A stretch of 64,000 nt of DNA from Bacillota bacterium (lineage in GTDB: Bacteria > Bacillota > Clostridia > Ch29). The stretch lies in assembly GCA_028686075.1 (NCBI GenBank), contig JAQUCT010000004.1, positions 1,833-65,832 on the forward strand, written 5' to 3'. The notes beneath the pieces were generated by a model. The model did not search any database. It was not told the DNA's origin and saw only the letters and a program-made list of their open reading frames with translations. How positions within the stretch are numbered: position 1 is the stretch's first letter; each line of letters starts with the position of its first letter. A program made the translations under genes and the position numbers. This document shows, one piece after another, positions 1-64,000 of the stretch.

Positions 1-647
1 GTAGAATTCTCGATAACCGCCTGAATCAAACCCGAACCGCCCCTTGGAATTAATACGTCTATATATCTGTTCAGCTTCATCATCTGGGCAGCTGTCTGTC
101 TGCTTGTATCTTCTATCAATTGAACCGCCCCTTCCGGAAAATTCAACCTGCAAAGGACATCGTTTATAATGGTAACAACAGCTTTGTTTGAATTAATTGC
201 TTCGCTGCCTCCCCGCAGTATTACCGCATTTCCTGTTTTGAGGGACAATCCCGCCACATCGGCCGTAACATTGGGCCTTGCCTCGTATATAATACCTATT
301 ACACCTATAGGCACCCGCTGCTTGCCTATCAATAGTCCGTTTGGCCTTTTCCACATTGAAATTACTTCCCCCACGGGATCGGGCAGCTCTGATATGTCCA
401 AAAGCCCATTAGCCATACTTTTCACTCTTTCTGAGGTCAAAGTGAGCCTGTCTATTAAAGCACCTGTAATACCTTTATTTTCAGCATTTTCAACGTCAAT
501 GGAATTTGCGTCCAATATCTCCTCGGTTCTTTCCACCAGCATACGAGCTATTTCTGTAAGCGCTTTATCCTTTTGTCCCGAAGACATACTAGAAAGACAA
601 AATGATGCCTGCTTTGCCCTTTCACCTTTTAACATCAGTTCATTCAT
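1..647 (-). CDS. proA: gamma-glutamyl phosphate reductase ProA, N-terminal ~215 aa; remainder lies beyond the window edge
   Basis: Minus-strand ORF with ATG at 645-647 (MNELMLKGERAK...IGVIGIIYEARPNVTADVAGLSLKTGNAVILRGGSEA...). It is absent from the ORF track because it runs off the edge. It sits directly downstream of proB in proBA order. Confidence 0.8.
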   Translation of the reverse strand, partial: MNELMLKGERAKQASFCLSSMSSGQKDKALTEIARMLVERTEEILDANSIDVENAENKGITGALIDRLTLTSERVKSMANGLLDISELPDPVGEVISMWKRPNGLLIGKQRVPIGVIGIIYEARPNVTADVAGLSLKTGNAVILRGGSEAINSNKAVVTIINDVLCRLNFPEGAVQLIEDTSRQTAAQMMKLNRYIDVLIPRGGSGLIQAVIENS

Positions 648-1500
648 TTTCACGCTCACCTTTCCTTTTTCTTGAAACAAACAATGTTCCCACATCTTTG
701 CCATTTATAATATCTATTATTATTGAAGGATCCTCACCATTTGCTATAACCATATCTGTCCCTGCAAACGTTGCGATTTTACCTGCGTATAATTTAGTAA
801 CCATACCGCCTATACCTCTTTCAGTACCAGCACCGGCAGCACACGCCTGAATATCATCGGTGACTTCTTCCACTATCGAAATCATTTTTGCGTTAGGATT
901 TTTCCTAGGATCCGTCTCGTAAAGTCCTTCAATATCCGACAGCAAAATTAATAAATCCGCTTTTATAAGTTTTGCCACTATGGCGGACAATGTATCATTT
1001 TCGCCGAATTTAATCTCTTCAACCGCTACAGAATCGTTTTCATTGACTATTGGTATTATGCCTTTATGGAATAAACTCTCAAAGGTATTTGTAACATTAT
1101 GCCTTCTTATATCATTTTCTGTCACATCGCGGGTAAGAAGCATCTGCCCTACAATATGTCCATATTCCGAAAACAACCTGCTGTATATATTCATAAGTTC
1201 ACACTGGCCTACGGTTGCCATTGCCTGTTTTTCACGCACGGTATCGGGTTTCTTTACCAGATCCAAACGACCAATGCCAATTGCAATCGCACCTGAGGTC
1301 ACAAGCACTACTTTTTTGCCCTGATTTGTCAAATCCGCTATTACCCTTACCAGCCTGCTGATGTTGGTCAGGTTAGGTTTTGCGTTGTTGTATGTTATTG
1401 TTGAACTACCCACTTTTATAACTATCCTATCTGCATTGTGCAATCTGCTGCGTATATTACCCGCATGCATATCCTTCTCATACTGATTGGGTTTTAACAT
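640..1500 (-). CDS. proB: glutamate 5-kinase (short form without PUA domain)
   Basis: 286-aa ORF; RIVIKVGSS N-terminal motif and overall amino-acid-kinase family similarity. Confidence 0.88.
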   Translation of the reverse strand: MLKPNQYEKDMHAGNIRSRLHNADRIVIKVGSSTITYNNAKPNLTNISRLVRVIADLTNQGKKVVLVTSGAIAIGIGRLDLVKKPDTVREKQAMATVGQCELMNIYSRLFSEYGHIVGQMLLTRDVTENDIRRHNVTNTFESLFHKGIIPIVNENDSVAVEEIKFGENDTLSAIVAKLIKADLLILLSDIEGLYETDPRKNPNAKMISIVEEVTDDIQACAAGAGTERGIGGMVTKLYAGKIATFAGTDMVIANGEDPSIIIDIINGKDVGTLFVSRKRKGERENE

Positions 1501-1537
1501 ATAGGCTATTACCTCCTTTGAACCGGGACAATAAATA

Positions 1538-1800
1538 AAACCCCTTCATCCTTAAAAGAGGACGAAAGGGTTAATTTCCGCGGTACCACCTCAATTGACC
1601 GTATAACGGGTCCGTCTTAGTGTCAACTATAATCGGCATGCCTTTGATATCGGAAAGCAAATTCCGGACTGGCTCATCACCAACAGCTCGGAGGCGGGTT
1701 TCAAAAACGTCCTACCGTCAAACCTTGCAACCTGGGGTTTAACTCTCTATAGGTGGATCCGTCTTATACTGTTCCTCTTCATCGCCACAATAAATAATTT
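1538..1800 (-). promoter_or_regulatory. T-box riboswitch leader of proBA
   Basis: On the minus strand: GCGATGAAGAGGAACAGTA (stem-I GA/K-turn motif), an AGAGAG box, and the T-box sequence AATTGAGGTGGTACCGCGG (16/18 to consensus AATTAGGGTGGTACCGCG), overlapping an 11-bp terminator stem followed by TTTTATTTATT just upstream of the proB ATG. Specifier codon not resolved. Confidence 0.6.
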
Positions 1801-1806
1801 TTCTAA

Positions 1807-1835
1807 ATGATATCACAGTTAAATACATCTGTCAA
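1807..1835 (-). promoter_or_regulatory. sigma-A-type promoter for the T-box-proBA transcript
   Basis: Minus strand TTGACA-17 nt-TATCAT; -35 at 1830-1835, -10 at 1807-1812. Confidence 0.5.
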
Positions 1836-2305
1836 CATGCTCTAACTTCGGAGCTTTTTGCCGTAAATTGCAAGTTTAATTGCCCACCATTTTGTACCAG
1901 TTATATCTATGTTGCTAGTAGAGGCCTCTCCCCCTAGGGGGAGACTATACTTGCAGATTGCTTTTGCAATACTAAACGCAACCAGTAGGTTTGTCAGATT
2001 TAATGCAACTATTTTTATTTCCTACCGTTGCATTTACAATGTCAACTGAGGGCCAATTTTATAGCGCTCTTTTTCAGAAATCTGTTTCCATTTCCTCTTA
2101 CCTGTGGTATGCTGTTCTTGATCCATTCCGTTTCCCTCCAGTCGCTTTTGTTCTCAACATTAAGCATAACTGGTTTGAACCCGGAATGGGTCTTTTTTTA
2201 TTTGTTTGGGCAATTCATTTTACAACTTACCTTTTCTATTGATCATGATAAATACCTCCTAGTATTTAATGTCCACTTTTGTTAATACATGATGTCCATA
2301 TAAAT

Positions 2306-2453
2306 TTATATATATAACGTGCTTAAGACTTTACATCTTCTAACATGTCATCCTGAGCGATAGCGAAGGATCTATCTACAAGTAGGATTCTTCGGGCTTC
2401 GCTTCTTCGGAACGACAGATAAGGAATATTATACTATTAATGCGTTATATATA
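2306..2453 (+). repeat. dispersed MITE/REP-like element, copy R1 (forward orientation)
   Basis: TATATATAACGTGC...GCGTTATATATA terminal inverted repeats; internal TGTCATCCTGAGCGATAGCGAAGGATC and GATTCTTCGGGCTTCG units shared with 9 other loci. Confidence 0.85.
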
Positions 2454-2571
2454 AAGACTTTTTAAAACAGATGAACCGTATCCTGTGTAATCCAATAAAC
2501 ACAAAATGTATGAATGAGCACATATGACAAGCCTTATCTTTTCTGTATTGTTGTAAGGTTGCTGTCAAATA

Positions 2572-2612
2572 CAAAAAATAACAAAGCCCTGCAAACATAG
2601 TATTTGCAAGGC
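2572..2612 (-). terminator. rho-independent terminator of the tRNA operon
   Basis: Minus-strand hairpin GCCTTGCAAA-loop-TTTGCAGGGC followed by TTTGTTATTTTTT. Confidence 0.6.
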
Positions 2613-2620
2613 TTTTATTC

Positions 2621-2697
2621 TGGTGCGCCCTGAGGGATTCGAACCCCCGACCAACTGATTCGAAGTCAGCGACTCTATCCAGCTGAGCTAAGGGCGC
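2621..2697 (-). tRNA. tRNA-Arg (anticodon TCG)
   Basis: Revcomp GCGCCCTTAGCTCAGCTGGATAGAGT...anticodon loop CUUCGAA...GGTTCGAATCC...CCA; cloverleaf folded by eye. Confidence 0.9.
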
Positions 2698-2731
2698 ATA
2701 TTTATACGCCGCCGCATCGGCGCAGATTGGA

Positions 2732-2807
2732 TGGTGACCCATCCGCGACTCGAACGCGGGACACCCTGATTAAAAGTCAGGTGCTCTGCCGACTGAGCTA
2801 ATGGGTC
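2732..2807 (-). tRNA. tRNA-Lys (anticodon TTT)
   Basis: Revcomp GACCCATTAGCTCAGTCGGCAGAGC...loop CUUUUAA...GTTCGAGTC...CCA. Confidence 0.9.
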
Positions 2808-2813
2808 ACAAAA

Positions 2814-2889
2814 TGGCTGGGGCGGCAGGACTCGAACCTACGAATGCCAGAGTCAAAGTCTGGTGCCTTACCGGCTTGGCTACGCCCCA
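2814..2889 (-). tRNA. tRNA-Gln (anticodon TTG)
   Basis: Revcomp TGGGGCGTAGCCAAGCCGGTAAGGC...loop CUUUGAC...GGTTCGAGTCC...CCCCAGCCA, very close to E. coli tRNA-Gln. Confidence 0.9.
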
Positions 2890-2898
2890 AAGATAATG

Positions 2899-2976
<78 letters not shown>

Positions 2977-2982
2977 ATATAA

Positions 2983-3059
2983 TGGTGCGCCTGCAGGGAC
3001 TCGAACCCCGGGCTCACGGATTAGAAGTCCGTTGCTCTATCCACCTGAGCTACAGGCGC
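2983..3059 (-). tRNA. tRNA-Arg (anticodon TCT)
   Basis: Revcomp GCGCCTGTAGCTCAGGTGGATAGAGC...loop CUUCUAA...GGTTCGAGTCC...CCA. Confidence 0.9.
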
Positions 3060-3064
3060 AAAAC

Positions 3065-3138
3065 TGGAGCGGGTGATGGGAATCGAACCCACGCGACTAG
3101 CTTGGAAGGCTAGGGCTCTACCATTGAGCTACACCCGC
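3065..3138 (-). tRNA. tRNA-Gly (anticodon TCC)
   Basis: Revcomp GCGGGTGTAGCTCAATGGTAGAGC...loop CUUCCAA...GGTTCGATTCC...CCA. Confidence 0.9.
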
Positions 3139-3158
3139 ACATTCTCCAACAATAAGCT

Positions 3159-3187
3159 ATTATAGCAAACCGGAGCTTGACTGTCAA
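3159..3187 (-). promoter_or_regulatory. consensus sigma-A promoter of the tRNA operon
   Basis: Minus strand TTGACA (3182-3187) -17 nt- TATAAT (3159-3164), about 20 bp upstream of tRNA-Gly. Confidence 0.75.
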
Positions 3188-3271
3188 TGTTCAAAATTTT
3201 CCGTCCCGGTCCGGATGGAGCAGTGATTTTATTGTAAACCAAAAATGGCTCCGGGTCAAGGATTAATGCGA

Positions 3272-3769
3272 TCAAAATTCCACTATCACGGGTTTAATAT
3301 TGCCATTTTGTATTTCAATTATTCCATAGGTGGGCCGATGTACATTCCTTGGCCTCGAAACGCTCCCGGGGTTTAAAAAAACCATCTCGTCCACCCTTAC
3401 AATCCTGGCACTGTGGGTATGTCCAAAGAGTACTATATCGGCACCAATTTCCAACCCCTTATAGTACAATACCTTTATTCCGTCCTTTACCCTGTATTTG
3501 TGCCCATGTACGGCAAACACCGTTTTGCCCCCAATGGCTATTCTCTGCTCGGAGGGAGTATTTGTATCGGTGAAAAAATCGCAGTTTCCGCTAACCTTGT
3601 AAATCGGCCCCGAATGAATCTTTTTAATATGCTCGCAGTCCTTAACATAATCCCCAAGGTGAAAAATAACGTCCGCCCCGCTCATGTGGTTTATGGCCTT
3701 TTCAAGTGCCTGCCTGTCCCCGTGGCTATCGCTTATAACTCCTATTCTCAAATCCCGTCTCCCCTCCAA
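3272..3769 (-). CDS. metallophosphoesterase, YfcE/MJ0936 family
   Basis: [11 protein letters not shown] ... GDYV ... VHGHKY..LFGHTH calcineurin-like motifs; 165 aa. Confidence 0.8.
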   Translation of the reverse strand: MEGRRDLRIGVISDSHGDRQALEKAINHMSGADVIFHLGDYVKDCEHIKKIHSGPIYKVSGNCDFFTDTNTPSEQRIAIGGKTVFAVHGHKYRVKDGIKVLYYKGLEIGADIVLFGHTHSARIVRVDEMVFLNPGSVSRPRNVHRPTYGIIEIQNGNIKPVIVEF

Positions 3770-4361
3770 GGTCGGACAGCCGCTTCCTGACCTTTGAAAA
3801 TGCCCTTGCCCTATGGCTTATGGAATTTTTTGTCCGGGCATCCAGCTGGGCAAAGGTCCTATCGTAGTCCGGGAGGTAAAACAAAGGGTCGTAGCCAAAA
3901 CCACCGGTGCCCTTAGGCTCAAACAGTATCTGCCCTTCGCATTCTCCCCGCACCGTAAAATGGCCGCCATCGGGAAACACCACCGTTGCCGCACAGACAA
4001 ACCTTGCCGTCCTTTTAGCTTCGGGGACATCCACCATCATAGCAAGCAGCTTTAAGTTGTTGCTCTCATCGGTCGCATTTTTACCCGAGAACCGGGCGGA
4101 ATGCACTCCCGGCCGGCCACATAGCTCGTCCACCTCCAGCCCGGAATCGTCTGCTATGGCTGTCATGCCGGTGGCCTCCATGAACTCCAGTGCCTTTTTA
4201 TAAGAATTCTCCTCAAAGGTGGCCCCGTCTTCAACCACCTCAAATTCCGCCCCTGCATCGACCGCGGACATAACTGTCCAATCCAGTCCCTCCAGTATTT
4301 CCATTATCTCTTTCGCCTTTTTTTTATTTCTGCTGGCAACCACCATTGTCTTTTTTGTCAT
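3726..4361 (-). CDS. rdgB: dITP/XTP pyrophosphatase (Ham1/RdgB)
   Basis: [14 protein letters not shown]...TFEENS..KA... Ham1 family signature; adjacent to rph as in Bacillus. Confidence 0.85.
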
Positions 4362-5100
4362 CCTTCAAACCTCCCGGCAACACGTCTTCCAGGGCCTTTT
4401 TTTGGGCCTCCGCCAGTTTCCCTATACCGTTCATTCCCAGCTCCACCATCCTGTACATCCTGTCCACCGTAAAGGGAAAGGCCTCCCCCGTACCCTGGAT
4501 CTCCACAACCTTGCCGGTACCGGTCATTACAAGGTTCATATCCACCTGGGCTTTGCTGTCCTCGGCATAGCACAGGTCCAGTGCGATCTCTCCGTCCACA
4601 ATGCCTACGCTCACCGCCGCCACCATATCGGTAACCGGTATCTCCTTTATTATCCCCTGTTTCTTCATGTGGCCCAGCGCATCCACCAGTGCCACAAAGG
4701 AGCCGGTTATGGATGCGGTCCTTGTACCGCCGTCCGCCTGGAGTACGTCACAGTCTATCCAGATTGTGTACTCCCCTCCAAGTTTGTCCAGGTTAACTAT
4801 CGACCTAAGGGACCTTCCAATTAGCCTTTGTATCTCCTGGGTCCTTCCCTCCGGCCTTCCCCTGACAATCTCCCTTACCTTCCTTACAGCCGTGGAGCGG
4901 GGCAGCATGGAGTATTCCGCCGTAATCCATCCCCGGCCCATACCCTTTAAAAATTGGGGCACCTTCTCCTCCACTGAGGCGGTACACAGCACCTTTGTAT
5001 CGCCGGTCTCTATAAGAACCGACCCTTCACCGTATTTGGTGAAATTTTTGGTAATTCTAACCGGTCTCAACTCATTAAACAGTCTTCCGTCTATCCTCAA
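4324..5100 (-). CDS. rph: ribonuclease PH
   Basis: RIDGR...RPVRIT...[18 protein letters not shown]...[15 protein letters not shown] PNPase/RNase PH family; probable TTG start. Confidence 0.88.
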
Positions 5101-5195
5101 AAACCACTCAACTCCTTTTTCCCGAACGGCGGCCCTGAGCCCGTTTCTCCTTTGGGCCGCCTGGTAAACTCCTTATATCATATCATAATTATTGC

Positions 5196-6224
5196 CTAAT
5201 GGTACTCATTTGCAAACACAGGTACATCAATTACGCTTTCCAATACCACGCCGGTAGGCAGCTGCGCCGGCTGCCCGTCCACAAGGAACACCACCCCGGT
5301 GACCGCCGGGTACTCCTTAAGGGTTAGCGCGATGGATTTAACTATATTCTCCGCTACGCTGTCGCCGCCTTTATAATCGAAAATTCCCTTACCGAAGTTA
5401 AGATAGGCTATACCGTTTTTTATCCCCATTCCATTTATACTTACATTATCCGGTATGGAGGACTTCAAACCGCTTCCCCCCGGCGGGCCCCCCAATAGGC
5501 ACTTTAGTGCCGCGTCCATGTCCTCTCCGGCGGTGCCTGTGCCCAGCGTTACCGGTACAAAGTATTCGTAACCCTTTTCGTTTGTCCGGTGGAAATATAT
5601 CGTTACTCTGGAGCCTGCCACATCTCCGGCGGTGTTTATGTCTTCCCTTTCAATAGGACCACTGGTGCTGGTGCCAAACTTTAAGGTCTCCATCACGTCC
5701 CCTTCTATCATAAACTGAACACTGTCCACCGTATTAAACTCAGTCAGCGTATAAACCACCGAATTAAGCATTAATTCCTCTTCTTTGACGGTGCCGTAAT
5801 TTAAAGCCTCCGCCGACAGGTCCACCTTAGCCAGCCCGTCCCTTATGGTAAGACCCAGCACCTCCGTGCCTTCGGGGACGGCAGAATAAAGTCCCGTATC
5901 CTGCGCCATAACAGACAGGTCTGTGTCGGATATTAGTCTTTGCAGCGCAGCCCTGGCGATGCCTTCCTCCCACTCAATATTAACTGAAACCGGAACAAGG
6001 TATCCATCGCTGTCCCTGTAATACAGCACCGTATCCCTAATTCTGGCACCCACCGCACCGTCAACCTCCAAATCCTCCCCGGGCAGGGTATCGGTCTCCG
6101 GTGCCTCCAGGGAATCGCCACCACCATTTATCCAATCCAAAAATATAGTGACAGGGTTCTGGCAGCCCGTTACAAAGACCGCCATACAGACTATTATTAC
6201 CACCGCAGCAATGCGTTTTAACAT
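5196..6224 (-). CDS. gerM: GerM-family sporulation/germination lipoprotein (two GerMN domains)
   Basis: Lipoprotein signal MLKRIAAVVIIVCMAVFVTGC with SD GGGGAGG 7 nt upstream; the track ORF extends to 6263; gerM-rph neighbourhood as in B. subtilis. Confidence 0.7.
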   Translation of the reverse strand: MLKRIAAVVIIVCMAVFVTGCQNPVTIFLDWINGGGDSLEAPETDTLPGEDLEVDGAVGARIRDTVLYYRDSDGYLVPVSVNIEWEEGIARAALQRLISDTDLSVMAQDTGLYSAVPEGTEVLGLTIRDGLAKVDLSAEALNYGTVKEEELMLNSVVYTLTEFNTVDSVQFMIEGDVMETLKFGTSTSGPIEREDINTAGDVAGSRVTIYFHRTNEKGYEYFVPVTLGTGTAGEDMDAALKCLLGGPPGGSGLKSSIPDNVSINGMGIKNGIAYLNFGKGIFDYKGGDSVAENIVKSIALTLKEYPAVTGVVFLVDGQPAQLPTGVVLESVIDVPVFANEYH

Positions 6225-6251
6225 TCCAATTCCTCCCCGATTTTCTTTAAC

Positions 6252-6466
6252 TATATAACGCACTAATAATATTACATTCCTTTACCTGTCATTCCGAAGA
6301 AGCGAAGCCCGTAGAATCCGACTCTGTCGCTTAAGAGGGCGAAGCCCGTAGAATCTTATTGTAGATAGACATTTAGCTGTCAAAGGTCCTTCGCTACCGC
6401 TCAGGATGACAGAATCGCTCAGGATGACACGTTAGAAGATGTAAAGTCTTAAGCACGTTGTATATA
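6252..6466 (-). repeat. MITE/REP-like element copy R2 (reverse orientation, long variant with internal unit duplications)
   Basis: Revcomp aligns end-to-end with R1: TATATACAACGTGCTTAAGACTTTACATCTTCTAACGTGTCATCCTGAGCG...GAATGTAATATTATTAGTGCG. Confidence 0.85.
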
Positions 6467-6499
6467 AAATATATTAAGAAGGAATGGCCACTATGATTT

Positions 6500-7024
6500 T
6501 TATTTCCTCTTAACGCTCCTCATGTATCCGCCCCTTGTCTCCCGGGTATCACTGACTGTAACAAAAGCTTCGGCATCGGTTTTTTTGAGGTAATCCATAA
6601 GCACGTGCAGCTCTTTCCTGTGAAGCGTTGTATCCAGCATGCACACGGGGCCGTTCTTGCCTATGCCCTCAATCATTGTAACGCCAAAGCCCATGCTCCG
6701 GAGCTTTTCTGCCAACCCTTCATCGCATGTTTTTTTGGGAACAATCCTGACCATAATGGTTCCGATAGCCATTTTATTCTCTATAATGCTTCCCACAACG
6801 TTGCCCACAGCAAAACCCGAGGAGTATGCCAGTATGTTTACCCAATTATCCAATGTACTCATAACCCTTCCGAGAGCCAGAATGTAAATGGTTACCTCGA
6901 AAAACCCCAGTACTCCGGCGAGGTACTTTTTGCCCCGCACTATCAATAGCATCCTAACTGTGAGCAAAGACACATCTATTACTCTTGCAAAAAATATAAA
7001 CAGAAAATTCAATAAAACACCCAT
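6500..7024 (-). CDS. UPF0316/DUF2179 family small membrane protein
   Basis: 174 aa with N-terminal TM segments and a C-terminal soluble domain; SD GGAGGG present. Family assignment from memory only. Confidence 0.5.
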   Translation of the reverse strand: MGVLLNFLFIFFARVIDVSLLTVRMLLIVRGKKYLAGVLGFFEVTIYILALGRVMSTLDNWVNILAYSSGFAVGNVVGSIIENKMAIGTIMVRIVPKKTCDEGLAEKLRSMGFGVTMIEGIGKNGPVCMLDTTLHRKELHVLMDYLKKTDAEAFVTVSDTRETRGGYMRSVKRK

Positions 7025-7115
7025 ATGATTCCCTCCATAGAATTAGTATTAAGTTTTAAGTCCTTATTATTTCATATTCAAAGAAAATACTAATATTTCC
7101 TTTGAACAAAGTCAA

Positions 7116-7146
7116 CATAAAAAAGCCCGGGAAACTTAAGTTCCCG
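7116..7146 (-). terminator. rho-independent terminator after the amidase gene
   Basis: Minus strand CGGGAACTTAAGTTTCCCG followed by GGCTTTTTTATG. Confidence 0.7.
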
Positions 7147-7247
7147 ACAAAGTCACGGGACACACCGCTTTCCGAGGGTATTCCTTGCTGCGGCATGTCC
7201 CCTACTATAATAAACTATCTATTTTGAAACCTGGCTAATCCTTATTT

Positions 7248-9245
7248 CTATTCATTGGTCAGCAGTATTTCATTCACGTAGCGCACTATACCGTTTGACA
7301 GCGCCTGGGCACACCTCTGTCTGTAGCCTTCGGTAACAAGTAGTGCCCTTTCATTACTGTTTGTCAAAAATCCTAATTCCGCAATAACCGCCGGCATCTT
7401 TGTCTCCCGGGTAACCACCAGATTTGGCCTTGGTATTAATCCTCTGTCAGCGGTTTTGAGTTCCCGGAGCAGTTCCTGCTGTATTATCTTTGCCAGCGTG
7501 TAATTGTCCCTGTTGTCCAGTTCACTCTTTTCGGATGGGTAGTACAGCGTCTCCACACCGTAAATGGAACTGTTGGTCTCGTGGGCGTTGGCATGAACGC
7601 TTATATACAGGTCGGCATTGGCTGCGTTCGCTATGCCTGCTCTTTCGTACAGGTCTACAAAACTGTCGTCCTCCCTTATCATGAGGGTCCTGAAACCAAG
7701 GTCCTCAAGCAGTGCCCTCAACCGGTGGGACACATCTATGTTTATGTCCTTTTCTTTGACACCGCCGTGGTTTGCCCCGGGGTCACCGCCACCATGACCG
7801 GGGTCTATTACTATTAGCGTATCCTGATACAAAGAAGGCACAGCCGACAGTTCCAGCACTATTTCACGGGCCTTATTCGGCGAAGCTACCTTGTACCTGG
7901 CCTCTTCCTTGAGATATACAACTATATAGCCCGCCTTCTCGGAAGAATCGTAGGGTATAGATACTATCCTGTCTACAACCCCGTTATTGATTAAAACCTC
8001 TCCCTCCTCGATGAAGGCGTCCTTATCGGGTATTTCAACAGTGACGGTCCTTTCATTTTTGTCATATTCGACGCTGTACTCTACCTTTTCCTTCATGTCT
8101 ATCGAAAGGATACCGGTCTTCCATCCCGTGCCGACGTATTCTATCGACTGGAGCGGGAACCCGTCTACGAATACCCGCAATCCCTTTTCGCTGCTCTCTA
8201 CGTTGTACTGAAGGGCGTGGTCAAGGTCGATTACCGTCCTTACCGTATTCTCTTCGAACTGTGAGAACCTTACCGACCGGATGCCGTCCCTTGCTATGGG
8301 AATAGAACCGTCCTTCATGCCCCCCAGACGGGTGTTGAACATATCCACAACGATCCTATCGGGTTGTTGCAGCGTCATTGTTTCGAAATCCAGCCTTGAG
8401 GTGGCACCCACCACAAGCAACTTTCTATCTCCCTCATCCACGTAGTGGATATCATTGACCGTATTTACCGTTCTTATCTTAATCTGCTTTGCGTCCTCGT
8501 CATAATCTATGCTGTATCCGGAGGGGCTGATAAGGTCTATCACTACCCTGGATATGTTGGGGTTTACCTCGAACTGGGACGCCCTTACCCGAATCATATT
8601 ACCCCTGTCTACATCTATCCTGCTTGTGTCCGACCGGAAAACGGTATTCTGAAAGTCTATAACCAGCCTGTCCGGCTCCTGCAAAAACATGGTCCGGTAC
8701 GCTACATCGCCGGTGGTATTTAGTATAATTGCATCCTCCCGACTATCGTACCGCATATCCAGTATATCCGCCTTGGGCGAAGTAAGCAACACTGTATAGG
8801 TGGAATTATCCCAACCCACATCAAGGCCAACAACCTCGGTAACGGCCCTTACCGGAACCATTGTCCGGTCGTTTATCAGCTTGGCGGGGACCTCCAGGGC
8901 TGCCTTGTTACCGTTTATATCCATCTCGCTGCTGTCAATTTTTAGTTTTACCTTTTTGTCACCGGTATTTATGGTTACCTCATAGTTCTGCCCGTCCCAG
9001 TCCACGCTGGCCCCGGTGCTTTCGGTTATTATGCGTATGGGTACAAGAGTCCTGTCGTTAATTATAACCGCGGGTACATCCGAGTTAAGTACCTTGCCAT
9101 CCAATTTTATCGTAACCGGGGGAGCTTTATATGTAACCTGTTTGCCGTCCATATGTAGTATTAGCTGCTGTTCCTTAAGCGCATATACGCTCGTGCCCGA
9201 CATCAAAATAACCACAATCAATACCAGTGCCGCCGCCTTTTTCAA
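7248..9245 (-). CDS. N-acetylmuramoyl-L-alanine amidase with N-terminal CuAO_N repeats and AMIN domains
   Basis: Signal peptide; two copper-amine-oxidase-N-like repeats (LVPIRIITESTGASVDWDG / MVPVRAVTEVVGLDVGWDN); C-terminal Amidase_3 (LIVIDPGHGGGDPGA...YISVHANA...). Confidence 0.8.
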   Translation of the reverse strand: MKKAAALVLIVVILMSGTSVYALKEQQLILHMDGKQVTYKAPPVTIKLDGKVLNSDVPAVIINDRTLVPIRIITESTGASVDWDGQNYEVTINTGDKKVKLKIDSSEMDINGNKAALEVPAKLINDRTMVPVRAVTEVVGLDVGWDNSTYTVLLTSPKADILDMRYDSREDAIILNTTGDVAYRTMFLQEPDRLVIDFQNTVFRSDTSRIDVDRGNMIRVRASQFEVNPNISRVVIDLISPSGYSIDYDEDAKQIKIRTVNTVNDIHYVDEGDRKLLVVGATSRLDFETMTLQQPDRIVVDMFNTRLGGMKDGSIPIARDGIRSVRFSQFEENTVRTVIDLDHALQYNVESSEKGLRVFVDGFPLQSIEYVGTGWKTGILSIDMKEKVEYSVEYDKNERTVTVEIPDKDAFIEEGEVLINNGVVDRIVSIPYDSSEKAGYIVVYLKEEARYKVASPNKAREIVLELSAVPSLYQDTLIVIDPGHGGGDPGANHGGVKEKDINIDVSHRLRALLEDLGFRTLMIREDDSFVDLYERAGIANAANADLYISVHANAHETNSSIYGVETLYYPSEKSELDNRDNYTLAKIIQQELLRELKTADRGLIPRPNLVVTRETKMPAVIAELGFLTNSNERALLVTEGYRQRCAQALSNGIVRYVNEILLTNE

Positions 9246-9359
9246 TTTTATGACCCCCTGATGTGAAAAAATGCCTTGTTCAATTGTCCGTTTTCTGCCA
9301 TATGTTTTCGACTTATTATATCATAAAACCCCTATTTTTTGTTGGTTTTAGTCCAATTA

Positions 9360-9426
9360 TGTAAATTTAATACCCCTGTAATACGGCTGTAATAACTATG
9401 TAATATATTGAGCAGTTATTACAGCC
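9360..9426 (-). promoter_or_regulatory. candidate regulator-binding array upstream of the amidase gene
   Basis: TGTAA(A/T)(T/A) at 9360, 9377, 9388 and 9399 (the last three phased at 11 bp), plus a perfect 13-bp inverted repeat GGCTGTAATAACT-N16-AGTTATTACAGCC (9385-9426). Confidence 0.35.
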
Positions 9427-9469
9427 TGCAATCGCTACCTTATATTTTGACTTTAATCGACAGCAGAAT

Positions 9470-9510
9470 GTTCCAAAAAATCAAAAGTCCCTCCGGAATA
9501 ATCCGGAGAG
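9470..9510 (-). terminator. terminator downstream of the AIR-synthase-related gene
   Basis: Minus strand CTCCGGATTATTCCGGAG followed by GGACTTTTGATTTTTTGG. Confidence 0.55.
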
Positions 9511-9588
9511 GCGTGTGACCTGTGATTCTATGACCCAAGGCGGGAGACCGAAGGTCTCCCCTACTCCCTGACACTAGCACCTAGTACC

Positions 9589-9773
9589 TATATACAACAC
9601 ATTAATAGTATTACATTCCTTTATCTGTCATTCCGAAGAAGCGAAGCCCTAAGAATCCGAATCTGGCGTTCTGAGAGCGAAGCCCCCTGTAATTCTGAGG
9701 GCGCAGCCCGAAGAATCTTACTTGAAGTTAGATCCTTCGCTACCGCTCAGGATGACAGAATTGCTCAGGATAT
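9589..9773 (-). repeat. MITE/REP-like element copy R3 (reverse; right end truncated; abuts stop of the 9773..10750 gene)
   Basis: TATATACAACACATTAATAGTATTACATTCCTTTATCTGTCATTCCGAAGAAGCGAAGCCC...CGCTCAGGATGACAGAATTGCTCAGGAT. Confidence 0.8.
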
Positions 9774-10750
9774 TATATTACCTTATAAAGCTCATCACTC
9801 TGGGGAGGGTCAATCGGCGTTTCGATTCCGTCGACCACAATGGCCCTGCCTTTTTCCACCACTTCCCCTATTATTGAGGCGGGTATGCCTTCACCTTGGA
9901 GGGCCTTTAGCATCTCCTCCCCATTCCGGCAGGTAATAAGCATACAGCCACTTGATATAAGCTTAAGGGGGTCCAGACCCAGCTCTCTACATATAGCCTT
10001 GGTTTCAGGCCTTACCGGTATCCTATCCCGGTACACCCTAATGCCCACCCCCGAGGCCTCGGCAATTTCCCAGATGGCACCCAGCACTCCGCCTTCAGTC
10101 ACATCATGCATCGCCGAAGCACCCATTCTGCCCCCTATCATTCCTTCCTTAACCACACTTATATTCTCCATAAAGGACCGGGCATTCTCCAAAAGGTCCT
10201 GGCGGACCCTGCCATGCAGCCGCTCCGCAAGGTCGTGGGCTATAATGGCCGTGCCCTCAAGGCCGGCCCATTTTGTAAGAATTATGCTGTCCCCCGGCCG
10301 GGCACCGGCGGACTTTACTACTCGGTCCTTTTCTGCCCTGCCTATGGCCGTAGTGGACACCACGATGCGGTTAACCGCCTGGGTTATCTCGGTATGCCCC
10401 CCGATAATCTCAACCCTTAAGGAGGCCGCCTCCTCCGCTGCCTGCCGGACAATATCCTGCAGTACCTCCAGGGTTGTCCCCTCCGGGGCCAGTATTGTAA
10501 GAAGCAGCCCGAAGGGCTCTACACCATTGGCCGCCACGTCGTTGCAGGATATGTGAACAGCAAGACGTCCAATTTCATTAGCGGCACCAGTGATTGGGTC
10601 GGTAGACAAAACGCAGGCGTAATCGCCGAAGTCCAGCACGCTACAGTCCTCCCCCACCTGCGGTCTTACAAGCACCTCTTCCCTTTTGAACCGGAAACTG
10701 GAGAATATCCTCTGTTCAAGAACGTCGGATGGCAGTTTGCCACTTTTCAT
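9773..10750 (-). CDS. AIR synthase-related (PurM/HypE/ThiL-fold) protein of unknown specific function
   Basis: VGEDCSVLDFGD...TDPITG N-domain and a C-terminal AIRS_C-like region. It does not end in the HypE C-terminal Cys motif. Confidence 0.55.
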   Translation of the reverse strand: MKSGKLPSDVLEQRIFSSFRFKREEVLVRPQVGEDCSVLDFGDYACVLSTDPITGAANEIGRLAVHISCNDVAANGVEPFGLLLTILAPEGTTLEVLQDIVRQAAEEAASLRVEIIGGHTEITQAVNRIVVSTTAIGRAEKDRVVKSAGARPGDSIILTKWAGLEGTAIIAHDLAERLHGRVRQDLLENARSFMENISVVKEGMIGGRMGASAMHDVTEGGVLGAIWEIAEASGVGIRVYRDRIPVRPETKAICRELGLDPLKLISSGCMLITCRNGEEMLKALQGEGIPASIIGEVVEKGRAIVVDGIETPIDPPQSDELYKVI

Positions 10751-10788
10751 GACCTATCCCCTCTTTGCATTATGTAATGTTAGAACTC

Positions 10789-11397
10789 CTATATGATTAT
10801 ACCACTATTCCCACCGATACAAAAAGCCCTCCTCCATTCCTCCACCGTCATTATCCTGTGGTCGGACACTATTGCGATGTATTGAATATACTCCGGCTTT
10901 ATATCGTGAAACACCAGAACCTCTGCATCGTACCCTTCCATCCTGTCCCTTCTCAACCTTAGATTGTCATTAAAGGAAAGGGAAGTATCCCAGTATTCTC
11001 TTATTAAAACCCTGCCCGGCCCTTCAATATAACCCTTTGCGCCGTAAAACCCTTCGACGCTGTGCAAAACAAAGGGCTCGTAAAGCTGGTTGGCCCGGTT
11101 TTCATTGGCTACCCAGCACCTTGGGGGGTGAACCTTAAACGCAAGCAGCATGCTATGGGAATGGAATGCGTGGTCTTCCTTGAAGTTCATACTGGCAAAC
11201 ACAGTCCTTGTCCTGTTCACCCAACCGGGTATATTTTCTGGCCTGTACAGGTTTAGAAAGGTGTGAAAGTCCCTGTATTTTTCCTGATAGGTTGGCTTGT
11301 CATCGCACCTTATGCCATGGGCCTTCACCTTAGCGAGGTCGTTTAGAGAAATTATGTGATAGACAAGTCCCGTCTGGCTGTAATCGGGAAATAGCAT
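10789..11397 (-). CDS. hypothetical protein
   Basis: 202-aa ORF with no recognisable motifs. Confidence 0.4.
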   Translation of the reverse strand: MLFPDYSQTGLVYHIISLNDLAKVKAHGIRCDDKPTYQEKYRDFHTFLNLYRPENIPGWVNRTRTVFASMNFKEDHAFHSHSMLLAFKVHPPRCWVANENRANQLYEPFVLHSVEGFYGAKGYIEGPGRVLIREYWDTSLSFNDNLRLRRDRMEGYDAEVLVFHDIKPEYIQYIAIVSDHRIMTVEEWRRAFCIGGNSGIII

Positions 11398-11537
11398 AGA
11401 ATACCTCCTTGCCTTTGTCGCTCTCCATGTTAAGTTTTCAATTATTCTTACGTATTATTCAAAGACTCCGGTTAATCCGGAGCCTTTGGTTTTTTTCCTT
11501 AAACAATGGGCATTCTAATATTCGGAGGTGGATTTTT

Positions 11538-11690
11538 TTGACCAACATCAATTGTTCAGAGAACTGTCGCCATCAGAAAAACGGCAAGTGCGAGCTTACC
11601 CATGTGGGCATTGTATCAGCCATAGGCAGTTCAAAATGCGCCTATTTCGAGCAAAAAGATTCGCCGCAAGCAAAGGCCAATCCTAAATAA
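11538..11690 (+). CDS. small Cys-rich DUF1540-like protein
   Basis: TTG start 6 nt after SD GGAGGTGG; NINCSENCRHQKNGKCELTHVGI fits the DUF1540 pattern (V.C.V..C.YN..G.C.A..I.V). The track ORF 11409..11690 is over-extended. Confidence 0.5.
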   Translation: MTNINCSENCRHQKNGKCELTHVGIVSAIGSSKCAYFEQKDSPQAKANPK

Positions 11691-11704
11691 GAAACATAGG
11701 GGCA

Positions 11705-11742
11705 GACAAGGGGACAGGCAGACAAGTCCCTGTCCCCTTGTC
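11705..11742. terminator. perfect 14-bp-stem hairpin between convergent genes (DUF1540 gene and gatB)
   Basis: GACAAGGGGACAGG-cagacaagtc-CCTGTCCCCTTGTC, followed by tandem 15-mers GGACTGGTCCTTGCT x2 and further GTCCCCTTGTC copies (11756-11790). Confidence 0.5.
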
Positions 11743-11799
11743 CGACCCTTGTCCGGACTGGTCCTTGCTGGACTGGTCCTTGCTGTCCCCTTGTCCGTG

Positions 11800-13227
11800 T
11801 TATAGGAGTTTTTTTAGTATATTGTTTACGAGGGCGGGGTTTGCCTTGCCCTTTGTCTCTTTCATGGTCTGCCCTACAAGAAAGCCCAAAGCTTTCTTGG
11901 TGCCTGCCCGGTAGTCCTCCACCGACTGCGGGTTTTTCTCCATTACTCTCTTTATTATCCCTGTAAGGGCCTCCTCGTCACTTATCTGCAAAAGCCCTAA
12001 CCGTTCCACTAATTTCTTTGGCTGCTCACCGGTCTCAAACATCTCGGTGAACACCCTCTTTGCGGCGGAGCCGCTCACCGTTCCATCGTCCACCAGTTTC
12101 AAAAGGTCCGCCATATACACAGCGGGGAAGGGTATATCCTCTGCCCCGGCACCCTTTTCGTTAAAAAGCCGCATAAGCTCGCCCATCACCCAGTTACTTA
12201 CCGTCTTGGGATCGCCGCCGTAGGATTTAACGCATTCTTCAAAGAACACGGCCATAGGGCGGGATGCGGTAATTACCCCGGCATCGTATTCCGGAAGGCC
12301 CCATTCCTCCACGTATCTTTTTGCTCTTTTATCCGGCAGTTCCGGAAGCTCTTTTCTTATTCGCTCTATATATTCTTCTTCCAACACCACCGGCACAAGG
12401 TCCGGCTCGGGAAAATACCGATAATCGTGGGCCTCTTCTTTGCTCCTTAAGGAGGTATTCTTCCCGGTAACATCGTCCCATTTACGGGTTTCCTGCACCA
12501 CCTCGCCGCCGGATTCTAAAACCTCAATCTGTCTTTTGCTTTCATCCTCTATGGCGTTAACCAGTGCCCTGAAAGAGTTTAGGTTTTTCATCTCGGTCCT
12601 TGTGCCAAGCACACTGTTTCCCTCTGGCCGCACCGACAGGTTGACGTCAAACCTTAATGACCCCTCCTGCATCCTGCAGTCAGAAACTTCGGTGTATTCC
12701 AAAATAGCTTTAATCTTTTCCGCGTACAGTCTCGCCTCCTCTGCACTCCTTAAATCCGGTTCGGACACTATCTCAATAAGGGGTACACCGCCCCTGTTAT
12801 AGTCCACCAGCGTGCTACCGTCCTCGGCCTCGTGCAGCAGCTTCCCTGCGTCCTCCTCAATGTGTATCCGCGTTATGCCAATCCTTTTGCTTCCAAAGTC
12901 ACCCTTTATATCCAGATATCCCTCTTCGCAGAGCGGCTGGTCGTACTGGGATATCTGGTACGCCTTGGGCAGGTCGGGGTAGAAATAGTTCTTTCGGTCC
13001 AGCTTGCTGAAACCGTTAATCTGGCAATTGGTGGCAAGCCCGGCCTTAACGGCGTATTCAATAACCTTTTTGTTTAGCACCGGTAGCGCCCCGGGGAGCC
13101 CTAAGCACACCGGGCAGCAGTGGGTATTCTCCTTGTCGCCAAAGGCTGTGGTACAGCCGCAAAATATTTTCGTATTTGTCGCCAGCTCGGCGTGTATCTC
13201 AAGCCCTATCACAGTCTCATAATTCAT
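11800..13227 (-). CDS. gatB: Asp-tRNA(Asn)/Glu-tRNA(Gln) amidotransferase subunit B
   Basis: [15 protein letters not shown]...CGCTTAFG...; 475 aa. Confidence 0.92.
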
Positions 13228-13242
13228 AGTATAGTGCCTCCT

Positions 13243-14697
13243 TTACACCTGCGGGTGCATTTTGTGAAACCCGGTATTCTGCTGATATGCGTAAGCCGCT
13301 CTAAGCAGGGTACTCTCCGCGAAGGGTTTCCCTATAAACTGCATCCCCACCGGCAGGTTTCCTAAAAAGCCGCAGGGAACCGACAACGCCGGCAGTCCTG
13401 CGATGTTGGCCGGGACAGTGTTCACGTTAGGCAAAATCTTCTGCAGCGGGTCATTTGTTTTTTCTCCAGACCTTATGACCACCAAAGACGATGTGGGACA
13501 TACAATAAGGTCATAGTCCTCAAATACGCTATCAAAGTCTGCCTTTATAAGGGTCCTTACCTTCTGGGCCTTTTTGTAGTATGCGTCATAATTGCCGGAG
13601 CTTAGTGCGTAGGTGCCCAGCATAATCCTTCTCTTAACTTCCGCCCCGAACCCTTCGCTCCTTGTTTTTATGTACATATCCAAAAGGTCGGAATAGTCCT
13701 TTGCTCTGTAACCGTACCTTATCCCGTCGTATCTTGCCATGTTGGAGCTGGCCTCCGCCGACGAAATTATGTAATAGGCCGACAGCGCGTAAATTGTATG
13801 GGGCAGCGACACCTCTTCGCATTCCGCCCCAAGGTCCTCCAGCACACCTATGGCCTCGGTTACCCTATCCCTCACGCCCTGCTCTATACCTTTACCGAAA
13901 TACTCGGAAGGAATTCCTATCCTCATTCCCCTTATGCCCTCTTCGAGGCCCGCCTGAAAGTCCGGTGCCGCCACAACCATCGACGTGGAATCCCGCCGGT
14001 CATGGCCACAGATATGGTTTAAAACAAGGGCACAGTCCTTTACGTCCCTTGTTATGGGCCCAACCTGGTCCAGAGACGAGGCATAGGCCACAACGCCGTA
14101 CCTGGATACCCTGCCGTAGGTTGGTTTCATGCCTACCACTCCGCACAGGGCCGTCGGCTGCCTTATGGACCCGCCGGTGTCGGTACCCAGCGCAAAGGCC
14201 GCCATACCGGCAGCCACCGCTGCCGCTGAACCGCCGCTTGAGTCCCCCGGTATACTGCTGTCATCCCAGGGGTTCCGGGTGACCTTAAAAGCAGAGCTTT
14301 CGGTGGATGACCCCATTGCGAACTCGTCCATATTTGTCTTACCTAAAGTTATGCATCCCGCTTTCTCCAGCCTTTCATAAACGTCGGCACTGTAGGGCGG
14401 TACAAAGTCCTCCAGGGTTTTGGACGCACAGGTTGTCCTGATATTTTCGGTACAGATGTTATCCTTAAGGGCCATGGGTATCCCCGCCAGGGGGGACAGT
14501 TCACATCCCTGCTTTAGCTTTTTATCAATATCCCTTGCGGTCTTAAGGGCCCTGTCTTTTTCTACCGTAATGTAAGCACCAACCTTTTCGTCAAGCTCTT
14601 CTATTCTTTCTATAAATGACCGGGTTGTCTCCTCTGCGCTTACCTCTCTTTTTTTAATCCTTTGGGCCAGCTCACTGACTGTCATGTAATGGTACAT
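13243..14697 (-). CDS. gatA: Glu-tRNA(Gln) amidotransferase subunit A
   Basis: Amidase-signature [14 protein letters not shown]; 484 aa. Confidence 0.92.
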
Positions 14698-14716
14698 TCT
14701 TTAGCTACCTCCAATC

Positions 14717-14998
14717 CTATATCACCCTCGGTACCTTAAAACACCCGTTTAGTTTCTCCGGTGCGTTTGCCAGTATCCTTTCCCTGTCGGTGGAAGGCTC
14801 CACCTCGTCGTCCCGGTATACGTTTATTAGCGGCAGTATATGAGCGGTGGGCTGCACAGAACTGGTATCCACCTCCTCAAGCTGCTTTACGTATTCCAGA
14901 ATATTTCCAAGGGTTTTTGTAAACTCCTCCTTCTCTTGTCCGGAAAGTTCTAACCTAGCAAGACCTGCAACGTATTCCACATCTTCCTTTGTAATCAT
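14717..14998 (-). CDS. gatC: Glu-tRNA(Gln) amidotransferase subunit C
   Basis: 93 aa, MITKEDVEYVAGLARLELS...; gatCAB order. Confidence 0.88.
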   Translation of the reverse strand: MITKEDVEYVAGLARLELSGQEKEEFTKTLGNILEYVKQLEEVDTSSVQPTAHILPLINVYRDDEVEPSTDRERILANAPEKLNGCFKVPRVI

Positions 14999-15009
14999 TT
15001 TGTCACCTC

Positions 15010-15190
15010 CGAATATAACCTTTACATCCCCTAGCCTGTCATGCTGATCGTTTCTGTCATCCTGAGCGATAGCGAAGGATCGTCCTCCAAGTAAGATTCT
15101 TCGGGCTTCGCCCTCTTAAATGACAGGCAACTTCGCTTCTATAAAATGACAGTTAAAGGAGTATAATATTATTAATACGCTGTATATGGA
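15010..15190 (+). repeat. MITE/REP-like element copy R4 (forward), between ligA stop and gatC start
   Basis: AATATAACCTTTACATCCCCTAGCCTGTCATGCTGATCGTTTCTGTCATCCTGAGCGATAGCGAAGGATC...GATTCTTCGGGCTTCGCCCTC...AATATTATTAATACGCTGTATATGGA. Confidence 0.85.
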
Positions 15191-15198
15191 TACAACGA

Positions 15199-17223
<2,025 letters not shown>

Positions 17224-18189
17224 TTAGCCAAAAATCTTTGCCACACGGTCTATGCTTTCATAGCCGCTTATATCGTATTCCATAAGCGGTATCCTACACA
17301 GAATCCTGTCCCCGAATTTTTCTTCTATCTGTTTAAGGTACCCGTCCTCTACCTGCTTCCTTTTGCTGAAAAACTCACTGTCAATATTCTCCGGCATTAT
17401 CCGGTTTATTATTATCCCCTCCACAGGTATGCCGTTCCTTTCAAGGAAGTCCACCGCCTTTTCGGTCTCCAGTATAGGAAGCTGCTGGGGATTTAATACG
17501 AACACAAAGCCCGCCCTCTTGTCGTCAACAAGAAACCCCCTTGCCTTTTCAAACCTTTGCTTCCTGTCAAGCAGGATCTTCATTACAGGATCCTCATTTA
17601 TCCGCTCCTCAAGGGATTTATCCACAACCGAAGCCATACGCATCATATCGTTCACATTACGGCGTCTCTCAATCATCCCCTGCAGCCACTGGCCCATAAG
17701 CTCGGGCAACGATAGAAGTCTTAGGGTATGGCCGGTGGGCGCAGTGTCGAACACCACCCTCTGGTATTCAGTACCCACCATGTCTATTATCTCAATAAAC
17801 CGGTCGAATATGGCGGCCTCCTCGGCACCGGGCGAATGATAGGCGGCGTCCAACTGCCGCTGTATCTCTATTATTATGTTGGCACTAAAGGACCCCTGCA
17901 TCTGTTCCCGTATCCTGTTTATATACTTTCGGCTTTCGGTCTCCGGGTCTATTTCTATGCCGTAGAGATTGGTATCAAGCTTTTTTGGCTCATCCCCCAG
18001 CTCTACCTGGAATATCTGGCCCAGCGAATGGGCAGGATCGGTGGAAAGCACCAGCGTTTTGTAACCCTTTCTGGCAAGGTTTAGGGAATAGGCGGAGGAA
18101 CACGATGTCTTGCCCACCCCGCCCTTGCCGCCGAAGAATATTATTTCCTTATCAACAAGACCTGACATAACCTTCTCCCCTTCCATCAA
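17224..18189 (-). CDS. ArsA/Get3-family P-loop ATPase (anion-transporting ATPase-like)
   Basis: FFGGKGGVGKTSCSSA ... VLSTDPAHSLGQ deviant Walker A and ArsA signature. Confidence 0.7.
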   Translation of the reverse strand: MMEGEKVMSGLVDKEIIFFGGKGGVGKTSCSSAYSLNLARKGYKTLVLSTDPAHSLGQIFQVELGDEPKKLDTNLYGIEIDPETESRKYINRIREQMQGSFSANIIIEIQRQLDAAYHSPGAEEAAIFDRFIEIIDMVGTEYQRVVFDTAPTGHTLRLLSLPELMGQWLQGMIERRRNVNDMMRMASVVDKSLEERINEDPVMKILLDRKQRFEKARGFLVDDKRAGFVFVLNPQQLPILETEKAVDFLERNGIPVEGIIINRIMPENIDSEFFSKRKQVEDGYLKQIEEKFGDRILCRIPLMEYDISGYESIDRVAKIFG

Positions 18190-18485
18190 TGGAAATTATA
18201 CTTTTCGAACTGTTCGCCCATTATGTCCTTTTTATCCGCCATACGCAGCTCCCAGCCCTCCAGCTCCTTTGCCATATAGGGCAAAAGCTCTAAGGTGTAA
18301 TAGGAGGCGGGGGAGGGTATGCCCAAAAAGTCCGAAAAACAAAGCAGTATAAAATAGTCGTTGCCGTCCAGAGCATCCTTTTTTACTATACGCACCGAAT
18401 TCTCCCTGGCCCCTTCAAAGAACCCGCGGTTTACATCCGCCAGGAATTTAAGGCCGTTTTTAATAGCGTCCTTAATCTTTGCCAA
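18186..18485 (-). CDS. hypothetical 99-aa protein translationally coupled to the ArsA-like gene
   Basis: ORF overlaps the ArsA-like start by 4 nt. Confidence 0.45.
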   Translation of the reverse strand: MAKIKDAIKNGLKFLADVNRGFFEGARENSVRIVKKDALDGNDYFILLCFSDFLGIPSPASYYTLELLPYMAKELEGWELRMADKKDIMGEQFEKYNFH

Positions 18486-18498
18486 AAGTTTTACCCCC

Positions 18499-20646
18499 TT
18501 ATCTCAAAGCTTTGAGCGATGCCTCCGACGCCGGCATCTTTTTTACGCCGCGTCCGGGAAATGCGATTGTTATTTCAGTATCATCCCCTTTATCCTCCGC
18601 CTTTATAACGGTGCCCATGCCCCAGATACGATGCTGTATGCGGCTGCCCGGCCTGTAGCCTCCGGCACTGTCGCCGCCAGGCTTTCGTGCCCTTGCCCGT
18701 TTCCTGTTGTCCGGGACGCTGCCAATTACCTCCATAAGATATTCCGGCACCTCCCTTAAAAATTTAGAAGGCGGGTTTTCGTGGGTTTGACCGTACAGGG
18801 TCCTTAATTCCGCCCGGGTCAGGTACAGAACCTCCTTTGCCCTTGTCATGCCGACATAGCAAAGCCTTCTTTCCTCCTCCAATTCCTCCGGCTCGTCTAT
18901 AGCCCGTGACAGCGGGAATACACCGTCCTCCATCCCGGTCACAAACACCACCGGGAATTCAAGCCCCTTGGCACTGTGGAGCGTCATAAGGGTCACGCCC
19001 TCACCCTCGTCAAGGTTATCGGTCTCGGATACAAGGGCTACCCTTTCCAAAAACTCAAGGAGGGTGCTCTCCCCTTCATGGCTTTCCTCAAATCCTACTG
19101 CCGCCGATACCAGTTCCTTTATATTCTCTATTCTTCCTCGGGATTCTATTGTATCCTCCTGCTCCAGGGCCTTAACATAGCCGGTTTTGTCAAGCACCTC
19201 CGAGATAAACGCTACCACCGAATGCTTATCCCGTATGCCAATAAGGTCCTTCATCATGTCGGAAAACTCCTTGACCCGTCTTGCCGGCCCGGTGGCGATG
19301 TATCCTTGTTCCACCGCTCCGGTAAGTGCCTCAAACAGGCTTATCTCCAGCCGGGACGCATACTGTTCCAGTATTTCTATTGTCTTATCGCCAATGCCCC
19401 TGCGGGGCTGGTTTATTATCCTTTTAAGGGAAATATCATCCGCCGGGTTTAGTATTACCCTAAGATAAGCCAGCACGTCCTTTATCTCTTTGCGCTGGTA
19501 GAACCCAAGGCTTCCTACCACTTTGTAGGGTACCGCCCTGGTGATAAAGGCCTCCTCCAGCACCCTTGACTGGGCATTGGTCCTGTACAGCACCGCCACG
19601 TCGGATAGTTTCCTCCCCTCGTCGGCGCAAAGGCGCATGGCCTCGCACACCACAAACTCAGCCTCCTGCCTTTCGGTGGCAGCCTGGCGGCACCTTATCC
19701 GATAGCCCTCCATCTCCTTGGTCCACAACTTCTTTGCCTTCCTGCGGCTGTTGTTTGCAATAACGCAGTTGGCGGCATCCAGTATGTTTTTGGTGGAGCG
19801 ATAGTTCTGCTCCAGCTTTATCACAGTAGCCTCCGGGTAATCCACTTCAAAGTCCAGTATATTGGCAATATTGGCCCCCCTGAATTTGTATATGGACTGG
19901 TCGTCGTCCCCTACAACACAAAGATTCCTGTGGCTTTGGGACAAAAGATGCACCAGCCTGTACTGGGGCGTGTTTGTATCCTGGTACTCGTCCACCAGAA
20001 TGTACCGGAATTTGTTCTGGTAAAAGGAGAGTACCTCCGGGTAGCCGTTAAATAGGTCCAGTGCTTTCAGTATTAGGTCGTCAAAGTCCAGCGCGTTGTT
20101 GGATTTTAGTTTTTTTCGATACAAACGATACACCCGGCCTATCTGCTCGGCGTAAAAACTGTCCTCCGCCGAGGCGATGAACTCCTCCGGCGACTGCAGA
20201 TTGTCCTTGGCCCTGCCTATCATCCCCAACACTTTCTTAGGCGAAAAGTTTTTTTCGTTTATGTTAAGCTCCTTAAGACAGTCCTTAACAACCACCAACT
20301 GGTCAGCCGAATCGTATATTACGAAGTTCTTATTGTACCCTATTTTTTCAATATCGTGCCTCAAAAACCTTACACAGGCGGAGTGGAAGGTGCTCACCCA
20401 CACAGGATGGTTTTGCTCCCCCAGCAGCCCGAAAACCCTTTCCTTCATCTCGCCGGCCGCCTTGTTAGTAAAGGTTATGGCAAGTATGCTGCCGGAGTGT
20501 ATTCCCTTCTCCTGTATAAGGTATGCTATGCGGTGCGTCAGCACCCGGGTCTTACCCGACCCTGCTCCCGCCAGTATCAGAAGGGGACCCTCGGTAGTGG
20601 TAACGGCTTTCTTCTGCTGCGGATTAAGCCCGTTTAAAAAGTCCAT
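18499..20646 (-). CDS. pcrA: ATP-dependent DNA helicase PcrA (UvrD family)
   Basis: 715 aa; LNPQQKKAV...AGAGSGKTRVLTHRIAYL helicase motif I onwards. Confidence 0.93.
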   Translation of the reverse strand: MDFLNGLNPQQKKAVTTTEGPLLILAGAGSGKTRVLTHRIAYLIQEKGIHSGSILAITFTNKAAGEMKERVFGLLGEQNHPVWVSTFHSACVRFLRHDIEKIGYNKNFVIYDSADQLVVVKDCLKELNINEKNFSPKKVLGMIGRAKDNLQSPEEFIASAEDSFYAEQIGRVYRLYRKKLKSNNALDFDDLILKALDLFNGYPEVLSFYQNKFRYILVDEYQDTNTPQYRLVHLLSQSHRNLCVVGDDDQSIYKFRGANIANILDFEVDYPEATVIKLEQNYRSTKNILDAANCVIANNSRRKAKKLWTKEMEGYRIRCRQAATERQEAEFVVCEAMRLCADEGRKLSDVAVLYRTNAQSRVLEEAFITRAVPYKVVGSLGFYQRKEIKDVLAYLRVILNPADDISLKRIINQPRRGIGDKTIEILEQYASRLEISLFEALTGAVEQGYIATGPARRVKEFSDMMKDLIGIRDKHSVVAFISEVLDKTGYVKALEQEDTIESRGRIENIKELVSAAVGFEESHEGESTLLEFLERVALVSETDNLDEGEGVTLMTLHSAKGLEFPVVFVTGMEDGVFPLSRAIDEPEELEEERRLCYVGMTRAKEVLYLTRAELRTLYGQTHENPPSKFLREVPEYLMEVIGSVPDNRKRARARKPGGDSAGGYRPGSRIQHRIWGMGTVIKAEDKGDDTEITIAFPGRGVKKMPASEASLKALR

Positions 20647-20867
20647 TGTAATTCTCCCCTCGGGTTAGCTTTTGTTCTTTTATTAATTTTACCATAAAAC
20701 TTCGTATAATAGGAAAAGGGACACACCTTTATTTTTGGTATTCCCTTATGGCTAAGGTATATCCCCGATCGATATGCTTTCAGGTCAGGACACACTATGA
20801 TTGAAGGTGGGAGGTGAGAAATGAGATGCATATCCCTATGAGTGAGTTGCTGCTACTGCCTGCCGAA

Positions 20868-21581
20868 TCAAGTATTTTGGACTTTACCCAGATACGCCTC
20901 CTGGATTGTTTTATCCCGCAGGAGGTCCCGGGCACTGCCCTCCATGGTTATTCTGCCCTGCTCCAGCACATAGGCCTTATCGGCCACCGAAAGGGCTTTA
21001 TAAGCGTTCTGCTCCACCAAAAGAATTGTTTTGTTCATCCTCTTAATGTCCTCTATTATCTCGAAAATGGTCTTTACAAGCAGCGGCGCAAGGCCTAGAG
21101 ATGGCTCGTCAAGCAGTACGAGTTCTGGGCTGCTCATAAGCCCTCTGCCCATGGCCAGCATCTGCTGCTCGCCGCCGGAAAGGGTTCCCGCCAACTGACT
21201 TATCCTTTCCTCCAGTCGGGGGAAAAGCTCAAAAACCGATTTAAGGTCCCTTTCAATTCCCTTAGTATCCCTGCGAAGATAAGCCCCCATCATAAGATTT
21301 TCCCGTACCGTTAGGTTTGCAAACACCAGCCTTCCCTCCGGCACCTGGGATATGCCCGCCTTTACCACCCTGTGCGGCTGGCGGGACAGTTCCCTACCCC
21401 TATATTCAATCCGCCCTTCCTTTGGCTTTACTATCCCGGAGATGGTGTTAAGGAGGGTGGATTTGCCGGCACCGTTTGAGCCTATTATGGATACTATCTG
21501 CCCTTCCAGGACATCAATGCCTACCCCTTTAAGGGCGTGTATGCCTCCATAAAAAACGTTTAAATTCTCTACCTTTAGCAA
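20868..21581 (-). CDS. livF: branched-chain amino acid ABC transporter ATP-binding protein
   Basis: Walker A GSNGAGKST, LSGGEQQ signature; 237 aa. Confidence 0.88.
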   Translation of the reverse strand: MLKVENLNVFYGGIHALKGVGIDVLEGQIVSIIGSNGAGKSTLLNTISGIVKPKEGRIEYRGRELSRQPHRVVKAGISQVPEGRLVFANLTVRENLMMGAYLRRDTKGIERDLKSVFELFPRLEERISQLAGTLSGGEQQMLAMGRGLMSSPELVLLDEPSLGLAPLLVKTIFEIIEDIKRMNKTILLVEQNAYKALSVADKAYVLEQGRITMEGSARDLLRDKTIQEAYLGKVQNT

Positions 21582-22351
21582 ACTACTACCTCCTCCTCCC
21601 CAAGATAGGCCTCTATAACCTTCGGGTTGGCCTGGACCTCGATTGCGGTGCCTTCCGCAAGCTTTTTGCCGAAGTTTAGCACAACAATCCTTTCACAGAC
21701 ACCCATAATAAGGTCCATATGATGCTCTATTACAAGGACGGTCAATTTAAAGCTGTCCCTTATCTCCTTTATAAGGGCCATAAGCCGTGCCGTCTCGTCG
21801 GGGTTCATTCCTGCCGCCGGCTCGTCCAGCAGCAGCAGCTTTGGATTAAGTGCCAGTGCCCTTGCAATCTCCAGCCTTCTTTGCAACCCGTAGGGCAGGT
21901 TACCCGCCACCACGTTCCTTCGGTCCTCAAGGCCCATTATACCCATAAGCTGTTCCGCCTGGTCCAGCAGTCCCTTTTCCTCCGCCTTGAACCTTTTATT
22001 CCTTAGTATTGCATCCATAAGACCGTACCTGGCGTTGTAGTGACACGCCGTTAGTATGTTATCGTAGGTTGTAAGCTTTTTAAAAAGCCGTATATTCTGA
22101 AATGTCCTGGTTATGCCCAGCTCCGCCACCCGGTAAGGTTCCATCGAATTGGTTTCTATACCCTCAAAGAGTATTTCGCCTTCCGTTACCTTATATATTC
22201 CCGTTATTAGGTTGAATATGGTGGTCTTTCCCGCTCCATTAGGTCCAATAAGCCCGAATATGCTGTCCTTTTCCACCTCAAAGCTTACATTGCCCACCGC
22301 TGTCAGGCCGCCGAACTGTTTGGTTACGTTTTTCAGTTCCAGTAGCTTCAC
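21575..22351 (-). CDS. livG: branched-chain amino acid ABC transporter ATP-binding protein
   Basis: GPNGAGKTT, 258 aa; overlaps livF start. Confidence 0.88.
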   Translation of the reverse strand: MKLLELKNVTKQFGGLTAVGNVSFEVEKDSIFGLIGPNGAGKTTIFNLITGIYKVTEGEILFEGIETNSMEPYRVAELGITRTFQNIRLFKKLTTYDNILTACHYNARYGLMDAILRNKRFKAEEKGLLDQAEQLMGIMGLEDRRNVVAGNLPYGLQRRLEIARALALNPKLLLLDEPAAGMNPDETARLMALIKEIRDSFKLTVLVIEHHMDLIMGVCERIVVLNFGKKLAEGTAIEVQANPKVIEAYLGEEEVVVC

Positions 22352-22354
22352 TTT

Positions 22355-23245
22355 TTATCGCCCCCCACCGCCTGCTTTTTCCCCGGAGGCCCGGAAAAAT
22401 CGGGAAAACAGCTTTTTTATATTGGTAAAGGTAATCTCTGTGCCCCCCATAAGGCCCTGGGGCCTGGATATCATTATGAACACTACCGCGGCTCCGTATA
22501 CAACCAGCCTCCATGATGCAAAAGTACGCAAAAGTTCCGGCAGAGAAGTGAGTACCAATGCGCCAATCACGCTGCCGGAGATGCTGCCCAATCCTCCGAA
22601 TATTACCGTTATGGTGAGTTCGGTTGACTTTATGAATTGGAACATCTTAGGCTGTATAAATCCCAGCAAATGGGCCAGCATCCCCCCGGCCACCCCCGCA
22701 TAGGCGGCACTTATCATAAGTGCGGCCATTTTGTACCGGAATACGTTTATGCCTATGGTCTGGGATGCCATTTCCTCCTCCCGGATGGCCTTAAAGTTCC
22801 TCCCGTGCCTTGAACGTATAATATTGGCAAGAATTACCACGCCTATTACGTCCACAATCACTACGGTGGTGAGGTTTGTGACAACCGGTAAACCGGGCCA
22901 GCCCCTGGCACCGCCAAAATATTGAACATTGTCCAGTATCAGCCTTATTGCCTCTCCAAAACCCAGGGTAGCAATACAAAAATAGTCCCCCTTTAGATTG
23001 AGGGTTAGCCTTCCTATAAAAAAACTTACCACGGCAGCCCCCGCCGCCCCCAAAAGGAGTGCAGGAATGAAGGGAAGGCCAAGCTTCATTGTTCCCATTG
23101 CTGTAACGTAGGCACCTATGGCCATAAATCCTGCATGGCCGAAGGAAAAAAGCCCTGTAAACCCGGTTAATAGCGATAGGCCCAGCACCGCCATAAGATT
23201 AATTCCGGAAAGTATCAAAATTCCCTTAACATAAAACCAGTCCAT
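22355..23245 (-). CDS. livM: branched-chain amino acid ABC transporter permease
   Basis: 296-aa polytopic permease in liv operon context. Confidence 0.82.
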   Translation of the reverse strand: MDWFYVKGILILSGINLMAVLGLSLLTGFTGLFSFGHAGFMAIGAYVTAMGTMKLGLPFIPALLLGAAGAAVVSFFIGRLTLNLKGDYFCIATLGFGEAIRLILDNVQYFGGARGWPGLPVVTNLTTVVIVDVIGVVILANIIRSRHGRNFKAIREEEMASQTIGINVFRYKMAALMISAAYAGVAGGMLAHLLGFIQPKMFQFIKSTELTITVIFGGLGSISGSVIGALVLTSLPELLRTFASWRLVVYGAAVVFIMISRPQGLMGGTEITFTNIKKLFSRFFRASGEKAGGGGR

Positions 23246-23262
23246 TGTCTGCCCCCCCTTTT

Positions 23263-24144
23263 TTAAGCCTTATCCTCTGTTATTTTACCCATAAGGCCCC
23301 TCGGGCGTAACACAAGAATTAAAATCAAAAGAACGAAGGCGATTAAATCCCTAAACTGTGATGATAAATACCCCGAAGTAAAGGTCTCTATTATACCAAG
23401 AAGGATTGAGCCTATTACCGCACCGGGAAGGCTTCCCAGGCCGCCGAAAACCGCTGCTATGAATGACTTTAGTGTAATGTTGCCTATCTGCGGGTAAACG
23501 GTGTATTTCATTCCGAACAGTACGCCGGCGATTCCGGCCAGAATTCCCCCCAGCCCGAATACTATGAGTATTATCCGGTCGGTGTTTACCCCCATAAGAG
23601 CACTGGCCTTCAGGTTGTACGCGCTGGCCCTTATGCCCATGCCCGTCCTAGTCTTCTCTATAATAAATATTAGTAACATAAGGCTTACTGCCGATATCAC
23701 AAACATCATTACGTCAAGCCGCCCTATGTTTACGCCCCCTACAATAAAGGGGGTTGTCCCGAACACCTTCGGATAGGTCCTGAATGTGGGGCCTATAGGG
23801 GAGGCTATTATTATATTCTCAAGAAATATGGAAACTCCCATGGCGGAAATTATAAAATACAAAAAGGGTGCGTTCCTTCTGCGCAAGGGGCTATAGGCTA
23901 TCCTTTCTATTATAACCGCCAAAAGTCCCGTGCCCAGCGCTGCAATACAAAACGCCGTGGCAAAGGGTATCTCGAAGGCGGTCATTGCAAAAAAGCCTAT
24001 GTAGGAGCCGATCATTATTACGCCCCCATGGGCGAAGTTGCTAAAGTTCATTATACTGTAAACAAGGGAATACCCAACAGCCATAAGTGCATACACGCTT
24101 CCTATGGACAGGCCGTTTATTAGCTGCTGAAGAAATACGGACAT
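23263..24144 (-). CDS. livH: branched-chain amino acid ABC transporter permease
   Basis: 293-aa polytopic permease. Confidence 0.82.
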   Translation of the reverse strand: MSVFLQQLINGLSIGSVYALMAVGYSLVYSIMNFSNFAHGGVIMIGSYIGFFAMTAFEIPFATAFCIAALGTGLLAVIIERIAYSPLRRRNAPFLYFIISAMGVSIFLENIIIASPIGPTFRTYPKVFGTTPFIVGGVNIGRLDVMMFVISAVSLMLLIFIIEKTRTGMGIRASAYNLKASALMGVNTDRIILIVFGLGGILAGIAGVLFGMKYTVYPQIGNITLKSFIAAVFGGLGSLPGAVIGSILLGIIETFTSGYLSSQFRDLIAFVLLILILVLRPRGLMGKITEDKA

Positions 24145-24170
24145 ATTTTACCTCCTTAGCATGAACACAT

Positions 24171-24250
24171 TTATATATAATTGGATAGATCCTTTGCTTC
24201 GCTCAGGATGACACGCTATAAGATGTAAAGTCTTTATCCCGTTATATATA
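24171..24250 (-). repeat. MITE/REP-like element copy R5 (short, reverse) in the livK-livH intergenic spacer
   Basis: TTTATATATAATTGG...CGCTCAGGATGACACGCTATAAGATGTAAAGTCTTTATCCCGTTATATATA. Confidence 0.8.
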
Positions 24251-24265
24251 GACACCGGATTAAAG

Positions 24266-24288
24266 AAGAGAGAGGGTTTCCCCTCTCC
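24266..24288 (-). terminator. hairpin (partial terminator/attenuator) just downstream of livK
   Basis: Minus strand GGAGAGGGGAAACCCTCTCTC followed by TTCTTTAAT. This arrangement is typical for binding-protein/permease stoichiometry control. Confidence 0.4.
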
Positions 24289-24292
24289 GCTT

Positions 24293-25474
24293 CTAATTAG
24301 CAGAATATTTCTGCTGGAATACGTACGCACCGTCCTCTATCTTTATGATAGCGGCGTCCTTGCCCTCCGGGTTATGGGTATCCTTGCTTATATTTATCTT
24401 GCCGGTGATTCCTAGTACCTGCGCCGTTTCAAGGGCGTCCCTTATTGCCACCGGATCAAAGCTATTCGCCTTTTCGATGGCATGTGCCAAAAGCTCTACC
24501 GCATCGTAAGCCAGATAGCCGTTAAGCTCTACCGGGAGGTTATACTTAGCAGTATAAGCGTTTTTGAAGTCCTGGACGTCCGGGTCGTCGAAGTCTAGGT
24601 GGTTTACGAAGTAGCATCCTTCTATCGCGTCTTTGGCCATCTCGAGCAGTACCTCGGAAGGCCATCCGTCACCACCCATAAGCACTGCGTCTATTCCAAG
24701 CTCTCTGGCCTGGTTCGCGCTTAGGGCGACCTCTTTGTAGTAGTAGGGCATGAATATTATCTCGGGCCCCGCTTCCTTTATTTTGCTAAGCTGCGGTCTG
24801 AAGTCCACGTCCCCGAACTTGAAGGCTTCCCTGGCCACCACTTCGCCGCCTCTTTCAATGAAGTACTTTTCAAAGAATTCTGTCAGGCCCTGGGAATAAT
24901 CGTCCGCCACGTCGTAGAGTACCGCAGCCTTCCTGAAACCAAGTATGTCATAGGCGTATCCTGCGGCTACGGCTCCCTGGTAGGGGTCGATGAAGCATAC
25001 CCTGAAGTTGAAGGGTTTAACGCCGCCGTCATCGTGTATCGTAACCTTGGGATTGGTTGCAACGGTTGCGATATCCGCAACATTCATCTCCTCAAGCACC
25101 GAAGAAATGGATATAGCCTGGCCGCTGGCGTTGGGACCTAAAACGGCAATTACCTTATCCTGGGCTGTGAGCCTTCTGACTGCATTAACGGCCTCGGTGG
25201 CATCGCCGCGGGTATCGTAGCCTATTACCTCAAATTGTTTCCCCAACAGGCCGCCTTTTTCGTTTATTTCTTCAAATCGCATTTTTACGGTATTGAGTTC
25301 ACAGGTGCCCCACACTGCCTGGTCTCCGGTAAGTGAACCTATCCACCCGACCTTGACCACTTCCGGCTTCTCTTCGGCCGGGGTGTCGGTGGGTGCTGCA
25401 GGAGTACATCCGGTCAAAGCCAGGCTCAGAGTAAGTATTACACAGCCAATTAACAGTGCAACTCTCTTTTTCAC
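24293..25474 (-). CDS. livK: branched-chain amino acid ABC transporter substrate-binding lipoprotein
   Basis: Lipoprotein signal ...LALTGC; periplasmic-binding-protein type I fold; 393 aa. Confidence 0.85.
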   Translation of the reverse strand: MKKRVALLIGCVILTLSLALTGCTPAAPTDTPAEEKPEVVKVGWIGSLTGDQAVWGTCELNTVKMRFEEINEKGGLLGKQFEVIGYDTRGDATEAVNAVRRLTAQDKVIAVLGPNASGQAISISSVLEEMNVADIATVATNPKVTIHDDGGVKPFNFRVCFIDPYQGAVAAGYAYDILGFRKAAVLYDVADDYSQGLTEFFEKYFIERGGEVVAREAFKFGDVDFRPQLSKIKEAGPEIIFMPYYYKEVALSANQARELGIDAVLMGGDGWPSEVLLEMAKDAIEGCYFVNHLDFDDPDVQDFKNAYTAKYNLPVELNGYLAYDAVELLAHAIEKANSFDPVAIRDALETAQVLGITGKINISKDTHNPEGKDAAIIKIEDGAYVFQQKYSAN

Positions 25475-25592
25475 TTTAAGACCCTCCTTATTTTTTCTTC
25501 TACGAACTCAGTAAAACCAGAACCGTGCCAATATCACCCCCATTTTATGGTTGTATTACCTTATATATTAAGCTTTAGCAAAGCAGCCTTGT

Positions 25593-27023
25593 CTACAGGT
25601 CATAATATAACTGGTATTCCGCGGGGTGCGGTATTATACCAACTTTCATAGCGTCTTCCCGTATTGCTTTTATCTGGTCGTTTATGATACCCTCGGTGAA
25701 CACTTCCCCCTCCAGCAAAAAGGCGTAGTCTTTCTGCAAGCTGTCGGCGGCCTCCTCCAAAGATTTTGGCAGGCTTTTTATATTTGACCGCTCCTCATCG
25801 GACAGGTTGTACACGTTAATATCGTAGGGGCCAAACCCTTCTGCGGTGGGATCTGTTTTGTTCTTTATGCCGTCCACTGCCGCCATAAGGAGGGCGGAGT
25901 ACGCAGTATAGGGGTTAGAAGTTGCATCCAGCGGCCTGTATTCAAACCTTTTTTCGCTAGGCTCTGTGGCGTATCCCGGTATCCTTATAACGGAACTCCT
26001 GTTAGCTGTGCCAAAGCACAAGCTTACCGGGGCTTCATAGCCGGGTACCAGGCGCTTGTACGAATTGGTGCTGGGGTTGGTAAAGGCCATAAGGGCGGGG
26101 GAATGCTTAAGGATGCCGCCTATGGCATAGAGGGCGGTATCACTTAATGCCGAGTACCCCTTCGGGTCGTAGAACACCGGGTTCCCCCCTTTGAATAGAT
26201 GAATGTGTACGTGCATTCCGTTGCCCGCTTCCCCGAAAAAGGGTTTGGGCATAAAGGTTACCGTCTTGTTGTTGACAACGGCAGTATTCTTTACTATGTA
26301 CTTTAAAAGCATCGTTCTGTCGGCACTTACCTTAAGGGGGCCAAAGCCCATCTCAATCTCCACCTGCCCAGGGCCACCGTTTTCGCTGTGATGATATTTT
26401 ACCGGCACCCCATGGTTTTCAAGGTTTTCCGCCATTTCGTTCCTTAAGTCGTACGTAATATCCATAGGCAGGTCCACATGGTAGCCCCCGTGGGCGGGTA
26501 CCTTATAGCCCAAATTTTTGGTCTCCCTGTCGGCGGAATTCCACTCCGCCTGGGCCGAATCCAGGAATACCTCCATGTGATTGGGAGTATTCTTATAGGA
26601 AACGTGGTCCAGTATATAGAACTCGAATTCCGGGCCCAAAAGGCAGGTATCGGCTATGCCGCTTTCTTTCATGTACATTTCCGCCTTTTCCGCCACATGC
26701 CTTGGGTCACCCTGGTACCGCTGCCGTCCTCCGCCGAGGGTGTATATATCCCCAATCATGGAAAGGGTTGGTGCCTTGGCAAAGGGGTCCACGAAGGCAC
26801 TTTTTATATCTGGTATAAACACCATGTCCGATTTTTCCACCGTCAAAAAGCCGTAGCTTGACCCGTCGAAGCCTATCCCTTCCACCATGGTATCTTTGGT
26901 AAACCTTTCAACGGGCATTGTTAGGTGATGCCACCTACCCTTTAGGTCTATCACCTTGAAGTCAGCAAACTTAATACCCCGGTCAGCACAAAAAGCCTTT
27001 AGCTCGTCAAAACTATTAAACAC
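25593..27023 (-). CDS. glnA: glutamine synthetase family protein (476 aa)
   Basis: GS beta-grasp N-domain and catalytic-domain-like motifs; an upstream GlnR/TnrA-type box supports the call. Confidence 0.7.
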   Translation of the reverse strand: MFNSFDELKAFCADRGIKFADFKVIDLKGRWHHLTMPVERFTKDTMVEGIGFDGSSYGFLTVEKSDMVFIPDIKSAFVDPFAKAPTLSMIGDIYTLGGGRQRYQGDPRHVAEKAEMYMKESGIADTCLLGPEFEFYILDHVSYKNTPNHMEVFLDSAQAEWNSADRETKNLGYKVPAHGGYHVDLPMDITYDLRNEMAENLENHGVPVKYHHSENGGPGQVEIEMGFGPLKVSADRTMLLKYIVKNTAVVNNKTVTFMPKPFFGEAGNGMHVHIHLFKGGNPVFYDPKGYSALSDTALYAIGGILKHSPALMAFTNPSTNSYKRLVPGYEAPVSLCFGTANRSSVIRIPGYATEPSEKRFEYRPLDATSNPYTAYSALLMAAVDGIKNKTDPTAEGFGPYDINVYNLSDEERSNIKSLPKSLEEAADSLQKDYAFLLEGEVFTEGIINDQIKAIREDAMKVGIIPHPAEYQLYYDL

Positions 27024-27094
27024 AAACTTTCCCTCCTGTTCAACCTATACTTCTATCCATGTGGCTTCCTTTATATTCCCGCATAACCACATAT

Positions 27095-27111
27095 TTGTAA
27101 TGTAATATTAC
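27095..27111. promoter_or_regulatory. GlnR/TnrA-type operator upstream of glnA
   Basis: TGTAATGTAATATTACA matches TGTNA-N7-TNACA exactly and overlaps the perfect 14-bp palindrome ATGTAATATTACAT, about 75 bp upstream of the glnA start. Confidence 0.5.
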
Positions 27112-27210
27112 ATGAAATGGATTGGTTTTGCAATGCATTTTTTTGTAAAACTAATCCATTTCACCGTGAAATGACATGGAGACGTTTCCACCGCCTTTCC
27201 GTGTATTCAA

Positions 27211-27248
27211 AAATAAAAAACCCCCCTGTCTTAGTGCGACAAAGGGGT
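27211..27248 (-). terminator. rho-independent terminator after the 2-hydroxyacid dehydrogenase gene
   Basis: Minus strand ACCCCTTTGTCGCACTAAGACAGGGGGG + TTTTTTATTTTT. Confidence 0.6.
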
Positions 27249-27289
27249 GTAATGCAATATTAGATGTCTATGACCTGTGTCACCTTTCC

Positions 27290-28246
27290 TTAATACTGCT
27301 TATCATAATCGATTACATTTTCCATTTTCTCTGTGCTACCCTCTACGAAGGCCTCCAGGTTGTCTATAAACAAATTCATAAGCCGGTCCATGTAGTGCGG
27401 CGTCGGCCCAGCAATATGGGGGGTAAGTATCACGTTGTCCAGTCCCCATATAGGGCTGTCCTCCGGTAGCGGCTCCTTCTCAAATACGTCCAGCCCGGTT
27501 CCGGCTATCCAGCCTTCCTTAACCGCTCTTATTAGTGCTTGCTCGTCCACAACAGGTCCCCTGGCCACGTTTATAAACCAGGCTGTCTGCTTCATCTTCC
27601 TGAACTGCTCTTCTCCAATCATCCTTTTGGTCTCGTCGGTTAGAGGTACAAGGGTAATAATAAAATCGCTCTTTTCAAGCAATTTGTCCAGCTCGTCTAT
27701 TCCGTATATTTCATCAAAGTGTTCGACATCCTCCACTGTGTTCTTTACTCCCACTATCCTCACATCAAAGGCCCTTAATTTCCTCGCGGTCTCCTTTGCC
27801 ACCGCCCCGACGCCTATAAATCCGATTGTCTTTCCGTACAGCTCGTCATTTTTGACCGGGTCCCACTTCCTGGCGATATGGGCCTTTGTATAATAATAGG
27901 ACCTTCTCACAATGGAAAGCAAAAGACTAACAATAAACTCGGACATCTGTATTCTGTGTACTCCCCTGGCGTTGGTTAGTATTATCCCCTTTTCTTTAAG
28001 ATAATAAAGGGGAAAATGGTTTATCCCCGAATAAACACACTGTATCCATTTTAGATTTTCCATCTTTTCAAGGTCTTTTTTGTCTATTTTGGGCTGGTTA
28101 GTAAGGAGTACCCGGGCACCGGTAAGAACATCCCCTGCTTTTTCGAAGTCCTTAACCTTTATAACCTCCACCCTATCCCCCAGCCTTTTTTCAATTCTTC
28201 CCAACTGTCCCTCTGTCAGGGTATAAGTGCATACAACCTTTACCAT
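27290..28246 (-). CDS. D-isomer-specific 2-hydroxyacid dehydrogenase (NAD-binding)
   Basis: GxGxxG region IGFIGVGAVAKETARK; start reassigned to ATG (MVKVVCTY) 7 nt after SD AGGAGG; the track ORF extends to 28321. Confidence 0.8.
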   Translation of the reverse strand: MVKVVCTYTLTEGQLGRIEKRLGDRVEVIKVKDFEKAGDVLTGARVLLTNQPKIDKKDLEKMENLKWIQCVYSGINHFPLYYLKEKGIILTNARGVHRIQMSEFIVSLLLSIVRRSYYYTKAHIARKWDPVKNDELYGKTIGFIGVGAVAKETARKLRAFDVRIVGVKNTVEDVEHFDEIYGIDELDKLLEKSDFIITLVPLTDETKRMIGEEQFRKMKQTAWFINVARGPVVDEQALIRAVKEGWIAGTGLDVFEKEPLPEDSPIWGLDNVILTPHIAGPTPHYMDRLMNLFIDNLEAFVEGSTEKMENVIDYDKQY

Positions 28247-28339
28247 GGACCTACCTCCTGATATTTTTTTGGTTTTTTGCTTATGTTCTATAGATACACC
28301 CCTTAAATCCTTCGCAAACAATTACTCCAACCCTGCTGC

Positions 28340-28666
28340 TCATTCGGGCTTGTACTCCCTGTCGCCGCCGGATTCTTGCGCCAGCCGCTCCAGCACTAAG
28401 TTATACCCGTCCGCCCCGTATTTGATGAAGCGGTTTACCCTGCTTATTGTGGCAGAACTGGCTCCGGTAGCCTCCACTATCTCTCCGTAGGTCTTTCCGT
28501 CTTTAAGCATACGAGCAACGGTGAACCTCTGCGCCAGAGCTTTAAGCTCTGTAATGGTGCAGATATCCTCGAAGAACATATAGCATTCGTCTATGTTTCT
28601 AAGCTGCAGAATAGCTCTGAAAAGGTGGTCGGTTTCTTCATCCTTGAGTTTCGGATTAACGGCCAT
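28340..28666 (-). CDS. yerC: TrpR-like protein YerC/YecD family
   Basis: YGEIVEATGASSATISRVNRFIKYG helix-turn-helix region. The position relative to the pur operon matches B. subtilis yerC. Confidence 0.7.
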   Translation of the reverse strand: MAVNPKLKDEETDHLFRAILQLRNIDECYMFFEDICTITELKALAQRFTVARMLKDGKTYGEIVEATGASSATISRVNRFIKYGADGYNLVLERLAQESGGDREYKPE

Positions 28667-28691
28667 ATTCCATCTCTCCCCCACTTTTTTC

Positions 28692-28832
28692 TATATATAA
28701 CGCATTAATAATATTACATTACTTTACTTGTCATTCCAAAGAAGCGAAGCCCGAAGAATCCGACTTAGGGATAGACCCTTCGCTATCGCTCAGGATGACA
28801 ACTGTGTAAAATCTTTTTTGCGTTATATATAT
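28692..28832 (-). repeat. MITE/REP-like element copy R6 (reverse), 26 bp upstream of the yerC start
   Basis: TATATATAACGCATTAATAATATTACATTACTTTACTTGTCATTCCAAAGAAGCGAAGCCCGAAGAATC...CGCTCAGGATGACA...GCGTTATATATA. Confidence 0.85.
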
Positions 28833-28971
28833 TAATAATTATAACCCAAAAAGTTTAATACTTTAACACTTTTACTAGTAAAATTTTAAGTGACCAAGCT
28901 TTTCCACAGCTTTTGGGGAATATACAGGCCGATTTTGTAAAAAATAAGTATTATTGTACGAAAGGAAGTAT

Positions 28972-29178
28972 AAAATGAAAGACAACCGAAGAAACAAATA
29001 CAAGGAATACGGAGATTACGGCCGCCTGCCCGACAACGTTTTCGAAAGCTATGATACTGAAGAATACCCTTCAACCTACAGGACAACCAACGCCCTTATT
29101 TTTCCTTTAAAACTCATAGACGACGAGGAGGTCTTAAGCGGCGAGGACTTCTCCTCCCCCGACGGGTTTGAAGGATAA
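28972..29178 (+). CDS. small acidic hypothetical protein (68 aa)
   Basis: ATG 6 nt after SD AAAGGAAG; no recognisable domain. Confidence 0.35.
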   Translation, partial: KMKDNRRNKYKEYGDYGRLPDNVFESYDTEEYPSTYRTTNALIFPLKLIDDEEVLSGEDFSSPDGFEG

Positions 29179-29262
29179 AATAAGACACGAAAGGGAATGG
29201 TTTTATGAAAAATTGGCATAATATTGTAGAATGGAACAACTACTCTACCGGGAGGTGAAATA

Positions 29263-29454
29263 TTGACCACTTTTCATCTGATACACGTTGTTGTTGGTGC
29301 AGTCCTTGCAGCAGTAAACTTCTGGGGCCTTATGGATGAACCAAGCAGAGCATTCTTCAATTCAATTGTCGGTCTGGTGGTACTGGCCTACAACGCGTAC
29401 TATCTCTTCGTAAGGCAAAACGTCGATGAAACAAACAGGGAATCGGGTTCATAA
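29263..29454 (+). CDS. small two-TM membrane protein (63 aa)
   Basis: TTG start 6 nt after SD GGGAGGTG; hydrophobic segments VVGAVLAAVNFWGL and IVGLVVLAYNAYYLF. Confidence 0.4.
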   Translation: MTTFHLIHVVVGAVLAAVNFWGLMDEPSRAFFNSIVGLVVLAYNAYYLFVRQNVDETNRESGS

Positions 29455-29479
29455 CCCGGTTCCCCCTTTATATTTACAA

Positions 29480-30733
29480 TTATTTCGCGATATCCCTCCG
29501 GTACTGCATACCTTCAAAGCGAACTTTCCCGGCAGCGGCGTATGCCTTTGTCCGGGCCTTTTCCCTGTCGGCACCCAGGGCGGTAACGCCCATTACCCTT
29601 CCGCCGTTCGTATAGTATTTGCCCTGCTCTTTCTTTGTTCCCGCATGGAATACAAAGGTTTCTTCCCCTTCTGCCTGCTCAAGGCCTTCTATCAACAGTT
29701 CCTTTTTATAGCTGCCGGGGTATCCCCCGGAGGCAAGTATTATGCACACACAGGATTTGTCCGACCAGCATATCTGCTGCTTAGAGAGCCTTCCGTCCAC
29801 CACCGAGTTCATTATCTCCACAAGGTCACTCTCAAGCCGCGGCAATATAACCTGCGTCTCGGGGTCCCCGAAGCGGCAGTTGAATTCCAAAACCTTTATA
29901 CCGCCTCCGGTGACCATAAGGCCAAAGTACAGGACTCCTCTGTATTCTATTCCCTCTTTTTTGAGGGCCTCCCGCATAGGGAGCATTATCCGAGTGCGAA
30001 ATTCCCTCTTTATTTCCGGGGTATAGACGTCGTTAGGAGAGAAGGTGCCCATGCCTCCGGTATTAGGGCCCTTGTCATCGTCAAAGATTCGCTTGTAGTC
30101 CCTGGCACTTTCCATCGGCACCATTGTACTAGCGTCCACAAAGCAAAGTATTGTCATCTCGGTGCCGGTAAGGAACTCCTCCACCAGTACCCTGTCACCT
30201 GCGCTACCGAATTTTCGTTCTATCATTATTTCCTTTAAGGCCCCTTCGGCTTCCTGCCTGTCCTTGGCGATAATAACTCCTTTACCGGCGGCCAGACCGT
30301 CCGCCTTTATTACAACAGGAAAACCAAAGGCATCTACCTGCTCCATCGCCTCGTCAAAGTCTTCAAACACTTTGAAGTCGCCGGTGGGGATACCATTTCT
30401 TTTCATAAACTCCTTGGAAAATACCTTGCTTCCCTCCAGTAGTGCCGCCTCGGCGTTGGGGCCAAAGACCCTCAGCCCATACTTTTGGAACTCGTCGGCA
30501 ATGCCCGCCACAAGGGGTGTCTCCGGGCCTACCACTGTCAGGTCTATTCCCTCTTTTTGCGCAAACTCTCTAAGCCCTTTTATGTCGGTGTCCTTAATGT
30601 CAACGCACTGGGCAATGTCAGCCATGCCACCGTTACCGGGAGCGGCGTAAACCTTGTCAACAAGGAGACTTTGGGATACCTTCCATGCAAGGGTGTGCTC
30701 CCTTCCCCCGCTTCCTACTATAAGAACCTTCAT
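29480..30733 (-). CDS. purD: phosphoribosylamine-glycine ligase
   Basis: MKVLIVGSGGREH...; ATP-grasp; start moved to the ATG with SD AAGGAG. Confidence 0.92.
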   Translation of the reverse strand: MKVLIVGSGGREHTLAWKVSQSLLVDKVYAAPGNGGMADIAQCVDIKDTDIKGLREFAQKEGIDLTVVGPETPLVAGIADEFQKYGLRVFGPNAEAALLEGSKVFSKEFMKRNGIPTGDFKVFEDFDEAMEQVDAFGFPVVIKADGLAAGKGVIIAKDRQEAEGALKEIMIERKFGSAGDRVLVEEFLTGTEMTILCFVDASTMVPMESARDYKRIFDDDKGPNTGGMGTFSPNDVYTPEIKREFRTRIMLPMREALKKEGIEYRGVLYFGLMVTGGGIKVLEFNCRFGDPETQVILPRLESDLVEIMNSVVDGRLSKQQICWSDKSCVCIILASGGYPGSYKKELLIEGLEQAEGEETFVFHAGTKKEQGKYYTNGGRVMGVTALGADREKARTKAYAAAGKVRFEGMQYRRDIAK

Positions 30734-30761
30734 ATACACACTCCTTCCATTTCAATAGGTA

Positions 30762-32306
<1,545 letters not shown>

Positions 32307-32339
32307 AATGCACCTCCGTTTTTTTCTCCGCATCGGCCT

Positions 32340-32972
32340 TTAATTGGCCTCAATTATTACCCTTCTTTCCTCTTTCCTGAGACACCCCCGGCAATACAGG
32401 TCCACCGCCCGGGGCAGAAGAATATGTTCAATCCGCAGTACCCTTTTGGCCAGGCTGTCCACCGTATCCTCCGGAAGCACCTCCACCGCCTGCTGCAATA
32501 TTATGGGCCCGGTATCGGTGCCCTCGTCCACAAAATGTACCGTGGCACCGGTTACCTTTACCCCGTACTCCAGAACCTCCCTATGTACCCTCTCTCCGTA
32601 ATATCCACTGCCGCAGAATGAAGGTATCAGCGAAGGGTGAATATTTATTATGGCATCCCTGTAGGCCCTGACAAAGGCCGCCGACAGTATCTTCATGTAC
32701 CCCGCCAGCACCACAAGGTCTATTCTCCTTTTTCTAAGGGCCTCTAATATTGCGTCGTTGTAGTCCTCCGATCCCTTAAAGGTCCGCGGGTTAATCCACA
32801 GTGCCTCTATACCGTTTGCCATAGCCCTTTCCAGCGCATAGGCCCTTTCATTGTCCGAAACCACAAGCTGCAGGACTGCGTTATTAATATTACCGTTCTT
32901 TATTCCGTCTATTACCGACTGCAGGTTTGTACCCCTGCCGGACGCCAGCACTGCTATCCTCTTTTCGGCCAT
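32340..32972 (-). CDS. purN: phosphoribosylglycinamide formyltransferase
   Basis: RIAVLASGRGTNLQ; 210 aa. Confidence 0.9.
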   Translation of the reverse strand: MAEKRIAVLASGRGTNLQSVIDGIKNGNINNAVLQLVVSDNERAYALERAMANGIEALWINPRTFKGSEDYNDAILEALRKRRIDLVVLAGYMKILSAAFVRAYRDAIINIHPSLIPSFCGSGYYGERVHREVLEYGVKVTGATVHFVDEGTDTGPIILQQAVEVLPEDTVDSLAKRVLRIEHILLPRAVDLYCRGCLRKEERRVIIEAN

Positions 32973-33991
32973 AATTCCACTCCTCCGATTCCCCGGGATA
33001 TCCGCCCTATAACGCTGGCCCCGTCGTCCTTTAACCCTTCCAGCAGCAAGTCCGACTGGTCCGGGGCGACAGCCATTACAAGGCCTATTCCCATGTTAAA
33101 GGTCCTGTACATTTCCTCCTCCTCTATGCCGCCCCGCTTCTGGATATACCCAAACACCTGTGGTACCTCCCAGCCGCCCATATATACATCGGCTTTTAGA
33201 CCTTCGGGTATAATCCTTGGTATGTTTTCGTTAAACCCGCCTCCGGTTATATGCACTATACCCTTAATATAGGCAGTTTCCACAGCCTTTGAAACCTGTT
33301 TTACATAAATCCTGGTGGGTTTAATAAGTTCCTCTCCTAAGATGCAGCCCAGTTCCTCCACATAGGTTTCCGCCGTCATGCCCTCCTTTTCGAAGAGGAC
33401 CTTTCTTGCCAGCGAATAACCGTTGCTGTGCAGCCCCGATGAGGGCAGCCCCACCAAAAGGTCTCCCTCCCGTATCCTGCTCCCGTCTATAATGTCATCC
33501 CGGTCGGCAATGCCTACCGCAAAGCCCGCCAGGTCGTATTCGCCGGGGCTGTAAAAGTTAGGCATCTCTGCCGTCTCACCGCCTATAAGGGCACACCCCG
33601 CCTGGCAGCAGCCCTCGGATATGCCCTTTACTATATCTGCCACCTTACCGGGCACCAGTTTCCCTATGGCTATATAATCGAGAAAGAATAGTGGCCTTGC
33701 CCCCATGCAGGCAATATCGTTGACACACATGGCCACACAGTCTATACCCACCGTGTCGTGCTTGTCCATCATGAAGGCAATCTTCAGCTTGGTGCCCACT
33801 CCGTCGGTCCCTGAAACCAGCACCGGGTCCTTGTACCCGGTAAGGTCGGGCCGGAAAACACCGCCAAACCCCCCTATGCCGCCCAGCACTCCGGGGGTAT
33901 GGGTTTTCCTTATGTGCTCCTTCATTAAATCCACCGCCCGGGCACCGGCGTCTATATCCACACCGGAACCCCTGTAGGTCATCCTATCCAT
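32954..33991 (-). CDS. purM: phosphoribosylformylglycinamidine cyclo-ligase (AIR synthase)
   Basis: YRGSGVDIDAG...; start set at MDRMTY after SD GGGAGGG. Confidence 0.9.
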   Translation of the reverse strand: MDRMTYRGSGVDIDAGARAVDLMKEHIRKTHTPGVLGGIGGFGGVFRPDLTGYKDPVLVSGTDGVGTKLKIAFMMDKHDTVGIDCVAMCVNDIACMGARPLFFLDYIAIGKLVPGKVADIVKGISEGCCQAGCALIGGETAEMPNFYSPGEYDLAGFAVGIADRDDIIDGSRIREGDLLVGLPSSGLHSNGYSLARKVLFEKEGMTAETYVEELGCILGEELIKPTRIYVKQVSKAVETAYIKGIVHITGGGFNENIPRIIPEGLKADVYMGGWEVPQVFGYIQKRGGIEEEEMYRTFNMGIGLVMAVAPDQSDLLLEGLKDDGASVIGRISRGIGGVELWPKRG

Positions 33992-34064
33992 ATTAACCCT
34001 CCCGTCCTTATACAGATCATAGATCACAGGTCACAGATAACAGTTCGTAGTTGGTACAGCATAA

Positions 34065-34088
34065 CACAAGAGAACCGTCCCTCTGTGT
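34065..34088 (-). repeat. small palindromic element with conserved loop (copy H1) in the purF-purM spacer
   Basis: ACACAAGAG-AACCGTCC-CTCTGTGT; loop shared with 39580, 45334 and 59223. Confidence 0.6.
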
Positions 34089-34092
34089 TCCT

Positions 34093-35469
34093 CTAAATAG
34101 GGTAGCTACCGCTAAAGCATGCGTGGCAGTATTCCCTGCCTTCCCCCACCGCTTCTATCAGGCCCTCAAGGCTCAGATACCCTAAGCTATCCGCTTCTAT
34201 CCTATCCCTTATTTCATCATCGCTTAAATTAGCTCCCACCAGATTCTCCCTGTTGGGGGTATCTATACCGAAATTGCAGGAGTGCTGCACCGGCGGCGAA
34301 CTCACCCGGAAATGCACCTCCACCGCACCGGCACCTTTTAGCATCCTTACCAGGTTGCGGCTTGTAGTACCCCTTACGATTGAATCGTCTACCATTATCA
34401 CTCTCTTGCCCTTTACCATATCCTCAAGCACATTAAGCTTTAACGCCACGCCAATCTCTCTCTGCCTTTGTTTAGGCTCAATGAATGTCCTGCCCACATA
34501 CCGGTTCTTAACAAGGCCCTCCACAAAGGGAATCCCCGAAGCCTCCGAATAGCCGATAGCCGCAGCGGTACCGGAATCCGGCACCGAAATAACTATATCC
34601 GCCTCCGCCGGATGCTCCTTAAAAAGATTGGCTCCTGCCCTACGACGGGACATGTATATATTCCTGCCCCCCATAACGCTGTCCGGCCTGCCAAAGTATA
34701 TGAATTCAAAAACGCACAGCTTATTTGTCTTAGGTCCCTTACAGAAAAAACTGTGCACCCCTTCTTTGTCAATCACCACCATCTCCCCCGGCTCAACATC
34801 CCTTATAAGCTTTGCTTCCACCGTATCAAAGGCACAGCTTTCGGAGGACAGCATGTATCGTCCGTCCTTTATGCCAAGGCTTAAGGGTCTTATACCGTTG
34901 GGGTCCCTCACCCCTATAAGCCGGTCGGAGGTCATTATTATAAGCGCGTAGGCCCCTCTTATGCAGTTCATTGTATCCTTTACAGCTTCAAGTATGTCAC
35001 CTTTGTCCTTCCGCGCCACCAGGTTAGCAATAACCTCACTGTCCACCGAGGTCTGGAATATTACACCCTCCTGCTCAAGCTGACGGCGCAGGTCCTCTGC
35101 GTTTACAAGGCTGCCGTTATGAGCCAGGGCAAGGCTACCGTTCCTGTATTTTACCACCAGAGGCTGCGCGTTTATCACATTGCTATCCCTCATGGTGGAA
35201 TACCTTACATGGCCGCAGGCAATACTCCCCTCCAGCTCCTCCAACAGGGCATCGTCAAACACCTCGAACACAAGACCCATCTGCTTGTGGTGCATTATAT
35301 TGCCTTCTTTTGCCACCGCTATTCCGGCACTTTGCTGTCCACGGTGCTGTAGCGCATACAGCCCGTAATAGGTTGTCCGGGCGAGGCCTTCTCCTTCTTT
35401 GCCGTAAACACCGAAAACACCGCACTCTTCCTTTGGCTTATCGCTTGCGACAGTTACTCCATTATACAC
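34093..35469 (-). CDS. purF: amidophosphoribosyltransferase (with propeptide before catalytic Cys)
   Basis: ...[11 protein letters not shown]-terminal nucleophile motif; 458 aa. Confidence 0.92.
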
Positions 35470-37652
35470 TCTATCGCCTCCCGCCAGTCGGTTTCCATAT
35501 CCTTCACCGCCATCTGGATTCCCCTTTGGCCGGCGATATCAATAATAAGTTCCTTACCCCTGACCCTTCCCAATACCGTGACGGGTATGCCAAACCGCGA
35601 AGCGGCATCCTTTACCCTCTCAAGGTCGCTTTGGCGGACTGTAATCACTATCCTGGACTGGCCCTCACCAAACAGCAGCAAATCCTCCCGACCGCAGCCC
35701 TCGAGCTCAACTTTGGCACCTATTTCTCCGGATATGCAGCTTTCCGCAAGGGCCACCGCGATACCGCCTTCGCTACAGTCGTGAGCGGATTTAACCGTCC
35801 CGCCCCTTATAAGTTCAAGGCAGCAGCCCTGCACCCTTTTTTCCCTGTCAAGGTCAAGCTTAGGGGCACTGCCCCGTTCCAGACCGTATACAACCTTCAA
35901 ATACTCGCTCCCACCTGCCTCCTGGGTGTTTTCCCCCAGAAGCACTATTACGTCCCCTTCTTCCTTAAAGCCCTGAGTTGTGATATGGCTGATATCTTCA
36001 ACAACTCCCACCATACCCACCACCGGGGTGGGGAATACCGCATCGGTGTCGGTCTCGTTGTAAAAGCTCACATTACCGCTTATAACCGGAGTATCCAGTG
36101 CCCGGCACGCTTCACTCATGCCGGAAACCGCCTGGCGGAACTGCCAAAACACGCCCGGCTTTTCCGGGTTGCCAAAGTTCAAACAATCGGTTGCCGCCAG
36201 GGGCTGTGCGCCGCTGCACACTAGGTTTCGTGCCGCCTCCGCCACCGCTATGGCTCCGCCTGTCGCCGGGTCTAAATAGCAGTACCTGCTGTTGCAGTCG
36301 GCAGTAAGGGCAATGGCCTTGTTTGTACCCCTAATTCTTACAACCGCCGCGTCGGAACCGGGGGTCACAGCTGTACAGGTCCGCACCATATAGTCAAACT
36401 GACGATACGCCCATTCCTTGCTGGCAATGTTGGGACTTTTTAATAAGCTAACAAGCACACCGTTCAGGTCATCGGGGACTTCCAGACCTCTTTCGTCCAA
36501 AACCCCCACCTGCTTCAGATAGGACGGCTCCTTATATTCCCTGTAATAGATCGGAGCGTCCTCCGCCAGCGACTTGGCGGGAACACTTCCCACAACTTCG
36601 TCCCCGTCCCTTATGGTTAGCATCCCATCATCGGTTACCCGTCCTATTACTGATGAATTGAGACCCCATTTTTTAAATATGCCGGTTACCTCCTCTTCCC
36701 GGCCCTTTTCCACTATCACAAGCATCCGCTCCTGGGATTCCGATATCATAACCTCCACCGGCACCATACCGGTTTCCCGCCTGGGAACCAGGCTTACGTC
36801 AATGTCCATACCGCTGCCGCCTCGGCTTGCGGTCTCGCTGGACGCGGAGGTAAGCCCCGCAGCACCCAGGTCCTGTACCCCTACCACGCAGCCGGTTTCG
36901 AACAGCTCAAGGCATGCCTCCAGCAACAGTTTTTCCAAAAAGGGATCCCCCACCTGCATCGGCGAACGTTTTTCCTCGGATTCTTTGTTCAGTTCCACCG
37001 ACGCAAAGCTAGCTCCCCCCATACCGTCCCGACCGGTTGAAGCACCCACTATCATTACCGCGTTGCCCGCCCCCGAGGCTGTGCCCCGCTTTATATCACC
37101 GTGACGGATTATTCCTACACACATAGCGTTAACCAGGGGATTGCCCCTGTAGCAGTCGTTAAAATACACCTCACCGCCCACGGTGGGAATTCCTATACAG
37201 TTGCCGTAGCCGCCAATTCCTGCTACCGCGTTTTCGAACAGGTACTTGGTCCTATCGCTTTCCAGTTCGCCAAACCTCAGCGAATTAAGAAGCGCGACCG
37301 GTCTTGCCCCCATTGTGAATATATCCCTAATAATACCCCCAGCACCAGTGGCAGCACCCTGGTAGGGCTCCACCGCCGATGGGTGGTTGTGACTTTCTAT
37401 CTTCATGACCACCGCCAGACCATCGCCTATATCAACTATGCCGGCGTTTTCGCCCGGACCCTGCAGCACCCTGTCGCCGGAGGTGGGAAACACCCTTAAA
37501 ACCTGTTTGGAGTTTTTGTAGCTGCAATGTTCCGACCACATTACACCGTACAGGTTTAGTTCCAGCCCATTTGGCTCCCTCCCCAGCATCTTCACTATTC
37601 GTTCGTATTCCTCGAAGGTAAGTCCCACTCTTTCATAGGGTTTTTTATCCAT
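35454..37652 (-). CDS. purL: phosphoribosylformylglycinamidine synthase II
   Basis: 732 aa, tandem AIRS/AIRS_C domains. Confidence 0.92.
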
Positions 37653-38352
37653 TCACAGCACCCCCCTTCAGGTAGTTAATAATGGACTTGAATATTACCG
37701 CTCCGTCCCTGCCCTCCAATATTTCTTCCATACACCTTTCCGGATGGGGCATCATACCTAATACGTTTCCCTCCCGGTTGCAAACGCCCGCAATGTTTTG
37801 CAAAGAACCATCGGGGTTTGACGCATCCGTCACCTCTCCGTCCCGGGCGCAGTACCTGAAAACTATCTGGTTGTTTTCCTCCATTCTCTTTAAGGTCTCA
37901 TCGCCCACGTAATAGTTACCGTCGCCGTGAGCTATGGGAATTCTGAGTATCTGCCCTTTGCCGCACAGGTTGGTAAAGGGAGTGCTTATACTTTCGGTCC
38001 GTATATATACATTTTCACAGATAAATTTCATATTGTTGTTTCGAAGGAACGCCCCGGGCAAAATGCCGGACTCGACCAGTACCTGAAATCCGTTGCTTAT
38101 GCCTATCACCGGTTTACCGCTTTCCACAAACTCCACAACCCTGTCCATTACCGGCGAAACCTTTGCAATGGCCCCGCCCCGGAGGTAGCTGCCGTAGGAG
38201 AAACCCCCCGGCAGTACTATACAGTCATAGGAACCTAAGTTTTTTGTCCTATGCCAGATGTACTCGGTGTCCTGGTCCAGCACATCTCTCAGGGCATTAT
38301 AACAGTCTATATCGCAGTTGGAACCCGGAAATACCACTACCCCGAATTTCAT
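37645..38352 (-). CDS. purQ: phosphoribosylformylglycinamidine synthase I (glutaminase)
   Basis: [14 protein letters not shown]...; class I GATase triad. Confidence 0.9.
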
Positions 38353-38603
38353 GGCTGTACCTCCAGTATGTCATAAGTGTAGTCCTCTATAACAGTATTG
38401 GCCAAAAGGGTATCGCACATATCCTTTACCCTTTTTTCAGCCTCTTTTGAGCTTTTGTCCGCAAGCTTAATCTCTATCAGCTTGCCCATACGTACATCCT
38501 TTACACCGTCGTATTCCATAGACAAAAGTGCTTCTTTAATTGCGTTGCCCTGGGGGTCGGCTATGCTCTTTTTTAGCGTAATGTAAACCTTTGCGTAAAA
38601 CAT
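38349..38603 (-). CDS. purS: FGAM synthase PurS subunit
   Basis: 84 aa; [19 protein letters not shown]. Confidence 0.88.
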
Positions 38604-38604
38604 G

Positions 38605-39093
38605 TTATATCCCTCCTATGATTCTGGCATCCTTTTCCGCTACCTTACTTGCCATCTTATCCCTGTATTCTTTTAGCTTTTCCGCCAGCTCCGGGTATTT
38701 TAACGAAAGCATCTGAACCGCCAGCAGTGCGGCGTTCTCACTTCCGTTTATACCAACGGTGGCCACCGGTATCCCGGCCGGCATCTGCACTATTGACAGA
38801 AGGGAATCCATCCCGTCCATTAAGGAGGATTTTATCGGTATACCAATAACCGGAACCAGTGTCATGGCTGCCAGCACTCCCGGAAGGTGGGCTGCCTTTC
38901 CGGCGGCCGCTATTATTACCTCTACCCCCGACTGCTGCGCTCCCTTTGCGAATTCCGCCGCCACATACGGTGTCCTGTGGGCGGAAATAACCCTTACTTC
39001 TCTTTGGACGTCAAACCGCTCAAGAGTTTCAATTGCCTTTTCCACAACCGGAAAGTCGGAATCACTTCCCATTACTATTGCAACCTTTGGCAT
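38605..39093 (-). CDS. purE: N5-CAIR mutase / AIR carboxylase catalytic subunit
   Basis: VAIVMGSDSD...; 162 aa; no purK anywhere in the window. Confidence 0.9.
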   Translation of the reverse strand: MPKVAIVMGSDSDFPVVEKAIETLERFDVQREVRVISAHRTPYVAAEFAKGAQQSGVEVIIAAAGKAAHLPGVLAAMTLVPVIGIPIKSSLMDGMDSLLSIVQMPAGIPVATVGINGSENAALLAVQMLSLKYPELAEKLKEYRDKMASKVAEKDARIIGGI

Positions 39094-39274
39094 AGCATTA
39101 ACTCCCTTCGAATATTTTTGGGCTTTGGGCCCCGCCCCTTTGTTTCACATCCCCTGAAATGGGCCGGGCCGGAAAAAAGATAAACCCCGCCGGAGTATAG
39201 GTGAAACCTCCGCAGGGTTTTGTTCACGGGGGGTACGGGAACCGTACGCAAATTTGCAAATGCAAATCCGCTTT

Positions 39275-39344
39275 CACCCATAGTCAAGCAATTTACGGTC
39301 ACTTGGTAGAAACTTGCGGGCCAATCCCCGCCATTATATGAGTG
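39275..39344 (-). promoter_or_regulatory. purine (guanine) riboswitch aptamer in the pur operon leader
   Basis: Minus strand CACTCATATAATGGCGGGGATTGGCCCGCAAGTTTCTACCAAGTGACCGTAAATTGCTTGACTATGGGTG is near-identical in architecture to the B. subtilis xpt G-box and carries the discriminator C. Confidence 0.85.
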
Positions 39345-39579
39345 AAACAAATTATTTGCTTTTCTTTCTTTTATATTAACAAAGGGGATTAGCAGTGTCA
39401 ATAGAAATGGCGAATAAATAGGTTAGAATCTGCGTGTTTGTATTGTGTGTTACGTATATTAGTAATATTTTTATATTTAATGTACGGGTTTTCGCAGGAG
39501 GGTAAGGCCAATGCCTGGTTTTACAGGTGCAGGAGGAATGTATCACAGTTATGGATGCCGTCACGGCAAATCCAAAAAA

Positions 39580-39625
39580 GACAGGAGAACCGTCCCCTTG
39601 TCTTGGAGAACCGTCCCCTTGTCTT
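39580..39625 (-). repeat. tandemly duplicated palindromic element (H4a/H4b) serving as the likely terminator downstream of the phosphoglycerate mutase gene
   Basis: AGACAGGAG-AACCGTCCCCTTGTCTTGGAG-AACCGTCCCCTTGTCT; on the minus strand H4a is followed by TTTTTT. Confidence 0.6.
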
Positions 39626-39683
39626 TCTTGTCCCCAACCCCGGAGGTGTTGAAACCATCTCCGGGGCTGGGGGACAAAAATAA

Positions 39684-40895
39684 TCAGGCGCCGTATTTAT
39701 CAAGGCGCAGCGCGTTTGCCAACAGCACCGTCATAAGATGCCGGCTTTCAAAGAACCCAAGCCCACCTATATTGCACTGATTTTCGGTAAATCGCACCGC
39801 ATCGTCGGTGCCGCTAAACTGCGAGTTCAAAAGGACCGGCACCGGATGCCAGCTGTGGGAGTACATCGGACAGGGCGACGAATGGTCGCCGGTAATAGCC
39901 AGCACGTTGGGTCTTTTTTCGTAAAGAATCGGCAGTGCTCTGTCCACCTTCTCTATCACATCCACCTTGGTGAGGAACTCCCCATCCTCCCCGGCCTGGT
40001 CGGTACCCTTTACGTGTATAAAGAAAAAATCGTACTTGTTATGGAACTCTATGTAGGCCTTAAACAGTCCTTCTATTGTATCCGGTGCGGTCAGAAGAGT
40101 CATTCCCAGAAGGTCGGCTATGCCCCGGTACATTGGATAGGACGCAATGGCCGCAGCCTCCAGCTTGAACCTCTCCTTTAACCCGGGTATTTTTGGCCTT
40201 GAGGAGATACCCCTAAGTAGCATCCCGTTGGCCGGCTGCTGCTCTTGCAAAAGCACCCTTGCCCTTTCCACAAATTTGTTTATAATCCCCGCGGTAAAGA
40301 CTGCTTCCTCCTTTTGTGGCTTAGCCTGGAGGGGAGCGTGTCCCTCATGCTGCGGGTCGGTATCGTCCACCGCCGGATTCAAGTTATCGCCCCTTAAAAC
40401 CACCACAAACCGGTGTCCCTTACCCGGCTCCACCGTTACCTTCACGCCATCTATTTCCTTTATTCGGCTTAGGATGCCGCACAGCTCCTTGTTTTTCTCA
40501 GTGGATATTCTACCCGCTCTCCTATCGCAAATTATGCCGTCACCGTCCAGGGTAGCAAAGTTGGCTCTGGCCGCAACATCACCGTGCTTTAGTTCAATAC
40601 CCAGCCCTACCGCTTCCAATACCCCCCTGCCTATTACCACCTCAAGGGGATTGTATCCAAAAATGCCTAAGTGGCCGGGTCCGCTTCCGGGAGTTATACC
40701 CGGCATAACTGGTATATGCCTTCCACACACCGATTCTTTTGCCAGCGCGTCCAAGTTGGGTGTATTTGCATACTCCAGAGGCGTTTTGTTGTCAAACTCC
40801 GGGCTGCGTATATCCCCCAGACCGTCCATCACCACCATTACTATCTTAGAATTGTTCTCCTTCAAAAGGCCCTCCAGAATAGTATCGGTATCCAT
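39684..40895 (-). CDS. apgM: cofactor-independent phosphoglycerate mutase, archaeal-type (ApgM/metalloenzyme superfamily)
   Basis: 403 aa; IMVVMDGLGD..., DHSSPC metal-binding motifs; SD GGGAGGG. Confidence 0.75.
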   Translation of the reverse strand: MDTDTILEGLLKENNSKIVMVVMDGLGDIRSPEFDNKTPLEYANTPNLDALAKESVCGRHIPVMPGITPGSGPGHLGIFGYNPLEVVIGRGVLEAVGLGIELKHGDVAARANFATLDGDGIICDRRAGRISTEKNKELCGILSRIKEIDGVKVTVEPGKGHRFVVVLRGDNLNPAVDDTDPQHEGHAPLQAKPQKEEAVFTAGIINKFVERARVLLQEQQPANGMLLRGISSRPKIPGLKERFKLEAAAIASYPMYRGIADLLGMTLLTAPDTIEGLFKAYIEFHNKYDFFFIHVKGTDQAGEDGEFLTKVDVIEKVDRALPILYEKRPNVLAITGDHSSPCPMYSHSWHPVPVLLNSQFSGTDDAVRFTENQCNIGGLGFFESRHLMTVLLANALRLDKYGA

Positions 40896-41500
40896 ATTAA
40901 AACCCTCCCTGTTTTAGTAACCTTATATGCTGTTCTTCCTTCCAAACCCTCTATTGCTCCCTTAAACCCTTTCTCCAATCAACCCTGTTTAAACGGTATA
41001 GCTTGTGAAACTTCAACATTAAATCCGTTATCCGTATATTTTAAGGTCATCTAATCTTTCCTGTCATAGCATTACCGCCAACTCATTATTGTTATTATAC
41101 GATCCTACATAATAATAATACCATACCTTATAGCCCGCAACCGTATCCACGATACAACAATAGTAACCTATGACCTTTATCACTAAAGCTTTATTAGCTC
41201 CAAAAATACTATACTCATATAATACACGATATTTGCCGATACGTAAACGCTGCAATAGTGGAATAAAGCCCTAAGCATTCAAATATCGCCTCCAGGCGGA
41301 TATCCGGTTAGCCCCTCAATATTTTGTTTCATCCTAAGCTCTGGGCCTATCAAATAAAAGTAATTTCTTAACCTTGAAACTTTCTTTATTAGGAAGTACA
41401 ATAAAATTGTGCCAAAGAACGCTTCTAAGCTGCCGGCGGCATGCACAAAAAATGTCATACCATATAAGCTACCTGCATTTGTTAGCGAGGAGGCAAAGAA

Positions 41501-42949
41501 ATGGCAGATAATAGAGTTAAACGCGCCGCTTCATATATAAACTTAAGCGAGCGGGAGCTGTCAATAATAGTCCATTCCCTGTTTTCTGCCTGGATGCTGG
41601 CCTTCCTCTTTGAGGGGCAAATATTCTATTCCCTTGCCGGCTCTTTTGACCTAGACCCTGCCATAATGGTCTTCTGTGGAATTGCAGCTATATTTACCGG
41701 ACTGCTGCTATGCGGATTTTTTATCAAAACAAAGAAAGCGGCGCGACGCTTATTCTTGTGTTCTTATCCTATTTTCATAGCTGTTTCCGCTATCTTTTTC
41801 TTCCCGCCGTCTGCATTTTGGACCTTTGGAATGATGGTGGGCTCATTTTCGGCCGGAGGCTGTGTGGCGGCCTGGGGCTTTTATTTAAAGAGCAGCACAC
41901 CGAAAAACGAGCGTATCAAAACGGCTGCCGATATGCTTATCTTTTCCAATGTCCTGATGATTTTGCTCAATATGACAGCCATTCACCTGTCGCCCCGCAT
42001 GGGACTGGCCTCCTCCATGCTCCTGCTTTTGGGTGCCTTTTTATTTGCATTGCGGCTCCCCGCAGGTCATGAAAACGTTTCCCCCGTTTCATCCCCGCAG
42101 AAGAATAACACAATAAGCATCACGGGGCTGCTTGCCTTTCTGTGTCTTTTTATTGTAATTATCACCATCAACTCAGGGCTTATGTACCAGGTGATTAATC
42201 CTGCCTTTGCGCATCTGGAATGGCTTACAGGCTGGTACTGGGCGATTCCTTACATTGTTGCCCTTTTCGTCATGAGGAATTTACCCCGGAAAACAAACAG
42301 AACCTATATACTCTATGTGGCCATAGCTATGATAGGGCTTTCATTTATAGGTTTCATGACCCTTGACCGCACCGCCGCCGGCTATCTCGTGGTAAACACG
42401 CTGATGCTGGGGGCTTGCGGTGTGTACGACCTGTTCTGGTGGAGCATCCTTGGAGAGATGCTTGACTTCCATAATAATCCTGCAAAAATTCTCGGTATTG
42501 GCCTTTCCGCCAATGTGCTGGGAGTGCTGCTGGGCGGGATGCTCGGTAACGCCATCACTTCCGCGGATCCGTACAGTTCACACCCCACGCTGCTGGCACT
42601 TACCGTGGTTTGCGTAACACTTACCCTCCTACCACCTTTGCATAAGCGTTTATCCTTCCTGCTCAAAGAGCATGCCTATCTAGCGGCATTTTTCGAAATG
42701 CCTGTGCTGGAGAAAACCAGCCAGGTGGATCGTACCTTAAGGTCCGGGGGCCTTTCTAAACGGGAAAGCGAGGTCGCTTCTTTGCTGCTTCAGGGGAAAA
42801 CCTATCGGACCATTGCCGGTGAGCTTTTTATCAGCGAAAACACGGTGAAGTATTACGTAAAAAACATTTATTCCAAATTCAGCATACAAAGCCGCGCGGA
42901 GCTTATTGATATCGTACTGAAAAAAGAAAGTGCAGCCCCGTCGAAATAG
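41501..42949 (+). CDS. membrane-anchored LuxR-family transcriptional regulator (about 10 TM segments plus C-terminal LuxR HTH)
   Basis: C-terminus LSKRESEVASLLLQGKTYRTIAGELFISENTVKYYVKNIYSKFS; about 400 aa of hydrophobic segments before it; SD GAGGAGG. Confidence 0.8.
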   Translation: MADNRVKRAASYINLSERELSIIVHSLFSAWMLAFLFEGQIFYSLAGSFDLDPAIMVFCGIAAIFTGLLLCGFFIKTKKAARRLFLCSYPIFIAVSAIFFFPPSAFWTFGMMVGSFSAGGCVAAWGFYLKSSTPKNERIKTAADMLIFSNVLMILLNMTAIHLSPRMGLASSMLLLLGAFLFALRLPAGHENVSPVSSPQKNNTISITGLLAFLCLFIVIITINSGLMYQVINPAFAHLEWLTGWYWAIPYIVALFVMRNLPRKTNRTYILYVAIAMIGLSFIGFMTLDRTAAGYLVVNTLMLGACGVYDLFWWSILGEMLDFHNNPAKILGIGLSANVLGVLLGGMLGNAITSADPYSSHPTLLALTVVCVTLTLLPPLHKRLSFLLKEHAYLAAFFEMPVLEKTSQVDRTLRSGGLSKRESEVASLLLQGKTYRTIAGELFISENTVKYYVKNIYSKFSIQSRAELIDIVLKKESAAPSK

Positions 42950-42975
42950 TATATCCTATAGCCGTGTGATTTGAA

Positions 42976-43006
42976 GCCCCTACCCGAAAAAGGTAGGGGC
43001 TTATTT
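42976..43006 (+). terminator. rho-independent terminator after the LuxR-family gene
   Basis: GCCCCTACC-CGAAAAA-GGTAGGGGC + TTATTTG, immediately followed by a second hairpin AAACTACCCG-TTT-CGGGTAGTTT (43011-43033). Confidence 0.8.
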
Positions 43007-43113
43007 GAATAAACTACCCGTTTCGGGTAGTTTTAACTTTCTCTTATCATGCTAATATACAATTGACAATAGATTTTGCCAATCCAATTATAATGCGAAA
43101 GGAAGTGTTCTCC

Positions 43114-44205
43114 TTGAAGAAAAAACTCGGCATCATTCTGGCGCTGGTCATGCTGTTTTCTGTCATGACAGCGCTTCCCGCAGCGGCGGCCTTAACTTCC
43201 ATATCCGGCACGGTGCTCAATGACCAGCTAAGCTTTAAGATCGGCGGCAAAGCCGCTGTGCCGGTGGGGGACGATGGCACGCCTGTGCTGCCCATATCCT
43301 ATAACGGCACCACCTACTTGCCGGTGCGGGCCATGGGCTATCTGTTGGGGCTTGGCATCGACTGGGACGGCGCTACCAATACCGTGCTCATCACCAGCTC
43401 TACGACAAAAACAGCACCCAAAGCCACTGCAGCCGCCAAAACCAACAAATTGATACCCATTTCCGGGGCGGTGTTAAACAGCGACCTGAAATTTAAGCTG
43501 GACGGCAAAGCTGCTGTGCCGGTGGGGGACGACGGCACGCCTGTACTGCCCATATCCTATAATGGCACCACCTACCTGCCGGTGCGGGCCATGGGCTATC
43601 TGTTGGGGCTTGGCATCGACTGGGACGGCGGTACCAATACCGTGCTTATCACCAGCTCTGCAACAAAAGGGGCGCCCCCGGCCACCGGCGGCGGACCGGG
43701 CTGGTATTTCACGCGTTGGGAATATATTAAAGACCCTGGTGATACGGTGGATACAGGGGGGAAGGTAGGCAGGTTTGCAGGCGGGGACACATATACCGAC
43801 TACCTAGAGGGCAAGGGTGAAAAGAATGATTTCACCATAGTTACGGCACGGAAACTATCAGACGGTACTGTTGCCGCTTCCGGCCATGCAGTCACCACAT
43901 GGACTGACCCGCCTGAATATTTCGGCGCAAACGACCGGCCTACCGTTACCGTTAATAGGACAGCGGAATCCACATGGGGGATAAACGCCTTCTCTATTTC
44001 CTTTGATATGCACGATATTAACCCCGGGGGAGCAACAATGGGCAAAATCAACTTTGCATCGCCTGACGGGCAAACGCACGTACAGGCCTACAAGGGAACC
44101 ATGCAGATGCAAAAAGCAAAGACGGGTAAAGCCGGTGACAAGATGGCTGTCATTATGCATATGAACTGGTACGGCTTTAAGTATTACTATGAATGGCGGG
44201 ACTAG
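43114..44205 (+). CDS. secreted protein with two CuAO_N-like repeats and a C-terminal domain of unknown function
   Basis: Signal peptide MKKKLGIILALVMLFSVMTALPAAAA from a TTG start with SD AAAGGAAG (alternative ATG at 43093); 86-aa tandem repeat. Confidence 0.7.
   Translation: MKKKLGIILALVMLFSVMTALPAAAALTSISGTVLNDQLSFKIGGKAAVPVGDDGTPVLPISYNGTTYLPVRAMGYLLGLGIDWDGATNTVLITSSTTKTAPKATAAAKTNKLIPISGAVLNSDLKFKLDGKAAVPVGDDGTPVLPISYNGTTYLPVRAMGYLLGLGIDWDGGTNTVLITSSATKGAPPATGGGPGWYFTRWEYIKDPGDTVDTGGKVGRFAGGDTYTDYLEGKGEKNDFTIVTARKLSDGTVAASGHAVTTWTDPPEYFGANDRPTVTVNRTAESTWGINAFSISFDMHDINPGGATMGKINFASPDGQTHVQAYKGTMQMQKAKTGKAGDKMAVIMHMNWYGFKYYYEWRD
43246..43678 (+). repeat. intragenic 258-bp tandem duplication (two units, about 95% identical over the ~175-bp core)
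   Basis: GGCAAAGCCGCTGTGCCGGTGGGGGACGATGGCACGCCTGTGCTGCCCATATCCTATAACGGCACCACCTAC... recurs 258 bp later with a handful of substitutions. Confidence 0.85.
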
Positions 44206-44256
44206 GATACAAAGCTTTTAACCCAATATATCCAATGCGAAACGCCATTGCGAAAA

Positions 44257-44290
44257 GCCCCTACCCGAAAAAGGCGGGGGCTCTTTTTCG
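44257..44290 (+). terminator. rho-independent terminator after the secreted-protein gene (paralogous to the 42976 terminator)
   Basis: GCCCCTACCCGAAAAAGGCGGGGGC + TCTTTTTCG; the first 20 nt are identical to the 42974-42993 terminator. Confidence 0.75.
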
Positions 44291-44327
44291 CAGGTTACAC
44301 GATTGGGGCGTTTTTTCCCAAACATAG

Positions 44328-44510
44328 ACTGTCATTCTGTTATTGACGACAAAAATGCTTGACGGTAAAAGGGAGGCTTATGAAAGACTATGCTTTCTTG
44401 TTTGTCACTGTGAAGCGAAGTTGAAGAATCTGACTTTGTCATTCTGAACATAGTAAAGAATCTTGTGTTTTCAATAACTTAAAGACATTTAGCTGTCGCT
44501 CAGGATGACA
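44328..44510 (-). repeat. degenerate MITE/REP-like element copy R7 (no intact TIRs)
   Basis: GTCATTCTG x2, GAAGCGAAG, GACATTTAGCTGTCGCTCAGGATGACA. Confidence 0.6.
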
Positions 44511-44553
44511 AAAAGGGGCTTTTTCAGTGGCTTCGGTAAAAGGAGGAGTTTGT

Positions 44554-45084
44554 TTGAAGGCAATCAGACGAAGAAAAAATGCCTTCGCGGTTTCTACCGG
44601 AGTTGGCATCGTCCTCAGCCTTTTAATTTTCGCATACAGCTTACGGGCACCAAACATTCCAATACGGCTTTTACTGGCTGCCAGCATCCCGGTAAGCGTC
44701 TGGCTGTCTTTCTTTTGGATACGGGAACACAGAAGGCTGCAAACGGCACAGCTTATAGTTGAAAACCAGATTTTGCGCATCCCTACCGCTGTAATAAGCA
44801 GCGGGCATGGCGGTGCGGTAAAACCGGAAAACGCCGAAATCGTCGAAGTATTTGTTTCTTACTTTGGTATCCTATTGGGCTCAAAAGTTATCAAGTTCAA
44901 TCAAGACAACATCTTTTTGAAAGCCGTAGAGATTGGGTTGGATTTTATATCCCTATCCTATGGCACAGACAAATGGATGAGGAACATACGACTCCTGCGT
45001 ACCGTGACAAGCAGTGAGGAACTTGAAAACATTATAAAACAATTCCGGGATGAAACCGGCATTGTACCTGTGGTTATAAACTAG
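44554..45084 (+). CDS. hypothetical membrane protein (two N-terminal TM segments)
   Basis: TTG start 6 nt after SD AAAGGAGGA; the track ORF begins earlier, at 44527. Confidence 0.5.
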   Translation: MKAIRRRKNAFAVSTGVGIVLSLLIFAYSLRAPNIPIRLLLAASIPVSVWLSFFWIREHRRLQTAQLIVENQILRIPTAVISSGHGGAVKPENAEIVEVFVSYFGILLGSKVIKFNQDNIFLKAVEIGLDFISLSYGTDKWMRNIRLLRTVTSSEELENIIKQFRDETGIVPVVIN

Positions 45085-45104
45085 ATAAGAAAGGATGAGG
45101 TTTT

Positions 45105-45272
45105 ATGCGTGGATTCTCGCCTAGGATCAGTGACCCGGCCTGGCATAATGGGGAATTTCTCCTTAGAAACTCTTTTTTAGTTCTTGAAAGCAGCGAGGTT
45201 GTGGACGAATTCTCAGTTAAAGACCATACAAAAAGTGCGCAGCTACTGGAAGCTTTTAAAGCTTTCAAGTGA
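45105..45272 (+). CDS. possible 55-aa small ORF (not in the ORF track)
   Basis: ATG 5 nt after AGGATGAGG; followed by the hairpin TAGCGGGA-TATC-TCCCGCTA. Confidence 0.25.
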   Translation: MRGFSPRISDPAWHNGEFLLRNSFLVLESSEVVDEFSVKDHTKSAQLLEAFKAFK

Positions 45273-45333
45273 TTAGCGGGATATCTTCCCGCTACCCTGT
45301 ATCCGACAGTTCAAAGGGGAGGTGAGAGATTGG

Positions 45334-45358
45334 AACCAGAAGAACCGTCCCTCTGGTT
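45334..45358 (-). repeat. small palindromic element (H2) overlapping the stop codon of the GMP synthase gene
   Basis: AACCAGA-AGAACCGTCCC-TCTGGTT: perfect 7-bp stem, conserved loop. Confidence 0.65.
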
Positions 45359-46355
45359 ACTCCCACTCAATGGTACCCGGCGGTTTTGTGGTAATGTCGT
45401 ATACAACCCGGTTTATACCCTGCACGTTGTTTACTATGCCCGATGAAATCCTCTCCAGCACCTCATAGGGAATTTTAGCCCAGTCCGCCGTCATACCGTC
45501 GGAACTCGTAACCGCCCTTATGGCTAGCGCATGTTCATAGGTCCTTTCATCCTCCGTTACACCTACGGTTTTTACGTCTAAAAGCACCGCAAAATACTGC
45601 CATATTTCCCTGTCAAGGCCGGCATTTGCTATCTCATTCCTTAATATCGCATCCGCTTCTTTTAGTATTTCAAGCTTCTCACGGGTGACTTCCCCCATTA
45701 TCCTTATAGCAAGGCCTGGACCCGGGAAAGGCTGACGCCATACATGCTGCTCCGAGATGCCAAGGCTTACGCCCACCTTTCTTACCTCGTCCTTAAAAAG
45801 GTCCCTCAAGGGCTCTATTAGGGACAGTTTCATGTCCTCGGGCAGCCCACCTACATTGTGGTGGCTCTTTATCACCGTCGCCGCTTTGCTGCCGCTTTCT
45901 ATAACATCGGGATAGATGGTGCCCTGCACAAGGAAGTCCACCTTGCCCAGCTTGCCGGCCTCCTCCTCGAACACCCTTATGAATTCCCCGCCTATTATCT
46001 TTCTCTTAACCTCGGGATCGGTTACGCCCTCAAGCCGGCTTAAGAACCTGTCCCTTGCATCAACAGTTATAAGGTTAATATTGAAAATATCTCTGAACAC
46101 CCTTTCAACCTGTATCTCTTCGTCCTTTCGCAGGAGGCCGTGGTCTACAAATATACAGGTAAGCCGATCACCGATGGCCCTGTGTACCAGCACCGCCGCC
46201 ACCGAGGAATCCACTCCGCCGCTTAGGGCGCAAAGTACTCTCTTTTCCCCCACCTTATCCCGTATGCTTTTTATCTGGTCTTCTATAAATATTGTAATAT
46301 TCAGGTCCGGCCTGCAGCCGCACACGTCGAATACAAAATCCGATGGCTGTGACAT
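45357..46355 (-). CDS. guaA: GMP synthase, ATP-pyrophosphatase (synthetase) domain only; no glutamine amidotransferase domain
   Basis: 332 aa beginning at the linker; [10 protein letters not shown]-loop; only 13 bp separates it from guaB, so no room for a GATase domain. Confidence 0.75.
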
Positions 46356-46368
46356 TTATCTGCTCCCC

Positions 46369-47990
<1,622 letters not shown>

Positions 47991-48223
47991 TTTTTCAACA
48001 GTCTCGTATCAGGTATTTTTGAGTATTATAATCAAATAAGAATACCTTGTCAATCGTTTTTGGGACTTAGTTGTGTGAAAGTTAGTATTATTATATCAAA
48101 AAATTATTACGAAATGTCCCAGTTAAGGAGTATTATATCTTTATGGGCAACAATTTACCCAAATAAAAAACTCCCCGGGGACAATAATATACAAATATAA
48201 ATAATATTAGGGGAGGCCTTTGT

Positions 48224-48454
48224 ATGGAGGATTTTTATCCTTCGGAAGTCTTTGAAACGCTATCGTCCAAAAATTTGTCAATACTGGAGGAACAGCTTTC
48301 CCACGAGGCCTTGATTATATCAAAGCTCAGGCAATACTCCAGGCAGTGCCGGGATTCCGAGCTTAAGAACCTGTGTAGCAACCTGGCGGAAAAGCACAAA
48401 AGCCATTATGACACCCTGCTTAACTACGTGATTTCCCGAAGCGGCAGCGATTAA
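48224..48454 (+). CDS. spore coat protein F-like (Coat_F domain) small protein
   Basis: 76 aa; SD AGGGGAGG; helical Coat_F-type sequence. Confidence 0.5.
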   Translation: MEDFYPSEVFETLSSKNLSILEEQLSHEALIISKLRQYSRQCRDSELKNLCSNLAEKHKSHYDTLLNYVISRSGSD

Positions 48455-48518
48455 GAGCAGCGGTGTGATGTCAAGTGAAAACTGGAAAATATTTTAGAAG
48501 TTCGCTGCTAATAAGGAG

Positions 48519-48797
48519 GTGTATGCCATAAAGGATGCCGACTATTTCGGAGACAGAGAAATACTAACCGACCTGCTTCTTTCCGAAAAACAGCTGTCAA
48601 ACTCATACAATAATTCAGTAAACGAAAGTACCGGTGAAGCCTTCGGCCGCATACTGGAAGACATACTAAACAAAACCCACAGCATGCGCCGTGATGTATT
48701 GGAAGCTATGATAAAACGGGGATGGATTAAGAGCAAAAATGCCGGAAGCCAGGATATTGAAATGGTAAAGAAAAGGTTCGGGCAGCCGAAGGATTAA
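48519..48797 (+). CDS. spore coat protein F-like small protein (second of a pair)
   Basis: 92 aa; start uncertain (GTG abutting the SD). Confidence 0.45.
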   Translation: MYAIKDADYFGDREILTDLLLSEKQLSNSYNNSVNESTGEAFGRILEDILNKTHSMRRDVLEAMIKRGWIKSKNAGSQDIEMVKKRFGQPKD

Positions 48798-48826
48798 AAA
48801 AAGAAGCCGATAACGGCTTCTTTTTT
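48796..48826. terminator. bidirectional rho-independent terminator between the coat-F gene and groEL
   Basis: AAAAAAAA-GAAGCCG-ATAA-CGGCTTC-TTTTTT. Confidence 0.85.
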
Positions 48827-48841
48827 AGGTTTCCTTTAAAA

Positions 48842-50491
<1,650 letters not shown>

Positions 50492-50513
50492 TCACTCCTT
50501 TTATTGATTTTAC

Positions 50514-50798
50514 TTACTCGATTATCGCAAGTACATCGCTCTGCCTTAAAATCAGGTACTCCTCATCGTCCATCTTAATCTCGGTGCCTGCGTACTTGGA
50601 ATAAATAACCTTGTCTCCCACCTTGACCTCAAGGGGTACTCTTTTGCCCTCTATAAGTTCCCCGCTTCCTACCGCCAGCACTTCCCCTTCCTGGGGCTTT
50701 TCCTTTGCGGCTTCGGGCAGCACAATCCCGCTCTTGGTGGTTTCCTTTTTCTCCAGTACCTTTACGACAATCCTGTCTCCTAGTGGTTTGATGTTCAT
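50514..50798 (-). CDS. groES: co-chaperonin GroES
   Basis: 94 aa, [13 protein letters not shown]. Confidence 0.95.
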
Positions 50799-50841
50799 TC
50801 TTTACCCTCCTAACCTATATGTATAGTTTGGCTTCGTGTTG

Positions 50842-50868
50842 TTAGCACTCGCCGTCAACGAGTGCTAA
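50842..50868 (-). promoter_or_regulatory. CIRCE operator (HrcA binding site) for groESL
   Basis: TTAGCACTC-GCCGTCAAC-GAGTGCTAA is a perfect CIRCE; TTGATT-17-TATTAT promoter just upstream. Confidence 0.9.
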
Positions 50869-51016
50869 TTACAGTTATAATAATATTAAAAGCCGGCTGA
50901 GTAATCAAACTCAGTTCCGGCCAATAATCATCCAAAAATGTCGATTTTACCGGGTTACGGCAAAATATCCCTCCGTTTCTTTCCATATTCATTATTTGTG
51001 CCCGATTTCTATAGAT

Positions 51017-51898
51017 TCACCCTCTGCCGGTTATCCTTCCCATTGTACCCCTGGCATAGTAGAACAGGTACTGCTGCGCTACTCCCGCAAGAGGCCCGAA
51101 CTTTTGGACAGCAAATCTTCGAATCTGGGCCAGCGGGGTTTCTCGTTTTAGGTAGTAATGCTCCATAACCCTTTTTACCCACACGTCTACCGGAAAGGCG
51201 TCAAGCTTCGCCATGGAAAAGAGCATAATACAATCGGCCACTTTCGGCCCTATACCGGGAAAGCACAAAAGGACTGACCTTGCATACTCCGTGTCCATAT
51301 TCTCCAGGGAATGCGGGTCGACCCGACCCTCCGATACAATCCTTGCAGCTTGCAAAATATATTTTGCCCTGAAACCGCAGCCGCAAGCCCGTATGTCCTG
51401 CTCGTCCAAGGCCGCCAGCCGGCGGGGTGGAGGAAAATCGAAATAGGCCTCCCCGTTTTGCTCTTTTCTTTCCCCGAAACTTTGGCACAGCTTTTCTATG
51501 GTTAACATAATCCTTGGTATCCTGTTGTTTGCGGATATGATAAAGGACACAAGCGTTTCCCATGGGTCCTGTTTCAGAATACGTATTCCGCTGCCGTAGT
51601 CTACCGCCCTTTCCATCACCGGGTCCTTTGAAAGGGCCTTCTTAATGGTACCGTAATCTCTTCCAAGGTCAAAATATCCGGCCCAGTATCCATTGAAATC
51701 CTGCTCATTTATACCTTGAAACAGGATATCCCCGTTAACTTTTTTCACACAAAAGGCTCTTCCGCCGGCGACGCCCCTGTAACTGCCGTCCGGCATTCTG
51801 TTCCAGCGAAAACACTGGCCGCATTCGAATACGTGTTCCGGCTCGAAGTCCTTCGTATTCTTAAGCAGTATTCCGTTTTCGGTATTGATATAGTCCAC
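51017..51898 (-). CDS. ogg: 8-oxoguanine DNA glycosylase / AP lyase (Ogg, HhH-GPD family)
   Basis: 293 aa; OGG_N-like N-terminus and HhH-GPD region (...LCFPGIGPKVADCI...). Confidence 0.65.
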   Translation of the reverse strand: MDYINTENGILLKNTKDFEPEHVFECGQCFRWNRMPDGSYRGVAGGRAFCVKKVNGDILFQGINEQDFNGYWAGYFDLGRDYGTIKKALSKDPVMERAVDYGSGIRILKQDPWETLVSFIISANNRIPRIMLTIEKLCQSFGERKEQNGEAYFDFPPPRRLAALDEQDIRACGCGFRAKYILQAARIVSEGRVDPHSLENMDTEYARSVLLCFPGIGPKVADCIMLFSMAKLDAFPVDVWVKRVMEHYYLKRETPLAQIRRFAVQKFGPLAGVAQQYLFYYARGTMGRITGRG

Positions 51899-51993
51899 CG
51901 ATAAACCTCCAGATTATAGATAAGAAATCACAAATCACAGGTGCTAGGTGCTGGCTTCATGAAGCGATATAACCATTGGTCGCTGGCCGCTAT

Positions 51994-53013
51994 TTAATCG
52001 GGAAGCTTCATGTCGCCTTCCTTAATCCATCCTTTTTTCCTCATATACTCGGAAAACAAAAGGGTAATTATCACCGGTGCGACTATATGCAAAAGTAGCA
52101 TCTTCGCGAAAACCGCCGTATTTAAGCCCATCGCATCTACAGTCCCGAACTGTCCCACAAGGCCACTTGTACCCATACCCGCTCCTACAGGCACATTTTC
52201 CATCTTAAAAATCGTGGTGGCAAAGGGCCCTATAACAGCAGAGGCCAGCGTAGGAGGAATCCATATAAGGGGATTTTTCACTATATTGGGCACCTGAAGC
52301 ATTGAGGTGCCAAGCCCCTGGGATACAAGACCGCCCCAGCCGTTCTCCCTGTAGCTGGCCACGGCAAAGCCCACCATCTGGGTGCTGCAGCCCACCGTCG
52401 CGGCTCCGGCGGCAAGTCCGCCAAGACCCAGCATTATGGCCAGAGCAGCACTGCTTATGGGCAGAGTAAGCACCATTCCCATAAGTACCGAAACAAAAAT
52501 ACCCATCGGTATGGGATGTAACTCTGTAGCCCACATTATCCATTTGCCAAGACCGATCATAAGCGAAGAGACACCCGGTCCCACCAGCATACCCGCCAAG
52601 ACCCCCATTATTATTGTAACCGCCGGCGTTACCAGTATATCCACTTTGGTCTCCTTGGATACCATTTTACCAAACTCCGCACCGACAACCGCCGCCACAA
52701 AGGCACCCACTGGGCCCCCCAACTGGTTGCCAACCATACCGGTTATTGTGGAGGCAAACAGCACAAGAGGCGGTGCCTGAAGACCGTAAGCCACAGCCAC
52801 AGCTATTGCCGGGCCGGTCATTTGACCGGCTACAGGATAAACCACCTCATAGAGGAATGGAATATTTAAGTTTTCTCCGATTACTTTAAGAATAAGTCCT
52901 ATTATAAGGGTGGCAAACAACCCCTGGGCCATCGCTCCGAGGGCTTGTATACCATATCGGTGCAGTGAGATTTCTATGTTTTTTCTCTTTAAAAAGCTTT
53001 GCTTTTGTTCCAT
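51994..53013 (-). CDS. polytopic membrane permease of uncertain family
   Basis: 339 aa, about 10 Gly/Ala-rich TM segments, SD GGAGAGGGG; family not assigned. Confidence 0.4.
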   Translation of the reverse strand: MEQKQSFLKRKNIEISLHRYGIQALGAMAQGLFATLIIGLILKVIGENLNIPFLYEVVYPVAGQMTGPAIAVAVAYGLQAPPLVLFASTITGMVGNQLGGPVGAFVAAVVGAEFGKMVSKETKVDILVTPAVTIIMGVLAGMLVGPGVSSLMIGLGKWIMWATELHPIPMGIFVSVLMGMVLTLPISSAALAIMLGLGGLAAGAATVGCSTQMVGFAVASYRENGWGGLVSQGLGTSMLQVPNIVKNPLIWIPPTLASAVIGPFATTIFKMENVPVGAGMGTSGLVGQFGTVDAMGLNTAVFAKMLLLHIVAPVIITLLFSEYMRKKGWIKEGDMKLPD

Positions 53014-53183
53014 TTTAGACCCCTCTCCGCCTTAAAATTAAAATTGACAGGTGGTAATAAAATGCTGTATATACACCTGTCTTGTCTCATATATAATACC
53101 ACTCTCATCCCAAATGTCAAGCGGAAAGAAAATCTGTTTATTCTTAGCACAAGTAACAAAAGAAAGGAGGCGGTGCCCCCCTG

Positions 53184-53831
53184 TCATTTTTTTCTAACTA
53201 TTTTTATCCAACTTTTGTCAAAACCAATCGCTGATAATAATTGATCCTTATCAATGCTTGGTGGTTTCTTAATCTCTATTAGCAGGCAATCATTTGGTAC
53301 TTTTTCTATTATAGTAAACTGTGAACCATGTGGCTGCCAGGTAAAACAATGCTCTTGTAAGTTCTTGTTATAACCTTCTAAGTTCTTTCTATTATTCCAT
53401 TGCCAATAATATAACTCTTGGTCATATCTAATCGTATCAAACTCAAATACAGCTAATTCTTCTAAAGTATTTGATTTCAGTAAAACTACTGTACTGACAA
53501 ATTTATAGTGTTTCCTTACGGCCGAAACTCGTTCGTTCCAAATTGAAAGAACCTGTCCTCCTAAATTATTAGGATTAACTTCTGTAATCTTTGTCTCACC
53601 AAATGAATAAACAGGTGAATTTCTACCTGAAATAAGCCTAACTGTTTTCTCCCATTCTTTGCCCTCTAAACTTGGAACGCCTTTAGTTGCAAGAAGATAA
53701 ACTAACTCACGTCCTAATTTGTAAGCAAAATCAAAAGGAAAACGATTTAATTCGTATGGCGGCAAAACTTTATTCACAGTACGCAAACGAGGAGTATCTC
53801 TCTTAACCATATGTAAACGACCTCGTTCCAT
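53184..53831 (-). CDS. hypothetical protein in an AT-rich island; possibly an orphaned restriction endonuclease (its start lies 6 nt after the stop of the MTase remnant)
   Basis: 215-aa ORF with visibly lower GC and different codon usage than its neighbours; no recognisable motifs; alternative start at M8 with SD GAGGT. Confidence 0.45.
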   Translation of the reverse strand: MERGRLHMVKRDTPRLRTVNKVLPPYELNRFPFDFAYKLGRELVYLLATKGVPSLEGKEWEKTVRLISGRNSPVYSFGETKITEVNPNNLGGQVLSIWNERVSAVRKHYKFVSTVVLLKSNTLEELAVFEFDTIRYDQELYYWQWNNRKNLEGYNKNLQEHCFTWQPHGSQFTIIEKVPNDCLLIEIKKPPSIDKDQLLSAIGFDKSWIKIVRKK

Positions 53832-53837
53832 AAGTAA

Positions 53838-54005
53838 TTAGAGATTACCTATACGCTCCATTCCAGAACTGTTTTCATTTCCTAAAATTATTGGCAGAAA
53901 AGATTCTAACACTGCACGAACTACATTTACCGGTACGGAATTACCAGCTTGTTTTCTTATTTGAGTATCCGGAACTATTAACAAAGGGGGGGCATCACCC
54001 CCCAT
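53838..54005 (-). pseudogene. C-terminal remnant (about 48 aa) of a C5 DNA cytosine methyltransferase
   Basis: Translation ...LLIVPDTQIRKQAGNSVPVNVVRAVLESF... matches C5-MTase motif X (..KQ.GNSV.V.V..A..). The upstream part is absent; the 5' end is a G7/C6 homopolymer hairpin 17 bp from the nitrilase stop. Confidence 0.6.
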
Positions 54006-54022
54006 ATCTCAATCCACTTCCT

Positions 54023-54805
54023 TTATAGAACCCTGTCCTTTAACGCAGTGAAAGTGCGACGGCTCTTTTTCACCTCTTCCAGGTCAATGTTGGCCCAGAC
54101 TACTGTCTCTTTGTCTCCTCCCGAAGCCACGGCGATTCCCCAGGGGTCCACTACCATGCTGTGCCCTCCGAAGGTTACTCCTCCATGGCTTCCCGCGCAG
54201 TTGCAGGAAATAAGGTAACACTGGTTCTCAATCGCCCTTGCCTTGTTGAAAACAGACCAGTGGTCTAATCGGTTAATGGGCCATGCGGCCGGCACCAGAA
54301 AACCTTCCGCCCCTTTGTCCACCATGGCACGGTACAATTCCGGGAACCTCAAGTCGTAGCAGGTGGTTATTCCCCATATGCCAAACTCTGTTCTAACCAC
54401 CGTAATGTCCTTTCCCGGCGTCAGCACCTCGGTCTCCCTGGATTTGTAACCGAACAGGTGAATCTTCCTGTACCGGGCCACTATGTTCCCTTCGGGGTCT
54501 ATAAGCAGCGAGGTATTGAATAGGTCACTGCCCTCCCGCTCCACAAAGCTTCCGGTCAGAATGTAACATCCCAGTTTGGCGGCCAGGGGAGCAAAGGCGG
54601 AATAGGTACGGCCCTTCAGTTCTTCGCTCTCTTCCTCATAGTTGTCAAAATTGGAAAACCCAGTACCCCATATCTCGGGCAGCAACACCAGCTGTAGCTG
54701 TTTATCGTCCCGGTGCATGCCCTCAAGAATGTCCGTTGCGTGGGCAATCCGTTCATCCTTTGTTTTCTCTTCGTTAACCTCCAACTGCAGCACTGCCACA
54801 TTCAT
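54023..54805 (-). CDS. carbon-nitrogen hydrolase (nitrilase superfamily)
   Basis: 260 aa; catalytic E (LPEIW), K (YRKIHLF) and C (TCYDLRFPE) triad context. Confidence 0.8.
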   Translation of the reverse strand: MNVAVLQLEVNEEKTKDERIAHATDILEGMHRDDKQLQLVLLPEIWGTGFSNFDNYEEESEELKGRTYSAFAPLAAKLGCYILTGSFVEREGSDLFNTSLLIDPEGNIVARYRKIHLFGYKSRETEVLTPGKDITVVRTEFGIWGITTCYDLRFPELYRAMVDKGAEGFLVPAAWPINRLDHWSVFNKARAIENQCYLISCNCAGSHGGVTFGGHSMVVDPWGIAVASGGDKETVVWANIDLEEVKKSRRTFTALKDRVL

Positions 54806-55085
54806 TTTTCAATCCTCCATTCCTCGCCCTTTCCCCATATAATACCATCCCGATGAAGAATGTCAAGTAAAATGAATTGACCCGGTACCGTATAAACTGT
54901 CATTATTTTGTACTGTATTCAATATATTTTAACAAACCGGGTGAACATCTACAATTATAATACGCTGCCCCTAAGCTGTATATTTGGACATTGGTATTGT
55001 GTATATTAATTGTGTATATTAATAATGTAGGCAAAATGGTTTTAGCGCAAGAAAACCGCACCCTGCTTAATTAACCAGGAGGGAG

Positions 55086-55865
55086 GTGGTAAATATTTTC
55101 AGGGTAGACCTAAACAGTGACCTAGGAGAAAGCTTTGGAAGCTACGTGCTTGGAATGGATGAACAGGTAATAAAACACGTCACATCGGTAAACGTTGCCT
55201 GCGGATGGCATGGAGGGGACCCGCTCGTTATGGACAGAACGGTAAAAACGGCCCTCCGGGAGGGTGCGGCCATAGGAGCACATCCCGGTTTCCCGGACCT
55301 TTTGGGTTTTGGAAGAAGAAACCTGGCCGCCACACCGGAAGAGGTAAAGGCATACGTAAAGTACCAGTTGGGAGCCCTTATGGCCTTTGCAAAGGCAAGC
55401 GGGACAGCGATTCAGCATGTAAAGGTCCACGGAGCACTGTACAATATGGCGGCAAAGGACTTCAAACTGGCAGCGGCCATAGCCGGGGCAATCCATGAAG
55501 TGGACAGGGACATAATTCTGATGGGCCTTGCCAACAGCGAGATGATTAATGCCGGAAGGGAAATGAGACTTAAAACAGCTAATGAAGTGTTTGCCGACAG
55601 GGCCTACAACCCCGATGGGACCCTGGTGTCAAGAAGACTTCCGGACGCGATGATTCACGATATCGAACTTGCCCTGTCCAGGGTCATAGGTATGGTAAAG
55701 GAAGGAAAGGTAAGGGCTGTGAACGGTCAGGACATCGAAATAAAGGCAGACTCAATCTGCGTTCACGGCGACAACCCGGAAGCGGTGGAGTTTACAAGAA
55801 AAATAAGGGCCAGATTAGAAGAAGAGGGCGTAGAAGTAACCGCCGTTTCTAATTTTATTAAATAA
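55086..55865 (+). CDS. pxpA: 5-oxoprolinase subunit A (LamB/YcsF family)
   Basis: [12 protein letters not shown]..., 259 aa; GTG start. Confidence 0.85.
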
Positions 55866-55881
55866 AATGGAGGGATTTTGA

Positions 55882-57099
55882 ATGGGTTCCAACAAAAAAG
55901 ATTCGGACCTTAAGAAAAAGGCCAGCGTTTTGCTGGGGGCAGCCTTCATTATGGCTACATCGGCAATAGGGCCGGGATTTTTGACCCAGACTGCCGCCTT
56001 CACCGAGCAGTATAAAGCAGACTTTGCATTTGTTATACTGTTTTCAATCCTTCTTGCCCTGGGTGCTCAATTAAACGTATGGAGGGTTATAGGTGTTTCG
56101 GGGTTAAGGGGCCAGGACATTGCAAACAAAGTACTGCCCGGTCTTGGTTATTTTTTGGCCATTCTTGTGGCCTTGGGCGGACTGGCCTTTAATATAGGAA
56201 ACATAGGCGGTGCTTCCCTGGGCATAAACGCACTTCTGGGGATTGACATGAATGTAGCGGCAGTTATAAGCGGTATTATAGGTGTCCTGATATTCCTTTC
56301 AAAGGATGCGGGCCCCGTGATGGATAAGTTCACCAAGATTCTTGGAATGCTTATGATAATAGTAGTAGGCTATGTTACCTTCACATCAAAACCGCCTGTG
56401 GGAGAAGCCCTTTTAAGAAGCATCTCCCCCGAAAACCCGGGAGCACTGCTGTTCCCCACCATTACGCTGCTGGGCGGAACGGTCGGGGGCTACATAACCT
56501 TTGCCGGAGGCCACAGGCTTATTGACGCCGGCATAGCCGGAAAAGAAAACCTTGACCAAATCACCAGGAGTTCACTAACGGGAATCCTCGTTGCAACCAT
56601 CATGCGTGTCCTGTTGTTCCTGGCCATATTGGGGGTTGTCAGCAAGGGCCTGGCCCTTGACCCCACAAACCCGGCGGCTTCGGCTTTCCAGCATGGTGCC
56701 GGAACAATAGGTTACAAATTCTTCGGCATAGTTTTATGGTCGGCGGGTATCACCTCGGTAATAGGAGCAGCCTTTACCTCGGTATCCTTCTTAAAGACGC
56801 TGCATCCGCTTATCGGTAAATACGAAAAATATGTCATATGCAGCTTTATAATAGCTTCAACGCTTATAATGGTCCTGGTGGGCAGCCCGGCCAAGCTGCT
56901 TATCCTTGCAGGTTCCCTCAACGGGCTTATTCTGCCTGTAACCCTGGGAACCATGCTACTGGCTTCCAAAAGGAAGGATATTATAGGCGATTACAAACAT
57001 CCTACCTGGCTTTTATTGTTCGGAATAGTTATCGTACTGGTGGCCGGTTATTCGGGGATACTGTCGCTTAGGAATATGGCAAACTTGATACCTAGATAA
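55882..57099 (+). CDS. ycsG: NRAMP-like membrane transporter, YcsG family
   Basis: 405 aa polytopic; position between pxpA and pxpB as in the B. subtilis ycsFGI-kipIA operon. Confidence 0.6.
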   Translation: MGSNKKDSDLKKKASVLLGAAFIMATSAIGPGFLTQTAAFTEQYKADFAFVILFSILLALGAQLNVWRVIGVSGLRGQDIANKVLPGLGYFLAILVALGGLAFNIGNIGGASLGINALLGIDMNVAAVISGIIGVLIFLSKDAGPVMDKFTKILGMLMIIVVGYVTFTSKPPVGEALLRSISPENPGALLFPTITLLGGTVGGYITFAGGHRLIDAGIAGKENLDQITRSSLTGILVATIMRVLLFLAILGVVSKGLALDPTNPAASAFQHGAGTIGYKFFGIVLWSAGITSVIGAAFTSVSFLKTLHPLIGKYEKYVICSFIIASTLIMVLVGSPAKLLILAGSLNGLILPVTLGTMLLASKRKDIIGDYKHPTWLLLFGIVIVLVAGYSGILSLRNMANLIPR

Positions 57100-57261
57100 A
57101 TATATATAACGCACTTGAACGTTACATCCCCTAGCATGTCATCCTGAGCGGTAGCGAAGGATCTTGCTATAGCTAAATGTCTATCTCCAATAAGATTCTT
57201 CGGGCTTCGCCCTCAGAATGACGGACAAAAGAATGTAATATTATTAATGCGTTGTATATAG
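57100..57261 (+). repeat. MITE/REP-like element copy R9 (forward, intact TIRs) inside the pxp operon
   Basis: TATATATAACGCACTTGAACGTTACATCCCCTAGCATGTCATCCTGAGCGGTAGCGAAGGATC...GATTCTTCGGGCTTCGCCCTCAGAATGAC...GAATGTAATATTATTAATGCGTTGTATATA. Confidence 0.9.
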
Positions 57262-57365
57262 ATTTCTTTGGTTAAACATACAGGCATCCGGAAACAGTGG
57301 AGCTAACCAACCGTACGGCCGGATGCCTTAACGCCAAACAAAGAAAAAGTCAGGGGGGAGGCATA

Positions 57366-58127
57366 TTGTATAAGCAGACAAAATATCTTGTGACCGGAGA
57401 TAGGGCACTGGTAATGGAGTTTGGGAACTCTATCTCGGAGGAAATAAACAGCAGGATAAGGTCTGTAGGAATAGCCATAGAAAAAAGTGGGATTAACGGG
57501 ATAACCGAAATAGTACCAACCTACAGGTCTCTTATGGTACATTACGACCCTATGGTTATTGAGTACGACGTCCTTTTGGAAAAGTTGGCGACTCTAGAAG
57601 AGCAGCTTGAAAGTGTAGAACTTCCGTCACCCTGTACCTATGAAATCCCAACGCTTTACGGTGGCGAATTCGGGCCGGACATGGAAAACGTGGCGAAACA
57701 CAATGAGCTGACGAAGGAACAAGTTATTGAGATTCACACCTCAAGGGACTACCTCATTTATATGCTGGGATTTACGCCGGGGTTTCCCTATCTGGGAGGA
57801 ATGGACGAAAGAATCGCCACACCTAGGCTTAAAATCCCAAGGACAAGAATTGACGCAGGCTCGGTTGGGATTGCCTCGGCCCAAACCGGTGTATATCCAA
57901 TAGATAGTCCCGGAGGCTGGCAGCTTATTGGCAGGACCCCCATAAAGCTGTATGACCCCTACAGGGAAAACCCCATTCTGCTTAAGGCGGGAAATTATAT
58001 CCGGTTCATAAGGATTGACCGGGAAGAATACGACAGAATAAAGGAAGAAGTGGCCAAAGGAACGTACCGGTATATAATCCGCAACGGGGGGGGGCGGACA
58101 ACAGAATGGGAAATGTTAAGATTATAA
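57366..58127 (+). CDS. pxpB: 5-oxoprolinase subunit B (KipI/allophanate hydrolase subunit 1 family)
   Basis: TTG start after SD GGGGGAGG; cyclophilin-like KipI domain. Confidence 0.8.
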   Translation: MYKQTKYLVTGDRALVMEFGNSISEEINSRIRSVGIAIEKSGINGITEIVPTYRSLMVHYDPMVIEYDVLLEKLATLEEQLESVELPSPCTYEIPTLYGGEFGPDMENVAKHNELTKEQVIEIHTSRDYLIYMLGFTPGFPYLGGMDERIATPRLKIPRTRIDAGSVGIASAQTGVYPIDSPGGWQLIGRTPIKLYDPYRENPILLKAGNYIRFIRIDREEYDRIKEEVAKGTYRYIIRNGGGRTTEWEMLRL

Positions 58128-59137
58128 ACCCGGGCCTTATAACTCTGGTTGAGGACAGCGGAAGGTACGGGTACCAGCAATACGGAGTTCCCGTCTCCGG
58201 CGTGATGGACAGCTATTCCTACAGATTGGGCAATATACTGGTCGGCAATAAAGAAGGGGCGGCGGTTCTGGAGGCAGCCATGATGGGCCCAACCATTGAG
58301 TTTTCCGACCAAATGGTCATTGCCATAACCGGCGGTAATCTGTCCCCCACTCTAAACGGCTCCGCTATACCCATGTGGCAGAGCATCCTTGTAAATAAAG
58401 GAGACCGTCTTATCTTTACTGGTTTAAGAGCGGGGTGCAGAAGCTATATCGCATTCTCCGGTGGGATAGACGTACCCGAAGTTATGGGCAGTAAATCCAC
58501 TTATACAAGGGGAAGGATAGGAGGATACAACGGAAGGGCACTAAAGAGCGGGGACCTACTCGGAGTTAGGCACCCCGGAGAGGACCCGGGACGGCTTAGC
58601 GGCATAAAGGTGCCTGACGAGTATATTCCGGATTATCCGAATACACTGGAATTAAGGGTAATAATAGGCCCCCAGGACGACCATTTTACCTTAGAAGGCA
58701 TGCAAGCCTTTTTGTCGGAGCAATATGAGGTAACCAGCGAATGTGACAGGATGGGATATAGGTTAAAGGGCAAAAAGATTGAACACGTTAAGAGCGGAGA
58801 CATTATTTCGGATGGAATCGCAATGGGGGCGGTCCAGGTGCCGGGCCACGGACAGCCAATAATAATGCTTGCCGACCGCCAGACAACCGGCGGGTACACC
58901 AAGATTGCCAACGTAATCTCCGTCGACCTGCCCAAAATAGCCCAGGCAAAACCCGGGGACAGGATAAAATTTGTAAAGGTGACGGTACGTAAGGCTCAGC
59001 AGATGCTCCGTGAAATGGAGGATAAAATAGCGGCCGTCAAAAAGGCCTGTGTACCCTGGAAGGTAGTCACTACAAGGCTTTTAACGCTTAGAATTGACGG
59101 AAAATGTTACAATGTAAAAGTGGAAGAAATCAAATAA
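58106..59137 (+). CDS. pxpC: 5-oxoprolinase subunit C (KipA/allophanate hydrolase subunit 2 family)
   Basis: 343 aa; MGNVKIINPGLITLVEDSGR... Confidence 0.85.
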   Translation: MGNVKIINPGLITLVEDSGRYGYQQYGVPVSGVMDSYSYRLGNILVGNKEGAAVLEAAMMGPTIEFSDQMVIAITGGNLSPTLNGSAIPMWQSILVNKGDRLIFTGLRAGCRSYIAFSGGIDVPEVMGSKSTYTRGRIGGYNGRALKSGDLLGVRHPGEDPGRLSGIKVPDEYIPDYPNTLELRVIIGPQDDHFTLEGMQAFLSEQYEVTSECDRMGYRLKGKKIEHVKSGDIISDGIAMGAVQVPGHGQPIIMLADRQTTGGYTKIANVISVDLPKIAQAKPGDRIKFVKVTVRKAQQMLREMEDKIAAVKKACVPWKVVTTRLLTLRIDGKCYNVKVEEIK

Positions 59138-59182
59138 TAGGCCGCACAATAAAAGGCCCTTTAGTATCTTTATGTGCATAAT

Positions 59183-59216
59183 TTAGGGCAGACCCGTAGG
59201 TCTGCCCTAAATTTCC
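59183..59216 (+). terminator. rho-independent terminator after pxpC (12-bp perfect stem)
   Basis: TTAGGGCAGACC-CGTA-GGTCTGCCCTAA + ATTTCCTTTT. Confidence 0.8.
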
Positions 59217-59222
59217 TTTTAT

Positions 59223-59245
59223 GGACAAAGAACCGTCCTCTGTCC
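59223..59245 (-). repeat. small palindromic element (H3) 10 bp downstream of the gdhA stop
   Basis: GGACAAAG-AACCGTCC-TCTGTCC. Confidence 0.6.
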
Positions 59246-59255
59246 GTTTATGTAA

Positions 59256-60512
59256 CTAATACCAGCCGCGAAGTTTCATTGCAGTCGCTACCCTCTTGAT
59301 TGCGATCATGTAGGCAGCTGTCCTCATGTCAACTCCCTTTTCTTCCTTAAGTGCCCATATGGCGTCGAAGGCCTCTTTCATTTTTATCATCTGCTTTTCC
59401 TGTACCTCTTCGAAGGTCCAGTAGTAGTTTTGCAGGTTCTGTACCCACTCAAAGTAGGATACAATAACTCCGCCCGAGTTGCATAGTATATCCGGGAACA
59501 ACGGTATTCCTCTTTGTTTAAAGACCTCGTCCCCTTCGGGTGTGGTCGGGCCGTTTGCTCCTTCAACCACCAGCTTGGCTTTAACATTGCCAGCGGTTTC
59601 GGCGGTCAGTTGGTTTTCCATGGCGCAGGGGAGTAAAATATCTACTTCCATTCCCAGTACATCCTCCCTGGGAAGCTCCTTGCCGCCGCCGGGGAAACCG
59701 GTTATAAGGAATTTATTGGTCTTTACATATTCCCTAAGGGCATTAACATCAATTCCATCTTCATTGTACAGCGTACAGGAAACGTCCGAAATGGCAACCA
59801 CTTTTGCACCAAGCTCGCTGAGGTATTTGCAGGTAAAGCTTCCTACGTTGCCAAAGCCCTGTACAGCTACTTTAGCACCTTCGAATTTCACTCCTACTTT
59901 GCCGGCGGCCATTTTTGCCATCATGGCAATTCCATAACCCGTTGCTTCGGTTCTTGCCAGAGAGCCACCAAATTCTACAGGCTTTCCGGTAATAACACCC
60001 ATCTCGGTGTACCCTCTTACCTTGCTTATCTCATCCACCATCCACGACATAACTTGACCATTGGTGCCTAAATCTGGGGCTGGAATATCCTTATTATCGC
60101 CAATAAAGTTGGCTATTGCCAATGCATATCCTCGGGCCAACCTCTCAAGTTCTCCCTGGGACAGCTTAGTCGGGTCCACTATAACTCCGCCCTTACCCCC
60201 GCCGTAGGGAGTACCGGTAACACCGCATTTGAACGTCATCCACATAGACAAAGCCTTTACCTCGTCCATTGTGACATCCTGGTGGAATCTTACGCCACCC
60301 TTCGCCGGCCCTACCGCATCGTTGTGCTGTGCCCTGTAACCTATGAAGGTTTTTAGCTCACCATTGTCCATCCTCACAGGTATACATACTTCCATGGTTC
60401 TCAGAGGCTGTTTGATAATTTCATAAACAGCCGGTTCCGTACCTAGCTTGTCGCATGCTGCTTTAATCTGCTGCTGGGCAATTTCGAAAGGGTTCAAAGT
60501 CTTTTCCGCCAT
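59256..60512 (-). CDS. gdhA: NAD(P)-specific glutamate dehydrogenase
   Basis: GPAKGGVRFH...K..GGGKGG motifs; 418 aa. Confidence 0.92.
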   Translation of the reverse strand: MAEKTLNPFEIAQQQIKAACDKLGTEPAVYEIIKQPLRTMEVCIPVRMDNGELKTFIGYRAQHNDAVGPAKGGVRFHQDVTMDEVKALSMWMTFKCGVTGTPYGGGKGGVIVDPTKLSQGELERLARGYALAIANFIGDNKDIPAPDLGTNGQVMSWMVDEISKVRGYTEMGVITGKPVEFGGSLARTEATGYGIAMMAKMAAGKVGVKFEGAKVAVQGFGNVGSFTCKYLSELGAKVVAISDVSCTLYNEDGIDVNALREYVKTNKFLITGFPGGGKELPREDVLGMEVDILLPCAMENQLTAETAGNVKAKLVVEGANGPTTPEGDEVFKQRGIPLFPDILCNSGGVIVSYFEWVQNLQNYYWTFEEVQEKQMIKMKEAFDAIWALKEEKGVDMRTAAYMIAIKRVATAMKLRGWY

Positions 60513-60703
60513 ATTATAGCCTCCTTATATATTTTATTTAAAACTTAAAGCAAAACCCAAAAAAACCTAGTATCTTCCTGGGAGACCTGCCTGACATATA
60601 ACAGACAATCCCCTAACTTGAATTATAACATATTAAAAAAAATTGTAAACCTTAAAAAAACGTTGCAAACGGTATATACGTGTAGGATTAATTGCTTTCT
60701 ATT

Positions 60704-61516
60704 CTACTCTATTATCAAACTTTTGACCGTTACATTGATTGCCAGCACGTTCAGCGAGGTCATATATTCAATCTCGGATTTAATTATATCTTTCATCGCC
60801 GCTACCCGCCCCCCTATTGCAATTCCGTATTTGACCGCCACATCGGTATTAAGTACAATACCATGGGGATAAATAGCAACCTCTGTATTATATATCCTGC
60901 CTATACCGTCAATTTTTTTTGCGGCGGCCAGAGCTATCTGAATTATTGCCCGGCCGTATATAGTATACCTTCCCAGATAGCTGTATGTGGGCCGGACCAC
61001 TGTTTTCTCATCAACTGTAACGGAATCATCCCTCCTTTTGGTGAATATTTTAAGCGTGTCCAGGAAGTACCCGGAAAAGTCCTTCTTTACCTCCAGGGTG
61101 GGAACGGGTATTACGTGTTTACCCTTTAGGAATCTCTGCTGACGGGCAAGCTTTATTTCTTCGCTGGAAGCAATATCTTCTATATAAAACCGGGTTTGGG
61201 GTGCGGGAATACTCAGGGCCTGGGTTATTCTGTCCACCATCCCGTCAGAGGTGCCCAGAATAAGTACTCGCCCAGGTTTATGACGCCTTATTGCCTCGGC
61301 CACTTCCTCCCGATGCTGCGGCTCCATAAAAAGAGCCCTTCTTACAGCCGCTATTTTGGTAGGCTCTTTTTTGGCCGAGGCTCCCGCTATAATCTTATTG
61401 CCCTTTATAAACAGACCGTCGTCTATTACGTATTCTATATTGTTCTCCTTAGCAACCAGTAAAGCCTTGTAGCTTTTGCCGGTCCCGCTAATACCTACTA
61501 GCGACGTTACCTGCAT
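60704..61516 (-). CDS. P-loop (GISGTGKS) N-domain fused to an Asp23/alkaline-shock-like C-domain; function unknown
   Basis: N-terminal Walker A resembling HPr-kinase-type P-loops; C-terminal ...IALAAAKKIDGIGRI...VAIGGRVAAMKDIIKSEIEYMTSLNV...VNVTVKSL fits the Asp23 family. ATG after SD GGAGGAG. Confidence 0.5.
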   Translation of the reverse strand: MQVTSLVGISGTGKSYKALLVAKENNIEYVIDDGLFIKGNKIIAGASAKKEPTKIAAVRRALFMEPQHREEVAEAIRRHKPGRVLILGTSDGMVDRITQALSIPAPQTRFYIEDIASSEEIKLARQQRFLKGKHVIPVPTLEVKKDFSGYFLDTLKIFTKRRDDSVTVDEKTVVRPTYSYLGRYTIYGRAIIQIALAAAKKIDGIGRIYNTEVAIYPHGIVLNTDVAVKYGIAIGGRVAAMKDIIKSEIEYMTSLNVLAINVTVKSLIIE

Positions 61517-61604
61517 AGGCACTCCTCCCCTTCGCCTTAAAACACCAAAACCGCAGTAGACAAATGCTATCCAAACGTCTGCGGCGTGTTTACCGGGGTT
61601 ACTG

Positions 61605-62258
61605 TTACTGGGCGTTTTCCATTCTGTCCCTTTCGTTCATAAGATAGGCCAAAACCATGAGGCTTTCGCTCAATTGCACGTTCTCAACTATTACGTTTTC
61701 GGGTACTTCAAGGTCGGTGGGCGCAAAATTCCAGATTGCCTTAATACCTTCCCCGGTCAGCCTTTTGGCGACGCTCTGGGCACCCTCTTTAGGTGTACAT
61801 ATTATACCCACATTAATATCGGTATTTTCTATAAACTCTCCCATGTCATCAATATCCATTATTTTTATGTCCCCGATGCTTATACCCACAAGCCGCGGGT
61901 TTATATCGAACATCGCCTTCAATACAAAGCCGGAGCCCCTGAATCCGCTGTAGTTAGCTATTGCCTGGCCGAGGTTGCCGGCACCTACTATTATAGCATT
62001 ATTGGGTTTGTGAAGGCCAAGGATGTTGGCAATTTCGTCCCTTAATTCCCTTACGTTATAACCATAACCCTGCTGGCCAAAACCACCAAAGCAGTTTAAG
62101 TCCTGTCTTATCTGAGAGGCAGTAAAGCCTAAAATTTTCCCGAATTCCTTCGATGATATTCTGGTAATTCCCTTTTCCACCAACTCGTCGAGGTATCTAT
62201 AGTATTTGGGTAATCTCCTAATTACGGCCATGGATACATTAATCTTTATTTTGTCCAT
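61605..62258 (-). CDS. rex: redox-sensing transcriptional repressor Rex
   Basis: VIRRLPKYYRYL winged helix, Rossmann GAGNLG; start at MDKIK after SD GGAGGG. Confidence 0.9.
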   Translation of the reverse strand: MDKIKINVSMAVIRRLPKYYRYLDELVEKGITRISSKEFGKILGFTASQIRQDLNCFGGFGQQGYGYNVRELRDEIANILGLHKPNNAIIVGAGNLGQAIANYSGFRGSGFVLKAMFDINPRLVGISIGDIKIMDIDDMGEFIENTDINVGIICTPKEGAQSVAKRLTGEGIKAIWNFAPTDLEVPENVIVENVQLSESLMVLAYLMNERDRMENAQ

Positions 62259-62331
62259 TCTATCCCTCCTCATTCCATAGTATGTCATAGGATTAGCTAA
62301 TTACTTCCACCTCATATTTAAGTATATCAGT

Positions 62332-62349
62332 TTGTTAAATAATTACCAA
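62332..62349. promoter_or_regulatory. candidate Rex operator upstream of rex (autoregulation)
   Basis: TTGTTAAATAATTACCAA vs clostridial ROP consensus TTGTTAANNNNTTAACAA (16/18). Confidence 0.4.
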
Positions 62350-62423
62350 TATATTTTTAAAAGTTTTTCATATTTCTTTATTATTAACGGCCCTTTTGTT
62401 AAAATGGTATCTAGGTGTCAGAC

Positions 62424-62520
62424 GCTATATATAATGTGCTTAAGACTTTACATATTCTAACGTGTCATCCTGAGCGATCCTGTCATCCTGAGCGAAAGCG
62501 GAGGTGAAATACTTGTCATT
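62424..62520 (+). repeat. MITE/REP-like element copy R10 (forward, right end truncated) running into the ABC-F start region
   Basis: TATATATAATGTGCTTAAGACTTTACATATTCTAACGTGTCATCCTGAGCGATCCTGTCATCCTGAGCGAAAGCGGAGGTG. Confidence 0.85.
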
Positions 62521-64000
62521 GCTTACATGTTATAATATTACCAAAAGCTATGGTGTAGAATTAATATTAAACAATATTAATTTTCGAATACATTCCCGCA
62601 ACCGGATAGGAATCGTAGGCCCCAACGGGGCGGGCAAGTCCACTCTATTTAGGATAATATCAGGTTTAGAGCCACCGGATTCCGGAGGAATAGACATACC
62701 CGCCGGTACCGGAATTGGTTTTTTACCTCAGCATCCACAGTTTAGCTCCGGCGAAACGGTGTGGAACCACCTTGTCAAAAACTTCGCATTCCTACTGGAT
62801 ATGAAGGAAAGGTTAGGAGAACTGGAAGTCCGCATGTCCCGGGCATCCGGTGAGAATTTAAAATCGCTTATGAGAGAATACGGAGACATTACCGAAGAAT
62901 TCGCACAAAGCGGCGGCTACGAATACAAAAGCCAGATAAGGGGTGCCCTCAAAGGTTTAGGTCTGGAAGAAGCCCAGTTTGAAATGCCCATTGACCTTTT
63001 AAGCGGCGGACAGCAGACCAGGGTTGCGCTGGCGGAGCTACTTCTTAAAAAGAATCGCCTTCTGCTGCTGGACGAGCCCACCAACTATCTGGACCTTAGT
63101 GCGGTGGAATGGCTAGAGAACTTCTTGGCCGGATACGACGGAGCGGTAATGGCGATATCCCACGACAGATACTTTCTGGACAGGGTATGCACCGGAATCT
63201 TCGAATTAAGCGGCACCGCTCTTTACGAGTTCCAGGGCAACTATACCGACCACCTGGCCCAGAAGAAAGTAATGCTAGACCTCCAGACCAGGGAATACAA
63301 GAATAAGCAGGAAGAGATAAAAAAACAACAAGAGATAATCCAAAGGTTAAAGTCCTACAACAGGGAAAAAACCGTAAGAAGAGCGAGAAGCCGTGAAAAA
63401 CTGCTTTCACGGATGCAGCTTCCGGACAAACCTACGGGGGACACTAAAAAGGTCGCGATAAAACTTGAGCCCCTTGTAAAAAGCGGCCGGGATGCACTTA
63501 TCCTTGAAGACGTTGGCGTATCCTTTTCCGGCAAAGAACTCTTTACCGGCGTTAGTCTTAAGGTGTATCGCGGAGAGACAATAGGCATAATTGGCCCAAA
63601 CGGTGTCGGCAAGACCACTCTCTTTAATGTAATATCCGGTGCTCTTAATCCAATGTCCGGGAAAGTAATAAGAGGCCACAATGCCAATATTGAATACTAC
63701 CACCAGCAGCAGGAAAGCTTAAACCCCTCCAATACGGTGCTGGACGAGTTGTGGAACCAAAACCCCCGTCTCGGAAGTACCGAAATACGCAACATACTGG
63801 GAGCATTTTTGTTTAGCGGTGACGATGTGTACAAGACCATAGACTGCCTAAGCGGCGGTGAAAGGAGCAGGGTGGCCCTGGCAAAACTTATGCTCTCACG
63901 GTCAAACCTTCTGCTTCTGGACGAGCCTACAAATCATCTTGATATACAGTCAAGGCAGGCTCTCGAGGACGCGCTGGACGACTATACCGGCACGGTACTG
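62513..64000 (+). CDS. ABC-F family ATPase (EttA/Uup-like, two ABC cassettes), 3' end beyond window
   Basis: TTG start 6 nt after SD GGAGGTG; GPNGAGKST ... LSGGQQTRVALA ... inter-domain linker ... GPNGVGKTT ... LSGGERSRVALA. Not in the ORF track because it runs off the edge. Confidence 0.85.
   Translation, partial: MSLLTCYNITKSYGVELILNNINFRIHSRNRIGIVGPNGAGKSTLFRIISGLEPPDSGGIDIPAGTGIGFLPQHPQFSSGETVWNHLVKNFAFLLDMKERLGELEVRMSRASGENLKSLMREYGDITEEFAQSGGYEYKSQIRGALKGLGLEEAQFEMPIDLLSGGQQTRVALAELLLKKNRLLLLDEPTNYLDLSAVEWLENFLAGYDGAVMAISHDRYFLDRVCTGIFELSGTALYEFQGNYTDHLAQKKVMLDLQTREYKNKQEEIKKQQEIIQRLKSYNREKTVRRARSREKLLSRMQLPDKPTGDTKKVAIKLEPLVKSGRDALILEDVGVSFSGKELFTGVSLKVYRGETIGIIGPNGVGKTTLFNVISGALNPMSGKVIRGHNANIEYYHQQQESLNPSNTVLDELWNQNPRLGSTEIRNILGAFLFSGDDVYKTIDCLSGGERSRVALAKLMLSRSNLLLLDEPTNHLDIQSRQALEDALDDYTGTVL

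Follow-up and report, generated by a model that had tools for sequence, protein, structure and literature searches.

Ten short intergenic loci within a 64-kb stretch of DNA from an uncultured digester Clostridium (the window) had been described in an initial annotation as copies of one MITE- or REP-like element, which raises the questions of whether they are truly one family, what kind of element they represent and how it was dispersed. The repeat signal is confirmed, and the ten loci are one family of non-coding repeats (Table 1). The 12-mer TATATATAACGC, with at most one mismatch, occurs seven times in the window against 0.37 expected, a count reached in 0 of 100 shuffles. All 18 window matches to GTCAT[TC]C[TC]GA lie inside the ten loci, and a repeat search of the window connects the loci through direct and inverted matches of 50-80 nt with 80-95% identity. 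An nhmmer profile made from R1, R2, R3, R4, R6 and R9 recovered the four loci outside the model (R5, R7, R8 and R10) and found no further copies in the 64 kb. Shuffles, repeat matches and nhmmer thus agree that the loci share sequence far above chance, as had been claimed, with coordinates that were correct within a few bases. Chance likeness among AT-rich intergenic sequences, or an artefact of assembly, is effectively refuted already as an explanation: although the element is often the break point of short-read contigs, independent NCBI, JGI, ENA and Logan assemblies reproduce the same copies. No Rfam family matches the element, and no coding capacity was found.

Full copies (R1, R2, R4, R6 and R9; 140-215 nt) have sharp ends, TATATATAACG...CGTTRTATATA, and two distinct arms of ~37-43 nt, Sa and Sb, which surround units of ~27 nt arranged as an inverted pair or cluster. 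The diverged units Ua and Ub form the inverted pair with their tags outward, and some copies carry extra units or 18-nt heads. The terminal inverted repeats proposed for the full copies are present, an 11-nt repeat (TATATATAACG) ending each arm; the arms themselves are two different conserved sequences that have only their terminal 9-11 nt and a TTACAT motif in common. The same ends are found in 41 full-length copies, and the flanks diverge directly outside. Target preference is weak: C is the first base beyond the TA run at only 52% of ends. The arms group into at least three subfamilies in which left and right variants are linked; two of these occur in one MAG, as would be expected if the composite is copied as a unit.

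The view that all ten loci carry one composite element does not hold for R7 and R8, hairpins made of units alone that lack arms and terminal inverted repeats and cover model positions ~40-160. R5 (half an element) and R10 (decayed) are partial or degenerate as described, and R3 is also truncated, but R7 and R8 are not degenerate composites. Every copy is intergenic, with two points of contact with genes: the end of R3 adjoins the stop codon (9773-9775) of an AIRS-domain gene (9773-10750), and the guaB start ATG chosen by gene callers comes from R8.

Table 1. Copies of the repeat family in the window. Strand + denotes copies whose Sa/Ua end has the lower coordinate. TIR, terminal inverted repeat.
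Copy	Position	Strand	Type	Layout and content	nhmmer E (model positions)
R1	2309..2453	+	Full composite	TIR 2309-2320, Sa, Ua 2346-2372, spacer, Ub (complement) ~2386-2417, Sb, TIR 2442-2453	1e-42
R2	6252..6466	-	Full composite, longest copy	Extras: one Ua head (18-nt duplication), one Ub-like unit, 15-nt spacer insert GCTAAATGTCTATCT	2e-56
R3	9589..9775	-	Truncated; Sa arm and its TIR absent	Sb arm and TIR, three Ub-like units, Ua unit, one degenerate extra head	
R4	15013..15189	+	Full, ends decayed	Sa arm with 10-nt deletion; fills the ligA-gatC spacer	4e-55
R5	24171..24250	-	Half element	Sa arm and TIR (24239-24250), Ua unit, then short TA-rich end	1e-11
R6	28692..28831	-	Minimal intact copy; both TIRs perfect	TIR 28692-28703, Sb to 28728, Ub 28729-28760, spacer, Ua (complement) 28774-28800, Sa, TIR 28820-28831	
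R7	44330..44510	.	Degenerate unit-only cluster without arms or TIRs	Solo head 44330-44339, two decayed direct units 44402-44463, spacer motif AGACATTTAGCTGTC, inverted head 44498-44510	4e-6 (51-158)
R8	47878..47982	+	Unit-only inverted dimer (REPIN-like) without arms or TIRs	Units 47902-47928 (+) and 47950-47976 (-), one extra head	6e-12 (38-159)
R9	57101..57260	+	Full copy	TIR 57101-57112, Sa, Ua 57137-57163, spacer 57164-57193, Ub (complement) 57194-57223, Sb, TIR 57249-57260	
R10	62426..62550	+	Decayed copy, reaching ~62550	TIR-like end, Sa arm, two Ua heads, degenerate unit, Sb arm trace; ortholog in sister-species contig L124 (12054-12284) nearly full length	7e-18

The core unit has the form TGTC-A-NNNN-GA-GCG(N/NN)AGC-GA-N'N'N'N'-T-C, in which an unpaired 5' tag, TGTC, precedes a 5-bp stem starting A-T, T-A, tandem G·A pairs and a GCG(N or NN)AGC mini-hairpin; minimum-energy prediction gives the identical hairpin. 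The free stems are perfectly complementary in 134 of 143 units (12 stem haplotypes), against 37 on average and at most 56 under permutation. Paired states make up 96.8% of cells in the covariation analysis, with double-sided changes in 42 cells, a result that none of 500 shuffles reached. The N of GCGNAGC is free (A 52, C 49, G 26, T 16), and Ua in the window has the NN form, GCGATAGC or GCGGTAGC. The best-preserved form of Ub is that of R9, ATTCT-GA-GGGC-GAA-GCCC-GA-AGAAT. Every canonical unit has at its apex precisely the mini-hairpin DNA d(GCGNAGC)/d(GCGNNAGC) (Hirao; reviewed in PMC13037366), a motif known from phage single-stranded-DNA origins and promoters, which that review does not describe at the apex of repeats dispersed in chromosomes.

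Tag, stem, tandem G·A pairs and mini-hairpin together identify the unit as a CGTC/TGTC-tagged REP (Di Nocera, De Gregorio and Rocco 2013, BMC Genomics 14:522, PMC3733652), and by the published description it fits within, or very near, that superfamily. The paper, which distinguishes four families, includes Neisseria dRS3 and Rickettsia RPE-4 and RPE-6, and reports the CGTC type without a dedicated transposase. Features described there and shared by the unit are a small palindrome whose 5' tag is unpaired (CGTC, "changed to TGTC in many repeats"), a stem starting with a complementary A-T, a short unpaired tail starting with C, frequent inverted heterodimers with spacers of 20-100 nt, occurrence in several phyla, placement between co-directional genes and occasionally within them, and no associated transposase. 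Our back-translation of the intragenic Kosmotoga peptide VILD...IEF, as it is quoted there, agrees with the outer stem ATTCT...AGAAT. In contrast to the repeats described there, the inner stem here is non-Watson-Crick (tandem G·A plus the GCGNAGC or GCGNNAGC mini-hairpin), the loop has 3-4 rather than 4-5 nt, the tail is C-(T/C)-N rather than CCA, and the tags of a dimer point outward; the paper makes no mention of Firmicutes or Clostridia. The unit is thus in part an already characterised repeat (PMC3733652), whereas the composite of arms and units was not found under any name in the literature searched. The family is real and abundant; it is new as a family but its kind is known, and it is not a new kind of system.

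REP dimers within conserved, partly complementary arms with TATA-type ends have been published for Anabaena variabilis (GTAG-15 in TATAGGA...TCCTATA) and Halothiobacillus neapolitanus (CGTC-1 in a 41-bp palindrome), and REP-free "empty" arms were not found in those cases or for the composite. The latter differs in its arm sequences, in the clear non-identity of Sa and Sb, in host phylum and in internal arrays of up to four units. Proteobacterial REP/BIME and REPIN-RAYT systems share the inverted hairpin doublets, the mosaic clusters with variable unit number, and an extragenic, non-autonomous existence inside operons, but here there is no GTAG tag, no RAYT gene was found and the unit is shared across phyla. 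The Correia (Neisseria), RUP and BOX (Streptococcus pneumoniae) elements are likewise non-coding, dispersed and 100-200 nt long. Correia elements are co-transcribed and have TIRs starting TATAG..., and BOX is modular, boxA-(boxB)n-boxC, the number of internal modules varying. Our element has no sequence similarity to any of the three and no IS630-type partner was found for it.

The composite was found in only ~7-8 uncultured Clostridia species (the Clostridia/Bacillota MAGs JAENYX01, JAAYJF01, JAXGPT01, CAZGUG01, CAZDSH01 and DASRVG01, contig L124 and the window species), whereas the unit, which is not lineage-specific, occurs nearly identical in sequence in at least eight phyla and in phage contigs, singly, as dimers or in arrays. 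Orthologous sites differ in occupancy between species. The sister species L124 and L125 lack R9 between the Nramp gene and pxpB, with 67-73 nt separating the two genes there compared with 213 nt in the window. At the R4 site both the window species and its sister JAAYJF01 carry a copy, whereas two further relatives (L273/L274 and L275/L276) have a spacer of 29 nt; the end of R4 falls exactly at the conserved ribosome-binding sequence CGGAGGTGA. Loci L124 and L272 have copies at sites that are empty in the window. Presence/absence polymorphism within the species was not found at R2, R4, R6 and R9, all four sites being always occupied.

On balance we lean towards a non-autonomous mobile element with a REP core, in which the whole 140-215-nt composite would be copied into new intergenic sites, MITE-like, by a transposase encoded elsewhere and acting in trans. 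This reading draws on the same architecture at unrelated loci in several species, the linked arm subfamilies and the empty orthologous sites, and it is consistent with the annotation of the element as a modular, non-autonomous MITE-like or REP/BIME-like structured repeat, every point of which holds. No copy encodes a transposase, and the search for a cognate transposase or an autonomous copy found none in the window or in ~0.5 Mb of related loci. Recent transposition receives no support from the copies, which are 80-95% identical and not near-identical. Target-site duplications, which had been suggested as a check, were not visible at the two exactly mapped junctions (right ends of R4 and R9). 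At these junctions the empty sites have no TA beside the conserved flank, which argues against a simple IS630-type TA duplication; the TA duplication of Correia and RUP is therefore unsupported here.

The invisibility of a target-site duplication would also suit dispersal of the REP/BIME type, in which the hairpin units would be the active component: the TGTC-tagged hairpins are bound, and dimers of the unit spread, by an HUH/Y1 enzyme of RAYT- or TIRYT-like type or by some other factor recognising single-stranded DNA, and the arms are a lineage-specific accompanying palindrome, as in A. variabilis and H. neapolitanus, and not the TIRs of a DDE transposon. We regard this as rather unlikely, though several observations fit it. 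The unit is strand-asymmetric, with G·A pairs and GCGNAGC on one strand alone and no G·T wobble, as suits a single-stranded-DNA hairpin (PMC13037366). Arm-free units exist, both as R7 and R8 and in the other phyla and phage contigs, and head-only tandem duplications recur in different phyla; precedents are the REP dimers enclosed in long palindromes with TATA ends and Y1 transposases with long TIRs on either side. Yet no Y1/HUH gene lies beside units in any Clostridia locus examined, and the lone HUH-motif ORF is a weak Rep-like match in one viral contig. Lineage specificity and vertical inheritance are normal for REP-RAYT systems, but the unit here is nearly the same from phylum to phylum. 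Linkage between the arm subfamilies indicates that arms and core move together, and CGTC REPs are reported not to flank tyrosine transposase genes (PMC3733652).

The position of the copies bears on a possible role in the host. Nine of the ten lie in tight spacers of co-directional genes, among them ligA-gatC, Nramp-pxpB and livK-livH; R5 occupies the last of these, between the genes for binding protein and permease in an operon for a branched-chain amino-acid ABC transporter. The copies are often 0-45 nt from a stop codon or ribosome-binding site, in mixed orientation relative to transcription. With most copies inside operons, co-transcription and folding into strong RNA hairpins are to be expected, and by analogy with REP/BIME and Correia elements the copies may affect mRNA stability or processing. 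The long imperfect hairpins that had been predicted are borne out by the DNA fold z-scores of R6 (-5.6), R9 (-2.9) and R1 (-2.5) but not by that of R2 (-0.6). The transcribed strand of R6 gives a predicted RNA fold of -44.8 kcal/mol (z = -5.8).

Such features could also mean that the repeat is a host-selected structural or regulatory element acting in cis in operons (as mRNA stabiliser, processing site, translation damper, or binding site for nucleoid or replication proteins), its spread being rare and incidental. The placement of the copies, the strong predicted RNA hairpins, the fixation of all four checked sites in the species population and the known effects of this kind for REPs and Correia elements (established knowledge; PMC3733652) speak for such a role, which we nevertheless consider improbable as the main explanation. 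In relatives the orthologous operons function although the element is absent, the copies are free to decay (R3, R5, R7 and R10 being truncated or degenerate) and their orientation to transcription is mixed. Units in viral contigs show no orientation bias relative to neighbouring ORFs (30 same-strand, 18 opposite), and promoter-like or terminator-like sites were absent from R2, R6 and R9.

Returning to the trans-mobilised composite, its internal arrays grow and shrink after insertion, probably by slippage or by recombination between short direct repeats. The variation itself, proposed earlier as the origin of the length variants, is seen as polymorphism among otherwise identical strains: at R2 a 37-nt unit is present or absent, the indel lying between 17-nt direct repeats, and R9 carries one or three heads between flanks that are otherwise identical.

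The window carries a REP-cored miniature element bounded by terminal inverted repeats (TIRs), which constitutes a real and abundant family, not named before, of a kind already known. The terminal 12-mer TATATATAACGC, with at most one mismatch, occurs seven times in the window against 0.37 expected, and no shuffled sequence gets to seven. All 18 matches to GTCAT[TC]C[TC]GA, a motif in the "head" (the first 18 nt) of hairpin unit Ua, lie within the ten repeat loci R1-R10, which a repeat search of the window joined by many direct and inverted matches of 50-80 nt at 80-95% identity. R1, R2, R3, R4, R6 and R9 are collinear in a MAFFT alignment, and an nhmmer profile built from that alignment, with R5, R7, R8 and R10 excluded, retrieved the four left-out loci and made no other match in the 64 kb. 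Counts, alignment and profile therefore bear out the dispersed ten-copy family proposed in the initial annotation, and its list of loci is complete for the window.

The element is short, non-coding and dispersed, with ten loci in the window, each 80-215 nt long, and another 36 full copies in relatives. In the R1 orientation, a full copy opens with a TIR, TATATATAACG(Y), and continues through arm Sa (...GCTTAAGACTTTACATCTTCTAAC), unit Ua (TGTCATCCTGAGCG(A/G)TAGCGAAGGATC), a spacer of 13-30 nt and the complement of the diverged unit Ub (TGTCATTC(C/T)GA...GCGAAGCCCGAAGAATC) to arm Sb, the complement of TATATA(T/C)AACGCATTAATAATATTACATTCCTTTACC, which closes with the second TIR. The terminal inverted repeats described initially are confirmed as near-perfect sequences of 11-12 nt, beyond which the arms differ except for a common TTACAT ~21 nt farther inward; Sa and Sb are equal in length and collinear, and have only this motif and their terminal 9-11 nt in common. 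Length variation by gain or loss of internal units was also correctly recognized and takes four forms: tandem duplication of the Ua head (R2, R3, R4, R8, R10), one to four Ub-like units in tandem, a spacer insert of 15 nt, and truncations. R7 and R8, described as partial or degenerate copies, are indeed incomplete; their profile match is confined to the central part and they lack arms, so they are unit-only hairpins and not composites of arms and units.

The source organism is an uncultured spore-former of anaerobic digesters, and its proteins are found in the MAGs GCA_028692615.1, GCA_028698675.1 and GCA_028708325.1, all labelled "Bacillota bacterium". The window is core chromosome (ligA-gatCAB, pur operon, guaAB, groESL, rex, liv transporter). 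Full profile matches, comprising arms and units, were obtained only in MAGs labelled Clostridia, Clostridiales or Bacillota, in the metagenome contig L124 and in the window species. JAENYX01 holds ~28 composite loci and JAAYJF01 ~15, with others in JAXGPT01, CAZGUG01, CAZDSH01 and DASRVG01. All 41 of 41 full copies have sharp ends at the TIRs, and because these ends are recognizable the composite can be tracked across related genomes. In other phyla and in IMG/VR the unit alone was matched, without arms; 14 IMG/VR matches to arm patterns are regarded as chance, since the profile confirmed none of them.

Occupancy differs between species at orthologous sites. R9 is absent from the orthologous Nramp/pxpB junction in two sister contigs (protein identity 81-83%). 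At R4, between ligA and gatC, JAAYJF01 has the element as the window species does, and two other relatives have a 29-nt spacer; a conserved ribosome-binding sequence, CGGAGGTGA, adjoins the element end there, exact to the base. One of the two relatives with the 29-nt spacer, CAZGUG01, has the family elsewhere, and L124 and a JAAYJF01 contig (L272) carry copies at places that are empty in the window. Within the species, the element was present at R2, R4, R6 and R9 in every contig retrieved, with no empty site. Left and right arm variants are linked and define at least three subfamilies, two of which occur together in one MAG, as would be expected if the whole composite, arms and units, is what gets copied.

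We consider the element most likely to be non-autonomous and mobilized in trans by an enzyme. The initial statement that no copy encodes a transposase agrees with our finding none in the window. The cognate transposase that it envisaged did not emerge: the window and ~0.5 Mb of related loci yielded no transposase, no Y1/HUH gene and no autonomous copy or autonomous relative with these ends. A scan for terminal repeats standing alone was negative too. Clustering of 2,673 ORFs near units yielded only phage capsid, portal, terminase and adaptor families, and the HUH/Y1 motif scan returned one weak Rep-like ORF, in the viral contig L014. A ~4.7-kb extra segment in JAAYJF01 contig L030 was considered as an autonomous element and rejected, as its products are an ABC transporter, an ArsR-type regulator and a permease.

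A MITE mobilized by an IS630/Tc1 enzyme (RUP-like or Correia-like) would duplicate a TA (CTAG) target. At 32 of 61 element ends (52%) a C stands just outside the TA run, a bias suggestive of an IS630-like C-TA-G target. Yet at neither of the two right junctions that map exactly does the empty site have TA: the sites read GA followed at the junction by CGGAGG (R4) and TT or CT followed by (G/A)ATTTC (R9), and the TA duplication that the initial annotation had proposed to look for is therefore regarded as unsupported. No direct repeat beyond the TA run was seen at element ends, where flanks are strongly diverged, and no target-site duplication was readable at the R9, R4, L124 and L272 sites, where flanks are diverged or carry extra deletions. 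A REPIN-RAYT system, in turn, needs a GTAG-type tag and a single-copy RAYT gene flanked by REPs; here the tag is TGTC, and a motif scan detected no Y1/HUH ORF in the Clostridia loci.

The closest description is that of the CGTC-tagged REP superfamily (PMC3733652). Features in common with our unit are the frequent occurrence of TGTC as the tag, stems beginning A-T, short tails, inverted heterodimers, a location in spacers between co-directional genes, occurrence in several phyla and the lack of a dedicated transposase. The unpaired terminal tag of that superfamily is CGTC, or else TGTC or CCTC; here TGTC precedes nearly all units and CGTC the R9 Ub unit, dimers lie in intergenic spacers, and no tyrosine-transposase gene is found near units. 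Compared at the level of the superfamily, the present element differs in its outward tags, Firmicutes host and two non-identical arms, and in three features of the unit. The stem starts A-T, T-A and has nine positions, next to a palindromic stem of 8-9 bp starting with complementary A-T residues in the superfamily, but its positions 6-7 are G·A and not Watson-Crick, and it is capped by a mini-hairpin apex; the loop has 3 nt (GNA) or 4 nt (GNNA) as against 4-5 nt; and after its initial C the tail continues with TC, TG, CC or TT, which does not fit CCA. The same source reports REP dimers within long TATA-ended palindromes, never empty, in Anabaena variabilis and Halothiobacillus neapolitanus, and tyrosine transposases with long terminal inverted repeats on their flanks (PMC3733652). 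Literature searches with sequence strings and with MITE/Clostridia terms found nothing on the element, and GCGAAGC led to papers on REPs and mini-hairpins. No reference CGTC-3 REPs were found in the first 50 kb of Sinorhizobium pSymB.

The hairpin unit is not lineage-specific. A genome scan found it in Acidobacteriota, Bacteroidota, Planctomycetota, Verrucomicrobiota, Chloroflexota, Alpha- and Gammaproteobacteria and other Clostridia, as well as on cyanobacterial plasmids, and when IMG/VR was scanned for exact matches, the Ua core turned up in 12 unrelated viral contigs, one with an array of 87-nt period. In blastn searches of plasmids and phages, nothing matched R6, and the canonical unit dimer gave cyanobacterial plasmid matches and weak noise, otherwise none. 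Unit orientation relative to ORFs in viral contigs showed no clear bias.

The unit has the form TGTC-A-NNNN-GA-GCGNAGC-GA-N'N'N'N'-T-C. Its stem was assessed by scanning IMG/VR with four stem positions per side left free, the matches listed coming from more than 120 contigs. Among these listed matches, 134 of 143 units have perfectly complementary stems, in 12 stem haplotypes, without any G·T wobble and with a free apical N; random re-pairing of the 143 units (10,000 trials) gave on average 37 complementary stems and at most 56. In the pairing analysis 96.8% of cells are paired and 42 cells have double-sided changes, which none of 500 shuffles matched, and slid controls fall to 16-55%. Covariation holds for four stem pairs. 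The minimum-energy fold in ViennaRNA is this same hairpin, in RNA and DNA forms alike; since its nearest-neighbour energies are modest, the support for it comes from covariation. The apex is exactly the GCGNAGC/GCGNNAGC motif of mini-hairpin DNA, known for its extraordinary stability (PMC13037366). In the Ua unit of the window this apex takes the NN form, and the R9 Ub unit has an extended apex, GGGC-GAA-GCCC. The G·A pairs and the apex are present on one strand alone, which points to a possible single-stranded role and suggests that the unit acts as a DNA hairpin on only that strand.

Unit number still varies between otherwise identical strains. At R2, a 37-nt unit is present or absent between 17-nt direct repeats, with the short allele in 4 of 9 contigs and flanks otherwise identical. 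At R9, the 18-nt head occurs once or three times among strains with otherwise identical flanks; the three-head state is found in three independent assemblies, two of which have linked SNPs in common. Slippage would be the source of the head duplications, and we offer no other explanation. Tandem duplication of the head alone is seen as well in a Planktothrix plasmid, in one viral contig and in a proteobacterial MAG, and thus seems to be intrinsic to the unit family.

The unit is a more interesting lead than the composite. Cross-phylum conservation, strand asymmetry and covariation suggest that it has a conserved partner recognizing ssDNA. A near-invariant tag, tandem G·A pairs and mini-hairpin, together with freely covarying stems and recurrent head duplications, may even reflect one single element across many bacterial phyla and phages with a universal partner of this type, a reading to which we give little credence. 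That partner might be an HUH-type enzyme, a primase or another replication or repair factor, and in that case the Clostridial composite would serve as a vehicle, specific to its lineage, for the hairpins. CGTC/TGTC-type REPs are widespread, yet we know of no mobilizing enzyme or function for them; the single-element reading, if true, would explain the spread and function of such "orphan" REPs. The present family gives the CGTC/TGTC-type unit a testable form, with a covarying stem, tandem G·A and a GCGNAGC mini-hairpin.

Nine of the ten copies occupy tight spacers between co-directional genes and should therefore be transcribed. Strong folding, which had been put forward as a check, was found on the transcribed strand of R6 (-44.8 kcal/mol, z = -5.8) and of the R9 core (-29.6 kcal/mol, z = -3.9). 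A consensus search detected no sigma-70-like promoter or intrinsic terminator in R2, R6 or R9. By analogy alone, we infer that the elements may act on mRNA. With one about every 6 kb, and with ligA-gatCAB, liv and pxp among the operons that hold them, they could influence operon expression in an abundant anaerobic-digester Clostridium. A self-cleaving ribozyme with a hammerhead-like core was rejected because the CUGANGA...GAAA core does not match and Rfam has no match. At gathering thresholds, Rfam found six tRNAs and a purine riboswitch in the whole window and no element family, and a permissive scan of R6 gave noise only. The elements also break short-read assemblies at many intergenic sites and mislead gene callers, the called guaB start lying inside R8. 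The resulting repeat-derived extension has 27 residues (MTKIIVQDD...), and a methionine beyond it is the likely true start.

Positions of features in the window and in the sequences used for comparison
Sequence	Feature	Position	Strand	Remarks
Window	Amino-acid kinase gene to R1, ~800 nt	1500-2300		No ORF >46 residues on gene strand; no Rfam match
Window	Six tRNA genes, clustered	2624-3138	minus	Rfam; directly beside R1
Window	390 nt where JAAYJF01 has ~4.7-kb segment	11410-11800
Window	Second hairpin family, ~27 nt	34063-34089; 39578-39625; 45333-45359; 59221-59247		Two tandem copies at 39584-39625; every copy just beyond a gene end
Window	Purine riboswitch	39261-39361	minus	Rfam, 82.6 bits; upstream of purine genes
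Window	ORF	43063-44205		Copper amine oxidase N-terminal-like domain
Window	229-nt direct repeat	43199-43427; 43457-43685		86% identity; within ORF 43063-44205
Window	guaB 5' end as called	47826-47907		Called ATG (47907) inside R8 head; GTCAT read as ATGAC
JAAYJF01 (L030; L272)	~4.7-kb accessory segment	2185-6938; 9263-11706		Between gatB and next conserved gene; element copies at edge and inside
L061 (uncultured Bacteroidia MAG)	Pure unit array	3560-3760		Direct, 44-nt period; just upstream of gene
L009 (viral contig)	Inverted-dimer array	8510-8980		87-nt period; reaches contig end
L014 (IMG/VR contig)	ORF with HUH motif	278-1138	minus	Weak sub-threshold match to replication-associated protein ORF2/G2P family
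L014 (IMG/VR contig)	Eight unit heads	1205-8735	single strand	Long ORFs on opposite strand; some heads apparently within coding sequence
L269 (Planktothrix agardhii plasmid NZ_LR882964.1)	At least nine units	11503-19532		In and around DISARM/MmeI defence locus; several inside annotated MmeI coding sequence

In the Planktothrix agardhii plasmid, a run of four head-only repeats (GCTCAGAATGACA) accompanies the units, and the inner 2-bp stem covaries, GC-GAA-GC becoming GT-GAA-AC. The second hairpin family of the window has a conserved loop, AACCGTCC, as in AACACAAGAGAACCGTCCCTCTGTGTT; eight matches were found against 1.35 expected, and only five copies at four loci are family members. The 229-nt direct repeat is probably an internal domain duplication of its ORF.

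Follow-up and report, generated by a model that had tools for sequence, protein, structure and literature searches.

The window analysed here, a 64-kb stretch of DNA, contains a family of short hairpins at the 3′ ends of genes: in the purF–purM spacer, after apgM, at the end of guaA and after gdhA. The identities of the genes beside the copies were confirmed by Pfam. Four units in the window are complete; beside them there are one truncated unit in tandem and a group of remnants that consist of arms only (Table 1). The tip GGGACGGTTCT lies on the minus strand in these units and is one G shorter in the copy after gdhA. All five copies are sense relative to the upstream gene.

Table 1. Hairpin units and related features in the window
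Feature	Position	Strand	Remarks
Complete hairpin unit AACACAGAGGGACGGTTCTCTTGTGTT	34063..34089	-	purF–purM spacer; covariance model 40.7 bits, E 8e-13
Complete hairpin unit GACAAGGGGACGGTTCTCCTGTC	39580..39604	-	after apgM; covariance model 38.8 bits
Tandem 21-nt unit AAGACAAGGGGACGGTTCTCC, left arm and tip without right arm	39605..39625	-	100% identical to adjoining unit
Complete hairpin unit TAACCAGAGGGACGGTTCTTCTGGTTC	45333..45359	-	covariance model 39.2 bits
Hairpin unit GGACAGAGGACGGTTCTTTGTCC, tip one G shorter	59223..59245	-	covariance model 28.1 bits, E 9e-8
Arm-only cluster: GACAAGGGGACAG once on the plus and twice on the minus strand, with shorter fragments	11700..11800	.	14-bp palindrome
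Uncertain, possibly degenerate copy TGACAGGGGGG...TTTTGTTA; tip differs	53150..53190	-	covariance model 18.6 bits, E 5e-4

On folding, the unit in the purF–purM spacer formed a hairpin of 10–11 bp. The guaA stop codon lies inside the left arm of its unit (TAA|CCAGAGGGACGGTTCTTCTGGTT), while the gdhA unit sits 10 nt past the stop codon, upstream of an ordinary bidirectional terminator. The initial annotation of this DNA had described a tandem pair of hairpins after apgM, followed by six T residues. The T6 (39574–39579, minus strand) does directly follow the first unit, which was the only hairpin copy matched in a terminator-like scan of the window and the only one of the five copies with a T tract; the second unit has no right arm. 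The related copies proposed at 11733–11790 proved to be copies of the arm and not of the tip: ACAAGGGGAC, an exact 10-mer common to this cluster and the apgM pair, occurs there three times, the GGTTCT tip is absent, and the covariance-model matches are weak (both strands, E ~0.05). The apgM pair and the arm-only palindrome are the only doublet-like arrangements inside the window. At 53150–53190 the fold was no better than that of shuffled sequences. Two weaker relatives suggested earlier were not retained. The site at 25519–25529, given as 25530, lacks flanking complementarity and is probably a chance match, while GTACGGTTCCCGTAC at 39251–39265 belongs to the purine-riboswitch leader as one of its hairpins, and this hairpin keeps its position in relatives with a different loop.

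The main sites are a genuine repeat family. The exact 10-mer GGGACGGTTC occurs four times, always on the minus strand (34072, 39587, 39608 and 45342), compared with about 0.1 expected for a random 10-mer per 128 kb. Allowing one mismatch gave 14 matches versus 4.1 ± 1.9 in shuffled sequences, and none of 100 shuffles reached 14. A covariance model trained on 128 copies from other genomes recovered the four full window hairpins with 28–41 bits (E 1e-7 to 1e-12). Rfam, which had been proposed as a check, gave no family at its gathering score at the hairpin sites of the window and of 10 element-rich loci; permissive thresholds (E up to 10) yielded chance matches to microRNA models only.

Across genomes, the unit is a hairpin of 25–35 nt with a nearly invariant tip, RGGGACGGTTCT, and outer stems that differ between copies yet remain complementary, as first noted for the left arms in the window. 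In the 128 aligned copies, 87% of cells pair, and the outer pairs use 4–6 pair types. The covariation score was not reached in any of 500 shuffles, and a slide control gave 0.40 versus at most 0.20. This combination of a maintained tip with variable, complementary arms bears out the idea of a selected structured element rather than a generic terminator. No conserved positions were found outside −9 to +9 of the aligned copies, and the copies that were listed show neither GTAG nor GTGG at the hairpin foot; the conserved bases sit at the tip. Folding models suggest that the tip is not the open loop of about 10 nt first envisaged: its GGA probably pairs with TTC, leaving a CGG triloop, and the pairing includes G.T/G.U wobbles. 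With DNA parameters the hairpins are only modestly stable, at about −4 to −5 kcal/mol, and the difference between strands is small (−4.8 vs −4.2 kcal/mol, the G-rich strand being better in 214/272).

Beyond the window, this tip is widespread in Bacillota and also occurs in Coriobacteriia, Bacteroidales and Atribacterota, on covarying stems particular to each genome. When species-representative genomes were scanned with CARRGGGACGGTTCTYYTG, at least 120 loci were obtained, compared with an estimated ~70 chance matches for the whole collection; among the matches listed were Bacillota (Clostridia, Bacilli and Negativicutes), Coriobacteriia, Bacteroidales and Atribacterota. The core 9-mer was found zero times in 948 kb of unrelated metagenome loci, a control taken from a PurL metagenome scan whose ≤62% identity made it unusable for comparing orthologous sites. 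Viral contigs contained ten loci, roughly the level estimated for chance; several of these are true hairpin copies, and they gave no link to phage. A search for genes enriched in the motif loci returned ABC-transporter ATPases as the largest protein cluster, an artefact of size.

The cores are intergenic in 74% of cases, while 16% of bases are intergenic, and convergent gaps hold 54 copies versus 13 in divergent gaps. Neighbouring copies are arranged +/− 51 times and −/+ twice, forming head-to-head doublets, and there are 35 tandem pairs. Arrays include units truncated after the left arm or after the tip, and in other genomes full copies have arm-only units on their flanks. The junctions of tandem units are heterogeneous, 3–6 nt past GGTTC, and do not define a cleavage site. 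Copies are also gained, lost and altered between relatives. At the guaA stop, locus L217 has one copy with a changed stem and L221 three tandem copies with another stem, while no copy occurs there in L219 or L220. Relatives also lack the gdhA and apgM copies; the gdhA copy was found in six near-identical strains and is missing downstream of gdhA in L221.

One clade of Y1/HUH transposases is associated with the hairpins: in 11/11 loci where its gene is intact, inverted hairpin copies flank that gene. Eight of these loci were picked by protein similarity alone and three by the motif alone. The three motif-chosen loci carry a protein of 248–266 aa, with hairpin copies on the left (+) and right (−), and two more motif-chosen loci carry flanked remnants of the transposase gene. 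The same arrangement was found at all of seven further homologues selected by protein similarity only, which are 50–77% identical to the protein of L080 or ~71% identical to that of L041. The geometry is regular, with a G-rich hairpin 50–70 nt before the start codon and its reverse complement 7–40 nt after the stop codon. One transposase clade has the variant tip GGGACGTTCT. A homologue of 33% identity, in a complete Acetoanaerobium noterae replicon, is also flanked by hairpins, which were absent at two distant homologues (Sporomusa termitida and Collinsella).

The protein itself is of the RAYT type. It matched Pfam Y1_Tnp with 59–65 bits (cut-off 23 bits) and NCBIfam REP_Tyr_transpos (NF047646) with 68.2, 75.4 and 78.8 bits, just under the 80-bit cut-off. 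An alignment of 14 members conserves the HUH motif NHVHLL, GHVFQDR, the catalytic-tyrosine motif RY[IV]HxNP and a C-terminal HTH, which gave weak HTH_23 and HTH_29 matches. A PDB search with a single transposase sequence found no match, while the best match in a profile search was E. coli TnpA-REP (4ER8, E 2e-4; Messing 2012). JGI labels members 'REP element-mobilizing transposase RayT'.

Since the hairpins of related genomes flank a RAYT-type gene, we read them as miniature mobile DNA rather than as special terminators, in agreement with the option of a mobile mini-palindrome raised in the initial annotation. Our preferred explanation, to which we assign a probability of about 0.78, is that they are extragenic palindromes of the REP/REPIN type, maintained by a cognate HTH-bearing, RAYT-like Y1 (HUH) transposase (TIRYT, subclass 2.1-like). 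It draws on the anatomy, covariation, context, turnover and gene–repeat association observed above, and, by analogy with E. coli TnpA-REP and IS608 TnpA, supposes that the enzyme binds, cleaves and mobilises the hairpin and that the window's own genome has a RAYT gene. There is no such gene within the 64-kb window, whose copies could be relics. Other points that weigh against the explanation are the missing GT[AG]G tag of canonical REPs, transposase scores below the NCBIfam cut-off, the modest stability and small strand difference of the hairpins as DNA, the clustering of copies near the gene in A. noterae and the two distant homologues without hairpins.

The proposed mechanism is as follows. 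The hairpin would fold in single-stranded DNA, and its G.T wobbles would favour folding of the G-rich strand; in the window this would be the leading-strand sequence, i.e. the lagging-strand template. The enzyme would then recognise the invariant tip and possibly the geometry of the wobbles, cut, and rejoin nearby; further copies, head-to-head doublets, arrays in tandem and truncated units would result. If one or a few stem variants amplify in each genome while the tip co-evolves with the conserved protein, then the stems would be genome-specific and the tip would not. Many copies would be transcribed because they settle just downstream of genes, where they may stabilise or end transcripts as a side effect.

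An alternative is that the hairpins act chiefly as RNA in 3′ UTRs, where they would protect transcripts from 3′ exonucleases, terminate weakly or present the tip to a conserved RNA-binding protein, and that the transposase link is incidental. The position of the copies just past stop codons (median 35 nt) fits this idea, as does the much better folding of the G-rich strand as RNA (−12.5 vs −7.8 kcal/mol for the complement, G-rich better in 256/272), an effect of the conserved G.U pairs. In the window, the uniform sense orientation and the copy at 39580–39604, which with its T6 looks like a terminator, point the same way. However, where a single copy lies between co-directional genes it is sense in 29 cases and antisense in 19, which is not significantly different, and each doublet includes an antisense copy, which argues against the protein- or RNase-binding RNA loop suggested previously as the primary role. 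T-rich tails (≥6 T in the next 9 nt) follow only 25/260 copies, so that about 90% lack a T tract and the label 'terminator-like' does not suit the family, which also has no Rfam match. Presence or absence and stem replacement at orthologous sites and truncated arm-only units also count against an RNA role as the main one, and the 11/11 flanking of a Y1 transposase gene would be unexpected for a host RNA signal. We therefore regard a primary RNA role as improbable; a secondary effect on RNA is likely, and is compatible with the REP/RAYT explanation.

Similarly improbable, in our judgement, is that the gene and its two hairpins form an autonomous insertion sequence of the IS200/IS605 type, with solo hairpins and doublets as MITE- or PATE-like deletion derivatives. 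IS200/IS605 elements have ends in direct orientation on one strand. Y1/HUH chemistry on single-stranded DNA, strand-specific recognition of imperfect hairpins and a preference for the lagging-strand template, as in IS608 and ISDra2, would be shared with the present family, and the Pfam match, the fixed distances of the hairpins from the gene ends and a cross-phylum spread suggestive of horizontal transfer would all suit an insertion sequence. So would the situation in A. noterae, where 14 copies all lie within 40 kb of the transposase gene and five other 50-kb samples contain none; dispersal through the genome is therefore not universal. The 107-nt doublets of A. noterae, which lie between unrelated genes and include the 3′ flank of the RAYT gene, suit this reading too, but they are also REPIN-like and support the preferred explanation, since doublets that arose from the flanks of the gene would look like this. 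In contrast to IS200/IS605, however, the hairpin ends are inverted in every locus and repeats far outnumber the gene. The gene was found by tblastn at one place only in the 2.63-Mb A. noterae replicon, and two paralogues in a 3.8-Mb MAG are only 54% identical, unlike the identical copies of a multi-copy insertion sequence. Homologues are rare on plasmids (13/72,556 records) and phages (1/50,697), no tnpB partner was seen among the neighbouring called genes, and the RAYT model scored 78.8 bits versus 19.9 bits for the IS200 model.

Chance recurrence of a short word beside unrelated terminator hairpins, suggested by the shortness of the motif and the two spurious relatives, is refuted by the counts, the covariation, the covariance model and hundreds of copies of the same anatomy in other genomes. 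Several specific candidates were rejected, as they leave the doublets, the truncated units and the flanked transposase unexplained: a CsrA GGA-loop site, a PurR PurBox, a tRNA T-loop, a mimic of the tmRNA/tRNA-Ala acceptor (G.U at the third pair), rRNA complementarity and the nick loop of a rolling-circle origin.

The hairpins can be compared with known REP/BIME (REPIN) sequences and their RAYT (TnpA-REP) (see also Nunvar 2010; Ton-Hoang 2012; Messing 2012). They resemble these in being short extragenic palindromes, mostly downstream of genes, in inverted doublets and clusters, and gained and lost between relatives, with a Y1/HUH gene in single or low copy, rare on plasmids, between inverted copies (a 'REPtron'). 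They differ from the systems of E. coli and Pseudomonas (Bertels and Rainey 2011, PMC3116915) in several respects. Canonical REPs carry GT[AG]G 0–2 nt 5′ of the hairpin foot, a tag the window family lacks; its conserved part is instead the hairpin tip, which is the same across phyla, unlike REPs, described as species-specific (PMC6006769). The transposase is ~100 aa longer than canonical RAYTs, has the C-terminal HTH and falls below the NCBIfam cut-off, and the hosts are mainly Bacillota, in contrast to the Proteobacteria of canonical REP/RAYT. With intrinsic terminators the family shares a hairpin at gene 3′ ends and, in one window copy, a T6, but most copies lack the T tract, the tip sequence is fixed, and units occur in both orientations and in tandem.

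The closest relatives of the transposases appear among the TIRYT/TIRtron proteins (Di Nocera 2013, PMC3733652), equated with TnpA-Y1 subclass 2.1 by Quentin 2018 (PMC6006769) and probably the same as the RAYT 'Group 1' of Bertels 2017, which was reported in Clostridia (PMC5581495). As placed by described features rather than by a joint phylogeny, they would be HTH-bearing TIRYT/subclass 2.1-like enzymes: long (~240–260 aa) Y1 proteins that have the NHVH, FQ and Y[IV]HxNP motifs and end in an HTH tail (compared with Table 1 of PMC6006769). TIRYT genes lie between inverted repeats at fixed distances carrying GGGGWSAS, and here the gene lies between inverted repeats at fixed distances with a G-rich motif that may correspond to it. 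The tip GGGGACGG agrees with GGGGWSAS at 7/8 positions, and the arm-only copies of the window read GGGGACAG. The 31%-identical plasmid homologue of Sporomusa termitida has inverted GGGGTCAGGCC flanks, in which GGGGTCAG is an exact GGGGWSAS. However, automatic and manual searches for subclass 2.1 found no REP-like sequences (PMC6006769), and a later preprint describes Group 1 as single-copy co-opted genes (10.1101/2021.07.10.451892). Unlike TIRYT/2.1 as described, the repeat of the present family is a genuine hairpin that carries the motif in its tip, and it is multi-copy, dispersed and arranged in doublets and arrays. A full-text literature search for the motif sequence returned primers and unrelated matches only, and the invariant hairpin tip shared across phyla appears to be previously undescribed.

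A broader proposal, which we hold tentatively and at somewhat less than even odds, is that many Bacillota, together with some Coriobacteriia, Bacteroidales and Atribacterota, harbour REPIN-like populations maintained by the HTH-bearing RAYT class (TIRYT/2.1/'Group 1') through an undescribed system of single-stranded DNA recognition whose code would be the invariant 11-nt tip with a free stem. For annotation of the window, the sites are repeat copies and not dedicated regulatory signals of purM, apgM, guaA or gdhA. The well-studied REP/RAYT systems are mainly proteobacterial, with a species-specific repeat tagged at the foot, whereas one tip across distant phyla with a drifting stem separates what the enzyme reads from what must pair. 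Acetoanaerobium noterae, Rossellomorea vietnamensis and Sporomusa malonica are cultured carriers that could serve as models. If the proposal is true, it would account for many breaks in MAG assemblies and many small spurious ORFs, the largest RAYT class would gain a substrate, and REPIN biology would reach Gram-positives and gut anaerobes.

The recurrence of the hairpin motif was confirmed in the window. There are four exact matches to the 10-mer GGGACGGTTC, every one on the minus strand, and a search with one mismatch allowed gave 14 matches, compared with 4.1 +/- 1.9 in shuffled sequence. As the initial annotation had claimed, the arms vary between copies yet remain complementary. The identities of the adjacent genes were confirmed by Pfam. 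In the tandem pair after apgM the right arm is present in the second unit only and is followed by T6. The window has a G+C content of 48.5% and most of its genes lie on the minus strand; GC skew on the plus strand is negative throughout, so the minus strand is the leading-strand sequence.

Three sites proposed as related to these copies were reassessed. At 11700-11800 the arms are indeed there (ACAAGGGGAC, three times), but only the arms, which form a 14-bp palindrome. The flanks of 25519-25529, a supposed weaker relative, have no complementarity, and none was found around 8304-8313. The hairpin at 39251-39265, also taken as a relative, is part of the purine-riboswitch leader; in related genomes its position is kept and its loop is different.

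Repeat elements and associated features in the window and at syntenic guaA loci
Feature	Position	Strand	Context
Hairpin AACACAGAGGGACGGTTCTCTTGTGTT	34063-34089	-	purF-purM spacer
Tandem pair of 21-nt units, AAGACAAGGGGACGGTTCTCC x2	39580-39625	-	after apgM
Hairpin TAACCAGAGGGACGGTTCTTCTGGTTC	45333-45359	-	includes guaA stop codon
Hairpin GGACAGAGGACGGTTCTTTGTCC	59223-59245	-	10 nt past gdhA stop
Purine riboswitch	39261-39361		upstream of purE
Second, larger repeat family, TGTCATCCTGAGCG...GCGAAGGATC	2309-2453, 6243-6466, 9582-9771, 15020-15191, 24199-24250, 28685-28831, 44483-44524, 47874-47958, 57120-57263, 62426-62504		AT-rich flanks
TAA, then CCAGAGGGACGGTTCTTCTGG			after guaA stop, window
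TAA, then AATCAGGGGGACGGTTCCTCTGG			after guaA stop, L217
Tandem x3, stem GAAAGCAAGG			after guaA stop, L221; extra copy past partial duplicate of gene end

The larger family in the table is presumably the 'first repeat family' of the initial annotation. The window also holds six clustered tRNA genes (2624-3138), a 229-nt direct repeat of 86% identity (43199-43427 and 43457-43685, within ORF 43063-44205) and, beside the arm-only remnants, an ORF (10789-11397) whose match to Pfam DarT is borderline (22.9 bits against a cut-off of 22.5). The apgM stop is followed by a long near-perfect hairpin, TTTGTCCCCCAGCCCCGGAG...CTCCGGGGTTGGGGACAA (39625-39680), ahead of the tandem units; the syntenic locus L217 has another hairpin there.

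Species-representative genomes were then scanned with CARRGGGACGGTTCTYYTG, which gave at least 120 loci, with an estimated 70 or so chance matches in the whole collection. Hosts among the matches listed included Clostridia (Syntrophomonas, Pelotomaculum, Lachnospiraceae, Oscillospiraceae, Acutalibacteraceae), Bacilli (Rossellomorea, Neobacillus, Fredinandcohnia), Negativicutes (Sporomusa, Anaerospora), Coriobacteriia, Bacteroidales/Prevotella and Atribacterota. Re-scanning the listed loci with the 9-mer GGACGGTTC alone yielded 272 usable copies, and in nearly all of them this core lies between complementary arms; 948 kb of unrelated metagenome loci contained no copy. The arms are alike inside one genome and differ among genomes (for example GAAGCA, GACACA, TGTCAA, AACCA and GTCCTCAA).

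Covariation was measured over 128 copies aligned without gaps, most loci contributing a single copy; the search pattern puts no bias on the outer stem positions. In the 13-bp helix 87% of cells are paired, and the five outer pairs each occur as four to six pair types, with numerous double changes. None of 500 shuffles reached the observed covariation, which was halved when the partner columns were slid. At the tip, GGA/TTC encloses a CGG triloop, and G.T (G.U) wobbles flank a G-C pair. Because of these wobbles the G-rich strand folds better than its complement: −12.5 versus −7.8 kcal/mol with RNA parameters (better in 256 of 272 copies), and −4.8 versus −4.2 with DNA parameters, a slight difference (better in 214 of 272).

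By crude ORF calls in the listed motif loci, 74% of the cores are intergenic, compared with 16% of bases. There are 54 copies in convergent gaps against 13 in divergent ones, and copies lie a median of 35 nt past the upstream stop codon. Adjacent copies are head-to-head (+ then −) in 51 cases, the reverse in 2 and tandem in 35, and arrays include truncated units ending past the left arm, past GGGGAC or a few bases past GGTTC. Syntenic relatives were obtained via GuaA homologues. Directly after the guaA stop there is no copy in L219 or L220, the gdhA and apgM copies are not present in L221 and L217, and the gdhA copy is kept in six near-identical strains. This presence and absence, together with the stem changes at syntenic sites, indicates that copies are gained, lost or replaced at genus-level divergence.

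The guaA-apgM interval is ~4.4 kb in the window (40900-45330) versus ~120 nt in L217, where the genes are adjacent (6966-7088), and the guaA hairpin copy forms one edge of the extra segment. The window guaA (45357-46355) encodes the 332-aa ATP-pyrophosphatase part only, with the GATase domain absent; homologues at 77-85% identity have either 512 aa or 321-332 aa. In L221 a partial second guaA 3' end (GMP_synt_C, 11622-12374) lies between two hairpin-element clusters (11540-12430), which suggests that this duplication was element-associated.

The initial annotation had offered several readings of the hairpins, of which the 'mobile mini-palindrome' was supported. The RNA-loop reading was not: Rfam at gathering score matched no family in the window or in 10 element-rich loci, and a permissive search returned chance microRNA models only. 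Nor was termination favoured, as T-rich tails follow only 25 of 260 copies in the listed motif loci and 39580-39604 alone among the window copies resembles an intrinsic terminator. Lone copies between co-directional genes in these loci were sense in 29 cases and antisense in 19, and therefore transcription does not dictate their orientation. Copies that are transcribed may have a secondary effect on mRNA ends.

All ORFs of the 120 listed motif-selected loci were clustered. The largest cluster, ABC ATPases, was trivial. A three-locus cluster of 248-266-aa proteins came from L038 (Atribacterota), L041 (Acutalibacteraceae) and L080 (Syntrophomonadaceae), where each gene has a + hairpin copy at its left and a − copy at its right; L015 and L061 carry remnants of the gene, also flanked by hairpins. 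The motif-loci proteins scored 59-65 bits against Pfam Y1_Tnp and 68-79 bits against the NCBIfam 'REP-associated tyrosine transposase' (RAYT) model, whose cut-off is 80. They conserve NHVHLL (HUH), GHVFQDR, RY[IV]HxNP (catalytic tyrosine) and a C-terminal HTH; among solved structures the best match is E. coli TnpA-REP (4ER8). Homologues number thousands, named 'REP element-mobilizing transposase RayT' by JGI, and hardly any occur on plasmids or phages.

Seven further homologues were picked by protein similarity alone. In all seven a G-rich hairpin precedes the start codon by 50-70 nt and a reverse-complement hairpin follows the stop at 7-40 nt, with a constant tip and a stem different in every genome. 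In one Desulfotomaculum clade (L229/L230, 2380-3420) the tip of the flanking hairpins is one base shorter, GGGACGTTCT; the gene there has a TetR-PPDK_N gene pair on either side, and the two pairs look duplicated. The association of gene and repeat is strict; the 64-kb window itself contains no such transposase gene.

Acetoanaerobium noterae encodes a 33%-identical homologue on a complete 2.63-Mb replicon, listed as a plasmid in PLSDB; the gene is likewise hairpin-flanked and is the sole place found there by tblastn. Fourteen hairpin copies cluster within 40 kb around this single gene (L240; CP154629, 401884-442633), and five other 50-kb samples of the replicon (L242-L246) had none. The copies mostly form 107-nt doublets; these contain the RAYT gene's own 3' flank and sit up to 20 kb away from it, between unrelated genes.

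With the anatomy, covariation, context, arrangement and turnover of the hairpins established, a mechanism can be proposed by analogy with E. coli TnpA-REP and IS608. Acting on single-stranded DNA, the enzyme would bind the G-rich strand in its folded form, read the hairpin tip, and cut and rejoin the DNA close by. Such activity would explain why doublets, tandem units and truncated units occur and why stems are genome-specific, and it would also explain the A. noterae doublets that carry the gene's 3' flank. No cleavage site could be deduced from the tandem-unit junctions.

In canonical REPs, which are species-specific, the hairpin foot bears a GT[AG]G tag, and the canonical RAYT gene has inverted REPs on either side (PMC6006769). 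Group 1 of Bertels et al. is reported from Clostridia, with flanking 16-mers that are only moderately frequent (PMC5581495), and was later described in a preprint as co-opted single genes (10.1101/2021.07.10.451892). Compared by description, the present proteins fit subclass 2.1 in motifs, length and HTH tail; this subclass has been equated with the TIRYTs of Di Nocera et al. (PMC6006769), whose flanking inverted repeats carry GGGGWSAS (PMC3733652). For subclass 2.1, automatic and manual searches alike are reported to have turned up no REP-like sequences (PMC6006769). The hairpin tip, GGGGACGG, agrees with that motif at 7 of 8 positions, and the arm-only copies of the window read GGGGACAG. In Sporomusa termitida pSPTER (L241, 19900-21000) a 31%-identical homologue has inverted GGGGTCAGGCC on both sides; these repeats match GGGGWSAS and are without the hairpin tip. 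We found no description of the hairpin family in the open-access literature. From these resemblances the family looks like a version of the TIRYT repeat that forms hairpins and exists in many copies. It is best placed in a known kind, REP/REPIN-RAYT, as a variant of the TIRYT branch.

Follow-up and report, generated by a model that had tools for sequence, protein, structure and literature searches.

Probable remnant of a Type II restriction-modification cassette with a HhaI-like methylase end and an internally deleted candidate endonuclease

The stretch of DNA that we analysed as a whole (64 kb, hereafter the window) carries on its minus strand a short AT-rich island that is enclosed by two native genes, and all features described here are read from that strand. 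The left flank is a carbon-nitrogen hydrolase gene of the nitrilase family (54023..54805; PF00795, E=4e-55) and the right flank is a PTS EIIC_2 gene (51994..53013; PF13303, E=5e-98) which is syntenic in L085-L093. A sigma-70-type promoter of the EIIC gene (53093..53120; TTGACA-16-TATTAT, 11/12 consensus positions) marks the right edge of the insertion. Between these flanks, an open reading frame of 55 aa (53838..54005) and one of 215 aa (53184..53831) lie 6 nt apart, and the distance from the end of the nitrilase frame (54023) to the start of the 55-codon frame is 17 nt. The coordinates of both frames, their 6-nt spacing and the position of a G/C hairpin at the upstream end of the island all agree with the original prediction, which was made from the letters of the window. 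The same is true of the lower GC content that it reported for the 215-aa frame: we measured values of 0.33-0.36 over 53000-53900 and about 0.52 in the flanking genes, and the mean GC content is 0.359 for the island and 0.487 for the remaining window.

The 55-codon frame had been interpreted as the C-terminal end of a Dcm-type C5-cytosine methyltransferase, and our searches bear this out. Its product aligns to the very ends of both family profiles, at positions 297-321 of 324 in PF00145 (E=1.7e-3; 18.3 bits, below the gathering cutoff of 22) and at positions 304-327 of 329 in TIGR00675, and it matches the PADLOC model MTase_II with E=6e-6. When the intact methylase of locus L005 was used in a phmmer search, the remnant corresponded to residues 298-332 of 341 (E=3.3e-15), and the remnant DNA is 87% identical to the 3' end of the methylase gene (M) of the sister lineage L001. 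Because of these two close relatives, the sequence homology to C5-methylases can be regarded as secure despite the PF00145 score below the cutoff. The part of the frame that derives from an M.HhaI-like methylase (53838..53978) comprises residues 11-55, that is, the last 45 codons and the stop, and covers the region of motif X and the C-terminal helix (...QAGNSVPVNV...), while residues 1-10 come from the hairpin and the junction sequence. Homology starts at methylase residue ~298, such that motifs I-VIII and the target-recognition domain have been deleted and neither the AdoMet-binding motif I (FxGxG) nor the catalytic motif IV (PCQ) is present. Compared with the intact partner methylases of 335-341 aa, about 295 N-terminal codons are missing, close to the roughly 300 that had been proposed, and no further related methylase was found within the 64-kb window. 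Judged by its sequence, the 55-codon frame is a methylase remnant and not a functional member of the family.

The closest well-studied relative is M.HhaI (PF00145/TIGR00675; PDB 1MHT, 10MH), to which the intact partner methylases of L002 and L005 align over their full length (E=5.5e-70 and 1.2e-67; residues 18-318 versus 8-318). Their catalytic domains are highly similar to that of M.HhaI, whereas only 45 of ~340 codons are left in the window and the AdoMet-binding and catalytic Cys motifs are gone. The intact partners also differ from M.HhaI in a shorter target-recognition region in which the two recognition loops are not conserved, and for this reason a GCGC specificity cannot be assumed for them. 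In 533 kb of host DNA around 80 intact cassettes, examined without a control set, GCGC was not depleted, and the only depleted palindromes were the commonly avoided CTAG, GATC, GGCC and GGWCC.

Upstream of the methylase remnant lies a junction spacer of 44 nt (53979..54022) which abuts the nitrilase stop and holds both the ATG of the 55-codon frame and the hairpin GGGGGGGCATCACCCCCC (53986..54003). This spacer showed no homology to the L001 methylase gene, to the corresponding spacers of the close relatives L092 and L093, in which the site is empty, or to the regions 5' of intact M genes. The hairpin has the form GGGGGG(G)-loop-CCCCCC(C) followed by CUUUGUU, begins 19 nt after the nitrilase stop and is the sole G6-N-C6 element in the 64 kb, where 0.11 would be expected. 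Its stem consists of 7 pairs that enclose a 3-nt loop; the terminator scan counts 6 of the 7 as G-C and folding gives 7 G-C pairs. The surrounding 61 nt fold at -21.2 kcal/mol (z=-2.5), and the tail CUUUGUUAAU forms a weak U-tract. From its sequence, the element resembles a terminator that would serve the nitrilase gene, and an Rfam scan of 52800-54300 matched no RNA family. The length of the homopolymer run varies between strains, with L086, L091 and L106 carrying one extra C at ~53993. With regard to the origin of the hairpin, we sought an intact junction of nitrilase and methylase genes in the sister lineage, where the L001 sequence stops inside M, and a database search with the L001 M fragment returned no relative closer than 79% identity. 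The original prediction let the break in the methylase gene coincide with this hairpin: the hairpin does sit at the junction and does not follow the nitrilase genes of L092 and L093, but a causal role is unproven and the element is terminator-like.

The second gene (R) is likewise damaged. The length of 215 aa counts from an ATG at 53831; the conserved start is Met8 at 53810, which gives a protein of 208 aa (53184..53810). NCBI calls this 208-aa protein, and all homologues begin at the same Met. Comparison with L001 revealed that 123 bp (41 codons) have been deleted in frame; the junction lies at 53643..53648, between codons K62 and T63 of the 215-aa frame, where the window reads GAGAAAAC and then, directly across the junction, AGTT. 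In L001, the block that is deleted from the window stands between AGAAGA and AGAAAA, which share a short microhomology. The lost residues correspond to 55/56-95/96 of the family member P0002, which form the most conserved block of the family and include the near-invariant D74, W82 and K85; according to a structural model (pLDDT 92), the deletion takes away the end of helix H50-61 together with strands 75-77 and 80-88. In addition, the window carries a derived R to S substitution at 53493 (R147 in P0002 numbering). This arginine is invariant both in alignment A3, which holds 58 close family sequences, and in alignment A4, which holds 33 diverse sequences down to 26% identity, and it is retained in strains L107 and L108 and in lineage L001. 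It had been suggested that the second frame encodes a restriction endonuclease which is now orphaned, inactive or protected by another methylase. The inactive candidate is the version that stands; since R itself lacks 41 codons of its core, no protecting methylase is needed, and the gene is not an intact orphan that would depend on one.

To what kind of protein R belongs is best seen from its homologues. We found 2695 of them, typically ~250 aa long, which form 409 clusters at 50% identity and occur in at least 591 GTDB species genomes. Of 80 other genomes, drawn from many phyla, 77 have a methylase gene upstream of the family member and in the same orientation, and in 75 of these the two genes are immediate neighbours. 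The median gap is ~18 nt, and the pair overlaps or is spaced by less than 30 nt in 75 of the 80 loci, across phyla. The window keeps this order and spacing, with the M stop at 53838 and the conserved R start at 53810. A near-obligate two-gene layout of methylase followed by tightly spaced endonuclease is a hallmark of Type II systems. Because its members lie directly downstream of an M.HhaI-like methylase across genomes, the ~250-aa family is, as far as sequence and gene order indicate, a candidate Type II restriction endonuclease and the partner of the HhaI-like methylase. The proposal that the downstream frame is the cognate endonuclease is therefore upheld at candidate level, by this linkage and by a repeated weak match to a REBASE-derived Type II endonuclease model. 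That model, PADLOC PDLC03480 (REase_II, 249 positions), was matched collinearly by 23 of the 58 close members (best E-value 1.5e-5) and by 8 of the 33 diverse ones (best 1.3e-7). It agrees with the family in its length of ~250 aa and in the collinear alignment of P0002 31-180 with model positions 9-170; typical members score 13-15 bits, far below membership level, which makes the model a distant relative at best, and the library names no enzyme for it.

Other searches were less productive. Neither the window protein nor its full-length homologues had a meaningful sequence match in Pfam, NCBIfam, PHROGs or PDB, whether single sequences or the profiles A1 and A4 served as queries, and no family member bears a name, has a Pfam or NCBIfam model of its own or has a solved structure. 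Sub-threshold matches to LIFR_D2, DndF and cortactin were taken as noise, and the profiles A1 and A4 retrieved only the spurious cortactin match from PDB at E<=10. A Foldseek search of PDB with the pLDDT-92 model placed restriction enzymes on top (NhoI, DpnI, EcoRV), none of them significant (E>=0.05, TM<=0.38), and HhaI, HinP1I, MspI, Cfr10I and NgoMIV were matched in PDB neither by the sequence profiles nor by Foldseek. In the absence of a significant PDB fold match, the endonuclease assignment rests on gene linkage and weak profile similarity. Among the viral models of BFVD, only uncharacterised proteins were similar in fold (best A0A6J5LH57, E=9e-12), and tblastn found nothing in plasmids and one unannotated faecal phage contig among phages.

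Within the family, a pattern D74...[S/G]83-x-K85...E164 is conserved down to 26% identity (A4), and D74, K85 and E164 are invariant or nearly so. In the structural model, strands 75-77 and 80-88 make up a hairpin that has D74 and K85 at its flanks. An acidic residue usually stands two positions before the catalytic Lys, and because this position is Ser or Gly in the family and not acidic, the catalytic triad D74/K85/E164 is a guess from the sequences. PD-(D/E)XK enzymes with a relocated acidic residue are known, namely Cfr10I and NgoMIV with 'D...SxK...E', HinP1I with 'QxK' and MspI with 'NxK', and these also pair with C5 methylases. The family resembles these enzymes in having D74-x8-[S/G]83-x-K85 on a beta-hairpin and an invariant E164, and it differs from Cfr10I/NgoMIV in that E164 lies ~79 residues past the Lys rather than ~13.

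Comparison with relatives indicates how the cassette came to its place. In the close relatives L092 and L093, the nitrilase gene runs straight into the EIIC promoter and no cassette is present. Because of this empty site, the cassette appears to be an AT-rich insertion between the nitrilase gene and the EIIC promoter, a promoter that is kept in both empty-site relatives and also 3' of R in L001. A second terminator-like hairpin, detected by the terminator scan directly 3' of the R stop (53161..53182), is part of the cassette: it is conserved after the intact R of L001 and missing from the empty sites. The comparison with related strains that the original prediction had called for thus yields both states of the site, since the L001 sister lineage has an intact R and an M gene that is present though the contig ends inside it. 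No inverted repeats that could have caused the L001 inversion were found at the ends of the block. Between the window and L001, R has diverged by dS 0.67 with dN/dS 0.074, and housekeeping genes show dS values of 0.34-0.9. Because the divergence of R equals that of housekeeping genes, the cassette is old, having been in place before this lineage and that of L001 parted, and its decay would be recent. The idea of a horizontally acquired island caught in mid-decay agrees with the empty site, the low GC content and the ongoing decay, but the acquisition itself must be placed further back.

The state of the locus in the population bears on whether the shortened gene is real and whether it still serves a purpose. 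An assembly or sequencing artefact of a metagenome-derived contig, such as collapse at the homopolymer hairpin, could be considered since the length of that homopolymer differs by 1 nt between assemblies; yet at least 25 independent contigs from different samples (NCBI, ENA, JGI, Logan) share these junctions and the 123-bp deletion without a difference, their flanks are >99.8% identical, and the deletion does not lie at a collapse-prone repeat. Because so many independent contigs have the same structure, we reject this explanation as highly improbable. Alternatively, the 208/215-aa protein may have been retained and re-purposed, for example as a DNA-binding domain with a regulatory role or as a dominant-negative 'immunity' factor that guards against acquiring this restriction enzyme anew. 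Across 21 contigs of independent samples its frame is open and its sequence identical, the deletion preserves the frame exactly, and the gene has kept its terminator and ribosome-binding region; the low dN/dS relative to the intact L001 gene may likewise reflect continued selection on the shortened protein. Low dN/dS is, however, to be expected if the gene was inactivated late compared with the divergence of dS 0.67, and the polymorphisms argue against retention. A coding-strand G to A change at 53404 turns W143 into a premature stop in the same-species strains L105-L108, where the gene lies inside the contig and the EIIC spacing is unchanged; the stop-carrying variants (P0121-P0123) are 135/142 aa long. 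Strain L107 has 4 SNPs in the 648 nt of the shortened R gene (R') versus 1 in 2685 nt of flanking coding sequence (Fisher p=0.006), a density ~17-fold higher, and three of these four R' changes are non-synonymous or nonsense. The window allele moreover carries R147S at a family-invariant residue, and two central strands of the predicted sheet are gone with the deletion. A re-purposed protein is consequently very unlikely in our view. Because of R147S at an invariant site and the W143 stop in some strains, we read the surviving frame as drifting and probably recently inactivated.

A different question is whether the full-length family consists of endonucleases at all. It might instead be some other methylase-associated protein, such as a Vsr-like nickase, a specificity or accessory factor, or a methylation-dependent nuclease. 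The lack of a Pfam, NCBIfam or PDB match and of a significant fold match to solved restriction enzymes would fit such a role, as would the absence of the canonical (D/E)xK acidic residue, the separate PD-(D/E)XK-type NOV_C gene that adjoins a family member in three loci and the one locus in which a family member has no methylase within 4 kb. These observations have to be set against the methylase-endonuclease architecture, overlapping or tightly spaced in 75 of 80 loci, against the fact that the sole family-level similarity is to a Type II endonuclease model, and against the damage to both genes at one locus, which is what the logic of post-segregational killing predicts. The Vsr-like companion gene that had been offered as an option did not hold up: neither the window protein nor its full-length homologues matched Vsr at E<=1 (nor Pfam or NCBIfam), and the family is ~250 aa long compared with ~150 aa for Vsr, a size that, together with the single-domain alpha/beta architecture predicted for a family member, fits small Type II enzymes. 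We thus regard a non-endonuclease role as unlikely, and the nuclease function of the family and the identity of its catalytic residues are what we infer from these patterns.

Taken together, we consider it probable, at roughly 80%, that what remains at this locus was once a two-gene Type II restriction-modification cassette, with an M.HhaI-like C5-cytosine methylase gene followed by a gene for a ~250-aa endonuclease, and that this cassette was vertically inherited and recently inactivated. The homology, the two deletions, the empty site, the linkage of M and R and the polymorphism in the population are shown by the sequences, and the order of the two lesions is inferred. The cassette would have entered the interval that separates the nitrilase gene from the EIIC promoter, in an ancestor common to this Bacillota lineage and the L001 lineage, and would have been passed on under purifying selection before its recent inactivation in this species. 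In the endonuclease gene, the 123-bp in-frame deletion between short AGAARA repeats would have removed two core beta-strands with the predicted catalytic Asp74 and Lys85. From the methylase gene, the first ~295 codons would have been lost, so that its 45 C-terminal codons are now joined to the hairpin-containing junction. Because an active endonuclease kills cells that cease methylating, the endonuclease lesion probably arose before the loss of the methylase or together with it, after which the methylase would have been dispensable and was deleted. In the end state proposed here, neither gene would be functional and the R frame would be left to drift.

Compared with known systems, the locus is probably best described as ordinary gene decay, unusually well documented. 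Work by Kobayashi, Seshasayee and Oliveira/Rocha reportedly found that loss of R yields orphan methylases and that post-segregational killing sets limits on the order in which the genes can be lost, and the usual end product of degraded restriction-modification systems is an intact orphan methylase. Like such systems, the cassette described here is foreign and AT-rich, decays in place and carries an endonuclease lesion that is compatible with survival. It differs in that more of the methylase gene than of the endonuclease gene has been deleted, with a long, open and crippled endonuclease frame still in place.

In practical terms, the 208-aa 'hypothetical protein' and the 55-codon frame should be annotated as pseudogene remnants of one restriction-modification cassette, and no m5C motif is to be expected from this locus. 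Moreover, the locus provides a clean case of restriction-modification decay with both endpoints in view, comprising the empty site, the intact sister copy, the doubly damaged copy and strains with an additional nonsense mutation, and it illustrates the less common outcome in which the endonuclease frame lingers and the methylase is lost. The large ~250-aa family, which is labelled 'hypothetical' everywhere, could enter annotation resources and could be searched for new specificities or fold variants. More tentatively, and with some doubt, we suggest that this partner of HhaI-like methylases may represent a widespread clade of Type II restriction endonucleases, uncharacterised structurally and biochemically, with an atypical D-x8-(S/G)xK...E active site and no close neighbour in PDB. 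If this is true, the window would document the natural disarming of such a system, by deletion of the endonuclease core first and loss of the methylase after.

We assign a probability of roughly 0.8 to the reading that this locus is a Type II restriction-modification cassette in which both genes have been inactivated, which confirms and sharpens the original prediction of a decayed locus. On the minus strand, a 55-codon ORF (53838..54005; 55 aa) starts 17 nt beyond the end of a gene for a 260-aa carbon-nitrogen hydrolase of the nitrilase type (54023..54805, minus strand; PF00795, E=4e-55) and lies 6 nt from a 215-aa ORF (53184..53831, minus strand). On re-check, the coordinates and sequences reported earlier for both ORFs and for the hairpin at their upstream junction proved exact. 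As predicted, the 55-aa product aligns with the C-terminal end of C5-cytosine methylases, the profile matches being confined to their last ~25 positions (PF00145, positions 297-321 of 324, E=1.7e-3, under the gathering score; TIGR00675, positions 304-327 of 329; PADLOC MTase_II, E=6e-6). Two relatives secure this assignment. L001, a sister-lineage JGI metagenome contig, carries the 3' 131 codons of the methylase gene followed by an intact endonuclease gene, and is 87% identical in nucleotides to the window from ~53978 and on downstream. In addition, a phmmer search with the intact 341-aa methylase of another host (L005) against all ORFs of the 64-kb window matched the 55-codon ORF alone (E=3.3e-15; methylase residues 298-332 with ORF residues 10-44) and revealed no second related methylase. 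Residues 1-10 (MGGDAPPLLI) are therefore translated hairpin and junction. By this comparison ~295 codons are missing, close to the ~300 first proposed, so that the motifs for AdoMet binding and catalysis have gone together with the target-recognition domain.

The methylase break had been linked to the G/C hairpin GGGGGGGCATCACCCCCC (53986-54003, minus strand). This element does lie within the 44-nt junction stretch (53979-54022) that abuts the methylase homology and that is similar neither to the methylase gene nor to the empty-site spacers or the regions upstream of intact methylase genes; a role in causing the deletion is, however, one of three readings, as the hairpin may equally be a product of the deletion or the cassette's former left end, with a present role as terminator of the nitrilase gene. 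Its stem comprises 7 G-C pairs with a 3-nt loop, the surrounding 61-nt stretch folds with -21.2 kcal/mol (z=-2.5), CUUUGUU follows on the 3' side, and a scan flags it as terminator-like. It is the sole G6-N3-8-C6 element in the window (0.11 expected). Among strains, indel variation is confined to its C-run, which differs by 1 nt in length; this difference moves the beginning of the 55-codon ORF, whose N-terminus is therefore not conserved.

The 215-aa ORF has no match in Pfam, NCBIfam, PADLOC or PDB, and its 2695 homologues, all labelled 'hypothetical', are nearly all ~250 aa long. The window protein is shorter because it lacks a 41-residue internal block (consensus IFANCIGAxWKPSNVGLDDVVLxxCAWGAKTVKAxxPxxQ), the best-conserved part of the family alignment. 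At the DNA level the lesion is a clean, in-frame 123-bp deletion with its junction at 53643-53648 (minus strand; GAGAAAAC/AGTT); AGAAGA and AGAAAA, which bound the deleted segment in the intact L001 gene, form a microhomology of the kind usual for slippage deletions. Met8 (53810) is the start shared across the family, and the seven codons upstream are without conservation and contain a 2-nt indel in L001. Mapped onto P0002, an intact relative that provides the numbers of the family residues, the deletion spans residues 55/56-95/96 and removes the end of helix 50-61, both strands of a beta-hairpin and the near-invariant D74, W82 and K85. Judged from the alignment and the model, it would disable the candidate endonuclease. 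The ORF indeed lacks housekeeping similarity but is not an intact orphan.

To place the family, we fetched 80 loci, drawn from the 591 relatives confirmed in GTDB genomes of many phyla. The gene of a closely related C5 methylase lies upstream on the same strand at 77 loci, directly adjacent at 75 of these (median gap ~18 nt); the remaining three have a convergent methylase (L009), a family member at a contig edge (L033) and no methylase within 4 kb (L066). The partner methylase resembles M.HhaI over its full length (E=5.5e-70) but differs in its recognition loops. An exhaustive profile search yielded 409 clusters when grouped at 50% identity. An alignment of diverse members, the most distant sharing 26% identity, keeps R135, R147 and E164 without exception and, among others, G50, D74, W82, K85, G103, R104, N133 and W199 almost without exception. 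In the AlphaFold model of P0002 (pLDDT 92.1, pTM 0.84), helix 50-61 precedes a beta-hairpin made of strands 75-77 and 80-88, and a further strand covers 97-104; D74 is at the hairpin start and K85 inside it (D-x8-(S/G)-x-K), with E164 further along, an arrangement that would fit a PD-(D/E)XK-type site whose acidic residue has been relocated.

Around intact cassettes, depletion affects generically avoided palindromes only and spares GCGC; in the 64-kb window GATC is strongly under-represented (O/E 0.31), as are CTAG (0.45), CGCG (0.50) and GCGC (0.54), which hints at other restriction systems in the genome, possibly active or past. A full-length member of the candidate endonuclease family, 60% identical to P0002 (MT836739.1:4760-5488), is encoded on an 8.9-kb contig of human faecal origin that is recorded as 'Bacteriophage sp.' and lacks annotation, so the cassette can travel on phage-like DNA; none was found among 72,556 plasmids. 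At a few Bacteroidota loci, a 248-aa NOV_C/DUF3883-type (PF13020) nuclease-like gene sits immediately upstream of the family gene (L039:2966-3712, L066:3004-3750, probably L063), between methylase and endonuclease in L039 and L063; L066 has an MmeI-like N-terminal fragment downstream. Two distant hosts have a similar near-palindromic element, GAACAnATGTTTG, upstream of the intact methylase (L005:2915-2960, L002:4915-4975), which overlaps a TATAAT box, has a partial repeat just downstream and may be an autoregulatory operator.

The proposed acquisition of the island is upheld by two empty-site relatives, L092 and L093 (nitrilase proteins 88% and 85% identical), in which the nitrilase gene is followed by a ~35-45-nt spacer and then directly by the promoter of the PTS EIIC_2 gene (EIIC), with neither cassette nor hairpin present, and by base composition (mean GC 0.359 vs 0.487 for the remaining window). 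GC is 0.33-0.36 across 53000-53900 and ~0.52 in both flanking genes, in agreement with the predicted low GC of the 215-aa ORF. The right edge of the cassette falls between the endonuclease terminator (53161-53182, minus strand) and the EIIC promoter (TTGACA-16-TATTAT; 53093-53120, minus strand), which is native, as is its leader. L001 has the same right junction, indicating a common insertion event. The window, L001 and L092 are about equidistant (dS 0.5-0.9), L093 being more distant, and the endonuclease gene differs between window and L001 (dS 0.67, dN/dS 0.074) to the same degree as groEL and EIIC; we therefore infer vertical inheritance under purifying selection since before the lineage split, and inactivation in the window species would be recent.

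In L001, a 4.5-kb block that runs from EIIC through OGG, groES and groEL to CoatF (L001:1170-5607; window 48513-53160) is inverted compared with its orientation in the window and in L092 and L093; no inverted repeats were found at its ends, and one breakpoint inside the EIIC 5' leader leaves the EIIC promoter facing the CoatF gene. The EIIC promoter and the conserved leader behind it span 53048-53120 (minus strand). The leader has no Rfam match and contains a perfect 10-bp palindrome, TGTATATACA (53066-53075), that resembles a GntR-type operator and lies within an 8-bp-stem hairpin (GACAGGTG...CACCTGTC) kept in L092 and L001 and partly in L093; the SNP at 53065, where few separate the strains, adjoins it. 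The L093 homologue of OGG (8-oxoguanine glycosylase; L093:2037-2916) matches as two segments that lie in separate frames (residues 1-73 and 71-288), suggesting a frameshift or assembly error.

Decay continues among strains. The window allele has Ser for the invariant R147 (53493), where L001 and other strains keep Arg, and G->A at 53404 creates a W143 stop in four strains of the species (L105-L108), in genes inside their contigs and with unaltered spacing. In L107 the 648-nt ORF has 4 SNPs (1 synonymous, 2 missense, 1 nonsense) against 1 in 2685 nt of flanking coding sequence (Fisher p=0.006). The stop occurs on two haplotypes, L105/L106 and L107/L108, with and without V/I and S/R differences, pointing to inter-strain recombination or recurrent mutation. 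Deletion, R147S, stop and SNP excess together form the pattern of a pseudogene, and re-purposing of the shortened protein, against which the nonsense allele and R147S speak, appears very unlikely. At least 25 contigs (>99.8% identical) show the same damaged structure, and they come from NCBI, ENA, JGI and Logan assemblies that are independent of one another, so an assembly artefact, to which we give next to no credence, is rejected; the damaged state is fixed in the population.

That the ~250-aa family is not an endonuclease is improbable, if less so than re-purposing. The family belongs to no curated or structurally solved family, and Foldseek searches of the PDB with the P0002 model gave no significant match, although the best were the restriction enzymes NhoI, DpnI and EcoRV (all E>=0.05). 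Against this stand the methylase linkage and the REase_II similarity: the sole reproducible family-level match is a collinear one to PADLOC PDLC03480, a REBASE-derived Type II endonuclease model of 249 positions, in 23 of 58 close (best 1.5e-5) and 8 of 33 diverse members (best 1.3e-7). By linkage and weak profile similarity, not by fold, the family very probably provides the endonuclease of the cassette.

In the favoured sequence of double inactivation, the endonuclease would have lost its catalytic core by microhomology-mediated in-frame deletion, and the methylase, then useless, would have lost its 5' ~880 nt; we infer this order from post-segregational killing, the logic of which is established for Type II systems. 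The biology is ordinary gene decay in a known kind of system, with modest added interest in a complete decay series and a large unannotated family of candidate endonucleases.
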